Below are positions 1 to 64,000 of a stretch of DNA of 64,000 bases, one piece after another. The notes under the pieces were generated by a model. That model searched no databases. It was not told the DNA's origin and worked only from the letters and a program-made list of their open reading frames with translations. The DNA is from Iphione sp. A-MEVVRFRX5 (lineage: Eukaryota). How positions within the stretch are numbered: position 1 is the stretch's first letter; the number at the start of each line of letters is the position of its first letter. The position numbers and the translations under genes were made by a program. The stretch spans positions 12,028,001 to 12,092,000 of the forward strand of contig OZ320316.1 of the NCBI GenBank assembly GCA_976226885.1, in the 5' to 3' direction.

Positions 1-310
1 CTCACTGTATAACCCCTCACAGTACAGAATACCTCATAGTGCAGTACTTCATTATATAAACTTCATAATACAGAATCCCTCATACTGTGACACCTCACTG
101 TATAACTCCTCACAGTACAGAATACCTCATAGTGTGGTACTTCATTGCATAAACTTCATAATACAGAATCCCTCATACTGTGGCATCTCACTGTATAACT
201 CCTCACAGTACAGAATACCTAATAGTGTGGTACTTCATTGCATAAACTTCATAATACAGAATCCCTTATACTGTGACACCTCACTGTATAACTCCTCACA
301 GTACAGAGGC
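1..310. repeat. 93-bp tandem repeat, ~3.3 copies
   Basis: CTCACTGTATAAC at 1, 94, 187 and 280. Confidence 0.9.
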
Positions 311-715
311 CCTTGTTATCTCAACCACATAGCAGCTGTCGTTCTAGTCCATATAAATGTAACATATTATAGTATACTGAGTCCCTTGTTATTCTGACCA
401 AATAGCGGCTGTCATTTTAGTCCACATACACATAACATATCATAGTATAAATGAGTCCATTGTTATCCCGACCACATAGTGGCTGTCATTCTAGCCCATA
501 GACACATAACCTATTATAGTATAAATGAGTCCCTTGTTATTCCGACCACATAGCTGCTGTCATTCTAGTCCGCATACACGTAATCTATTATAGTATAACT
601 GATTCCCTCGTTATCCCAACCACATAGCGACTGTCATTCTAGTCCACATACACGTAGTCTCTCGTTATCCAGACCACATAGTGGTTGTCATTCTAGTTCA
701 TATACACATATGTTG
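311..715. repeat. ~74-bp tandem repeat, ~5.5 copies
   Basis: CC(T)TGTTATC...ACCACATAG recurring every ~74 bp. Confidence 0.85.
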
Positions 716-3700
716 ATATGGACAACTAACAACTGAAGCAGGCATAGGAATGGGAAGTCTGAAGAGAAAGGCTTTACCTTAGGAGTGCCTCTGAGTGGTC
801 GGGGCAATAAAACCATCACCCATCTGTACTGATATGAAATTATCGACCGGTAATAAAAAAAGAATACAACACGTTGCTTCGTTAGACGTGCCACAGATAA
901 CCTGTGGACTTCATACTGATTTCATTTTCACATTCCTGCTTCTATCAAATGACCTGGTAAAGTTTGTTTTGATAAGGTTTCTTAACTTATCCAGAGCAAT
1001 CAAGGGGATCAAACTCTCGCCTCATGTGAGCGGGGACCCGTAGGTTTTCTGTCCGAGGATAAGATATATGTAATAGCTCCTCTCCTGGCGCCCGGTCCTG
1101 CTGGGGGAGGGGGAGGGCCTCCTGGTGCCGAGGTCGAATTTAACTGAACCAGGTCGTTAAAATGCACAAGTACCTCCACCACCCCCGGCAGCTCTCTCAG
1201 AACCACTTCAGCTCATAACCGACCACTTGAGAGGGTCTCGAGGCGCCATTTCATCCGGAAAACTTGCGGAAACAGAAATCTCCTCTTGGTCCGCAGTATT
1301 TAGCGTAAATCCGGCACCTGCTGTGTGTTTCTGGTAGGGGGGGAAAACACTTCTCTAAATGTACAGTATTTGAATATTTGGATTATTCTGGTCATGGAGG
1401 ACTTGGATGCGGACAGAGGGTCAAGGACAATGATATAAAATACATATTTACACTTATGGAAGTCAGGAATGACGGTAATGTAGGACTTGGACCTGGATGC
1501 AGGGACTAGGGGGAATGATATTAAAAAAAAAACCAAAATGCAGTGACATTAACGGAACATAAGAGCTCTGGACAGAGAGATAAGGAGAATAATAAACATT
1601 ATAATAAATATAATATTATTAACATTAAAGGACATGGACTCTGGTTTATACAGGACTTGGATCTAGACAGAGGGATAAGGAGAATAATAAATAGTATATA
1701 TTAACATTAAAGGACATCAAGAGTACTGGTTTAAACGACTTGGATCTAGATACAGTGATTAACAAGGTGAATAATAAATATTACATATTAACATCGAAAA
1801 AAATCCGGTGTTCTGGTTGGATAATAAATTCTTGAAATTGAATTGAAATTGGTTTATAGGACCTGGATCTTGATACAGCGATAAGAAGAATAATTTTTAA
1901 AAAATACTTAGGAACAATAAAGGACGTCAGAGAACCAAATCTCGGGGGGGGGGGAGACATCAAAACAAATTAATGCCTCTTTGATTACAAAGTGGCGACG
2001 GGCGCACTTAATTCTCATGTCGGACGGGCTTTCAATGCCTCTCGACGGCCCAAGTGGCAGATAAGCTGTCAATATTTTCGAGAAGGGTTTATGGGAGCGG
2101 TACGACCCAGTACACGACGGAACGCTGTGACGTCACGCGTGTCACGTGAGATGGCGTGCATTCGTCTCGAAAGGACATTATGTACACACTGTATGTTTTC
2201 TCATTTCGTAAACATTGGAAGTCCTTATATGGTCTTAGTTATTAAACATGACGGGGTCATGACCTTTCTTGCAGGACGTCCTGTCAGATCTTTCCACAAA
2301 GACCGACTTAAACTTAGTTTAAACTGAAAAGATTCAAATTAAGTTTGACTCGGAAGGACTTATCATCTTAAGGGGTGACAGTTCTTTAAATATTTACGAA
2401 AAAGCTTCTGAAGTACGCAATGCCCTTCATATGCCCTTGAAATAAAAATCCGTACATTTCTATGAGTACGTGTTCCCCACATCAAAGAAAACAACATCTT
2501 TAACAGAGCAGAGGATACAACATGAAAAAGAACGTGAGACAGTAACAAATGAAGATATCGTACTTACTAAAGAAACCGTAGTATTTTCCATTCTGCCCCG
2601 TGTTCGCATAGAGGAGCATGTTTAAATGTGAGCAACTGACAAGACTCTCACGTATCACACCATGAGAGTACATGCATGTATCCCACAGAGAATAGATGCC
2701 TTATCCTATGGTCCTTTTCAATGTAGTTTACCAATTATTGGGGCGGGGGCGGGGGGGGGGGCTTACCAATCATTGGGTGGGGGTTGTGGTGGGGGGTGGG
2801 GGGCTTGTATCAGATAAGGCCCTGAGCCACATTTATGAATTATTCCATTCCCGCCTGCTGTTCAATCAAGTGAAACTAATTCTTTCTGCTTGGGTGAACA
2901 GACTGAAAAAAACTACATAAAACCTCTGACAACTGTTTGTTTGCATGTTTTTCACTGCAAGTATCCGGATCTCCAAGTCCAAGAATGTGACTCTGACAGC
3001 TCAATGAAAAGCCCTCACAAATGATAAAAGTTGTCCTTCCTACTAATTTCACCCGTTGTTTCCTAGATGTATGCGATGAGTCAATAAGTCTTCCCAGTAA
3101 AAGAACAGGGCAAAAAAACTGGCATAATAAGAAGCCCTTGTCGGATGTTGAATCGTCGGATAAAGTGAATAAGAGGCATCGATCAGATCAGGTACAATAT
3201 GGTTCTTAGGTTGCATGGTTGATATACCTGGGTTACAGCATTTCAGTAAAGAGCAGAGAGCTTTATAATGTAGACTACTCAGAGTGTAAACTATCTGGAC
3301 TACTCAGAACTTACATTTTCATAGGAAACACCTTTCTGTAGGTAACCTTTACTGAAACTATATTTAACACTCCAAGTGGGACACATGAACCACAGGACAC
3401 ATCGACCACAGGACATATCAACCAAAGTGTTGAACCTTAAGGCCATTTCACATATATGGTTTTGGTTCTGTGGGTCCATAGCGAAGTATACCTAGAGATC
3501 CTCTCTATTATCGCCCGCCAAGCATTGTTAATCCTCAAACGAGCTGGGCCCCAAGCCTGGAATGTTTACCCAAGTCATTTAACAGTTCGCCAGTTATCCC
3601 ATGGAGGGCCTCTTCCACAATGAGGGGATTTTAATTGGCGAAGATCTACTTTATGAAGTTAAGCCGTGAAAAAAAACCCGCAAGAATGACGTGATTAAAA

Positions 3701-4269
3701 TACCACAGTCCAATACCCTTTTAAATGGCTTTTTGTTTGGATTGCCCTTAATTTTTGGCGAGGCCAGCACACATGTATACAACATGTAACTGTACATGTA
3801 ATTAACTGATAATGAATTGTCGCAAGCCAACCACTGAAGAGCTGCTGCAATATATGATACGGTTAATTCAATAACACAAGGACATGCCAAGAAAATACTA
3901 CCGATCCTTCCTGCCTCAAAACATGTTTGTGTGTGTACGCATGTGTGTGTACATATTATATGTCCTGACTATACTCAGCTGCATCTAGGTCTAGGTCCAT
4001 GGCCTTAGTATGCCCCCTGTGTGTATGTTTGTGTATGTATACATGTACATGTATGTATGAATGTATGTATGTATGTATGTATGTTTACAGGTATGAATTT
4101 GTATGCAGGCCCTGAATATGTGACTGTTTGTGTCTGTGTGTACATGCAAATCCCGAATAAACGTATCTGTGTCTGTGTGTGCATGCCTTTGGTGTCACCG
4201 TGTGTGTGTGCGTGTGTGTCTGTCTGGCCAGGGCATGTGGTACTCAGGTTTCTGTCTGTACCTTTAAGC

Positions 4270-4480
4270 ACGGACAGGTCTGCGCATGCGTGTGACAACA
4301 CTTAATTGGAGCAGGGCGACCGCCGGGTGCGACCACCATGTACTCCATTGATCTATCCGTATTGTTTAGCACGTTAATAATTCACGGCCCCTTATACAAA
4401 TACGTTCTTGGTTCCCTTCCAAGACCCAACGCTCACGCATGCGCAGAAAGCACGTCCGGCCTTTTAAGACGGGCGCCCTG
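4270..4480. promoter_or_regulatory. CpG-rich putative promoter with two inverted NRF1/EWG-type motifs
   Basis: TCTGCGCATGCGTG at 4279-4292 and its exact reverse complement at 4434-4447. Confidence 0.35.
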
Positions 4481-5499
4481 ATCAAGCATGGACACCACCA
4501 CAAGTTGCTGAACGATTTTTTCACCCCTCCCACATCCTCTAACAGCTATGCAATTGCCTCTGGCAAAAAATCAGCATTCGCAGTTACTAATAATACACAG
4601 ACTAATACATGTTCGCTTAGTTCATACAGGATATGGTATTGTCTATTGCGCATATTTGTAAAAAGGTTACAGAAGCCTACGTATGATTTATTCGAAGATC
4701 TCAGCCGACAATATAGTCATCCAACCTGCTAGTAAACAGCAATGTTTCAGAACAGAATAATTTCAACGCTTAAAATATTCACCAAACCGAAAATTTCAAA
4801 GTACATGTATACATACATGCACATTTCACACTCACATAATAACATGGAATTTTTATATAGGTATAATTGCTCACTCACCCACGGATGCCTTGGTATTTGC
4901 AAAGCGTTTCCTCAAACTTCTCTTGTAGTTCCTGCAAAACAGAGAGAATTAATGAGATATTTATCACTTGATACACGTATTTATCTATAGGCAGATCTCA
5001 GTGTTCACTGGAACGCCGACTATGCAAAGGATGCACGCACAAAACGGGGACTGTTTTATATTCCCCAGCTGGTAAACCGAAATAATATATATACACGTTC
5101 AACTGAGATTTCACTGGCAGGTTACAAGAACATTTCAATCATGTTTATTTTGCATTGGATTTTTTGACTATGTCCTGAAACAATGCGTTTAATGCGTTTT
5201 TTAAATGAGTAGAAAGCCTGTTGTAACAACAGGCAAAAACATATACATCACTGTGACAGGGTGATTGACACTTCAACGAAGGATCAATTATAATCAAGTA
5301 CCTGTTTGTAACAGTACCCAGGTAAGCAGACATGTAAACAGTCAACACGTCAGCCATGGCAAGCAAGCAAGCAAACAACGTATATATACCATAACGATCA
5401 CCTCTCTGCTTTATATGCGTATTCCAGTCCATGTACATTGTATACATGTACTCGAGAATTCAATGTTATGCATTGCTAGGGGACTTTCCCCATGCACAC

Positions 5500-6050
5500 A
5501 CACACACACCTGCCAAGCCAATCATTCCATGACCATCTCACACCATGACCAAGTTCCTCTCGTGATGAAATCATATTAAGACCAATTACCATCATGACCA
5601 ATTCAAATCATTACCAACTTATTGTACCATGATTAAGACACATTAGGACCAAATCACACCATGACTAACTCATACCATTACTGACTTGAGGTCACATCAA
5701 CACACACCATTACTCACACCATGACAAACTCACACCATGACCAACTCATGCCATGACCAACACACACCATAACAAGGTTTTTACCATGATGAAGTCACAT
5801 TAGGACTAACTCACACAATAACCAACTTCATACCAATATCACTGACTTGTACTATGACGAAGCCACATCAACACACACCATGACCAACTCATACCATGAC
5901 CAAGTTGTACCACGATAGAGTGACATTAAGACCAACTCACACCATGACCAAGTCATGCCATTACCAAATTTTGATATAATAAGGGCACATCAACTCATAC
6001 AATGAGTATTGAGATAGCTAGGTTAAAAGATGACCATACCATGAACTGAT
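5500..6050. repeat. Degenerate ~19-bp minisatellite (ACACCATGACCAACTC)
   Basis: Many recurrences of CCATGACCAA. Confidence 0.85.
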
Positions 6051-6470
6051 TATTGCATGAAGCGACACTGATAAGAATTGGTTATGGCATCAATTAGCCT
6101 GATTCCACCTGATCGTCTTCCTTGATTCCCAATTTTATTTCCAATACGCGAATTTTTGGTTCTTTAAGATCAATGAATTCTGAATGAATCAGTTTTTATT
6201 AGAGTCACTGTAAAAATGTTCATACGATTGAATTAAATTGAGACGAGTCCAGAATAAAGGTGATTATCTTTAGGTGGAGTTGTGGTCAATGTGTACGTTG
6301 GTGTGTGTGTGTGTTAGGGAGAGAGAGGGGGAGTGAGACAGAGAGAAGAGCCAGAGAAAAAGAAATAAAGAGAGAGTGACAGGGAGACAGAACGGGACGG
6401 GCAGACGCCGTACCAACAGACAGAAAGCAAAGGACAAAGCCCTAGATGATTTCAGTAGGAGAAAGCAGGG

Positions 6471-6632
6471 NNNNNNNNNNNNNNNNNNNNNNNNNNNNNN
6501 NNNNNNNNNNNNNNNNNNNNNNNNNNNNNNNNNNNNNNNNNNNNNNNNNNNNNNNNNNNNNNNNNNNNNNNNNNNNNNNNNNNNNNNNNNNNNNNNNNNN
6601 NNNNNNNNNNNNNNNNNNNNNNNNNNNNNNNN
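6471..6632. other. Assembly gap (162 N)
   Basis: Run of N flanked by (GA)/(GACA)-rich sequence. Confidence 1.
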
Positions 6633-7501
6633 AGAAAACTACAGAGAAAGACAAAACACATTCTGTCTAGGAAACAGTGTCAACAGTACGCTGGTGCTCA
6701 GAGTGAGGCACTGCTTCGGGAAGGAAAAGGCGGGACAGAGACAGATAAACTGACGAACAGACCGAACGACAGACAGACAAATGGAGAGATGAGAAAAAAG
6801 CAAGGACATGACTTCAGTGGAGACCCAGTTAAATACCACATCACAGGGGAGACCATACTGGGACAGAGACACATATTTCTCCCACCAATTGATTCATTTC
6901 ACTCTCTATAAAGTACTTGTCTAAAGAGACTAAACCGTGGGAGAGATCAGAAGTGGCCAATACTAAACGTTTTTTCCATGCTTGTCTCAACTGTTTAAGG
7001 TCTCCTGAATGTTGTTCAGGCAAGCAGAACTATATAATAATTTGCTTTGCTTGGATGAGCTATCTACAACATAATTCTAGACTCTCCCTTACTGGTATTT
7101 GATATTTCTAGTATTTTGTGCAACTAAAATCACTTGAAATTATACCAAAATGAGCCAGTTCCAAGGGTCCTTATAGTAGAACATCATAATTAAGAAATAG
7201 TTTCATTTGAGTTCATTCATAGTGTAGGGATGGGACAGACCCACAAGATCATGATGATGAGTTAGATGGTCAGACAGTAGCAATCCTGAAATGAACAAGT
7301 GTGTGGATCTGCATTTTTCCCCATTCATTGCCAGCTGCAACAACATGGAAAGTGTTTTCTTTTTGGATGGAACTTGTCACAATCAAAGAAACATGGGAGT
7401 TCATCTGTTTCAGTAGAAAACGGAAGTGAAATATGCACATATGGGAATTAATGCTGTCTCCTGATCTGGATTCCCTTGAGAATTTAAACTTCTGCATGTC
7501 T

Positions 7502-7840
7502 TAACATCCTGAAGGGGCTGGTGGAGAGACTGGGGGCATCAACGGCAACCTCTCTGATGTACCTCAAACCTGGATTAACAGGTGAAGGAGTGGTTGGGAG
7601 AGACCAGGGGCATTAACGGCGACCTCTCTGATATCTGTAACATCCTGAAGGGGCTGGTGGAGAGACTGGGGGCATCAACGGCAACCTCTCTGATGTACCT
7701 CAAACCTGGATTAACAGGTGAAGGAGTGGTTGGGAGAGACCAGGGGCATTAACGGCGACCTCTCTGATATCTGTAACATCCTGAAGGGGCTGGTGGAGAG
7801 ACTGGGGGCATCAACGGCAACCTCTCTGATGTACCTCACA
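7502..7840. repeat. 136-bp tandem repeat (two related ~68-bp halves), ~2.5 copies
   Basis: TAACATCCTGAAGGGG at 7502, 7638 and 7774. Confidence 0.9.
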
Positions 7841-8711
7841 CTTGAAAATCACCACTATTTTAACTTTTACTCATCAAATTCAGCACTTTTCTGACTTTTC
7901 ACGGAGACGTGAATAAAAGTTCTTATATTCTTGTATTCTTGAAAGTTAATAGAGAGAAAAAGAGAAAGGCACATTGTTTCCAGCCAAGACCCCCTACTCA
8001 ATCAATTTTGGACCAAACTTGCTCTTATGACCATTTGAGCTCGGACCTGACCAGTGGTCGGTAATACAGACTCCACTGTATATGCATAGTCTAAATTTCA
8101 TCGGTGTTATCTGCTGTAGATTTAATTTCTATATCATCACTAACAAACTATACGATAATCAGTAGAGAGCCAGTACGGCAGGGCTCTGACTGTGCCAACC
8201 AAGATCTTCCTGGAGCAAAATGAAACTTGTCGCATTATAAGAACCTTACTATTCCAATACCTCACTTGTGCAAGCAAAATGATTCGTCACTAAGGGATGC
8301 TGTAATAGCAAGGTTCTACTGTAGTTAATAGAATCACGGAGACCTAGCTTTTCCAGGGAAGGTCACATTTAGTCCGCTAACCAGGTTAAACAGAAGATGG
8401 GGAAATTATCGGAGGTTTTACGGTGCCAATAAAAGAGGATTATTTTCTTTCTCATTCCTAACATTTACCGTGTGTCTTATACAACTCTCCTGCATATCAA
8501 CCATCATTCCATGACTTCGCACATACATTCCACACATAATATGTACAATTTTATAAAGCTTTTCATGTAGCACGTATATATTTGTATTTCACAGATAAAT
8601 TACACACATAATATGTATATACTTCTATAGAGCTTTCTAATTGGCACATATATTCGTGTTTTCCAGACAGAAACCCGAACTAGACAGAGAAGGCACCAGC
8701 AAGACGGGCGT

Positions 8712-9148
8712 CTAAAGACGTTGACCTACCTCAAAGGTCAGATCGGAGATGACGAGGTTGGCCGTGTGGGGGCGCTTCAGTCGGGCGCCTTCTGCCGGCG
8801 TCATGGGCAACGCTTGAGGAGTGGACGCCGCGGTGGAGCGACGTCGGCGGCTCTTGCGCCACCACCAGTCGACGTCACTGACGTCATCGTCCGTCCGACC
8901 GGTAGTGACGTCACGAGTGACGTCACCCTTGTCGGGCGCCAGATCGACGACCGGCACCGTCATCTCGCTCTCCACGTCGCTCCACGCGCTCGGCGACCGC
9001 GCGCGAGCGGCGTCGCCGGCGTCGGCGGCGGCGTCGCCGAGGACGCTGGAGGGAGCGTCCGTCAGTACACTCTCCACCCCAGGCTCCTGGTCGGCGGTGC
9101 GCGCCAACCATGACTGGACGTCGTGATGCGTGACGGATGGACGTAAGA
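8712..9148 (-). CDS. Terminal coding exon E28
   Basis: ctgttgctag| phase 1; LRPSVTHHDVQSWLARTAD...FEVGQRL, TAG at 8712-8714; CpG-rich. Confidence 0.8.
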
Positions 9149-10187
9149 CTAGCAACAGGAGACACAAAACACACCAAAAATCATTATATTATTTATTGAA
9201 TTATTTACAAATTATTCACAATTATTTATCACATCAGGACTTTTCTCTGCAAGTTTAACTGTGCGGTGGAACTTCAGAATGGAGGATATACCCACATAGC
9301 GGGTGTCATGGCTCTTGGATGATACAATGTATGTATAGCCAAATACATGTACAGAACTGACCCTGTCTAAAGGGTTGTCCTACTTTCGTCAAGTATAGAT
9401 TGATCACATCTGCATTTTTTCCATACAATATCTCCTTCACTCTCCCACTGTTGATAAGGTGAGATGCATGATTTTAAAAGATTTTAGAACGGAAACTATG
9501 AAAAGACTAGTTTTGAGTATGAGGTCGGCAGGTGAATATGACCTGGGGATATTATCAAGCAGTATCTCTTCGATAACACTGACATGAAAAATTGTACGCA
9601 GCAATCAACAGCAATCTGTGTACGTTTGTAGGTATAGACAATATTTCACCAGCCAGCAGTTGCCTTCGAAATGAATTTTGAACACGAAGGCATACCCTTA
9701 TTGTGAAAACTAGCATTAATTGTGTAGGTGATTCAAATATTGTCAGACTTTCTGTGCGTTTCTCGAGTGCTGACTGTTACGTGTAGTTTCTTGGCCAGCA
9801 CATGATAAGTGATATAATGGTGCTGCACTCTTGTGTTCTCTCTCTCTTCTGATTTATTTAATATGCTTCATCTCAACTGCTTTTATGAAAACATATATTA
9901 ATTGTGTAGGTGATTCGAATATTGTCAGACTTTCTGTGCGTTTCTCGAGTGCTGACTGTTACGTGTAGTTTCTTGGCCAGCACATGATACAGTGATATAA
10001 TGGTGCTGCACTCTTGTGTTCTCTCTCTCTTCTGATTTATTTAATATGCTTCATCTCAACTGCTATTATGAAAACATATATTAATTGTGTTGGTCATTCG
10101 AATATTGTCAGGCATTCTGTGCGTTTTTCGAGTGCTCACTGTACATGCAGTTTCGTGGCCAGCCCGCGACACAGTGATATAATGGTG

Positions 10188-10262
<75 letters not shown>

Positions 10263-13200
10263 TAATTTATTTAATACGCTTTGTCTCAACCGTATCACAA
10301 GAACCATCAATTTTGTTAAGGCACAAGATCAACCATGACAGAACTACAATAATCACTCATAAAACACAACTGCCATAACTTCTACTTCAGACGCTTATCA
10401 ATCAAAGACCAAAAAAACAGTTAATAAAACAAAACCACATTTCAAGGGGAAAAAGAACACCACAATCGATTTCTTATCAATAACAAACGATTACAGTTAA
10501 ATGAAACGATCGGTCCTGGAATATTCAAACTGGCAGTCGTCGGTTCGTGTCCTCACCGCTGGAGGGCGTCCCTGTTCTCCTAAAGGACTTACGAAATATG
10601 ATTAGTGGATGTTTTTTCTGGTTTAAAAAGACGCAGACAAAAACTCCAAAGGAATAACATCACAAGAATGATAACATGCCATGATTAGCTGAAAGAAAAA
10701 AATAAACCACTCATAACAAAGAAAAACTTAAGTATGAAGATAAAGTGCTGTTGTTGAGGAGTGGGATGTGGTGACTGGGGCAACTACGGCATTTATAAAC
10801 ATGAGTGGTAGGAGGCGATCTTAGCGTTTGTCGATGTCATCGTGGACTGTGAAAGATTCAAGTAACAAAAACTATTATATTTTAAAAAAATAGGCCACTT
10901 CAATTCTTCCTTGTCGACATGAATTTAAGAGCCTCCGTTTGGTCGCGTGATATAAGTAATTCTTGGCGATTAGATCAATTCCGAAGTTACGCATATGTGT
11001 GTTTTTTTATTCTTTGTACGAGGAAATGATGAAGCATGTTTTCCCCCTTTTTATACGTTATACAGGACCTATCCACGTTGCCTATCCATGAGAATAAATA
11101 CATTCACTTAAATCTTTCAGTTAGATATATTTCATCTCCACGAATCAATTAGCGAGGAAAGCCTTCCATTACACATGTCCACATTCCACTCCACAAATAT
11201 TAAAGTAAATTAGAAAAACAAACAAACTGCACATTCATGGGCTGGAGGGGGGTGATGTTCTTTTTTTACCCATGGGGTTCGGGGAGGAGGGGGGTGAGAA
11301 GGTGACCGCTTTGATCCTCCTGGCAGCCGCCGCCGCCGCCGGCTCGGACAGGTTGGTGTGTGGCGGTCGGCTGAGGAGAGACATGGATGTCTGTGGTCGG
11401 CTGGAGACGGTGCTGAGCCGGGAGGTCGGGGAGAGAGGCGGCGTGATGACCGACGGCAGCTCGCTCAGCTCCGTCACCGACGACGACGACGCCGCGGCGG
11501 TCGGGGAACCCGGACGCGGCGGGCGGTAGTCGGGAGGGGCAGGGTCCCAGGAGACCCGGCTGTCCATGGAGAGGTGGGGGTCGGCCGTGGTGAGGGGTAG
11601 GGGGAGGGTGAGCTCGGTGGTGGTTCCTCCAGGGTGACCTGTCTCGAAGGTAAGCCATGACGGGAAGGTCAATAGGTGCGTGGTGTCTTTATATTCGAGA
11701 GGAGCTGGAGGAGGAGGAGGAGGAGGAGGAGGAGGAGGAGGAGGAGGAGGAGGAGGAGGAGCAGGAAGAAGAGGAGGAAGAGAGGGAGGGAGGAGCAGGA
11801 AGGAGGAGGAGCAAGCAGCAGGAGCAGGAGGAGGAAGAAGGAGGAGGAGGAGGAGGAGGCGGAGGAGGAGGAGGAGAAGGAGAAGGAGGAGGGAGAAGTA
11901 AGAGGAACAGGAGGAGGAAGGAAGGAGGCGGTGGAACATGAGGGAGAGAGGGAGGTGGAACATGAGGTAGAGAAGGAGGAGGAGGAAGAGGGGAGGATAG
12001 AGTGGACGAGGGGAGGAGGGAAAAGAGATAAGGAAGGAGGGGCAGGAGGAGCCAGAAGAGGGAGAAGCAAAAGCAGTGGGAGAAACAGGAACATAAGGAA
12101 AAGAGAACTTGAGAAGAATGTGATGATTCTCAACGTTAATCGTATAGGAAGCAAAATGAAGCAGGCCAGGTAAAGGCAGAGTCATGAAACTCTATAGACA
12201 CTGGCCTAAGATGACCATATGTGTAAATGGTCAAGCAGAAAAATCTGAGTATATGCACAAAAAGAGCATGCATAGACACATGCACGCTAATGAACCATTG
12301 CTAAAAAGTAATTCCTTGAAATAAACTACACTATATCACTGACACCTGCAAACATTTCATTATAATGAGTAGATCCAGTCAGATGCCACGTTATGGACAC
12401 CCCTTGGTTCTTCACAAATTGTCCCTTATTCTGGTTTTGTCTGCATTGTGGCATTGTGGCAACTTAAGCTTGTTGCTGCAGTAGTGGTTCTTAAATTCCT
12501 AAAAATAAGTGATGTTTGGAATCAGGCACTATGAACTGCCATTGAATATGAATATTTTGGTTTATTTATCCAATAAAGCCTCATTTCTTTGACCTACATG
12601 TGATTATGTGAATAAGTAAAAATAAGAGGAATACTTCAGTAACCCTGGGAAATATGTACTTAACAAGTGAAATGTGATTCAGACTTTGTACACTTCATAC
12701 ACTAGGAGGTACCTGATGTAGTTATATTGTAAAATTGAGAACTTCTGTTTGATGCCAGAACAGTGTAATTACTTAATTCTTCAACTCTATATAAACCGGA
12801 GATTCGGCTATCTTCTTCTTCAAGGATAATGTGGTGAAGTCAGTTCAGAGCTTGGTATAAATCTGATTTTTTTCTCAAACCTTCCAGTATTTAAACCAAA
12901 TGACCAGAACGTTAGGTCATCACCCTGGTTACATCTCTAGGCCTGGTAAAATTCCTCTTGTGGGTTTTCAATGGGTACACTCAGTGTATCCCTATGATTT
13001 CCAACAACTTTACAACGCCAGGAAATCCTGAACCAACCCTTAATGTCTTTTCATCATCAATCCCTACTACCGACCTTCCTTCCCAAGAAGACATGGTACT
13101 AACCCCTTTCTAAATCAACTCCCTTCCTGGAAGAGGTTGGGTGAGGTAAACTGGTCGGGCGAGGTAAACTGAATGCCACCCAGATCTTCCCCCACAAGGA

Positions 13201-13888
13201 TGTAGAGTTTTAACTGCTTCCTTTAATAAGTTGACTTTACAATATGACAAAGCAGGCCACAGATCAAAGCAAGACAGGGATGTTCTCAAAATGGACGACG
13301 GCAAATAGCGGGAAAGACCAGTAATCAGTCGGAGGGTGCGAAGGAATAGGCAGGAAGCCACTAGTGTATGAAACATACTAAAACTTTAGGTCATAGTTCA
13401 CTTGGTAGGTACATAACATCTTTTACTGTACATAGTTGACACTTAATACACTAGGTGTCCCCTTGAGGACTTGAAGGTAATTTGCCCTTGTGGAGTATTT
13501 TTGTCTCGTCTGGCAGACAACTCACCTTCAGGGGCCGTTTCTTCTTGCTGCATGTCAGTAGAGGCATCAGAAGCATCCTGACAAGGAGATCAAGGTATAC
13601 ATTAAAGAGTCCGTCAGTGTTGTGACTTTGTTACACTACCTATATAAAATGTTGCCCAAAAGTAGTCCGGCCATGGGAAGATCTTGCCAAGATGTGCCAG
13701 TTACGAGATATAGTATCACTATGCCGGTGTGTGTACATTCAAGCATAACCAAGGGTTGTAAAATGCTATCCTGCACCTCAAACAAAGTAAGGTGACACCT
13801 TCTTCAAAGGATTCTCTGGTCCAAAGTCAAACTGCCATGCATGCATACATGCAGAAACCCTCCCACCATGCCATTGGGGCTCTCTTTC

Positions 13889-13973
<85 letters not shown>

Positions 13974-16900
13974 CTCTCGGATTTGCCTTATACTATACAA
14001 CCTTTCAAAGTGCTGAAGGCACTTGTAGTGCTGTAAGGACAATGGACCCTTTGCCTCATCCTACGTGGCCTGGGCAAATGTGACCTAGTTAGGAGCACCC
14101 TCGGCATGGACTGAACAGGGGGAGTCGGGGGTACCCAATAATGTATCACCAAGAATTAAAAACATGCATAACGCTTAAAGAAGGGACAGGTAACGCTTCG
14201 CCAAGAATTGATTTCTTGATCACCCATCACCAGAAAATGCTGAATAATGCTTCACCACGATTTAGTCGAGCAAATAATGCTTCACCAAGAATTCAGAGCA
14301 CCCAATAACGCTTCCACCAGTATAGGTGACCCTCTGTAACTGACAGTCTGGCTTGAATCCTACCCTAAAAGCTCGAACTTTTCACTGCTCTATTTTTCTC
14401 AATTCTCCACAGAAATCTTTCATACTTTGACCGAGCGATCTTTGCCATCTTATCTACACATCTGCCACATCATTTTCAAAAAATAGTTTCTTAGCAGTGG
14501 CCTGGGAAAGCTCGCCCTCTTTCTTCCAGTCTCTCATCTCTCCCACATGCATGTTGGTTTGTCGAGGGAAGCTTTTCGTGTCCCATGTGCTGCTTGGGTG
14601 TTACCTGAGCACCTTTTCTCGTATGGTAAAAGATGTATCATTGTTATCTGGCTTAAGCGATGTGTCCATTGTCTTTCACTGTGCTCAAGGGATGGTTCAG
14701 TTATATTTGGTCGACGTGGGCCAGACCTGTGCTCATTGAGTGCTACCGAGTCAAGTCAAGGGATGGTTCAGGACACAGGGACAGATCTAATCATGGGGGG
14801 GGGGGGGGGGGGTCACGGTACAGTCAGTAACACTTCACGAAGAATTTGGAACAACCGTAACATTTAAAAAAGCAGCAGATAAAGCTTTACCAAGAATTGA
14901 TTCTTTGATAGCCCTCCACCAACAATTGTTAAATAACAGTTCGTACTCATTTAGAAGGGCAAATAACGTTTCGCGGTGAATTAAAATGCCCAGTAACGCT
15001 TCACCAGAATAGCTAACAGCCCCTGTCTAATCCAGAAATAACTTGCACTGGGAAGTCAAACAACTGCAAGGCTCCCTTCATTTGTATCTTCATCTATTCT
15101 GCCTATTGAAATAAATCTTTCCTAAATGAACCAAGGACCCATGAGGCCTATTGTACCCCGCCTGCTGTTCAGTCAAGTGGTCCTAATTGTTTTTTATGCG
15201 TGAGCAAGAGCTTTAACGTATTGGTTTAGAATCCCTAAATATTTAACAAAAAACATCTTTTTGTCATCAAAACTGCTCGGAACTGGACCAACAAAGTCTG
15301 TATCCATACAGAAGAATATCATTATTTTTAAAAAAGGCAATTTTATTAGACCCATTGGATTCGGAAGAGATAGAACGACTAAATCGTGATGGAGGTTGGT
15401 ACATTCTGACAGTAGCAATTATAAGGTCGCCGCCTCTCTCTCCCCCGCTCGCCAAGTACGGACGGGGGGGGGGTGTCAGGGCATGCCTAATAACACTTCA
15501 CCGAAAATTCAGATCACCCATAGCGCTTTAAAAAGGAACAGATCGCGTGTGCCAAGAATTTATTTTTTTGGTAGTGCTTCCCCAGTAATAGTTTCAGAAC
15601 ATTTTTGGTAGTGCTTGCCCAGTAAATAGTTTCATAACGTATAGCACCTAATTTAAAAAACAACGATTCTTGCTAAATTAAAAGACCCAATAACGTTTCA
15701 CCAAAATACCTGACACCCCCCGTGTACAGCCCAGTCGCCAACTCATCAGAACACTTTCACCTGTAGGGGTGGATCTGCTGCAGACATTATCTACAACATG
15801 TATATTACTTCATTTGCTCAGATTACCTTCTCTTCTGAAGGGATTATAATCTCTATTTGAGGCGGATCCGCCATTTTTTTCTCTTGATTCTTCTCTGCTT
15901 CTGCAGGTGGCGCTGGCTCTGACTTCGTCGTCTCGTCAGAGTTCGTTACAACGACTTGAGGTGGCGCTGCAGCTGCTGTCGCCACTTTGTGTTTAGCAGG
16001 AGAAGCCTTGTGTCGCCGCCTGGTGGCTGACTTTGGTTTGGCAGTGCGTTGCTTGGCGGCGCTAGGAGCACGCTGTAACGATACCAGACAGGTAGAACTA
16101 GATGTATATGTTGGTCTCATAGTGAACCAGTTGGCTTGATCAAGCCCTGGTTTCTACACCTGAGTGTGTTCTTTGTGTTCATTGACATCTCAGGAACCCA
16201 TCATGATACAAACAGCATATTTACTCCGTGGTAAGTGTCCAGAACAGAAATTATACAATTAAATAAAAAAGTGTATAATTACAATATAAAAAGAGCGCTC
16301 TCAAAAAGTACTGGATTCAGTGCTACAAGGCCTATACCTATAAACCTATAAAATGGTTTAGGAGGACCCAACAAGATTATGATAGAGGTCTGAGTGGCAG
16401 CCCCTATGACGTGGGGGAAAATGACAGCAGTATATACCTCTACTTCTACTCAGCCAATGCTTACCTTGCTAGATGTGGGTGACTCTTCCAGGGAAGGTTT
16501 CTTGATGTCAAGCCTTGCACTCCTTGCTCGCTTAAGTTCTTCCTGCTTTTCCCTCGCCTTCTTGTCCTAGACCAAACACATCATATGAATTAATGTAACT
16601 TAGATATGATTGGTAAGCAACTTTCTCCAGATTGATAAACTGTCTTAGTCAACTGATGTATCACCTCAATAGAATGATTCATATTTTGCCTTTTCTGACA
16701 CCACAATGGACACCCACCGGATCAGAATGCGTTACAATTGACTGGAAATGGAAATTTCATTTTTGAAGATCAGTTTTCATCTTGTATATATATGTGTATG
16801 TCTTGTCTTTATATGGTCACTACTATACACGTTCATTGTAAACTTTGATTAACGAATTCTCTGAGGATGATGCCTTTTTATAACGAAGGTTTACTTATCC

Positions 16901-19900
16901 ACAGATTCTGTGGCCTGAGGCCACTATTGGCCAAACCATTTGTTAAAACAGAAAGTGAAAGGAAGTAATACAGACTTATTTCTCGATAAATAAAAATGAA
17001 TAATTTAACTTAGGCCCCCCCAAAAATAGGTGTGTTTCTGGTAACGACAAGCCAAAAACCTAAGTAGGGAGGGGGTATCTTTTTCTTTATAGATTTTTTT
17101 CCAGTTTCTTCCTCTGGTTTTCAATAATAATAAACACAATATCATGAATTTTGACCAATCTGTATGAGTTTTTCAGTTTTTAGGTGAATTTCCATTGATT
17201 TTGTTGTTTTTCTACTGAATTTACCAACAACATGTGTTGTGAAAACACATATCTAAGGAAATTCAGCCTTGGAAACTCTTTGGGGCTAAAAAGTTTTAGG
17301 TAATGTGAGGTTTTACTAGGTAGGGGTGGGTTACCAGAAACACACCTATTTGTTTGGCCTTAAGCTAAAACTTGTCAAAATTAGCGCTTGCACAGTGTAC
17401 CTTAGATAATAAGTTTCAGAAAATGAAGTTTCATAACAGATACCTCCTTCATTACAGAGGTGTACCTGTGTTATCCAATCCACGTTAAATAGATAAACTA
17501 ATCACACTATTCTCACCTTCTCTATTAACTCGTCAACCAAAGCTTGTTTCTTCGCCTTCTCTTCCTCCTCCTTCCTCCTGGCCTCAGCTGCAACCTTGGC
17601 CTCCTCCTCTCTCTTCCTCCTTAACTCCTCTTCTCTTTTCTTCTGCTCCTCCTCCTCTCGTTCTCTCTCCGCCTGTTCTCTCTTCCTCTGTTCCTCTCTC
17701 CGTCTGTGTATCTCCTCGGCCTCTTGTTGAGCGCGTAGAATCTCTTCTTCTTGCTCTTTCTCTTTCTCTTCTATCTGCTTGTTCTCCGACAGCCTCCGGG
17801 TTTTCTCCTTCTGAGATTCATCCTTGGGCTGACCCACGCGCCGCGATGCCTTCTTCTCTTTCTTTATTATTTCACGAACCTGGGACAAGGAAGTCAATAC
17901 AGAAGCTATAACCTAAACAGCACGCACGCAACTGTACAATATGTGACTATCACCAGAAGGAGGGCCTTACTGTGAATAGGAGGCAAGCAAATTACGGTCT
18001 GCAAGATTCGAAATTAATCCCTAACCCGTGACAAGAAGTCAATACAGAAGAAGCTAACCTAAACGTCACGGTTCGATAGTGACTTGAATATCAGCAGAAA
18101 GAATACCTAACTGTAAATAAAGCTTGCTTGTATTCAACATAATATTTATGCCAAAGTGAAAATATCTAGGACGAAAAGTTTGGACTTATTTCTGCCGTTG
18201 AAGAAATCTTAAGGACTCTCTTTTTCTATTATCATCTTGATTGATAACATCAGGAACACGGATTACTGGTTAACCCTATAAGCACGGATGGTTACTGGTT
18301 AACCCTATAAGCGCGGGTGATGCTTCAAATCAGTCCCACTCAGAAGGCTGATGATAACGTTTGGACTTCCCTTGTAAAGGGCAAAGGAGCCTTTATCTTG
18401 TCAGCCACTCTTGACCCTTTCAGGACGAGACAGCTATCATGGAGAAGTCCTATAAACTGAAGTAATAGACTAAATATACTCTCAAAGGACCTTTCGATGA
18501 TATCCGCCTCTGCCTGACAGGGTTAAAGGCAAATCTGTCTTACCTTTCTCTGAATGAAAATATCCGTACAATGGAAATTCCGAATGAAGGCCACCAATGG
18601 CACAAGATAACTAAGCTGTTAACTGTAAGTTACCCCGCTACTATAGTTGATACATCTACATTAAAGATATTGCCATTAACTCTAGGTTACCCCGCTACCA
18701 TAGTTGATTATATTATAGAAGATAAACCATAGGGTGAAGCTAATCTTGCCTTTAATGCTGAGTTGCCCCACCAGTCGAGTTGCCCACAAATGTGAGTTAC
18801 TACTATCTAAATATACATTAAAGATATTGCCATTAACTCTAGGTTACCCCGCTACCATAGTTGATTATATTATAGAAGATAAACCATAGGGTGAAGCTAA
18901 TCTTGCCTTTAATGCTGAGCTGGCCCACCAGTTGAGTTGCCCACAAATGTGAGATACTACTATCTAAATATACAGTAAAGGTATTGTGGTTAACTGTAAG
19001 TTACCCTGCTACTATAGTTGATAATATTATAGAAGATAAACCAAGGGGCCCAGCTAATCTTGCCTTTAATGCTAAGTTGCCCTCCCAGTTGATAAACCAT
19101 GGGGCCAAGCTAATCTTGCCTTTAATGCTGAGTTGCCCCACCGGTCGAGTTGCCCACAAATGTGAAATACTACTGTCTAGATGTAGATGTAAAGACTGCT
19201 TATGGATAACAGTGTACTATCTACATACACCTATGAGAGGATATCCCAGACAGCAAAGCAAAGCAAAGCAAACATAGCAAACAGTGATATACACAAGCCG
19301 AAAGATATCTCTCCAGTGTCACCGAAAGCTCTGAAGCAATCACAACCGAAATCTTGAAATCTTACCGTAAAATAGACGAACAGAGGAGCAGCAAACACGT
19401 ATATATATATCTGCCTCTAACCGGGAACACATACCCTCAGGTGGAGAGTGTGGAGCGAGCAGTGTGTGTAGCTATTTAACTTCAAGCTTACAATCTCCAC
19501 ACAGACAACAAACCCATAGGTTCTACCGAAGCGCCTCCTAGCCTAAGCTCTCTGTTATAAAGGTCAAACGTGGGCCTTTAAAATATGCAGGACAGGTAGA
19601 CCGAACAGGGTAGCAGTATTATAGAAACAACCTTTGGGCTGTGTTGATCATGGAAATCAGCAGTTTATCCCCTAATTATGCCCGTCATGTTGAATTGGAT
19701 CGTGTACTGTTGTGTTATGCCGCAGGTTTTCTTACGCTGAGCTAATATTTAGTGAGTGGGCTACTGGGGCCTGGGGCCATTCGGCCTGGGATGTGTGTGG
19801 GTGCGGGGGTGGGAGGGTTGGGGTGGGTGGGGGTGGAGGGGATCAACAAAAAATACAATTCACTTCGCCCCCTGGCGGGTCTTTATCGAATTAGAGTTCG

Positions 19901-22900
19901 TAGACCGGTAGGGGAGACGGAAGGGAAAGGTGGTGTTTACATGTCGTGTTTGCTCCGTAACAGACTAGTAAATGTTATGTGGTTTTACGTCTGTCAAAGC
20001 TGTACACGGTGTGTATGTGTGTGTGTCGGGGGGGGGTGTCAGGGCATACCAAATAATTAACGTTTCACCCAAAATACAGAAAAACAAGACAGTTCACGGC
20101 CAGTCCCTTTGCTGTCCATCCAAGAGTGGTTCTACTATATATAGTTATATGAATCGTTCGTTCTCAGAAATCTTAGTTTCTCCCTAGTTGTGTCTCGTCT
20201 GGTCTTTAACTGAATCTCAACTGTAAATACTTCCTCATGAGGCCAACTGTTCCCAGGTGTGATATGTTCTTGAAAACGACCATATGTATACATGTGCATG
20301 TGTTTTCCTAAGATCTTAACTGAATAGGCGTTATGAAATGCATTATTTTTTTCTCCAGTTCTAGCTAATCTTAGTCCTATGACTAGGTATGCTTAGTGTC
20401 ACTATAGTACCCTATTTGTATTCATAAGCACTATATGATAAGCATTAGATATAATGAGCCGACCACCAAAAGTTGAAGAAACGGGTACAGCAGATGTAAT
20501 TTTTACTAACTGTGATGTCATAATGGGAATCAACCAATCAGATAGCTTTTTTTTTTTAACTGTCACAGTTAAACCAGTCACTTGGCTGATGCCAGGATCC
20601 TGTCTCAAAGAAATAAAAAAAATAGTAAAAATTACGTCTGCAATACCCTTTTCTTCAACCGTCGGTGATTGGCTCAATTATAAAATGATACTCAGTTTAT
20701 CTATGTGAGGAATCCTTCATAGTACAAGAACTCTCAGTTAGATAACAAGGGAATGTGTAACGTGTAGGTGGATGATCATGTTAATTATAATAGCATACAG
20801 ATGAAAAGTTGTTCATAGTATAGGGGAGGGGGGGTCCATTACCATGGCCAGTTCTGAGCTATGAGGGATTCCATAGCATAATGGACTTCATTAGAATGAA
20901 CAGACTATAGCACGTGTGTTTTGTAATCTGATCGAACGTCGATTCATGTCATAACGCATGATTTACAAGAGTTTTGTAACACTAGAAGATGTAGACATTG
21001 TCGTCCAGGTCGACATTGTCGTAGGTCAGTCGTACGTTATGATGAGCGTCAGCGATTGGTTAATCATGTTCTCTAAGTTGAGCAGAGAGCAAGGACAGAA
21101 AGCATACGAAGTTACTTAATCTATGCATACAGATGGCACTCGAACTCAGTCGCCAGAGCCTTTGAAAGCCACTTATTCAACCCCAGAGCTTTCTGTCCCT
21201 ACAACAAGCAGCGACTTGCCAAGATGCTACAGGCAAAAAAAAAAAAAAAAAGATTGAAGACCATACCTTCCTTGGAGGAGTAGGAGACTGCACTTCCGGA
21301 ATGGTTTCCAGAGGAACAGCCTGAGCTCTTTTCTATTCATACACAGATAAGAGATGTCCTGTTATATAACAGTAAGGAAAGACAAAGGGGGTGGGGGTGG
21401 GGGGTAATATGGCATACAGATATGATTTCAGCACTAACATTTACATACAGTCAAACCTTCATTTGCGACCAGCCATTGGGTCCCACCTCAAGTGGTCGCA
21501 ATGGCAAATTTGGTAAAAATTGATAAGAATTCATATAAAAATAATCGCTTTTGTTCCCAGCGGTAGTGGTTGTATTGGCAAGAATGGTCGCGAATTGGAG
21601 CGGTCAGAAATAGAGTTTCGACTATATCTCTTGTTACTTTCCACAGTGGACTTTCCATACTGTAGAGTAGACAGCCACTGTAGGGACACGTCTCCAGTCG
21701 GGACATGCTTCTCTGATAGGCACACTTTTGAGAAGAACAGATAAAAATTATATTTATTGTATATAAAAAGAAGTGACCTACTGGAAAGATACTGTTATGA
21801 CGGATATTTTTTTAAAACCATTTTTCGCATCAGAACAGAGCACAGACCCATCAAATTGCTGTATTGTTGCAACACTGTTGGAAAAAAATGATAAACATAA
21901 GTGCGGTAATGGTGTTGTCATTCGCTCAGCAATCCATCAATTAACGTATCCCGAGAGTGTCAGCCACCCTGTTACTACGCTCATGTTTACCAATTTTTTC
22001 AGACAATGTCTGAAAATACTGCAACCTGATTGGTGTATTGTCTATTATGACATCACAAATAGTAAAAGTTGTCTGTTGTAATGGTATCTGGCAATACGTT
22101 CATTCTGTCATGGGTACATGTCTCGATCAGGGACACTTTGGGAGAAAAGCCTAAGGGTGTCCTGATTAGAGACTTTCTACTGTACAGTCAGAACTCAGTA
22201 TCCAAAAAGTCCTTCAACTGAAAAACCAAGTAAATTTAGGGATGAAGTCACGTTTCTATGGTTGAATGAGAATGGGCAGCAGTGAAATCACATATTTTAG
22301 AGATAAGTCTGATCAACATCCCTCTATGTGACCAGGGCGGGAGTTTCTCGCTGCCAGACTGGGTAAAGGTGTTGGACTCCTACACCAAAGGTTTTAGGTT
22401 CTCAGCCTGGTTTCCGCCTTGTCTATCTTTTATCAATGGAAACAAAATATGAGGTTCTTCAATCACCTGCTGCCCTTGTCTCTACTTGAACAAGCCATCC
22501 ATTAACAAACAGCATGCAAAAACCTCTATAATAAAACAAAACTTAGAGTTTAACTGTGGAGAAAACACAGATTATCAAACCCCTAGTTAACTGGGTAGTC
22601 TGCAGCCAATAAGTAATCAACTCGCCAACATTCACTCTGGCAGGGATTTGGGTTTAACATGTACTTAAGTGACACAGCAGCGGGAGGCTTGGACCATTGT
22701 CCATTCCTCACAATTCTCATTTATGGTTCTTTATCTAGAATTTACATACAATAGGTATTGTAACCCTGCATTGTCAAAGTACAACCACCGTAATCATGTC
22801 ACTTTTTATTGCTGCACCACAAAAAAAAATGCACCTGTACTCTTCTCAGCTCCAGACAATAATTTTGTCGCTCAACAAAGGATCCATTGACCATTTGCGG

Positions 22901-23744
22901 AGGTACTATAGAAGGCGTCCGCCATCTTGAAACTTACAAGGCCTCCACCTGAGCCGATAGATGATGCTGACATATTGTCGGCAATAGTAAAGTACAAACG
23001 ATTCTAGACATGTCCATTTCAACATCATTATTGGTGACGCTCTCTTGATGAATGGGCATCAGGGCAATAGGGCTGGGCTATGCATTATTATATGACATAG
23101 GGAGAATTATAAGATACATGTATATATTACAATGTTCTATATATACGTAGAAATGTGGAATGGTTGTCACTGTTGATAAGCACCGACTCCAGGCTCCAAT
23201 GCTTACCTTGAAGACTAAAATACGATGGTAATTGCTTTTTTTCTCATTCTGACTACCACTTTTTATGTTTACTTTCATACAGATGAGTTTTTATGTTCCA
23301 ACTGCCGCGTTCTGTCATGGTAGTTAGTGCGTATGTATGTGTATTTGTGTACATGTATATAACTGCGCATGAGTCTGTGAATGTGAGTCTGTGTGTGCAA
23401 GTATGTATGTTGGCTTGGGTGTGTATATGCTTGTTTGTATGTTTGTAAGTGTGTATGTCAGTGTGTATGTGTCAGCAAGTGTCTAAGTATATATCTATAT
23501 ATGTACATGCATGTTAATCAGTGTGTATGTTGGTGTATGTATGTATGTATGTATGTATGTATGCACGTTTGTGTATGTATATGCATGCGTCCTCCTATGC
23601 CCCATACCTGCTGGCCGCCCTCCCATTAGAGGACACTATGTGTGTGTGTGTGTCTGTGTGTGTGTGTGCGTGCGTGCTTACATGCGATACCCACCTCCTC
23701 CTCCTGTGCCCCATCCCTGCTGGCTGCCCTCCCGTCCAGGGACA

Positions 23745-23775
<31 letters not shown>

Positions 23776-26700
23776 AGTGTGTGAGTAATACCCACCTCCT
23801 CCTCCTCCTGTGCCGAATCCCTGCTGGCCGCCCTCCCGTCCAGGGACGCCTGGTCGGCCTGTCGCCGCTGTCGTCGTCGCTCCGTTCGACGCTTCGCCTC
23901 CTCCTTCATCACCCTCTGCGCGTCTAACCGGATGTTTTCTGAGAACTTCCGACGGCGGGCGCGTGTCTCGCCCTCGTCGCTGCCGCCGCCCCGCTCTCCC
24001 CGCGCCCCCTCCCGCCCGGCCTCACCCGCCAGCCCTGCTGCTGTCTTCTGTTTCCTCTCTCCTTTTGGTGATGCTTGACCAGACACTGTTTAAAGAGAAA
24101 ACCGCACTCTTTTCTTCACGCATCTATAATGAGATATCGATTTACTACGAACTGATAGTCCACACAGCAGAACCTCATGACTGGTGACACCCTAAGACAG
24201 GGGACAGCCTCAGACTGTTTACCCTGCAGGGCTGGGGACACCAGAAGACAGGACTGGGGAAACATACCCCAAGACAGGGACACTATTAGACTGTTTACCC
24301 TGCAGGACTGGGGACACAAATTTCAAAACAGCGACGCTATTAGACTGTTTACCCTGCAGGACTGGAGACATACCTCAAGACAGGGACACTATTAGACTGT
24401 TTACCCTGCAAGACTGGGGACACAAACCTTAAAACAGCAACACTATTAGACTGTTTACCCTGCAAGACTGGGGACACATACCTCAAGACAGTGGCACTAT
24501 TAGAATGTTTACCCTGCAGGACTGGAGACACATACATATGTACCTCAAGACAGGGACACTATTAGACTGTTTACCCTACAGGACTGGGGACACACCAAGT
24601 CAGGGGACCCTTTTAGACAGTTCACCAGGCAAGACTGGGGACACCACCTAAATGGGAACACTTTCACTAGGAAACTGTGCCCAGTTGTGAGGTTCTACTT
24701 TCTGAAGTATTCGTTGTTGCCTTTTACATCAACAAAGAAATGAATAAGACTTCCCACACGTTTATTCCTCTGTTTTAATGAATTGTAAGATATTCCATAC
24801 TATGGACAGTTGTGCAAATAAATAAGAGTAAATTATAGCAATTTAAGGATTTTAGATACAGTGAACCTTCAAAATGAGGTCAGCTCACTAATGAGGTCGA
24901 CTCACAAATCCAGCCAGTTATGCTGGAACTAATTATAACACATACATAATACTTCACTCTACTAATCTGGCCACCTCAATATTCCAGCCGAATCAGGATG
25001 GAACCAATGGTGACCAAATAAAATAAGGTTCCACTGTACATCACGTAATCTACTCACCATCTGCCTCATCCTCTGGACCACTTTCATCCTCATAGTCTTC
25101 GCTCTCCCAGGACCAGTCTTCAGGAGTGCTCCTCCCTCCCTGAGAAAGTGTAAATGGAGGGAGTGAAAGTAAACATGTGACCACACATGCCATCCTCCTT
25201 CCCTGAGAATGTGTAAATGGAGGGAGTGAAAATTATGGTGTAATCATCATGCATGACCCTTTCTTTCCCAGAGCATGCATAAATGGAGGGAGTGAAATTA
25301 AACATATAACCATCATACATAATCCTCCCTCTCTGCCAATGAGTGAATAAATGGAGTGAAATTAAACCTGTAACCATCATGGATAGAGTGAAGAAATGGA
25401 TAGAGTGAAGAAAATCCCTTTCCTTCTTCTCTAAGAATGAGTAAATGGAGGGAGTGAAAATAAACATGTGACCATCATATGTAAACATCCCTCCCTGAGA
25501 ATGCATAAATGGTGGGAGTGAAAATATGCATGCTATCATCACACGTAATCCTCCCATCCTGAGAATGAGAGAAAAGATGAAGAACTTAAGATCAACACAT
25601 AACTACTACCCTACCACAGGTACTTCTTCATACCTGAGAATGACCTGCCAAGTTTATTGTTCCCCACCCTCAAATGACCAGTTTCATGCTTTATTAGTAG
25701 CAGGGTGACCCAAGCTCAGCCAATCCAGCCACTACCTCCCTGCTGCAGGGCAGGTGTGTGTGTGTCTGTGTGTGCTTGCACTATCAGCCTTAGAAATCTA
25801 TAAACAAGGTATGCATGTTTGTAGGCATGTTAGCAAAGTAGTAAAATTGGCATAATTTCACCTTTAGAATATGTAAATTACTACCAAATTTACCCAGTGT
25901 CATGTGTCCATATACACAAGTATCATACATCATTTCATTTGACTGAAGAGTTTTAGAGTTATAAGGCCCACAAGAGTGTGCCAACAAGAGCCAGGATCAA
26001 GTCAGATCAGATTAGAACAACATTATTGTGTATTTATGCATACAAATACAACTAAATATAACTAGTTTCTCTTGAGGCTCTCAGAGCAAAATATTTTTGC
26101 CAGCTCAATGAAGGAATTTTTAAGGGAGATAGATAAATATCAAATGACTATGGAAAACTAGATGGATGCAAGCTGACGTTCAATGGAATATGAGAAGCAG
26201 GAACAGTCATAGGTTGACTTCCATGAAGAGAGGTTGAGGGTAGTATCACGTATGGCATCAACCGGAGGGAATGAGCCAGGAGCAGTCGGCAGCTAACGCC
26301 AATGATGAGGAGGATGAAGGTGGTGTTGATTATGGGGGAGGCATAAAGACATCTTGACCAATCGATTTGGGTCATTTCATATGAAAACAAAATGTACTGA
26401 AGCTGGTTTGCAATGGAGAATGAGAGCCTGGAACAGTAGGAGGCTGACCCCAATGACTAGGGTGTAAAAGTTTGGGGATCCATCTAGGACATTTGGACCC
26501 CTATTAGCCTGGGTCATTTTATAATAAAAGAGACCATATATAGATGAACTTACAGTTAAGTATAAGAGCCAGGAACAGCATGAGGCTGACCCCAATGACT
26601 ACGGTGTAAAGTCTGATGATCCATCTATGACATTTGGAACTATTAGCTTGGGTCATTTCTTGGGAAAAGATAACATATATATTAAATAACTAACGGCAGA

Positions 26701-29700
26701 GTCTGAGAGCAAGGAACAGCAGGAGGCTGACTCCGATGAATAGGGTGTAAAGTTTGGGCATCAATCAAGATATTAAGACCTACTGACTTGAGTCATTTCA
26801 TAAGAAAACAAAACATATATAAACTGACTTACAGTGGAGTATGAGAGCCAGGAGCAGTCCGAGGCTGACCCCAGTGATGATGGGGATGAGGGTGGTGTTG
26901 AATATGGGGAGCCACCAAATTGAGGCATTTCCACCCCGAGACCTGGGTCAATCTTGGGTGGGATGTTAAATGTTATAGTTCGAGGTTTTTTCCTTCTCAG
27001 CTCCCTCCGCCGCTCCTCTGAGGAAAATAACGAAACGTTTATAAGTTACTGTTCAAGTAAATCAAATCCAATAGACAGGGGCAGTCAGGGGGTACCCAAT
27101 AATATATCACCAAGAATTAAAACATGCATAACGCTTAAAGAAGGGATAGATGATGCTTCACCAAGAATTGTGTCCTGGATAGCGCTTCACCAGTAATAGT
27201 TTGATAATGCTTGGCAGATAATTCAGAAGGCAAATAACGCTGAGTGGTGAAATAAATCATCAAATAACGCTTCACCAAAATAGTTGACCCTCCTGTTTAT
27301 AGGAACTGAAACTTTATTGTCCAATAGATGATGTGAAAATGATGCACATGAATTAAATATCTCTATATGTATCGAATAGCGGAATAAAACTGTGTTCAAA
27401 AATCAGAGGCAGGTATGGTGTAACGCAACTTTAGAAAACAATACACCTGTCAAATATCATCCCAAATTACCCATAGCTGCCCTTCCCTGAGTAGCATTTT
27501 AACAAACTCAATCCAAAATTTGAAGATATCAAAAATAACAGTTGCTTTACAATGGGAAGTGGAGGGGTCAACTTACTTGGCGTCATCTTTTTACGTTTAA
27601 CGTTCTCTGGGGCCTTCTCCTCTTCCCCAAGGTCATGTTTGGTGACCTCGGCGCTCAAGGTCAAATCAATTAGAGCAAGGTCACGTGCTGTACTCCTGGG
27701 AGAGTCGTAGATCTCTGAGGGTGCATGGTCGGGCTTTGCCTCCTCCTCCATATTTGGTAGGGGGTCCTGCTGAAAGTGGGGAGGGAGGGGGACACAATTA
27801 GCCATGTTAATACAGGGGCGGCTGGTGATGACTGTACAAATTCTGATACAGTGTCTTCAAAATTCTAACAAATACTATCAAAATACAACTTTAAGCAATG
27901 AAATGAGGTAATTGTACTCCTGTAGTCATACAAGAAGTTCTTACAGAATGACCTTTATCTTAACGATCAATTTAGTATTTTCTTTTAAGAACATTTATTA
28001 CTTTTAGTAAAATAGGTTGTGAGACTTTATTTAACTCAAAATATTGAGTCCTAGCCTAAATGGAGAGCTAAACAAATTTAAGAAAGCTTATCGAAGAGGT
28101 ACTATGATTTGACAGATGAGTCTACGAGAAAACTACACCAATTAACCAGTAATGTCTATGGCTCAGAATTACATCAAATATTTAAGAAAATGTAAATCAA
28201 TCTGCCAATCAGACCACAAATTGCTTCTAAGCAAAATCACAAGCATCTACTGCAGTCAAGGAAAAGATTCTATCAAAAAAAAGCACGAATGTCGTTTTTA
28301 AACCTTTGAAAACTCAGTAATTATGTAAGCACCAAAATGCGTGGCAAATGTCCTTCGACCTGAAGTACGTGTTTACTCCAACATTCAAAGCACCGAAGGC
28401 TGGTTATCAAAATAAAATATTTCAATTTTTTCCAAAGAATGTAACACATTTAAAGCTGCATATCAAAGGAGCGATAGCCCTTCAAAATGAAAAGTCACAC
28501 AATTCTTTCACATATTTACCTCCATACTACTAAAATCACTCCATTTATTCAAAGATCAATGAAGAACAAACAACACCAATGATAATTTATCCAATGTAAA
28601 TTTCGAGAGAAGAATTCTCTAATGTGTAATCTCAGTTACCTGTCATGTCCACAGCTTGTATTAATTAGTACTGAGTCCCACATTATATGGACTACTTTGT
28701 ATCATAATAAAATGTGTAGTACCCAGATTCACTAGATTCTTTGCTGACCTGTTTTTCCACAATATGGAGGCCCCATACTTGTACAGTTGATACCCACAGG
28801 ATCTATTTACCATACAATAAGGGCCCCATCCTTGCATATTGGATTCTCCCATCTTATTTTCCATACTCTGAGGGATGGCTGTACAAAACATTTCCTTTGG
28901 TCATAGGATGAGAATAGATACATCGGGAATTCTGAATAAATGGAGCAATTTTCTAACCATCATGAGTCAAGTGCCATGAAAACTACAGAAGAATAATCTC
29001 AAATCAGATCAGTTTTAGTATCCGACATATCATATTAATTTCGCAAAGAGTTATTTCTGAAAAGATTTGAGACATCCTCTAACTAAAGAAAAGCTATTCT
29101 TAGAGTAAAAACCCCATGCGCACTAGTGCATTGTCCAGCAGAATATCATAAACTTTGGTCTTGTCCTGAAACATAAATAAACCACCGGATTAAGAAACAC
29201 ATGTATAGCACCAGCAACCACCTCTGGTAAGCATGCCCATATATGTATATGTATATATATTGATACAACATCCAGGCACCTAAGTGAATCTTTACCTGCA
29301 TGTCCAAGAAGAGAGAGGGCCCAGTCTTATGGGGCTATTTCTTATAAATAAAAGGGAAACATGTCAAGGGAAAGGTTGCTTTGTACATGTCAATGACTTA
29401 ATAACTAGACACAAATAGAATAAACAGTCTCATCATTCAGCCCCACTCTTTATAAATAATTAGGATCTCAAATCTTCAGTAGGATCCCTCCAATCAGGAG
29501 AGCAAAGGGACTGAGCCAACAGTATCAATAATGGCAGGAGTTCTTACAGTTAAATTAGATCAGCTTAGTTTTTGTTGTTTTCTTTTTTTTACATCAGATT
29601 AGATATACACAACGTTAAAAGGCCAGGCATGTGTAATATAAGATTTGGTTCTATATCTGTCTTTAATAAATATTTTCCAGAATAGGAGTCCTGATTAAGG

Positions 29701-32700
29701 GATTCTACTGTATACAAATTATATGCAAGCCAGATGGAACAATGAAAATAGTCTATGGACTCAGGATCTGCTTATTAGACAGCATAATGTTATATAGTAA
29801 TTTCTGGGGACTGAATATTCTTATATTGGGGTTACACCTGAATTTTTGAAGGTGTTGATATATTTTTGTTCTTATTTATTTTTTCTTTGAAATAAGGTAT
29901 GTTTTCAAATTTCTGAAGAGTACATGCGACCTTGTGGAAAGGCTCTCCTAGCCCCTAACTGTAGCACTAAGAGATTTCTGCACTAACATGCATCTGTATC
30001 CATGTATTTTTTATAGTTATTATATATTGTAACATTCTGTAATATTTGGTAGTGTAATATTGATAAATCATCATGGTAAAAATGTTCAAGATGTGGGCCT
30101 GAGTGCCCAGTATGTTGCATGAACAGTGTTATGGTTAGGGGTGGTGTCCCACCCGGTATTTCCACAGTATTCCTCAGGTATTGCAGAGGAATGATGTTGA
30201 CTATAAAAAGAGCTGATTTGCTGTTGTTGTTGCCATTTGCCTGTTAGCTGTTGATCAATAAACATCAAAACCAGATTTACTCATGGACCTTGTTTGTTTA
30301 ACAATGCTTCAACGGAGTACACGTAACAATATTTATGCCCAAATAACTGACTTTTTCATTTCAAACAATCCATCACAGACTAGAAGAGCATCACAAATCT
30401 GGTTTGTGTGACCATGTTTAAGGTATTTATGTCTCCTTCGTGATAAAAATATAGATGGTGACCTTCAGCCGCTTTTGTGGGTCATTTTAACTTTTAGAAA
30501 CATTATGGGCTGTCACTGCTGAGTGATACCTGTCAAAGGTGGTCACTTGAAGGCACTTCAGTTAGACATCTATATGTTTATTTGTGAGTGTGTGTGTGTT
30601 CGTGTGTGTGTATATGGATTTCCATGGATTCAGTCTATTGAATGCAGCATTATCTGAACATATCTGGCTGTAATTTTGCAGGTTTGGATGAATGTGGTTA
30701 CTAGACTTAATAGTTTTAATCAATAGCCTTCACCAAAGATATCCTAAACATACTTTATGCTGAAGTTTCCTGACAGGGGCTATTATTTTATGAGTTTGTA
30801 CAGTGAAAGTCAAGGTGGTGTCTTCAAATTCAATCTCCACAGCAACAGTGCAAAAATAACAGAAATATGTACTCTGGGGGAATCTTATTCTTTAATTGGA
30901 AAATCAAGGAGTGTCTGAACTCTAGGACTGCACTGATGTGAATAACAGCTTATCATGACTATAGGTCACCAAACAACCACTAAACAAAGAATCGCAGAAT
31001 TCAAACCTTCGCGGATCAAAACTTACCTCTTGCAAGTTTGTTGGTGACTCTACACCAACATACTTGCCGCCTTCGCTGAACTCTTTGGCCAGTGCTGCCT
31101 TGTATGGCACCTGTACAGGTGAGAGAGACATGGAACAATTATGGAATTTCTACAATTCATGTATTTGATGTATTAGGCACAGTGACGAAATAAAATGGAG
31201 AAGGGATGCAGTCATCTTTTATGTTTAGTCAGGACTCGATTTCCGAACAGCAAGTATAAAAAAGAAAAAAGAAAACAAGAATCGACTTTCTGCATGGATT
31301 TTAGTGATCTGATTCGTGTTGTATTAACAGCCAATTAAGGACTCAATAATATCTAAATAACTTCACTTTCAGATTGAAATATCACACAGTGGCGACCATT
31401 TGGACATCGAGTTCTGGTAGCAATACATATGAAATAACACAACTCGATTGGTCCTGTCCAGGCCCCCTCACATTAGTAACAAAGCATCATGGAAAGGCAT
31501 TGATGATCAAACTCCAACAGCTTATATCTCGAAAGAGTTTTTCCCCCAGAAATTTACTCAAAATTACAGTATGAAGGCTTCACCAAAATATGCTCCAGTC
31601 TCTCCTCTCTAAGAAACTGCAGCAGATCATGTATAAGGTGAAAAGTGTATGAAATTGACATATTGCCAGAAGCGGTTACAACAGATCATTTTTTACTATT
31701 TGTGATGTCATAATAGAGAATCCACTAATCAGCTTGAAATTGACATATCGGCAGAAGCTGTTACAACAGATCATTTTTTTACTGTTTGTGATGTCATAAT
31801 AGAGAATCCACTAATCAGCTTGAAAATGACATATCGCCAGAAGCTGTTACAATAGATCGTTTTTTTACTGTTTGTGATGTCATAATAGAGAATCCACTAA
31901 TCAGCTTGAAAATGACATATCGCCAGAAGCTGTTACAACAGATCATTTTTTTACTATTTGTGATGTCATAATAGAGAATCCAACAATCAGCTTGCTTATT
32001 TTCCAGACACTGCCTTAAGAAATGGTAAACATAAGTGTTGTAATGGTGTCACTGACACTTCAGCGATCCGTTAATTCCGTCATCAGTTTTGCGGTAGTGC
32101 ATTTGCCACCTCCCACCCCAACGATTCTTATACATGCTTCACGTTAAAAGCCCAGTGTACATATGAAAGTCTTCAAATGATTGATTAAAAGAGGCAGGTT
32201 GATAAACTCTTTTGTAAGTCGAGTAAGAGTCGACTTGTGTGTGATATAGACATAATTTTTCACCTTCAGAATATTTCAATTGTTACCAAAATTACCCTAT
32301 ATCCATATACGCAAATATCAAATATCAAAATCAGTTTATTGACTGAGAAGTTTTATAGATATAAGACCCATAAGAGTGCAATAGTAGGTCAAACAGCTGG
32401 AAAACAGCATTCGTACGTCTCCCCCCGACCCTCTATGAGGCGGGGGATAAATGCCCTTTTGATACCTAAAATACAGTGCTTGGATAGTTGGATGCCCGTT
32501 ATATTGATTTGACTGTATTTCTTAAACAGAATATTGAGGAAAATAATTGGTTCCCAGCAAAATCACCTGGACTAGGTTTTTTACTGTCTATACCTGCGGT
32601 GACTGTGAAGTGATAACACAACAAATCTGATTGGTTACTGACCAGCTGGGATCACACATCGGTGAGCTCAACACTCTTTCCTAGGTCTGTTGGCATGGAT

Positions 32701-35700
32701 ACTTAGACTTTTACAGCATGTAATAGTTGCTATAAAAAGTGTTATCAAAATGAAACTGATTCATTACTGGCCAGAGAGGATCACATGTTGATAGGCTCAA
32801 CACTCTCTCCAAGGTCTGCCGGCATGGATACATTTTTTTTTTTTTTTATTTCTTTGAAACAGCTGACCGACACTCAGCCATAAGGCTGGTTTACAGCCGG
32901 GGCTGTGAAATACATTGAAAAGATTGGTCCAGCAGCTAAATACGCTTATATGGTTGAATCCATAGGGAGAGTACACTCAACATGTTATATTATCTTGTCT
33001 AACCAGGCCAAATAATTATGATCTATACATGCCAAATAATTATAATCTATACATGTCGCCTTATGCTCTATTGATATAGTGTTAAATACAGTGTGCAAGG
33101 TACAGTGGTGTCATATATAAATTACTTGAGATCAAGTTCTTTGAGTCTCCATTGTCTCATGATGTCATGTTTGAAACTTTGCATAATGTTGTGTGTATCA
33201 TAGTGTATTGCATGTATATGGGCTTTGTTCCATTGTGTTATGATTCTGTTATGGGTTGTCTTGCCTATGTGTGTTGTATGTGAGTTGTTCGGTAGTTGAA
33301 ACTTGTCTGCATAGTTGTCTCTGAGGTTGTAGGCATTGTTTTGGGGTATGAAGTGTTCTTGTATGTAGGATGGGTGTATTTGAAGAAAAGCCTTATATCC
33401 TTGTAATATTAAGTGAAAATTGATTCTCTCAGTTACTGTCATCATGTTGGCTTGTTCATGTGCGATAGTCGTTGAGGTTAATCTATCAAGTTGCAGGGCT
33501 CTTTTAATTCCTCTGTTCTGCAGTCTTTGTATTTGCTTGATGTATAAGTTTGGTACAGTGGCCCATACGATGTCCAGGTAATCGATGTGTGGTAAAGCTA
33601 GTAATTTGTACAGTATTAGTTTAGTGGAGTTGTCTATGTACTTGTTCACTATACTCAGTGCACTTAGGGTGGTGTTTAATTTTCTTGTGATATGGGCTAC
33701 ATGTTGTTTCATGGTTAAGTCCTGGTCAAGATGTAGTCCTAGATATTTATATGTTTGAGTTTGGGTGAGTGTGTTACCAGCTAGTTTTACAGTGGTGTCT
33801 TGTCTGGTTTTACCTATATCTCTTGTTGTCCCAAATACCATGTATTGTGTCTTCTGAATATTTAGTGCAAGTTTGTGGTGTGTAAGCCAATTGTGTACTT
33901 TTTGAATAGTATCCTGTGCTTTGTCAACAGCTCTATGTATTGATTTGTCCGAGCAAAGTATTACGGTGTCATCCGCATATATTGCATATTCATGTGGCTT
34001 AATAAACTGAGTTATGTTGTTTATGTATAGTGTGAAGAGGATGGGGCCAAGTACTGACCCTTGGGGTACTCCCGTGTTTATTTTCAATGTTGACGATTCT
34101 TGTCCATTAACTCATGTTCTTTGGTGTCTATCGTTTAGGTAATTTTTCATTAGTCCTAGTGCGGGTCCTTTTATTCCTATTTGAATTAATTTCTGCAGTA
34201 GTAGTTGATGTGACACTGTATCAAAAGCTTTGGAAATATCGAGGAAAGTGGCTATTGTATATAATTTGTCGTTGTTATTGTTTCTGATAGTGTCAACAAT
34301 GTGTTGTGCCATAGTAAGTGTAGAGTAACCAGTCCTGTATCCTCCCTGTTTGTCGTCTAGCAGAGAGTTTCTATTTATGTAAGTCATTAATCTTGTGTGA
34401 ATGATTTTTTCTAAGAGTTTATGTGTGAAAGGCAGTACTGATATGGGCCTGTAATTAGTCGGTGATGTTTTGTTGCCCCCTTTATGGAGTGGGGTTATTG
34501 TGGCAGTTTTCCAGGTTTGGGGGATATGTGAATTGAGTAGGATCTTGTTAATAATATATGTTAGTGGTGATGCTATGACGGGTGTTAGTAGTTTGATGTG
34601 ATCCATGCGTATGTTTGAGAATCCTGATGGTTTGGATGTTGAAAAAGTTTTGAGAATAGACACAATTTCTTCTTCGGATGTCAGGTCAAAGTGTTCCAGT
34701 GTGTCATGTACAACCGGTATATCATATATAGCATCGGATGAGGGAAGCGCTTCTTGGATTTGTGTGCCAATGTTTGTGAAGTGTCTATTTAAGATTTCAG
34801 CTATCTCTTGACTGTCAGTTGACTCAGTGCTATTGTGTATTATTTTGTTAATTGTATTGTCATCACTTTTCTTGCTTGGAAGTAGTGCTCTTAGTTCTTT
34901 CCAGTATTTTGCGGGATCAAGTCTATATCCTTGCAGTTTTGAGGTGATATATGTTCTCTTGGCAGTCCTGATTTTAGAGTTGTGCATGGACTTATACAGC
35001 ATGTAATACAGTCAAGACTCTATTTGGGACCACCACTCGTGACCAAGCTAAAAAGGTTGCATTGGTAAATTTGGTTGCAAATCAATAATTGTTAATCTAG
35101 AACTCAATACTTTTGGTCCTATTTAAAACGGCCTGATATTAAATTAATTTCAGTCGCAAATTGGAATGAATGCAAAAAGAGTGTCCACTGTAGTTGCTAC
35201 ATGAAGTGATATCGTAACAAATCTGATTGGTTACTGACCAGGTAGGATTGCATATCAATGGGCTCAACATTCTCTCCTAGGTCTGTCGGCATGGATACAT
35301 GGACTTATGCAGCATTTAATAGTTGCTATACAAAGTGATATAACAAATCTGATTGGTTACTCAATAGGTAGGATTGCATATCAATGGGCTCAACATTCTC
35401 TCCTAGGTCTGTCGGCATGGATACATAGACTTATAAGACATGTAATAGTTGCCATACAAAGTGATATCATAACAAATCTGATTGGTTACTGACCAGGTAG
35501 GATCGCATATCGATGGGCTCCACACTCTCTCCAAGGTCAGTCAGCATGGACACGTCTTCAAACTGGTCTGATTCTGATTAGAAATATAACAAATTCAAAA
35601 TGTTAATTAAAACGTAGTCTCATCAAAATAGATAAGTGTGTGTGAGTCAGCTGTTTGAAAATCATTGCAAAGCTATCTGACCCATCTTTACATTGGGACT

Positions 35701-38700
35701 CCCTACCTCTACCTGTTGGCCCGCTCTATAAAAATAAACTAGCATCTAAATTTCGAATCCATGTTCACTGATGAATTGATCTGAAAGTGATCTCCTATGA
35801 AGTTCTTAGTTCACATGTTAAAATATTGCGCCATCTCTTTATTTGCAGTCTTAATTCTGACAAGACAGAGTAATGATTGACAAAGTGCTTATGCTTGAGG
35901 GAGTATGACAAAACACACCCGTGGAAGATATTTTAAACCTTACCTGCTCCATCGTCGTCAGTGGCGCCCTCCGACGGAACGCTTTGGTTAGACACTAAAA
36001 ACCGAGCCACGAACAAGATTAGGACGTATAAATATCAAGTTGAATATTAATTACTACCTGAAAGGTCATTTGTACATTAAGAGGCGACATCTGAATATCT
36101 ATTCTCCTTTTAATGAATAATTCAAAACCTGTTTTCAAAAATAACCGACAGAGCAAATTTGAAATGAATCACGAATAATACAATGCAAATGAGATACAGT
36201 AGAACGTCAAAAATGGGGACTCCGTTGAAACTAGCAGTTTCGGTCCCCATTTCTGGCCTCCGGCCATTTATGATCCTATACAAATGTTTGTTTTGTCCAA
36301 GTCTGTCCGTATTCCTGATCTATGATTGATTTCCTGTCCCAATGACGACATTCCATGGTACATGGATTTCTTTTTTCGACACGGAAAAAATACATATACT
36401 ACTGGGACATTTGATTGGTTTGAATTGAAACTGGCTTATTTCCTTCTCACAGTATTGATTTTACCAAATACGTCGAGAATCTTCCAGTGAAACTGTTCCA
36501 AACAGGGACAGGGTTTTAACTGATTTTGTTTGATATAGAACTGTGAAAGTATTGATATGTGTGTGTGTCATTGCAAAATGTGATGAGGCTAGTACACAAT
36601 GGGACAGGGTGTTGACTGATTTTAACTGTGAATAGATCTGCGTATGCATTGCTACGTGTGTGTGTATGTTCATGTGTGTGTGTTATCGTAAAATTAAACG
36701 GAACAGTACACAATGGAACAGGGTATTGACTGATTTTAACTGTGAACAGAACTGTGTATGTATTGATAGGTGTGTGTGTGTGTTTGTGTGTGTGTATCAT
36801 AAAATGCAACGAGGCTAGTACACAATGGGACAGGGTATTGACTGATTTTAACTGTAACAAGCGCCTACGGCGCCCGCCGTCTCAGATGGAGGGATAGTAT
36901 TTTACAACCTTCCGTTCTGCTTGACTGGACACAGAGGCGTATTGATACTAAATCTCGTAAATCCACAGGGCCACATATGTCAGCCTCCATGCCGGACTAC
37001 TTTCGGGCAACGTTTTATATAGGTAGTGTAAATAGAACTGTGTATGCATTGCTACATGTGTGTATTTGTGTGTGTGTTATCATAAAATGCAACAAGGCTA
37101 GTACACAATGGGACAGGGTATTGACTGATATCAACTGTAAATAGAACTGTGTATGCATTGATATATGTGTGTGTATGCGTGTGTGTGCATGTGTATGTGT
37201 TGGTTATATAATGTGATGAGGCTAGTACATACAGGACGGGGGCTTAAACATATGCTTGGAATGTCATACAGACATATATACCTGAAACTCTACCAGAGGG
37301 AAAGTCAGAGTGTGGCTAACGCCTGAATACTGCTGCTCCTACCTTTGGCTCTGTCGATGAAGAAGATGTGGTTCTTGAAGGCTATCGTGATGTCGCCATG
37401 GTCGTTGAGGAAGCAGGCGCTGGTAAGGGACTCGTCGAGCTGGAACTCAGCCAGCTGAGTCTTGGACTCATCCCAGATCTTAAGAGCACCGTCCGTACTG
37501 AAAGATGCAGAGGCAGGCTGCTATCAGAAGACATTATAGAAGGACACATTCAGTTGCAACTTAACCATAGTGGTCACATTGGCGAATTTGGAAATTGCAT
37601 TGTATCTTTAACCAGGAATTTATTCACCTATCATCGTGACAGGGTTCTTCCATATCCTCCTGGGGTAGCACATTTCCATCTATTATTGAGAACCGAGAGA
37701 CCAGAATACCCGGGGTTGCCCCCTATTCTTATTTCAAATAGATTTCTGGGGTTGTTTTGTGCATAGGAGGCAGAATCATATACCCCACGGCCTTTTTATG
37801 AGTAGTGGACCACCGACAAAGTGGAAAATGGCTGGTCTTGTTGAACAGCAGATGTCTGTTCAATATAGAAGCTTATCATGGCTTTTGCATGTGATTGCAT
37901 GACGTACCCATAGAAGACCAATCAGGCTCTCAGAGTTGTATACGATTGTGAAAACACCGTCCATATCTGAAAAAATCTATCACTTATAGAAGCCCAGATA
38001 GGTCCTCCTCCTTTTGGGGGCAATGGTGGAATGTTCTCCCGTCTACAAGTGAAACCCGCCTTAGAAGCGTAAGTCAGTGTAATTCACCTGGCTGATAGGA
38101 AGATCCTCAGGCTGTAACATACATCCAGTGAAGTGACTGCTTCCCTGTGACCAGCCTTATCAAAGCCAGCGAAGGTTGCAGTAATGCCCTCACGAAGAGC
38201 TGTTTAGAGCAAAAATAACTTTGAACAGGTTCCTAACATGCTTGGTAGAACAAAGACAGTTTCAGATTCGAGAAGTTCTCTTAAAAGCCAAAGATCACAG
38301 CAGATTTATAACTTCAGTTTTAGGAAGTGTTCTTGAAGCCACAGATAAATTCAGATTTATAACGTGCTATTTAGAACAAAGACAACTTCAATTTCATAAC
38401 ATGCTTTTCACAGCAAAGGTAACTTCATATTCAAGAAGTGGTCTTGAAAGCAAAGATAACTTCAGATTCGGGGGGAATCTCTGAAAGCAAAGATAACTGC
38501 AGACTGGGGAAGTGCTCTTAAACGAAAAGATAACTTCAGAGTCATATGATCTTTAGAGTAAAGATAACTCCAGGGTTGCGAAGTTTCCTTAAAAAGAAAG
38601 ATAAGGTCAGGTTTATAAACTACTGTGCAGAACAAAGATAGGTTCAGGTTAACACAATGCTGTGGCACAAAGATAACTCAAGATTCATAAAATGTGTAAG

Positions 38701-41700
38701 ACAATTTGGGGCTAGTGTTGGTAGTCTTATCGAAAATTCATGTGAAAATAAGAGATATATGTAAACATCATACAGCACATAATAGTCTGGAAGGTCTAGG
38801 AAGAATTTTTTTTTTGGACATAGCATCAATATAAATCAGCATCTTATACAGTATCCCCTTAGACTAAGACAACCTCTCTAATCAGACCTCCTCTCTAATA
38901 TGACCACTTTTAAGGAACAGAATTACATACATGTATAGAAATACCCCTCTCTAATAAGACCACTCCCTATTCAGACCACTTTAGGTCAGAACCATTAGTG
39001 GTCTCATTAGCAAGGTGACACTGTATACAGACTAACAGCCGGTAAATGAGACTGGAGTTAGAACTTCGTGTACATGGTTAAGAGCCGAAGGAAACATACT
39101 ATGGCATGGTTTAAGTCATAGAAAAAAGCTGGGAAAATATCTCAGTGTGTATTTTTATAACCCAGTGTCATGAAAAAACTGATATAAGAGAAAAAAGCTG
39201 GGAAAATATCTCAGTGTGTATTTTTATAACCCAGTGTCATGAAAAAAACTGATATAAAACAAGAGTATGGACCTGCAAGGTCTATTGTCCCGCCATCAAC
39301 TGCCCATTTCATGCTTTAATGCACCTTCCTTGGTGGGTGAGTGTGGGTAAGACTGTGTGAAAGTGTCTATGTAACTACAAGGTGGTGGTGGTAGAAGAGG
39401 GAATTGGTGAGCATTTGTGTGCATTTGTGTGTGAGTGCATTGTCAGACTTAGAAATCTCCAAACAAGGTATGTATGTTTGTGGGTGTGTTTACATAGCTT
39501 CACCTTTAGAATATTTGAATTATTACCAAAATTACTTAGTTCCATGGGACCTATGTACATAAGTATTAAATATCAAAATTAATTCATTTGACTGAAAGGT
39601 TAGAGTCATAAGACCCACAAGAGTGTGATGGAAGGTCAGACAGTCAGACAGCAGTATTCCTAAAACCCCCCTTTCTCTATGAGGTGGGGACAATAATAGA
39701 TACACATTGGAATTCATGCATGCTAATTTGTAAACATATTAGAGATTTTAAAGAAACTTACATTTAGGTTTGACGATGTTCGAGCCATTCACGACAGGAG
39801 ACAGTGTATGACAGAGAATGGCCCCACTCACGTGACCCGTCAGCAAGACTTCGTCCTTAGAAGTGAAAAAAATAATTACATTCAATATCATTTCCCATCA
39901 TCCAGGGAGATTCATTAAATAAGAATATTCACCAGAAACATGAAAAGGGTGGTGGAGAGAAAAAAGGACAGAAGGAAGGCAGGGGGAATTTATACAGAAA
40001 GACAGTGACAACATGAATAGCAATAGAGACAACAGAATTAGACAAGAGGGGGAGAGACAAAACATTAAGGAGGAAGTTTTCCAACTTGACCAATCTGGTG
40101 ATGACAACGATGTCAGAAGACATGTACAGTTCGTAAAGTGGTGACTTCAACTTACCAGTCTGATGAAGACAGTAACAACCGAGAATGTGTACAGCTCATA
40201 AAGCAGTGACTTACGAGTCTGCTGAAGGCAGAAACATCAGTGGATATGTGCAAGTCATGAAGTGACTTTAACTTACCAGTCCGGTGAAAACAGTAACATC
40301 AGAGAATGTGTACCTGTCATGAAGTAATGACTTTTACTCACCAGTCTGGTAAAGACAGTAACATCAGAGGATGTGTACAGGTCATGAAGTGGTGACTTTA
40401 ACTTACCAGTCTGGTGAAGACAGTAACGTCAGAGGGAGTGTAGAGTTCGTACTCTAACTCCAGGCTAGGTAGGTTCCATAACTGTAGGAGGCAGGCATCT
40501 CCAAGGTCACAACGGGTCACCAACGTCTGGTGGCGCTCATCATGCTTTATGTGTGAAATCTGGGGACACCATGAAATATTGGCAGCACTTAGCTTTGTCT
40601 GCTACTTTCAAGACAAACAGCTGATAATCGGTAAGAATAATTCTTATCTAAGTGAAAACCAAATCTAACACCACACTGGACACACAGTTCTCTGCTCCCT
40701 GTCTTTGCTCTTTTGTATCTCTCTTTGGATGGTGTAAATGAAATTCAACATAGGCTGCCTTTAAGATAGGTCACTTCACAAACTCGTTTGCTAATCATAT
40801 TAAAAATGATAATTCTGTCTGTACATGTATATCTTACAATTAGACAGTAAGTGTATGGAAAATGGAAAACAATTGTGTAATTAAATACTGCCGCAAACTA
40901 TGCTCACTGTGTATTTCTAACAGAATGTAAGGCAACCAAATGTAGCAACTTAAAAAATCATTAAAAAAGCATTTGTATGATAAAACACAATAGACAAAGC
41001 AAGCCTATCCACTCACAGCATCTTTGTTGGCTCTGAACTCGAGGTAGCGCTTCCCTTTTATAAGAGGATCCATAAATAAAATTCGACCGTCCTGTAAGAA
41101 AATAATTCATCATATATAAATCATACTTCTTAAAGACAGCTGTGTCGATCAAGGACTTTTTAATATGATGGGCTGGTGGCAGGAACATTCTATTCCTTTG
41201 AATAGTTATCCTAAAAATAAGCAGCATTGTGTATTCCATGAAAATCATATAAATCAGAACAGAACGGGATATTAAGTAATAATCATTATAATTATATCTA
41301 AATTGATTCAGGTGGTGGCAGAGCACTGAATTTGTGTAATAAATTTTTGTTACGATGTTTTTGTAAGGATGGGAATGAGCCATTCGCTAGCAGTCCAAAA
41401 AAATGGGTACTATGGATATAACTTTTACTTGTCACAAAATTGTTGCAATTTTAAGCAATTTGATTGGTCAAGTCCAATTATGACATCACGAACAATAGAA
41501 AACTTATTGGTAGTACCCATTTTTTTAACTGCTGGTGATTGGCTCATTGCCTTGCTTACCAGGATAACACATTCAGGTGAGTGCAATGTCCCTGCATCTG
41601 GTTAAATTGGGAATAGCCGGAGTGGTTCAATCATATCCTCTGGGGTTTTTTTTCAACACATATTAAACCAGGAACTAGATGTTCAGCTTTTTCAACTGTT

Positions 41701-44700
41701 CTTCCAGATCTTCCGGACTTAGCACACTACCATTTATTATTGAGAATTTAGAGACCAGAATATCTGAGGTTGTCCCCTACTCTTATTTCAAATAGGTTTC
41801 TGGGTTCTTTTTGTGCATAGGGGAAAGAATCCTATACACCCAAAGCCTTCATTATGAAGGTGTGCATCACTTATGTTTGAATTTGTAGCTGAAGGGACAG
41901 GAGACCCATGCACCCATAATTTTGAATGAGAACAGAGATTAAGTTCATCCTTCATTTGACTAATTACACCATGATGGAAATAGAAAAACAAATGATTTAC
42001 AGCTATTGGGGTTCCATAAAAGGCAATTGCTTCATCAGCCCGACTGGTTATGCATCTACTGTCAGTAACATTAGTTACCAACATTAATAAAATGTATCTT
42101 TTCCTTCTTACAAGTGTGTGCTATACACTATATCTGCTGTATTTGAACAATTTGACTTATTAATTTGGAACCCTACTGCATTATTGTACTGTATTTTTTT
42201 CTGAATAAACAGACATTCTCCCACTGCACTATGAGAGAGTTACACCCAGCAGTGTTCTGCATGTTGCGTGAACCAGATATTTCAGTGTGGACTTTGTTAA
42301 TGTCGAAGCCTTCCAGTGAAAGATCAATAAATGCAATACACAGACATTGGCTTTTGGTCGGCTCAACTGAGGTTTTACACACACACACACACATACACAC
42401 ACGCCCCCCACACAAACACACATATATGCTGATATTCAGCAGTAGACTTATTCCAATCACCCCCAATGTCCTTCTTCCTTTACACAACAGATCATATGAT
42501 GGATAATCAGACTTACCTCCAACTCCAGGAGAAGGTAGAGATGCTGAATGGGGCAGCATATGCCTTTCTCTATCCACACAGCTGTAGGGGAGCAGCAGTG
42601 GACTTATTCCAATGACCCCCAATGTCCTTCCTCCTCTACACAACAGATCATGCGATGGACAATCAGACTTACCTCCAAACCCAGGAGAAGGTAGCGATGC
42701 TGAATGGGGCAGCACATTCCTTCCTCTGTCCACACTGCCGCAGGAGAGTTGAGGTAACACACACAGCGACACTCAGTGATGGCTTCGTTACCCAATCCCT
42801 CCAGAGTGGCTCGATGAAATCCTCCTTTCCCACCAAAAACTGCACTACTTGGCCTGAGAAAAATACAGGAGAGAGCAATTAATAGGGCAACCCAGTGAAA
42901 AAAAGCTACCTGGGTTCTCTTTGTAGCTAGTATGATTGGTAAGTATATGACTTTACATGAACTATTGTTACAAACGTGCAATGCACTGTAGCTACTGACT
43001 TAATGCTATAGGAATCACCGTTAATGTTTAATATTAGACCAATGAGTGCTGGTTTAAATTATATACAGGTTAGATAATAATCAGTGATAAATAAGCTAAT
43101 GAGACACATTTTGATGGAAAAATGCCATACAATTTGCAAATTTACAATTTGGATGTTAAATCAGATTTCAAATACCCCTTTTTGACATTAAGAAGGAGAA
43201 AAATAGATCAATTATTCAGGTGGCTTATTGAATTTTCATTAAAAAACGTATGTAATAGATAAACTGCTACACAAACAGTGTTAAGGCTCAAAGAGCAGGT
43301 CATGATTGGATGTCTTAGTGGGTGAGCAGTTTACACAAACTCACGAACTACAGTAGCAACTCACCTTGTGAGCAACTCGACTACGAGGGCAACTCAGGGT
43401 TGAGGGCACATGGGATATTTCTTATAATATAACCAACTCAGGTAGGAGGGGCAACTCACAGATAGGGGCAAATTTGTCTGGTCCTGTTGGTGGTCTTAAT
43501 TCTGAGTTGCTACTGTACTGATAAGACACACATTAACAGCATGGTGAAGCAAGTAGTTCACCAGACAGGCACACAACACAGTACACTTCAACTAGTGATC
43601 AGTACTCTAAAGAGCTGTAACTAGAGCTTCTCCGGGTTGCTTTCTAAAAACAGTTTCCTCGGAATAAGGGCAGGCATTACAACTAATGTAATGCTGCCCA
43701 TGGTAAAAAAAACTTCAACAAGCGAACAGGAGGGCAAAGACCTAAAATGTTTAAAGAAATTCTACAGAGTTAACAGCATCAAATCTAAGTCACTGATTAT
43801 TTCAGGTAAGCTAATGCAAAATTATCACCAGATATCAAATTTACTGAATCACAAGGTCATACTCACTTGGCCCTCACCGGGCGTGTTGCAAACTTCAATG
43901 TTTTTCTTATAAGTTTAATTAAACTAAGAATTAGGATTTTCACGTGTTGAAAACAAAGGCTTCCTCTAACCTAAAGCTATTAGCATACTTGATTACACAG
44001 CTTTCTTCAGGCCTGAGAGATCGCTACTTGAATAACTGACTGGAATTATATTGTGTCTCTTACTGGTAAGATCAACAAGGGTGTGTTATATGATATTGAA
44101 ATATGGACTTTTTAAAAATCGACAATATATGGTTTGTTAAACAAAAAAGATCAATTCTTATGGACATCTGTCAGGAGGACCATTTCATGGGAGTTATAAG
44201 AAATAATACACAGTTTTTTTTTGCAAACGCACAAGAATTTACATCAAAATGAAATATAAAATGGGTCATCATAGTCAGTACTGGGTGGTGCATAAAAATT
44301 CCTATGTCTTACCGTCTTGTAGTCAGTTTTGTACTTTGGGAGAATAACAAATAGGAAATAGGGCAAATATACCTAAAAGCAAGTTGTAAGGGCACCTTCG
44401 GCAAGTACTCGATTTACCAATACTGTGAGACACTTGAAACTTGCAGAGGAAACGAAGATAAAAACTGAAAAATTTTAGTCTTTCCCATGGATTGATCTCA
44501 TTAGACAACATCTATATGGAGGGATATACACCTGAGGTGTTCTTTAAAATCATGGTTTCTCCATTGGTTCGGTCTCTCCTCTGTGATCTGGCCTTTAATG
44601 GAGGGATTGCCAAAGTGACAGCCACACCGTTACTATGTATATGTTAACCATTTCTTCAGACAATGTCTGGAATTACAGCAAGCTGATTGGTCGATTCTCA

Positions 44701-47700
44701 TTCTGACATCATGATTAGTAAAAGTTATATCTGTAGTACCCATTTATTCAACCATCGGCGATTGGTTCATTGGGTCTCCGCTCTTTATCACACAGGTATT
44801 CACAGGAGTAAGTTTGTGGGAGAAATGGAATGTTCAAGAATATCTAAGTTCAATTTGAGGTAAAGTTTTTTATAATAAATATATGACCTCTTTAATGTAC
44901 TGTTTTAGTATACATAAGGGAACTGCCTTGACTATTCTGTCAAACCAAATGTAATCCTTCTCTTTGTAGTTGATGTATTTCGGCAACTCTCACAGAGAAG
45001 TGTACCAGAATGTATTCTCTGGAAATCAGGCTTAAATTTGATATCTTAAATCTTTTCTGTATGCTGGGTCAAGGGGACATCAGAAGCCTGTAGTAATTTT
45101 TTTAGTATGAAAACATAATTCCTTGCTATAGTTTTTAATAGTCCCAGAAAATACCACTGATGCACATTTTGTGAGAATTGCCCATTTACATTTGCTATTG
45201 ATCCCATTGAACATCCAAACTTTGGAAACTGCCTCATCGACGCAAAATGTTGGATGAATAAATTATCTCTTATCTTATCTTATGACAACATGGTAGAGCC
45301 ATAATCATCTGAAATTTTTCCTCCTATTTCTAACGTGGAGAACTGCTTCAAACGACTGTTGGGTTGTATATTTTTTTTTAAAAATCAAGCTTATTCACAT
45401 ACAGTGGACTGAGGCACCTACTTAGTGGAATAATTTAGATTTACACTCCCATAGTGTATATTTTTTTCAGTTCTGAATGGAATTTTTTTTCTTTTATGAG
45501 GCTTTACTATAAAATGTGAATCGGTAGAATTTTACCTAACTACACAACTATACAAGTTCGATATCAAAACTGAGGTGTGAATAACTACACATGATTAAAG
45601 CATGCATGTGTAATAAACAATTGAGCTTGAATGTAAATATGGTTCAGTTCAATCGTAAATTATTAATAAAGTACTGGACTTTAGTTACCCATCTTCTCAT
45701 TTTAAGCATTAATAATAAGAAAACGATATTTAATAAGAAATAGATATTTACACCAGAAAGGGTGGTTTTCATAGAGTGGAAATTTAATTCTTAGGCTACT
45801 TGCACAGGATAATTGTTCATGCGGATAGCTGATTGATGTGTTGACTACATGAAATATATGTACAGTCAGATACCACAATGCAGATATCCCTTGGTTCTGA
45901 CCCAAACTGTCTGGAGATCTGGTCATTTCCGCATTGTGACTTGAAAATGAACTAAATCATACAGAATCTGTTCTTTGCTGAACTATCTTGAAGTCTACTA
46001 ATGTCTGTCTTTCTTGCGGTATTTGACTGTACATTTAAATATAAGAGATAAAATCATTAAGGCCAAGAGCTGGATGCGCCAAGTGGTAATTTGATTAACT
46101 AATATATGCTGACAGAAATTGTTTTGCTTATCACTCAAGAACTATTAACCCCAGAAACTTGTACCATAATTTATCCTATTCTCTTCCTTATGTCATAGGC
46201 ATTCATTTGTGTTTTATATTAACATTACAGAACATTACTATGAGTAATTGCATCAAATTAAGCTATGATATGATTTTGTGGAAAAAGTCACATTGAAAAC
46301 ATATATTTTTATGTCATCTTGATCAATATATATATTTAAGCTTAAATATAATTTTAAACAGAAATTGTTTGTCAAGTTTTGTGCTTATGATAAGAATTGT
46401 CTCCAGAACGACTGCTTTTGTGTTCTCTGGCCATTTACTTCAATGGTACTCTATCAGCATCACTTTGAGAGTCACTGCTGGATAAATGAGCATTGATACC
46501 CCAACAGTTTTTTCACATCTGAATTAGAAATGATGCATAGAATAAATATTTAAGTTACAAGAAAATTCGTTGTCTACTTATTTTTATGCCACCTCCAGCT
46601 CTTGGCCTTAATGTAATAGAGAAGAGCTTTAATACAGAGATCTTAATTCATATTTATCTACCACATCCAAAAACTTATATTATACATCATAAATATGTAC
46701 ATATACATGAAACACTTTATAACTATAAATGTATTCTTTGCTGTGATAAATGCTATATTTATGGTGCTGAACCTTGTTAGTACCCATTAATGATAAAAAC
46801 TCTACTTGAAATCGGCACTAGCCCCTAAAGGACTGTTTCCCTCAATCATTATTTCACAGTTAAGCTTTTTCTAAGTAAACAGCCTTAGACTAGACCGAAT
46901 CTGCCACGGCCTTAACACTAATATCAGCCACAAAACTTATCTTAAGCTAAAGGCTTGGGCCTGTATATGATGTTATGAGACATGTGCTTACATAAGTTTG
47001 AAAATAACATTAACTGCGGTAACCAAAATGATGCCTCTTTATTTCCTTTACTATTTTCAATCTTCCTTGTATCAATATGAGACAGTATAACTTCCTTTTA
47101 TCAATATGAGACAGTATAACTTCCTTTTATCAATATGAGACAGTATAACTGTAGTGTAAACAGCTTTCCTGCTTTTATCATTCTTATGAGATTTTATCCA
47201 TACTTTGAAAAACGTCTCTAAGAGGTAAAATGTTGGATGAATACAAATCTATCTTATCTTATGAGAAAAGTAAGAAATTCATTTCGATACCTCTTATCAT
47301 TAGCATCCTTTCCCTGTTTCTCCTTCGTTTGTACTTCTGTGAGTAGCTTTGTCTGAATGTCGAGGAGATCCCAGACTGCCATCCGGCAAGCAGGATCACT
47401 CCTGCAAGAGGAAAACAAGAGGAAAAGGCTGAGGGTAAGTAATTGTGGAGGGCTGGGGAAAGGGAGGGTTACGAGGTGGTCTTTTGATGTTCACGTGTTA
47501 TCTGTACCCGGACAAAGTTCCACCAGTGCATGAAAAGGGAAGTCACTCTTATTTTATGGACCATACCCATCTGTACCCGGACAAAGTTCCGCCAGTGCAT
47601 GAAAAAGGAAGTTACTTTTATTTTATGGACTATACCCATCTGTACCCCGACAAAGTCTTGCCAGTGCATGAAAAAGGAAGTCACTCCTATTTTATGGATC

Positions 47701-50700
47701 ATACCCATCTGTACTCAGACAAAGTTCCGCAAGTGCATGAAAAAGGAAGTCACTCTTATTTTACAGACTATACCCATCTGTACCTGGACAAAGTTCCGCC
47801 AGTGCATGACAAAAGGAAGTCACTCTTATTTAATGGACCATACCCATCTCTGCATGTTTTACACACCGTGGGGCATGAGCTATGTGTTGATTGGTTGAGT
47901 ACCAGTTTTGACACACCCAGATAGGTGTCTGTCATACATAATAATAATTTGATTCTCTACCAAATGAAGTTCTCTCCAATCCCCCTGGGGTCTCTATGTA
48001 TATTGTCTAAGCATGCATGGGAAGGGCTATTCTGTGTTGTGCATGATGGTGCGTACTTTTAGGATCCAAAAATGCGGCCGTGCGTACTTGACGTACACAC
48101 GAAAAGACCGCCTTACTGTTGTTTGTGTATGTTTTCCTGTTTTGGATTTAAACCTGCATATACTCAGTTGACCCTCTTTTTCTGAATTAACTGAAGAGAT
48201 GTGGGGATGTATGGGTGGGGAGCTCACAAAAAGACCCCAGAAACCTATTCAAAATAAGAGTAGGGGGCAACCCCAGGTATTCTGGTCTCTCAATTCACAA
48301 TAATAGATGGTAGTTTGTTACCCCAGGATGATAGGTGAATATATTAGTAGAGAAGATGAACTTACCTTAAGTGAAATCTAAACAGAATTTTGATTATAAT
48401 ATATGCCCACTAGGGGGCATCTGTGGTAGTCACGTGGCTCAGCCTGGACACGTCAGTTGTTGAAAGAGATTTACCTGAAAATACAAGCGAAAAAAGGTAA
48501 AAATTTCAAAAGGGCAGGGAAAACCCACAAAGGGAGGGCACAGATGCCCCCTAGTGGGCATATATTATAATCAAAATTCTGTTTAGATTTCACTTAAGGT
48601 AAGTTCATCTTCTCTACTAATTCTAATTCAATATATGCCCACTAGAGGGCTTCCGTGAGACTTTAAAAAACCTTTTGGAGCTAGTATTTGAAGGAACCAA
48701 CCTTAAGCAATATCTTTCAAATAGAAGGTCTTAAACGTGCTGGCATTTGACCACATTCCCTTCTTCATAATATCGTTAATAGGAACACCCATCTTAGACA
48801 ACTTAGACACAGACGCAGAACGTGTTGAATGGGCAGTAAACTTAGAAATATCAATTCCAGCCATAGAAAGCACCTCTTTAGTCCACCTGGAAAGAGTAGC
48901 TGTGGACACAGGGCGGTGAGGAGGCTTAAAGCTAATGAAAAGTTGATTAGCAGTACCCCTCAAAGCAGCAGTAACAGAGATATAAGATTTAAGGCATCTT
49001 AAAACACAAATTGAAGGATGTTTAGTAAAGGGATGAAGAAACATTTTAGAAGCAGGACGGCCTTTCCTGGAATGTTTAAGGGTTGAAGAAAAATTAATTT
49101 GGACAGATCCATCAGCTAGAAAATGAATGTTAGGGATGTTAACAGACTGGATGGTTTGGAGCCTGCCACAGGATGCTAAGAGCATAAGAACTAGGCACTT
49201 CTGGGTAAGTTTCTTAAGGGACAAAGACTTGTTTGGCTTCCACCCCCTTAGAAACTCCAAAACTAACTGAACATCCCAAACATAATTAAGGCGGGCTATA
49301 GGCGGTCTAAGGTTGAAAAAACCTGAAAGAAGCCTGACGGTATCTGGATGTTTCCCAAAAGCAACACCATCATACTTAGGAAGAACAGCAGAAAGAGCAC
49401 TCCGTGCTGTATTTAATGCACTGTACCTAACTCCCTTATTAAACAGATTCAACAAAAATTGCAAAGGCTGACGCAACTGTGGATACAAAGGATCCCATCC
49501 TTTAACAAAACACAAAGTATTCCACCTATTCAAATAGGAGTCATAAAGCAAGCGAGTTTTAGACCTCCAAGACTGGAAAATAATATCCTTAACAGACTTA
49601 GACAAGCGTTTTAAGTCTACAGCCGCCCTCAAAAGAGAAGCGCCATAATTTCGATAGGCGCCATTGCTGGGCGCTGCTTGTGATCTAACAGGTTGAAGGG
49701 ACTTCTTGGGAACACCATAGGCTGGCAAGACGTCATGCTGAGGGCTTTGCTGTACCATGGACGGTTTGGCCATTTTGGAATGACAAGGACAGCACGAAGT
49801 GGTGGTCTGAAGGCCAGCTTCTGCAGACACCTAGGAACAAGAGAAAATGGTGGACACAAATAAGGAAAAGGTAGAGTTGACCAATCCAAAGAAAACGCAT
49901 CTACAAACTCAGCACCCGGATCAGGGTACCAACTTACATACCTAGGTAACTGAGCATTCAACCTAGAAGCAAACAAATCAACTGTTGGCAAACCCCAACT
50001 GGCTGCAATCTCCTGAAAAAGAACAGGATTAAGTTTCCACTCCAGATTATCTTTAAATTTGCGAGAAGCATAATCCGCAGACGAGTTGTAGACTCCTGGA
50101 ATATAAAAAGCCTTCAACAAACAACTCCTTTCTTCCAGAAACAGCCAAATTCTCTTTGCAATTGCACGACAAGGAGGCGACTTTGTGCCCCCCATATGGT
50201 TGATGTAGGCAATTGCCGTAGTATTATCTGAGAAAACAAATATAGTCTTTGACCAGGAGTTCCTGAAAAAACTCTTAAGCGCTAGGAAAATGGCCTTAAT
50301 CTCCAACACATTAATATGTAACCCACATTCTTCAGGGAGCCAGCGACCACCTATAGACTGACCCTGGAAGGTTGCGCCCCACCCAAACTCGGACGCATCT
50401 GAAGAAAAAACATAATGTGGGTGCAAAGGCAATATTGACTTTTCAATCTGCGGCAAATTGGTTAACCACCAACACAGCTCAGCACGTGCCAGTACTGAAA
50501 GAGACATACAATCATCATACGAAACTTGACGTAAAGCCAAATTCCTCTCTGCCTCCAACACCCTAATATGATTTCTGCCATAAAGAGAGGCCCGGCTGAC
50601 ATCAACAAGCAAACCAATAACTCTGGCCACTTTCCTGACATACAAAAAATCAAAATGAAACAAAGAGGTAATTGCCTCTGAAATTTTGGAAACACGGACC

Positions 50701-53700
50701 TCTGTTGGGCGAAGGGACATTGACACAGAATCAACTAAATAACCCAAGAAAACAATACTCGTGTTAGGGTTCATTACTGACTTTTCATAATTTATGAAAA
50801 ACCCTAAATACAATAACAAATCCTCAGTCAACTTCACATGCTTTTTACATTGCTCATACGTGTCGGCAACTATCAAAATATCATCAATATAAGAGACGAT
50901 GACAACGCCTCTGTCTCTCAGGTACGCCAGGGGAGGGGCCATAACCTTAGTGAAAAGTCTAGGAGCGGAAGAGAGGCCGAAAGGCAAAGCATTATAGACA
51001 TAGGTGGACTGATTCCAAGAAAAAGAAAGAAACTTCCTGTGGGGTCTCCAAATAGGAATTGAATGATAAGCATTCTTTAAATCTATTGAAGCCATGTAAG
51101 AAGAAGGACCAATTAAAGGTAGGACAGATTCCAAGGTTTCCATTTTGAAATGTCTATAAAAAATGAACTTATTAAGCTTAGATAAATCCAAAATCATACG
51201 AAAAGACCCATTTGGTTTTGGTCGTAAGAAAATGTTTGAGAAAAAAGAGTCAGGTGGAGGATCAGTAACTAAGGAAATGGCCCCCGAGCGCAACAAATTA
51301 CCTAATTCATCCGCGATAAACCCATTCTCTTCTTCTGAAAACACAATGGGCTTTGGTCTAGAGAATTGAAATGGGTTAAGGGCAAAATCCAAATGGTAAC
51401 CCCCAATCGCCTGAAGAACCTCAAAATCAGAGGATAAAGTTTGCTAACGCCTCTTACATGATGACAAGCACCCAGCGACAAAAGTTACTTCCTCACCTGA
51501 GCCCCCATCACCTGCTTCTGAGGAGGCGCAGGAAGAGCCATCAGTGGCTGGACATTCGCCTGCTGCTGCTGAAATTGGGAAGGGACAGGGTAAGACTTCT
51601 TAAGATTTGTGAAAAACTCATACCCAATGGGGGAATGAACGCACTTGTCCATAAAACCAACCACCTTGTCTTTCGCTGGAGGGCCCACCGTAGGATCTGT
51701 GGACAACTCCGCTGAAGCAGAGTCCAGAAAATCCTCAGGTTCATTTGCAGGACCCTCATCTGAAGAAGCCGCCTCACCTCCTGAGCTAGACCCAGAAGAC
51801 GACACAGAATGTTCCCGTTTACGTTTCCTGGACTTGGAACCGGCAGCATGGGCGCCATCTTGACCGTCTTGAACACGGTCACCACCACCTCGTGGGACCG
51901 GGCAGGGTTGAGGATCCCCAAGGGCAGCCACAGTATCAGCAATGACATTGATTCCATCTGCCAAATTTTTCCCCAAACTGGAATCCAACGACTGAATACT
52001 AGAGCCTACTGACTGAATTCCAGAAACAAAAGTCTGCTGAAGACTCAAAATAGCTTGCAACAAAGGGTCAGTAGGGGCATCGGGTGTGGTACCGGCACCT
52101 GGACTCCCAGAACCCGGCTGATTGGCCGCGGCTATCGTTTGAGGTGTGAGGGTGGGCGGGGGTGAAGTAGGTGGAGTATTGTGAGGTGCACCTGAAGTGG
52201 ACTGGCCCTTCGACTGGCGGTCAGGCGAAACATCCCTAGATTTCTTCGCCGGTGGCTCACTAGAGCCAACAGAATCAGAACGCTTCTTCGACTGTGGAGT
52301 TTTCTTTAACCCCCTAGCAGTCTTCTTGCCCTTTTTCTTGGCCATATCTACTTCTTCATCCAAAAAAGAATCCAAAGAGAAGGGAGGGGAAGCCATACTA
52401 GTCACTGGTATCAACCGTATGAACACCACTGGGCGGCCTTGTGGCAGGTGTTAGGGCAAATTAGTATAGAACCCCCAAACTCAAGTAAAAGGAATGGGCT
52501 GGAATAGATATAAAGTGTACTTAACCAACAACACGCCGCAGCAGGTCCAAAAAGTCCAAGTCCAAGGTTCCAGAAACGTGATACCAGCAAGACCTAGGCT
52601 AGGCAGCGAAGCGCGTCCGAGCTGAGCCGCAACTACAAAGCAACTGACGTGTCCAGGCTGAGCCACGTGACTACCACGGAAGCCCTCTAGTGGGCATATA
52701 TTGAATTAAAATTCCTGGTTAAAGATACAATGAAATGAAATGAAAGATGTTTTCTTCGTTAAACATCAGTTGTAAGTTGGTGGATCTTCATATTATGCTC
52801 CAAGATTAAATGGCTGCGGTGATTGAAATAGGAAATATAGGTTTTTTTTTTTAATCAGTTCTAGGGTTGTTTCTAGAGGGTGACAGTACAACACACGCAT
52901 GGTTTGTGAAGGAAGCCACTTTGATTTGAGATCATGAGAGTTTGTTCAATGCTAGTTTGTAATACAGTTGTGAATCGCCAACCAGGTGCCTCCTGTTTCT
53001 GTATATTTTGTACGGATACCGGATAATCCGGTTACTGAGACAGGAAAACATTACTTTACATCTGTTCCTCAAGTTGAATCTGCTTAATGCAGTGTTCTGG
53101 TTGTCAAGTCTCTTGATGGTGAGGTTCAGTTGTATTTACCCATCAAGTGTATACCCATACATCGTAAAGGTCGTCGTTTTGGTGAGTTGAATATTTTAAG
53201 GGCCAAAATTTACTTCATTCTGGACAGAGCCTGGTAGGAGCTGGTTAGGGGCAATAATGATCGAACTATATCAAACTTCTGGTATCTCTCAATATGATTT
53301 AATAAATAATGATTCTATAACTTTTCCCATGTAAACATCTGTATGATGCTACCCTGTAAACAAGACAGAAATCTGATGATTGCTGCTCATATAACCTAAT
53401 AAAGGAACATCCTGATTTGAGCCGACAGTGTTAGAATTGAATTGCAAAGTCAACTCTTTTTCATTTCTTTTAAACAAGTAATCTGGCATCAGCTTTTATG
53501 CCAGAGCTGCACATATTTTGTCTTTATATACCAAGCAGCAGTATAAATGAATCATTTACTATTCTATTATAAATGATATATATACTTATCACGCCTGGAA
53601 TAGAACAGAACTCTCTACTTCATGTATATCATCAATCATCACTATGGAGCACGGCAATATTTCATCTCCTTCTCCTTCTACTTAAAAGCTCAGCTATGTG

Positions 53701-56700
53701 AGAATAATAAGCGAGAAAAACTCATTTCCACATATTTTATTGCTGAGCCCTCGTAGGCGCGTACTGGGATGCCTTTGGTTTCATAATTCCTGGTATTCCA
53801 CCAACTTTTTATACTTCTTACTATAATTTTCTGCTTTCTGCATAGAGAGGGTGTCGATTAGATGACAAAATTCTGAGCAAATGACGGCTGGCATCAAATT
53901 GTAATAACTCTTATACCAGATTTCGAAATATTCATTAAATGCCTCCTCCGTGTTTCGCCGGGGGGAAGGGGTAAAATTTCTGCTTAATCACAACTTTATC
54001 TATTTAAATTCATCACTCATTCCCACCGCCCCCCTACTACGTTTCTCAGTAATTAGAATCAGCATTTCCCAGGACTTCGAAAGCTTTATTATTGGATACA
54101 GTGTGCTTTGCAAAATTTCATGATATGACTGTACCAATTTCTATTGTATTACATCCAACAGTACCAACTTCTATTCGTCGCATTAAAAACATGTTAACCT
54201 TTAAATCACTTGGAATTACACAACGAAAAAAGCCAGCAGCAAGACATCAAATATAAATTTATAGCATTGAAGCCAATGGTTTACGAGGAGACAAACCTAC
54301 AAGATCATAAGGGACAGTCAGATGGTTTGACAGCAATATTCTAAGAGCCCCCCCACACACACACACACACAAACACCTTGTATGAGGGGATAACAATAGG
54401 AACATTTGTGTGAAGATGCCATAGCGCCATGTGGTACACTGAACCTACCTACTGGTGTAGAGCCAGAGGTGCGTGTGTCAATCAACACATAGGTAACGTT
54501 CACATCACGCACGTGTGTGACACCCCGGACAGCTTTGAACGGGGAGACAGGAGGTGAGGGCATTATTGAACCTACCTATTGGTGTAGAGCCAGAGGTGGC
54601 GCGTGTCAATCAACACGTAGGTGACGTTCACATCACGCACATGTGTGACACCACGGACAGCAATGAAAGGGGAGACGGGAGGTGGAGGCATCACCAGGGA
54701 AACAGACTTGCGGGTGGCCCTTGAGAGGATGCGTATGCTGGAAAAAAAGAAGGAAATTTGTACAGGTACACCTCTACAATACCACTACAATACTGCTTAC
54801 CTGCCATAATTTGTACCTGCACCATACCATCTACCTACCATTTTTTTACCTGTACCATACCATCATGATTCCTGCTGAAACGCTACAAGTTCATTAATTC
54901 TTGGTGAAGCGTTATTCGCTCATCTTATAAGTGTTACGGCTGCATATGATTCTTGGTGAAGCATTATTGAGAATACTCTGACCCCCCGTGTGTGGTCACC
55001 TCTCAACAGTCATAAACAGAAGGGAAATAAGACTGACTGCTGTGGATGCTTGGTTCTTGACGATGGTGGCCTCCATCAAGGTTCGGTGTCCCACCTGAGT
55101 TGTGGGAGGTGTGTACGTTGTGTAGGTGTGTACTATACTTAACCCTTTCCATGCTGAATTCGGTGACTGCTGGCAATGCTTGGTTCTTGACAATGGTGGC
55201 CTCCGTCAAGGTTTGGTGTCCCACCTGAGTTGTGGGAGGTGTGTACATTGTGTAGGTGTGTACTGTACTTAATCCTTTCCATACTGAACTCAGTTATTGC
55301 TGGGGATGCTTGGGTCTTGATAATCATGGCCTTCATCAAGGTTCGGTGTCCCACCTGAGTTGTGGGAGGAGTGTACGTTGTGTAGGTGTAGACTGTACTT
55401 AACCCTTTCCATGCTGAACTCACCTGCTGTCCTCTCCCACAGCCACCAGGCGTGTGGACTTGCCATGTCCCGGAGCGATCTGTAGACTGGAGAGCTTGCA
55501 GCGAGCAATAGACCAGAAGGTGGTGGTCGTATTGAGGGACCAGACCGACAGCGAACGAGATGTCCCCAGGTACAGGAGGTTGTCATCGGTGAGGCCCATC
55601 CATCGCACCCCTTCCGTCGACACCACCAAACTGAAGTGAAAATCAATGGGTCTGAATACAGTCAACTCTCACTCAAAGACCGGATCACAGGAGAGACCTA
55701 ACCTGCAGAAAGACGGCTTTTAGCAAAACCCAAAGTATTATGTAATTCTATATTGAAAGAGACTACAGGAAGGGGAGACAAGACCTCAACAGAGACCAGA
55801 TTTCTCTGGTACTATAGGTGGTCTCATAGGTGAGAGTTGACTGTACTCAACTATATTCATAACGAAACCTACTGCTCATACAGTAAAAACCCCGCAGAGA
55901 TGTATCAAGCTAGGGGCTGGTAAATGCTGCTCTCTCCCTAGGTTTAGACTCATTAGGCAACATCTATATGCAGTAAGCCTGCATTTCCTGAAAACTCAGT
56001 ACATGAACTTAACTCACATCTGAACCCTATTTTGAGATGCAATTGTTTCCAAAATAATGTAAAATGTCCTCTGTATCCAAACCTACCTCATTATGAGGCA
56101 ATATGTTTAGACTAGAGACGTATCCGTTTTCAGTAAACACAAGCCTCTGGGTTTGGTCTCCTCTTTGATCTAAGGGTTTACATATTGATAGTCAACGTTT
56201 GGTGAAGTATATTTACCACATTGCCCGAGGCCGCAGGCCGAGGGAGAAAGTGGATAAAATAGTTCACCAAAAGTATAGTATCCATATTTAAACCCTGTTC
56301 TGACCATGATAATAAAGCAAAATGGATGAAATACATAAAAATCCTACCAAAAAAACAACCTCCTTGTTCAACTTTAGACACAAACGTCTTGAATCGCCAT
56401 ATTGGCAATTTACTTTTGATATGTAGAATTACATTAGCTAAAAAAAAATATCAAGTCTTGTTGGTGCAAGAGTTCATCTTCAGATAACGTGACCTTCTTT
56501 TGTGTGCTCGGGAAGGAGTAAATAGCTACAAGAACCAATAGATGGGTTAAAGGACGTCAAGACTTCCCTATTATTACTGGAGCACGATTCTCATATATGA
56601 GGTCAACATTCCAACCCCCTGACCACTAAAGTATGACACCTACAGGAATATTCCTGAATGTGGGATATACCGTACAGTCGAAACCCTATTTTTTGCGACC

Positions 56701-59700
56701 TGACACGGGAACCAAAATATTAATTTCTATATATTTGATATCCTATTTGTGATCAAATTTGCCAATGCGACCATTTGAGCTTGGACCAGAGTGGTGGCTG
56801 CAAATAAGGGTTCAACTGTAATATGACAAGATTTAACTGAGTTTATATTCCTTTACTTCTCTGCACATGTGGTATCGTTTTCATGGCATCCTGTGTGGTG
56901 GTGTCTCATTCAGTGTTGTTACCCTGATGTTACCTGGTTGGTACTGGTATGCCCACAATACACTTACCTGTAGATGGGCTCGAGGATGTCGAGTGACCAC
57001 ATGCGAATGGTGCCATCCAGTGATGATGTCAGCACCAGGGAGGTGTTCTCCGGGTGCAGGATGAGGTCTGTGACAGCTTGCGCATGTCCTCTGAAGGTGT
57101 GCACCAGCCCTCCGGTAATACTCCAAACTTTGACTGCCAAGCAAAAAAACATACATGGGTGAATCAGTAATGTAAAATGTTTTTCTTGTGGAACATTTTC
57201 CCTTATTCAAGGTAGCATCAGCAGGACCAGCGTTATTTGCCACGTTCTCCGTATGAATGAGTCATGTACACAGCTTGCTCTGAGATGTACATTGGTACTA
57301 TGGTCCATGTAAGGTAAAACCTAGCGTGAGTTTGACTCAAAAAAAAAAGTAATGTAAAAAAGGATTGGATTAACACCAGAAGGTCATATACAAAGCCCTC
57401 AGAATTACAAACCAAACCTTCAAATAAATAAAGATTACACTCCTGCACAGCTTTTAGACTCATCTACTTACCTTCTCTATCTGCCGACGCTGTCACCAGG
57501 TGGCGTGCTTGCATGGAGTAAGCACAACCCGTGATGGACATGGCGTGTGCCCTGCAGTATAGGAGAAATAAGAATAAAGAAAACCTTTGAGGTCTATTGT
57601 CCCGTCCCTACCAGGAGTGTCAAGTATACCTAATAATACATGTAAGTGGCCATTTCATGGTTGACTGCACCTCCGCTACCCACCAGACCGGCAAGATCTC
57701 TTTCTATGATATCTAGATCACTTCAAATGACATCAAAGTAGCCTGATAACAAGGACCCATATAGCAGAACAATACATCAAAACTTCTAACCATGATGGAG
57801 TGTTGGAGGGTTGGACTGAAGTACAGCGGAACCCCTCTACTACTACGACCAGCAAAGGGACTGACCATAAACTGTCCATAAATTGGGGTGTCCTTAATGG
57901 CAGGAGTATTTAAACATGAATATATAGATTTTACTTCTGTTTCTAGTTTGTCCATAATGTGGAGTGTCCTGAATAGAGGGCTGTCCGTAATGAGGGGTTC
58001 CAGTATAGTCCTAGAGTCCTCCCTCTACTGGGCAGGGGACTTAAAAATCATACAGTATAAATGTTTTTACCTGAATCTTTATCACATCCTTATCAACTGT
58101 TAATTGCAAAGTTACACTCAGGCCTCATTATCCCAAACTCCTTCCTCTCTACAGAATTTCAGCCCCTAAAACTTGTCTGGAAGCTTAGAATGTACACTAT
58201 GCGGTGGGGAACAACTAGGACCAAGGGTCCATGTAGGAAATCATTATATCAAAAATTTACAACATTTAGTACAGTGAGTTTAGGAGAAGATAGAATCACA
58301 GGTTCACGACAGAGGGTCACATGGCTGGACAGCAGCATTCCTAGCATCTGCCCACTCCTCTTGGAGGTGGGGGGCTAACTGAAGCTTACCTCTCAAAGCG
58401 GAAGAGGCTGTTGCCATCCATGTCGTAGGCTTGGAGGTCCGTATCAGAGCAGCAGTAAAGATGCTGCTGCTGCAGGTCCAGCTCCACCTTCTTCACCCAG
58501 CTACCACCCACGTTCTTCAGCTCATACTGAAAGGGATCATTAGGAGATGGCAATGGACCCATGGCGAAGTGAGGAAAAGAAACAGTTACAAAGCAAATTT
58601 TGGCAGATACCTTTCCAACTATATTGTTGTGAAAAAAAAATTACATGTGCAGTTCTACCCGTTTGGCTCAGGATTCTCATCAATTAAAGCATTCCAGGGA
58701 AAACTTGAAAATCGACATGAATTTTCCTAATCTCCCTCTGTATCTTTGTCTCTGTGTTTCTATCAGTCTGACTATTCCTTAGTTTAAGTCCTTCTCAACA
58801 GCTTTCTATCTGCCTGTTTGTCCCAGTATGTCTACCTGTTCTATTTGTCCCAGTATAGCCCTTGTTTTCTCTGACCCTATCCCTCCCTCCCCTCGTCTCA
58901 CACTCACTACATTTGACTTCTTCGGTTTCTGTATTTTGTGTGTAGTGTGTGTGTGTGTGTCTCTCTCTCACACACAATCTCTCTCCCTCCCTCCTCCCCC
59001 TCTCTCTCTGTCTCTGTCTCTCTTAATCTATTTCTGTCTGTCCTTTGCTATTTTTCTTTCCCCGGCTGGCTATCTTTTCTCTGTCTAGCCCTCCCTAGTA
59101 ATAAAAGTTGATGTATTTCACTCTGTATCTCCATGTGTCTGTTAGTCTTTTGATTTTGTGCTGCTCTGTCTACCTATCTCTTTCAAACTGTCTGTCTGCC
59201 TTTCCTTCTCGTACTTTACCCTTCCTTACTGTCTCTGTCTCGGCTTCTTGCTGTATCTCTTTCTCCCTGTCTCCATTTTGTCTATCTCTATCTCCTTATT
59301 TCTCCATCTTGAACTCTAGCACAGCTCCTCCACTTTTGTATTATCTCCCCCCTGTCTTCCCTCTTCCATCTGTCTCTGCGCCTTTCGCTATGCATGGCCC
59401 TCTCCTCTCCCTTTCTTTTCTTCTCTCTTTCTGTACTTAATAAATGCTGGGACACCCTTGTTACTTACCTTGAGTGTTAGCTTGTAGTTTGCCATGGGTC
59501 TGATCTCCTTCCAGGTCTTGTTGGCCACCTGGTGGTAGCGCCATACTTTCGTGCCCCCAACACCACCTGTGACCAGTTCATCCCTCACCGGATTGAACAG
59601 CATGAAGAGAACAGACCTCAAGTCTGCGCTCACCCTGCAGGTCTCATCAAAGTCCCGGTTCATCACCTGTAGGTCAAGACCCTATTAGATAAGAGAAGCT

Positions 59701-61985
59701 TGGTAACGCCACACTGTCATTTCCCCCAAACCACATGTGACCAGTTCATCCCTCACCGGGTTGAGAGGCATGGAGAGAACGGGCCGTAAGTCTGCACTGA
59801 CCCTGCAGGTCTCATCAAAGTCCCAGTTAATCACCTGCAGGTAAAGACCCTGTTGAATAAATCACCTTGGGACAGAAGCCCGGCCACACCGGCGGTAACA
59901 TCACCTTCGACCACCTCGTTCAACACTGCACTGACCCGCCTAATCAAGGCTGTGTTTCATCACCTGCTGGCAAAAAACCTTAGACCTTAATTAACTTACC
60001 ACCTGAGGAGAGAAGATTAGGCTAACTCAGCATGCCTTGCTAATATTCTAGCACCCCCACCTTTCCCAGAAAAGGACAGAAAAGCAGAAACCTTTTAATC
60101 TTATTAACGCACGCAGATCATCAAAACGTATTACAGTTCCACATCTTTCAACTAACCCTGCCAGAAAAAAAAATACAATAAAGTTTCCTTTTTCTGCCGG
60201 ACTGAAGTCATCTTAGCGGGAAACATATGCAGACATATGTACTAATCATGATACTTAATTCATAAATAAACCAACTACATAACATGTACTGTTGTCCAGA
60301 GACTTGTACTAGTCCTGGCTTTTATGTGTTATGCATGTTATGTGTTAAGCAGGGCCTGTACTGGCCCTGGTCATTACATTTCCAGACATTACTCCGGGTT
60401 AACCCCAGCCGAAGCTTATCTGGGACCTATACTGGTTCACGCTTGTTGGAAACCCGGGCTAGCCCCAGGCAGAGTTGCACTCTTATAAAAGAGACAATGC
60501 AGAGGAGTTGAGTTCAGTTGTTGTAAGTTTACTGAGCTGCAATAAACCTCTCAAAATCAAACTTGGTATGGCTCTGCGATCGGGGTAAACACGGGGGGGA
60601 GGGGGGTGGACAGCTATTCTGGTGAAGCGTTATGGGTGCATTTTAATTCTTGGTGAAGCATTATTTGGTCCTCAAAATCAAGGTGAAGCGTTATCCAACA
60701 TTTTCTGGTCAATGGGGATCAAGCAATATATTCTTGGTGAAGCGTTATCTGCTCTTTTTTTGAGCGTTATATATGATTCTGAGTCTTGGTGAAGCATTAT
60801 TGGGTACCCCCTGTCCCCCCTCCCCTGTGTGAACAGCATAATACTTTGATGACGTTGGGACCCCTGAGGGCTTCCCCTGTGGCGGAGGCTCCCAGCAGAA
60901 TGTCCTTCAGAGCTGTCTACCTGGCTTGTGTTTGTCTATACATGTATTAGTCTGGGCCAGGCAGATGCTCAGTCATTATTGTTCTTAAGCCGAATTCCTG
61001 TCTCGATGTTGCATGTTCATGCATGTTCACCATGGTTTTGGTGCATTTACGATAACAGCAGGAGTGTATCCATACACGTGTGTAGCGTGTAGTGTATTGC
61101 ATGTCTTCGTGTATCATATTTTTACACGCTCAGATGATTTTGCATAAGAACATGTCCACATTCCACTGTGATCCATGGCCATGTGTGTGTATGTGTGTGT
61201 GTTCAGAATGGGAACTATGGTTGATTACTGAAGTGTAAATGATGAACACGTTACACAGACATATGAGAATATTGCTTGACATCCGTACACACTACACCGG
61301 CAAAAGACCGATCGCCTCACACATAAACAATGTCGTTAATGATGCTACGACATCACAGGTCAAACTACTAAAGCCCACGTGCTGCTAGTATAAATCAACA
61401 TGGGCTGTATCTTCCCAAGCCCGAATCAACCACTTCTACTGATTAGATTTTAACGAAATATATACCAAATAAACGCTCACGGTTCAAGAAAGAAAATGAG
61501 CCATAGCATTGCATCCTATGGCCATTATTAACGATTCTATGCCATGTAAAATCTCGCCACTGATTCGAAGTAAACATGACATTTCCCACAAGTCTGCGAA
61601 TCAAAGTAAATAAAATCATTATGACATATTTCTGCGATCAGTCCATTTGGGCCTTATTCTCATGTGATAAACTTCCCTAAATTTACTCATTTATCATGTT
61701 CTTTGCTACGGAGTGGACGCAACAACAATTAAAGCTGGAATAATGGGCCTTTCCCCACAATGTAGTCAATAGTCACACTCAAGGAACACATTTACACGTA
61801 CTTCATTAACAGAGGCATACCTGAACCCTCTGAGGTGTGATGTCGTACGCTTGCTCAGAGGTCTGCTGAACTTACCTTAACCGAAAAGTCTTTGCTGAGG
61901 ACAAAGTAGACGTTATACTTCCGAGCATACACCAAGTAGGTGATCAGACGATATTCGTACTTTGGGAAGGACATGGCCCTTTGAA
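8712..61985 (-). CDS. WDR87: Multi-exon gene: WD40-repeat protein, WDR87/WDR97-like, 5'-incomplete (28 exons traced, listed separately)
   Basis: GT-AG exons with matching phases from 61985 to 37343 and from 31110 to the stop at 8712. The WD40 segment AVTSLDVCYSLRIFLSASTDGALKIWD...FLNDHGDITIAF resembles WDR87 as I recall it ([27 protein letters not shown]...FANDRGDLLVTF). WDR87 vs WDR97 orthology is not resolved. Confidence 0.65.
9720..10200. repeat. ~181-bp tandem repeat, ~2.7 copies
   Basis: ATTGTGT(A)GGTGATTC at ~9720, 9902 and 10084. Confidence 0.88.
11270..11704 (-). CDS. Exon E27, Pro/Ser/Thr-rich
   Basis: (cct)n ccag|...|gtaaaa; 435 nt, 1->1; PLEYKDTTHLLTFPSWL...PPSSPNPM. Confidence 0.78.
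11705..12150. repeat. (GGA)n / purine-rich low-complexity tract
   Basis: ~18 perfect GAG units from 11707, then a degenerate GA-rich tract. Confidence 0.95.
13526..13577 (-). CDS. Exon E26
   Basis: ccttgtcag|...|gtgagt; 52 nt, 0->1; DASDASTDMQQEETAPE. Confidence 0.8.
15827..16072 (-). CDS. Exon E25
   Basis: cgttacag|...|gtaatc; 246 nt, 0->0; RAPSAAKQRTAKPK...IIIPSEEK. Confidence 0.85.
16465..16566 (-). CDS. Exon E24
   Basis: ggtctag|...|gtaagc; 102 nt, 0->0; DKKAREKQEELKRARSARLDIKKPSLEESPTSSK. Confidence 0.85.
17517..17879 (-). CDS. Exon E23, E/R/K-rich coiled coil
   Basis: ttgtcccag|...|gtgaga; 363 nt, 0->0; VREIIKKEKK...EEELRRKREEEAK...LVDELIEK. Confidence 0.9.
18600..19180. repeat. ~157-bp tandem repeat, ~3.5 copies
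   Basis: GTTACCCCGCTACCATAGTTGAT...GCCCACAAATGTGA recurring. Confidence 0.85.
20452..20680. mobile_element. Foldback MITE with ~58-bp imperfect TIRs
   Basis: 20452-20508 and 20623-20680 are inverted; related segments occur near 21900-22090, 41450-41560 and 44630-44780. Confidence 0.65.
21267..21332 (-). CDS. Probable exon E22
   Basis: gaatag|66 nt|gtatgg, 0->0; KRAQAVPLETIPEVQSPTPPRK (an alternative acceptor lies 12 nt downstream). Confidence 0.55.
23796..24085 (-). CDS. Exon E21
   Basis: ctttaaacag|...|gtgggt; 290 nt, 1->0; SGQASPKGERKQK...DSAQEEEE. Confidence 0.85.
24190..24650. repeat. ~62-bp minisatellite, ~7 copies
   Basis: CTATTAGACTGTTTACCCTGCAGGACTGGGGACAC recurring. Confidence 0.9.
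25058..25139 (-). CDS. Exon E20
   Basis: ctttctcag|...|gtgagt; 82 nt, 0->1; GGRSTPEDWSWESEDYEDESGPEDEAD. Confidence 0.82.
26833..27017 (-). CDS. Exon E19
   Basis: ttcctcag|...|gtaagt; 185 nt, 1->0; ERRRELRRKKPRTITFNIPPKIDP...SDCSWLSYST. Confidence 0.82.
27075..27296 (+). repeat. Dispersed ~220-bp element with multimerised AATAACGCTTCACC(AAGAATT) core (representative copy)
   Basis: ACAGGGG...CCTGT-type ends. Other copies at ~14115-14337, 14775-15026, 15458-15725, 20005-20090, 54897-54992 (-) and 60589-60830 (-). Confidence 0.7.
27577..27769 (-). CDS. Exon E18
   Basis: actttcag|cag (NAGNAG) ...|gtaagt; 193 nt, 0->1; QDPLPNMEEEAKPDHAPSEIYDSPR...RKKMTP; other frames closed. Confidence 0.85.
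29296..29334 (-). CDS. Probable exon E17
   Basis: aaatag|39 nt|gtaaag, 0->0; PHKTGPSLFLDMQ. Confidence 0.5.
31027..31110 (-). CDS. Exon E16
   Basis: ctcacctgtacag|...|gtaagt; 84 nt, 0->0; VPYKAALAKEFSEGGKYVGVESPTNLQE. Confidence 0.75.
31651..31995. repeat. 86-bp tandem repeat, 4 copies
   Basis: GAAA(T/A)TGACATAT at 31651, 31736, 31822 and 31908. Confidence 0.9.
32833..34984 (-). mobile_element. 5'-truncated non-LTR retrotransposon (L2/CR1-group LINE)
   Basis: RT motifs NYRPISVL, FLDISKAFDTV, GVPQGSVLGP, YADD, YKYLG. 3' UTR with hairpin CAGCC-TTAT-GGCTG, AATAAA and A15 tail (polyT at 32833-32847). Endonuclease domain absent. Clade not determinable by eye. Confidence 0.9.
33122..34984 (-). 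pseudogene. LINE ORF2 fragment (RT) with one in-frame stop
   Basis: ORFs 34112-35002 and 33122-34087 are in the same frame, joined by QRT*VNGQESSTLKINTG (TGA at 34112-34114). Confidence 0.9.
35944..35994 (-). CDS. Probable exon E15 (reading frame unresolved)
   Basis: ggttttag|51 nt GC-rich|gtaagg. Open as VSNQSVPSEGATDDDGA (phase 1) or CLTKAFRRRAPLTTMEQ (phase 0). Confidence 0.6.
36500..37230. repeat. ~125-bp minisatellite with (TG)n, ~5 copies
   Basis: ACAATGGGACAGGGT(A/G)TTGACTGATTTTAACTG recurring. Confidence 0.85.
36857..37031 (-). mobile_element. Short insertion with terminal hairpin (Helentron/HINE-like?) inside a minisatellite
   Basis: Interrupts one ~125-bp unit; GCGCC-TAC-GGCGC hairpin at 36861-36873; diverged copy at ~13631-13775. 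Confidence 0.45.
37343..37497 (-). CDS. WD40 gene exon E14
   Basis: tctttcag|...|gtagga; 155 nt, 2->1; TDGALKIWDESKTQLAEFQLDESLTSACFLNDHGDITIAFKNHIFFIDRAK. Confidence 0.92.
37598..37790 (-). repeat. Dispersed SINE/LINE-tail-like repeat; empty paralogue of the DIRS target
   Basis: Aligns to both DIRS flanks (48233-48343 and 52709-52732); a further copy lies at ~41670-41850. Confidence 0.75.
38088..38199 (-). CDS. WD40 gene exon E13
   Basis: ctaaacag|...|gtgaat; 112 nt, 1->2; LREGITATFAGFDKAGHREAVTSLDVCYSLRIFLSA. Confidence 0.88.
38220..38680. repeat. Degenerate short-period repeat (AAAGATAACTTCAG core)
   Basis: Repeated AAAGATAACTTCA / CAGATT motifs. Confidence 0.6.
38849..39023. mobile_element. 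Diverged CAGT-ended MITE
   Basis: TA|CAGTATCCCCTT...AAGGTGACACTG|TA, with similar internal GACCACT/CTCT motifs. Confidence 0.55.
39120..39256. repeat. 69-bp perfect tandem duplication
   Basis: AGAAAAAAGCTGGG at 39120 and 39189. Confidence 0.9.
39762..39855 (-). CDS. WD40 gene exon E12
   Basis: cacttctaag|...|gtaagt (AAG acceptor); 94 nt, 0->1; DEVLLTGHVSGAILCHTLSPVVNGSNIVKPK. Confidence 0.82.
40407..40559 (-). CDS. WD40 gene exon E11
   Basis: gtccccag|...|gtaagt; 153 nt, 0->0; ISHIKHDERHQTLVTRCDLGDACLLQLWNLP...VTVFTRL. Confidence 0.88.
41017..41091 (-). CDS. WD40 gene exon E10
   Basis: ttcttacag|...|gtgagt; 75 nt, 0->0; DGRILFMDPLIKGKRYLEFRANKDA. Confidence 0.88.
42673..42853 (-). CDS. 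WD40 gene exon E9
   Basis: tttctcag|...|gtaagt; 181 nt, 2->0; PSSAVFGGKGGFHRATLE...QHRYLLLGLE. Confidence 0.88.
47072..47150. repeat. 29-bp tandem repeat, ~2.7 copies
   Basis: TCAATATGAGACAG at 47072, 47101 and 47130. Confidence 0.9.
47291..47401 (-). CDS. WD40 gene exon E8
   Basis: cttgcag|...|gtatcg; 111 nt, 2->2; SDPACRMAVWDLLDIQTKLLTEVQTKEKQGKDANDK. Confidence 0.85.
47501..47850. repeat. 69-bp minisatellite, 5 copies
   Basis: TCTGTACC(C)GGACAAAG every 69 bp; explains the spurious 23-aa-repeat ORFs. Confidence 0.9.
48344..48459 (-). repeat. DIRS right ITR plus terminal extension
   Basis: 48398-48459 matches the left ITR; 48343-48425 is a perfect 83-bp inverted copy of 48539-48621. Confidence 0.92.
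48539..48657 (-). repeat. DIRS internal complementary region (ICR)
   Basis: 48539-48621 is complementary to the right end (83/83) and 48624-48657 to the left end 52675-52708 (34/34). Confidence 0.92.
48703..49830 (-). CDS. DIRS ORF3: tyrosine recombinase (integrase)
   Basis: Catalytic motifs SCGR, HSTR, GMWSN...TFY; N-terminal core-binding region WRSKT...Y...W; overlaps the ORF2 3' end as is typical of DIRS. Confidence 0.95.
   Translation of the reverse strand: MSAEAGLQTTTSCCPCHSKMAKPSMVQQSPQHDVLPAYGVPKKSLQPVRSQAAPSNGAYRNYGASLLRAAVDLKRLSKSVKDIIFQSWRSKTRLLYDSYLNRWNTLCFVKGWDPLYPQLRQPLQFLLNLFNKGVRYSALNTARSALSAVLPKYDGVAFGKHPDTVRLLSGFFNLRPPIARLNYVWDVQLVLEFLRGWKPNKSLSLKKLTQKCLVLMLLASCGRLQTIQSVNIPNIHFLADGSVQINFSSTLKHSRKGRPASKMFLHPFTKHPSICVLRCLKSYISVTAALRGTANQLFISFKPPHRPVSTATLSRWTKEVLSMAGIDISKFTAHSTRSASVSKLSKMGVPINDIMKKGMWSNASTFKTFYLKDIA
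49629..51500 (-). CDS. DIRS ORF2: reverse transcriptase - RNase H - DAM-like methyltransferase; nonsense codon near the N-terminus
   Basis: RT YIDDILI, RNaseH SDASEFGWG / HINVLEIKAI / SDNTTAIAYIN, MT VDLFASRLN...DAFSLDW...CPPF. Upstream in-frame FVAGCLSSCKRR*QTLSSDFEVLQAIGGY with TAG at 51444-51446. Confidence 0.93.
51485..52429 (-). CDS. DIRS ORF1 (gag-like), probably internally shortened
   Basis: 314-codon ORF at the gag position; first ATG at ~52396 (MASPPFSLD); basic, Ser/Pro-rich. Confidence 0.7.
   Translation of the reverse strand: MVFIRLIPVTSMASPPFSLDSFLDEEVDMAKKKGKKTARGLKKTPQSKKRSDSVGSSEPPAKKSRDVSPDRQSKGQSTSGAPHNTPPTSPPPTLTPQTIAAANQPGSGSPGAGTTPDAPTDPLLQAILSLQQTFVSGIQSVGSSIQSLDSSLGKNLADGINVIADTVAALGDPQPCPVPRGGGDRVQDGQDGAHAAGSKSRKRKREHSVSSSGSSSGGEAASSDEGPANEPEDFLDSASAELSTDPTVGPPAKDKVVGFMDKCVHSPIGYEFFTNLKKSYPVPSQFQQQQANVQPLMALPAPPQKQVMGAQVRK
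52641..52708 (-). repeat. DIRS left inverted terminal repeat
   Basis: 52641-52702 is the reverse complement of 48398-48459 with 3 mismatches in 62 bp. Confidence 0.92.
54576..54737 (-). CDS. WD40 gene exon E7
   Basis: tttttccag|...|gtaggt; 162 nt, 2->2; IRILSRATRKSVSLVMPPPPV...HLWLYTN. Confidence 0.88.
54996..55423. repeat. 130-bp minisatellite, ~3.3 copies, starting at the E6 donor
   Basis: TTAA(C/T)CCTTTCCAT at 55139, 55269 and 55399. Confidence 0.9.
55424..55630 (-). CDS. WD40 gene exon E6
   Basis: cacttcag|...|gtgagt; 207 nt, 2->2; LVVSTEGVRWMGL...STRLVAVGEDS. Confidence 0.9.
56968..57133 (-). CDS. WD40 gene exon E5
   Basis: ttggcag|...|gtaagt; 166 nt, 1->2; canonical WD repeat KVWSITGGLVHTFRGHAQAVTDL...SSLDGTIRMWSLD. 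Confidence 0.92.
57472..57551 (-). CDS. WD40 gene exon E4
   Basis: ctgcag|...|gtaagt; 80 nt, 2->1; AHAMSITGCAYSMQARHLVTASADRE. Confidence 0.9.
57824..58003. mobile_element. Second copy of the CAGT-ended MITE, opposite orientation
   Basis: TA|CAGCGGAACCCCTCTACTA...GAGGGGTTCCAG|TA; internal sequence is the reverse complement of 63124-63301. Confidence 0.7.
58390..58526 (-). CDS. WD40 gene exon E3
   Basis: ctttcag|...|gtaagc; 137 nt, 0->2; YELKNVGGSWVKKVELDLQQQHLYCCSDTDLQAYDMDGNSLFRFE. Confidence 0.9.
59469..59666 (-). CDS. WD40 gene exon E2
   Basis: cctacag|...|gtaagt; 198 nt, 0->0; VMNRDFDETCRV...DELVTGGVGGTKVWRY...KLTLK. Confidence 0.9.
61876..61985 (-). CDS. WD40 gene exon E1 (first confidently traced)
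   Basis: ttttcacag|...|gtaagt; 110 nt, phase 1->0; QRAMSFPKYEYRLITYLVYARKYNVYFVLSKDFSVK. Confidence 0.85.
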
Positions 61986-63123
61986 CTGTGAAAAAAAAAC
62001 AGCAAAAACTGAGTTTGGAGCAAACAAGAGACGGGATTGTAACAAGCGATTGGATCGACCTTTGAGGTCTATGGTTGCCCCATCTCTACCACCAATTGTC
62101 ATACTTACTTAATGACTTATAATGCCCGAAGGGACACACTTGACCAGCACAATGTCCCATCCCACCCAGCAGACCTATGTTGATTGCATGTTCATATTTT
62201 TTTCTTTTTCTGATATAAAAAATACCTTCAAATCATACCGTAAATAAGCCAGTGCCAAGTGTCGACATGGTAAAATACTAAAAAGAAATCCACGCGTTTA
62301 ACGCACATATTTAGGAGGAAATAGACCCACAACATCCTGATAGACAGACAGACAGAAAAACAGACAGTCAGACTGAAAGACATACATACGGTGTCCTCCT
62401 TTTGGAGGGAGGGGGGGGGCAAAAAACTAAATTCTGCATGACAGAGGTTCAGATGGGCAGGTCAACCAGAGTGAGGGGAACAGATGGACATTCAAGACTC
62501 CACGTCCGAAGAGAGACATACATACGTGCGACTTTAAATATGTAAAGAATTGGTTGGGAGCACTGGGAAGCAGTTTTGGTAGACTTTAATGACAAACAGA
62601 TCCAACAGTTGACAACAATCATAATATGTACCACAAACTTTCGGGTGACGTGTGCACTTTTCCTCAGGTGGAGGTTGAACTTTGTTCACGCTTCAAGGGT
62701 TTTCAGACCTTATAATACGTTAAATATCTATCAGCTGCAGCTAGATTCATTCAGAATTCTGCGTATTTCGAGTACGTTTTGGATTTAACGTTTGGATATA
62801 ACGTTTCCAAGTCCTCATTCTGATATTTTATTTCATAATTGTTGACAGACATGAACAGCTGTTTGTCCTGTTTTGTCACGTCCCTTCCCAGGTGAACGGG
62901 TCACGTGCTCGCCATCTTCAGTGGTGTTACCAAATAGAAAGATCATATATTTGCTGCAGAAGATGACATGTGCGCAAAACGGATGAAGTCAGTGAGTACA
63001 CTTAAGGACCCGATATATTAAAACTCTGTTAAATCCCTGAAACAGCTATCCTACCTTCAAAGTCATATTGTGTGGTATTTGCACTTAATGTGGCAGTTAT
63101 ATTTTACTGCACTTTTATTTATA

Positions 63124-63301
63124 CAGTGGAACCCCTCTACTAAGGACACCCTCTATAAATGACACCCCCCACTATGGACATACTAGAAACAGAACCAAAT
63201 CTATATGATCATGTTTAAATACTCCTGCTATAAAGGACACCCCTCTCTACGGACAGTTTTTGGTCAGTCCCTTTGCTGTTCGTAGTAGAGAGGTTCCACT
63301 G
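63124..63301. mobile_element. Tc1/mariner-like MITE
   Basis: TA|CAGTGGAACCCCTCTACTA ... TAGTAGAGAGGTTCCACTG|TA; 19-bp TIR with 1 mismatch; TA on both sides. Confidence 0.8.
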
Positions 63302-64000
63302 TAACACATATTCCTTGATGATCTTTGTATTACAGAGAATGGAAGAAAGACTTAACACTAACATATCCGAATCCTTTTCATTATATTAATTTTCATTCAG
63401 AAATAGCATCTCTTCCGATACTAGAAATGGTTTCTATGATAAAAAGCTTGTATGTTTCCTAGAAATTCTTTCAGAAATCGAATATTCTCAGGTGCTGAGA
63501 GAGCGATAATAAAAGCCCTCTAGTTCCACCTGTAAAAATATGACAGATTCAGGTCCAGCTAGAATATGATTCAAAATCACCTTCTCATTGAACTGGGTTC
63601 ATTATTTGAAAACAAATTCATATGCATGCAACTGACATCACAATAAACAGCCATCTCCTAAGATTACTGACAAAAATAATCAAGTTTTCCAGCAATTTCA
63701 TAAATCTGTGTATTCATGGTTGCACAGCTCGTATGTAAACACATGGAAATCATCTCAACTTTCATTTTGGTAGAATCTGTTGTAAAATACGTACAACGAG
63801 ACACCAGATCAGAGGGGAGACCAAGTTGGCACAGAGACCAATATCACTAAGTACAGAATCAATGCAGAGTTATGTCTAATAATACCGAACCGGGGAGGGA
63901 CCGAAAGTGGCCAGTTCCAACTTTGGTCTCCTACACGGCTCTCACCTGTATCTGTAAAATGATACAATGATCAATATTTCAGGTCATAAATGAAGATTTT

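What the first reader, a model, noticed from the sequence alone, without database searches (positions are those of the whole stretch)
23590..59990. Gene-wide pattern: tandem repeats seeded at exon-intron junctions, making ladders of decoy splice sites
Seen in sequence: at least 7 of 28 exons (E2, E7, E9, E11, E19, E20, E21) have one end, including the splice site, duplicated 1-5 times into the adjacent intron. Units are 60-170 bp and are unrelated between exons. An eighth array (130 bp) starts exactly at the E6 donor. The functional exon stays intact and the copies are diverged, so these are not simple assembly duplications. In all five donor ladders, and at the E2 acceptor copies, read-through reaches an in-frame stop before the decoy could give a protein, so mis-splicing would be NMD-prone. 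Inference: either a mutational process focused at splice junctions (for example co-transcriptional R-loops or breaks), or a selective sieve in which only junction-straddling duplications survive. These arrays could be raw material for intron gain, exon duplication or tunable unproductive splicing.
Basis: partly seen in the sequence, partly recalled or inferred. Interest (0 to 1): 0.8.

Follow-up and report, generated by a model that had tools for sequence, protein, structure and literature searches.

The report
Minisatellites copying splice junctions ("mirages")
In one worm gene for a large WD40-repeat protein, six to eight short tandem repeats each copy one edge of an exon with its splice site into the neighbouring intron. 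The same thing is known as "mirage" minisatellites in amphioxus, but it is several times more frequent here than random placement predicts.

Summary
The core observation holds. The gene is on the minus strand and encodes a WDR87-like WD40 protein. I validated 14 exons: all have AG/GT sites, they form one open frame, and they are collinear with relatives.

Tandem arrays copy the E2 and E13 acceptors and the E7, E9 and E11 donors. A 130-bp array starts at base +2 of the E6 donor. Two more donor ladders sit on probable exons (E15, Eb).

- **Junction enrichment:** under a unit-length null, 1.1-2.2 junction-linked arrays are expected among 10, and 5-6 are seen (P 0.0002-0.04).
- **Exon proximity:** 9 of 10 arrays lie within 150 nt of an exon, against 3.5-4.3 expected.
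- **Controls:** the same tests on four orthologous genes (Owenia, amphioxus, a nemertean, a gastropod) give observed counts close to expected.

The gene was picked after the pattern was seen, from about 700 windows. First readers noted the same pattern in other windows of this genome.

The kind is already described: amphioxus "mirage" minisatellites and the human F7 intron-7 VNTR. The cause of the enrichment is unresolved. No RNA run was listed, so decoy use is untested. I found no intron gain.

The parts
37343..61985 (-). Validated part of a WDR87-like WD40-repeat gene. It has 14 exons: X0 61985-61876, E2 59666-59469, E3 58526-58390, E4 57551-57472, E5 57133-56968, E6 55630-55424, E7 54737-54576, E8 47401-47291, E9 42853-42673, E10 41091-41017, E11 40559-40407, E12 39855-39762, E13 38199-38088, E14 37497-37343.
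   Evidence: tblastn and profile hits to relatives of 1600-1900 aa. All 14 exons have AG/GT sites and join into one frame without a stop. Sources name the relatives 'WD repeat-containing protein 87' or 'WDR87'.
59533..60030 (-). E2 acceptor ladder. The real copy holds the acceptor at 59667/59666. A decoy copy lies at 59860-59693 (168-bp unit), and an older, more diverged copy at 60030-59861.
   Evidence: The decoy still matches relatives at protein level (E=4e-15) and reads into TAA before the real exon.
55034..55422 (-). 130-bp x3 array that begins at position +2 of the E6 donor. Only about 7 nt (CAGCAG) at the unit ends resemble the exon end, and the copies have lost the GT.
54440..54691 (-). 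E7 donor ladder, 128 bp x2. The duplicated segment is 116 nt of exon plus 12 nt of intron. The decoy keeps TAG|GTAGGT and has a 1-nt deletion in its exon-derived part.
42437..42748 (-). E9 donor ladder, 156 bp x2 (76 nt of exon plus 80 nt of intron). The decoy donor GAG|GTAAGT is identical to the real one. A GT/AC microsatellite lies just downstream at 42377-42422.
40083..40451 (-). E11 donor ladder, 65 bp x5.7 (about 44 nt of exon plus 21 nt of intron). Four decoys keep GTRAGT and the last has decayed.
38199..38690 (-). E13 acceptor ladder of about 13 units of 37 bp. Each unit has a pyrimidine tract plus AAG/CAG and an exon-start-like tail. The last unit is the real acceptor at 38200/38199.
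35191..35573 (-). Probable exon E15 (35573-35494) with a 126-129-bp donor ladder. Its phase fits E14, and it gives a weak, collinear profile hit. Two further copies at 32608-32831 lie beyond a LINE insertion.
26273..27017 (-). Probable exon Eb (27017-26833) with a 141-bp x3.3 donor ladder. It gives a weak, collinear profile hit.
25057..25568 (-). Candidate acceptor ladder with 63-66-bp units, each ending in TCTCAG|GG. It lies in front of an unverified acidic exon at about 25139-25057 that has a GTGAGT donor.
   Evidence: There is no homology or RNA support.

Best explanation
These are 'mirage'-type minisatellites.

**Origin (inferred).** Local tandem duplications of 37-170 bp arise often everywhere in this minisatellite-rich genome, by replication slippage or unequal exchange.

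**Which ones persist (inferred).** Inside a gene, a duplication survives if it straddles only one edge of an exon, because one complete exon copy then stays contiguous with its splice site. Duplications inside exons or spanning whole exons would change the mRNA and be removed.

**Effect on splicing (inferred, no RNA data).** The copies are non-functional by-products that slowly decay. Splicing would stay correct because the exon-contiguous site is favoured. In a donor ladder that is the first donor in 5'->3' order, as shown experimentally for human F7. In an acceptor ladder it is the acceptor paired with the real donor by exon definition. Occasional use of a decoy would give a frameshift or an early stop, and nonsense-mediated decay would remove the transcript.

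**The excess at exon edges (cause unresolved).** I attribute it mainly to three things:
- survivorship, because DNA next to exons is shielded from deletion and transposon turnover;
- slower divergence of the selected exon copy;
- post hoc choice of this gene.

I do not attribute it to a junction-seeking mutational process.
For: - **Anatomy is shown.** Head-to-tail units contain the junction, the authentic exons are intact and the frame is open.
- **Arrays are common everywhere.** They occur at the same density outside the validated gene part: 27 arrays, 12% of the window.
- **The copies decay.** They show 8-25% divergence, GT is lost at E6, the last E11 rung has decayed, and there is a 1-nt deletion in the E7 decoy.
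- **At least one array is old.** The E15 ladder predates a LINE insertion that split it. The longest intron holds a DIRS element with long open RT and recombinase frames. Removing the long introns from the null raises the expectation from 1.1 to 2.2.
- **The same kind occurs in orthologues at the random rate.** An amphioxus 96-bp array lies at the orthologous E7 donor, and an Owenia 44-bp ladder lies at the orthologous E9 acceptor.
- **Precedents exist.** Amphioxus mirages do not disturb mRNA (PMC3087553, PMC3902484). In F7 the most upstream donor is chosen (PMC1557585).
Against: - Even with both long introns removed from the null, 6 junction-linked arrays against 2.2 expected gives P=0.008.
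- Nine of 10 arrays lie within 150 nt of an exon, against 3.5-4.3 expected (P 0.0002-0.002).
- The Owenia orthologue has a similar array density but shows no such crowding. Shielding near exons should apply there too.
- Junction arrays are not clearly older than purely intronic ones.
- First readers noted the same pattern in several other windows of this genome. These notes are unchecked.
- Silence of the decoy sites is assumed, not shown. None was listed when I asked for RNA runs.
Confidence: 0.55

Rival explanations
1. A mutational process in this genome makes tandem duplications preferentially at or next to exons. For example, slippage or flap-processing errors could be phased by nucleosomes positioned on exons (many units are 126-168 bp or about half that), or breaks and R-loops could be linked to co-transcriptional splicing. 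Junction-straddling arrays would then be born more often than elsewhere.
For: - Junction-linked arrays are 2.7-5.5 times the unit-based expectation.
- Nine of 10 arrays lie within 150 nt of an exon.
- Two arrays end exactly at a junction: E6 donor +2 and the E13 acceptor.
- Orthologous genes tested with the same code show no excess.
- Similar notes exist for other windows of this genome (unchecked).
- Independent arrays sit at the orthologous E7 donor in amphioxus and at E9 in Owenia.
Against: - This is one gene, chosen after the pattern was seen among about 700 windows. At P of about 0.002, one or two such genes are expected by chance.
- I extended the E13 array by eye after noticing how close it lay to the exon.
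- Breakpoints are too diverged to show any signature.
- Three arrays adjoin dinucleotide microsatellites, which suggests ordinary slippage.
- Array density inside the gene equals that outside it.
Confidence: 0.3
2. The ladders are kept by selection because they act in splicing. Extra U1 or U2AF binding sites could strengthen recognition of the neighbouring exon, or decoy sites could tune the share of unproductive transcripts that are degraded.
For: - Many decoy sites keep consensus signals: E9 is identical, four of five E11 decoys are intact, and all E13 units keep an AG.
- Ladders cluster on one gene.
- Decoy-exon regulation and intronic minisatellites linked to splicing choice are known elsewhere (PMC4039745 for C. 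elegans; decoy exons from my own knowledge).
Against: - Retention of 2-9-nt motifs at 80-90% identity is what neutral decay predicts.
- The E6 copies lost their GT.
- Units are unrelated and show no shared motif.
- Ladder positions are not conserved in orthologues.
- I have no RNA evidence.
Confidence: 0.1
3. The arrays are assembly artefacts, such as haplotypes laid in series or collapsed and expanded repeats.
For: The genome is repeat-rich, the window has an assembly gap at 6471-6632, and one array outside the gene is 100% identical (7502-7838).
Against: Copies differ by 8-25%, units are 37-170 bp with up to 13 copies, the decay is ordered, and a LINE insertion sits inside one array. Haplotype duplications would be longer and nearly identical.
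Confidence: 0.03

Closest known systems
Amphioxus 'mirage' minisatellites. First described at Adh3 by Canestro et al. 2002 (as cited in PMC3087553), then in globins BflGb6/BflGb9 (PMC3087553) and in PGBD5 and troponin C (PMC3902484).
   Same: Both are tandem repeats of 10-160 bp whose units span an exon-intron boundary at either the 5' or the 3' edge of an exon. Many units keep AG/GT signals, the authentic exon is left intact, and units are 81-100% identical. My own run also found one in the amphioxus orthologue of this very gene.
   Different: The animal here is a lophotrochozoan (an annelid according to earlier scan notes), not a cephalochordate. One gene carries 6-8 such arrays, which is above random expectation. 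Normal splicing and length instability were shown for amphioxus but could not be tested here.
Human F7 intron 7 37-bp VNTR (PMC1557585)
   Same: The first repeat element spans the exon-intron boundary, so the authentic donor is followed by a ladder of identical pseudo-donors. The most upstream donor is the one used. The layout matches the E7, E9 and E11 ladders.
   Different: F7 is a single polymorphic locus in a mammal and has been dissected experimentally. Here there are several ladders, acceptor ladders are included, and no expression data exist.
[quoted passage not shown]
   Same: Both involve short tandem duplications inside genes that copy AG|GT signals. They could in principle create new introns or exons.
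   Different: No new intron is seen here. All junctions that carry a ladder are ancient positions shared with Owenia and mostly with amphioxus.
Intronic minisatellites linked to alternative splicing in C. elegans (PMC4039745)
   Same: Both are minisatellites in introns close to exons.
   Different: From that paper's title and abstract only (body not read), its minisatellites are linked to intronic regulatory motifs and are not described as copies of the splice junction.

Membership tests
Mirage minisatellite (amphioxus type) | Head-to-tail array of two or more units of tens to about 160 bp | tested here: met
   TRF, local alignment and self-BLAST agree. Units are 37, 65, 128, 130, 156 and 168 bp, with 126 and 141 bp on the probable exons.
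Mirage minisatellite (amphioxus type) | The unit spans an exon-intron boundary and includes the splice signal | tested here: met
   Met for E2, E7, E9, E11 and E13 against a validated exon model. Probably met for E15 and Eb. The E6 array only abuts the donor (+2), so it is not strictly met there.
Mirage minisatellite (amphioxus type) | The authentic exon stays intact and the normal mRNA is made | tested here: inconclusive
   The exons are intact and in frame. The mRNA could not be examined, because none was listed when I asked for RNA runs.
Mirage minisatellite (amphioxus type) | Length instability or polymorphism between haplotypes or tissues | not testable with these tools
   Only one assembled sequence is available, and no read data could be obtained.
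F7-type donor VNTR | The first element spans the exon-intron boundary and is followed by consensus pseudo-donors | tested here: met
   E9 has an identical GAG|GTAAGT decoy. E11 has four GTRAGT decoys. E7 has a TAG|GTAGGT decoy.
F7-type donor VNTR | The most upstream donor is the one selected, and the pseudo-sites are silent | not testable with these tools
   No RNA data are available. The upstream site is the only one compatible with the conserved protein.
Intron gain by tandem duplication | A new intron whose ends derive from a duplicated AGGT and which is absent from relatives | tested here: not met
   Intron positions at the junctions that carry ladders are shared with Owenia and mostly with amphioxus.

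The most novel reading that the evidence does not exclude
This worm genome has a process, mutational or selective, that concentrates minisatellite birth or survival on exon edges at several times the random rate. Under this reading, ladders of copied splice sites are a systematic, genome-wide feature of its genes and not scattered accidents. The feature would be absent from the orthologous genes of Owenia, amphioxus, a nemertean and a gastropod.
Probability: 0.3. Interest if true: 0.75.

Novelty: new member of a known kind. Interest (0 to 1): 0.5.

Why it matters
Arrays that copy splice junctions are natural experiments in how the spliceosome picks one site among near-identical neighbours. They are also one proposed source of new introns, exons and splice variants. 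They have been described gene by gene in amphioxus and at a few human loci.

This work shows the same thing in an annelid-like genome, in Owenia, and in the amphioxus orthologue of the same gene. So mirages look like a general by-product of minisatellite-rich invertebrate genomes.

If the excess at exon edges seen here held genome-wide, it would point to an unrecognised link between exon position (chromatin, replication or splicing) and tandem duplication. It would also give hundreds of ready-made test cases for models of splice-site choice and NMD.

Tried and rejected
**Searches that returned nothing**
- RNA evidence: the look-up of sequencing runs listed none, so I did not use read laying.
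- The closest relative of the gene (P0001, 76% identical at E6) sits on a 131-kb ENA contig whose DNA could not be fetched. I therefore could not compare introns between close species.
- Three orthologue look-ups failed because only the longest isoform is on record.
- The original mirage paper (PMC117041) is not held. I cite it through PMC3087553.
- Single exons gave no useful match: Pfam found only generic WD40 hits and the one exon searched against PDB sequences (E2 region) found nothing significant.

**Analyses that were uninformative or misleading**
- My first null placed whole arrays at random. It overstates the expectation, because it is the duplicated unit, not the grown array, that must capture a junction. 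I replaced it with a unit-length null and report both.
- Breakpoint microhomology: the sequences are too diverged to read.

**Readings I rejected**
- The in-frame-stop argument is uninformative, because a stop within 22-52 random codons is the usual outcome.
- The 86-bp array at 31650-31994 is not a junction copy. It derives from a dispersed repeat.
- The 54-bp array at 24249-24644 has splice-like motifs but no supported exon.

Full report
**What the region is.**
- The window is eukaryotic, about 41% G+C, and very rich in minisatellites. TRF gives 59 rows that merge into 27 arrays with period 20 or more, covering 12% of the 64 kb.
- Open frames with WD40 character lie on the minus strand.
- A search of 1.84 billion representative proteins with the exon at 55668-55423 found 77 relatives. 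These include full-length proteins of 1600-1900 aa from gastropods, bivalves, annelids, nemerteans, echinoderms and amphioxus. Some are named 'WD repeat-containing protein 87' or 'WDR87' by their sources.
- No listed protein is the window's own. Identity to all lophotrochozoan relatives is similar, at 50-55%.
- Earlier notes of this scan call the genome an annelid. I did not test that.

**Gene model.**
- tblastn with relatives, and a profile built from 22 full-length relatives, place collinear exons from 61986 down to 37341. Weaker hits lie at 35574-35488, 27751-27587 and 26994-26872.
- I fixed the boundaries by eye on AG/GT signals. Fourteen exons (X0, E2-E14) then join into a single frame with no stop codon, and every junction is canonical.
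The exon before E2 is at 61985-61876. The stretch near 59.9-60.0 kb is an old copy of E2, not an exon.
- Downstream of 37.3 kb the relatives are poorly conserved.
- Minus-strand Glu/Lys/Arg-rich frames at 17.5-17.9 kb and 15.8-16.1 kb suggest the gene may run well past 23590.
- Introns hold a DIRS-type element (reverse transcriptase plus tyrosine recombinase, 48.7-52.5 kb) and a LINE reverse transcriptase (33.1-35.0 kb).

**The arrays at junctions.** Local alignment, multiple alignment and self-BLAST agree.

| Exon edge | Array | Detail |
|---|---|---|
| E2 acceptor | 168 bp x2, plus an older third copy | The copy at 59860-59723 repeats 26 nt of intron plus 113 nt of exon at 86% identity, with the acceptor CTGCAG\|GTGAT intact. 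|
| E7 donor | 128 bp x2 | 116 nt of exon plus 12 nt of intron, repeated at 90-92%. |
| E9 donor | 156 bp x2 | 76 nt of exon plus 80 nt of intron at 88%. The decoy donor is identical to the real one. |
| E11 donor | 65 bp x5.7 | About 44 nt of exon plus 21 nt of intron. Four decoys keep GTRAGT. |
| E6 donor | 130 bp x3 | The array begins at donor position +2. Its copies read ACTGAGT and ACCGAAT where the exon has GGTGAGT. Only a CAGCAG at the unit ends recalls the exon end. |
| E13 acceptor | 37 bp, about 13 units | See below. |
| E15 donor (probable exon) | 126-129 bp x2.8 | See below. |
| Eb donor (probable exon) | 141 bp x3.3 | Exon Eb at 27017-26833. |

- The decoy copies of E2, E7, E9 and E11 still score against the protein profile. 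The E2 copy scores E=4e-15.
- The 37-bp array that TRF reports at 38343-38676 continues in decayed form to 38199. Its last unit is the real E13 acceptor, and each unit carries a pyrimidine tract, an AAG or CAG, and an exon-start-like tail.
- A probable exon E15 (35573-35494) has a phase that fits E14. Two more copies of its donor ladder lie at 32608-32831, on the far side of the LINE. The ladder is therefore older than that insertion.
- A candidate acceptor ladder at 25130-25568 precedes an unverified acidic exon.
- Units of different arrays are unrelated.
- Copies differ by 8-25%. That rules out assembly duplication of haplotypes.

**Points in the finding that carry less weight than they seem.**
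- Polarity. The real donor is always first and the real acceptor always last. This follows from geometry, because after a junction-straddling tandem duplication only the copy contiguous with the rest of the exon can give the normal mRNA.
- In-frame stops. They do follow each donor within 2-67 nt, and the E2 decoy reads into TAA. Units of 22-52 codons of unconstrained sequence would usually contain a stop anyway.

**Is it more than chance?**
- *First null.* I placed whole arrays at random in the validated span. This gives 2.0-3.3 junction hits against 5-6 observed, P 0.02-0.07. That null is too generous, because the duplicated unit, not the grown array, has to contain the junction.
- *Unit-length null.* In collapsed coordinates it expects 1.03-1.28 of 10 arrays in the validated span, against 5 observed (P 0.0015-0.004). 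It expects 1.4-1.7 of 15 when the probable exons are included, against 7 observed (P 0.0001-0.0005).
- *With E13 counted.* The result is 6 observed against 1.08 expected (P 0.00016). If both long, transposon-bearing introns are removed from the available space, it is 6 against 2.19 (P 0.008). With 5 counted the range is 0.002-0.04.
- *Proximity to exons.* Nine of the 10 arrays lie within 150 nt of an exon, against 3.5-4.3 expected (P 0.0002-0.0016). The median distance is 31.5 nt, against 248-448 expected.

**Controls.** I fetched the orthologous genes of Owenia fusiformis (L001), a Branchiostoma hybrid assembly (L002), Tubulanus polymorphus (L003) and Batillaria attramentaria (L004). I ran the same TRF settings and the same tests on them.

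| Locus | Arrays | Junction-touching, observed vs expected | Within 150 nt of an exon, observed vs expected |
|---|---|---|---|
| Owenia (L001) | 19 | 1 vs 1.80 | 9 vs 7.7 |
| Amphioxus (L002) | 6 | 1 vs 0.98 | 2 vs 3.2 |
| Nemertean (L003) | 2 | 0 vs 0.28 | 0 vs 1.2 |
| Gastropod (L004) | 3 | 0 vs 0.26 | 2 vs 1.5 |
| Window, same routine | 10 | 5 vs 1.16 (P 0.003) | 9 vs 3.5 (P 0.0004) |

- The tests are therefore calibrated, and this gene is an outlier among its orthologues.
- The two control hits are themselves genuine mirages. A 96-bp x1.9 array copies the donor of the amphioxus exon orthologous to E7. A 44-bp x3.6 ladder copies the acceptor of the Owenia exon orthologous to E9.

**Caveats on the statistics.**
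- The gene was singled out because of the pattern, from a scan with notes on 709 windows of this genome. At P of about 0.002, one or two such genes are expected by chance.
- First readers noted 'systematic' junction ladders in several other windows, and 165 notes fit 'decoy splice'. These notes are unchecked. The null itself predicts about one junction array per gene of this size, so single examples prove nothing.
- I extended the E13 array after seeing how close it lay to the exon.
- The exon copy under selection diverges more slowly, which lengthens the time a junction array stays detectable.
- DNA next to exons is sheltered from deletion and transposon turnover.

**Mechanism.**
- *Shown.* The anatomy, the intact exons, the decay of the copies, and the age of at least one ladder relative to a LINE.
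- *Inferred.* The arrays arise by ordinary slippage or unequal exchange. Three of them adjoin dinucleotide microsatellites. They persist because a junction-straddling duplication leaves the mRNA unchanged. Decoy use is rare and ends in decay of the transcript.
- *Open.* An exon-focused mutational bias remains a serious rival. It would explain the crowding near exons and the two arrays that end exactly at a junction. It could involve nucleosome-phased replication errors, since many units are 126-168 bp or about half that. I have no direct evidence for this, and the breakpoints are too diverged to read.
- *Regulatory role.* Retention of the splice motifs is what neutral decay at 80-90% identity predicts. 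This neither supports nor rules out a regulatory role.

**Comparison with what is known.**
- Tandem repeats spanning exon-intron boundaries were named 'mirages' in amphioxus Adh3. They were later reported in amphioxus globin, troponin C and PGBD5 genes, with units of 10-160 bp, 81-100% identity, retained AG/GT signals and normal mRNA (PMC3087553, PMC3902484).
- The human F7 intron-7 37-bp VNTR has its first element across the exon boundary. Its ladder of pseudo-donors is ignored in favour of the most upstream site (PMC1557585).
- Duplication-based intron gain (PMC4974935, and the Gao and Lynch work as cited in PMC3087553) is the proposed evolutionary outcome.
- No such gain is visible here. 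The ladder-bearing junctions are old intron positions shared with Owenia and mostly with amphioxus.
- I found no paper in the held library that tests genome-wide enrichment of such arrays at exon edges, or that reports them in annelids.

**Verdict.**
- The kind of feature is already described.
- The density in this gene exceeds random expectation and exceeds that in four orthologues.
- Whether that reflects a property of the genome cannot be decided from one window chosen post hoc.

Noticed in passing
window 48341-52732 (minus strand ORFs 49632-51443, 48706-49830, 51488-52450): A DIRS-type retroelement with long open frames for reverse transcriptase and a tyrosine recombinase sits in the 7.2-kb intron between E7 and E8.
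   Followed up: partly
window 33125-35011 (minus), flanked by 32608-32831 and 35191-35553: A LINE-type reverse-transcriptase element is inserted into the 126-bp E15 donor ladder and splits it. Copies of the unit lie on both sides, so the ladder predates the insertion.
   Followed up: yes
window 31650-31994; also 22022-22099, 20477-20541, 44679-44741: The 86-bp x4 array (94% identical) is built from a dispersed repeat that occurs elsewhere in the window on both strands. It is a transposon-derived satellite, not a local copy of unique sequence.
   Followed up: partly
L002 8578-8764 (Branchiostoma orthologue) and L001 8259-8436 (Owenia orthologue): The amphioxus orthologue has a 96-bp x1.9 array that copies the donor of the exon orthologous to E7. 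The Owenia orthologue has a 44-bp x3.6 ladder that copies the acceptor of the exon orthologous to E9. These are independent mirages at or near the same exons in other phyla.
   Followed up: partly
window 61985-61876; 17502-17897 and 15818-16120 (minus strand): The gene is larger than the finding's range. A conserved exon lies upstream at 61.9 kb, and the first ~120-200 residues of relatives (depending on the relative) have no match in the window. Glu/Lys/Arg-rich minus-strand frames far downstream may be its low-complexity C-terminal exons.
   Followed up: partly
window 7502-7838; 6471-6632: A 136-bp x2.5 array has 100% identical copies and lies about 900 bp from an assembly gap of 162 N. It is either very young or an assembly effect.
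   Followed up: no
window 42377-42422; about 54360-54400; 10191-10261: Dinucleotide microsatellites lie directly beside three minisatellite arrays (the E9 ladder, the E7 ladder and the 182-bp array at 9699-10193). This hints that slippage-prone tracts seed the larger duplications.
   Followed up: no
window 54755-54864 and 47500-47849: Two further arrays (33 bp x2, and 69 bp x5.1 with a CAG|GTAC motif in each unit) lie 20-100 nt upstream of the E7 and E8 acceptors without including them.
   Followed up: partly
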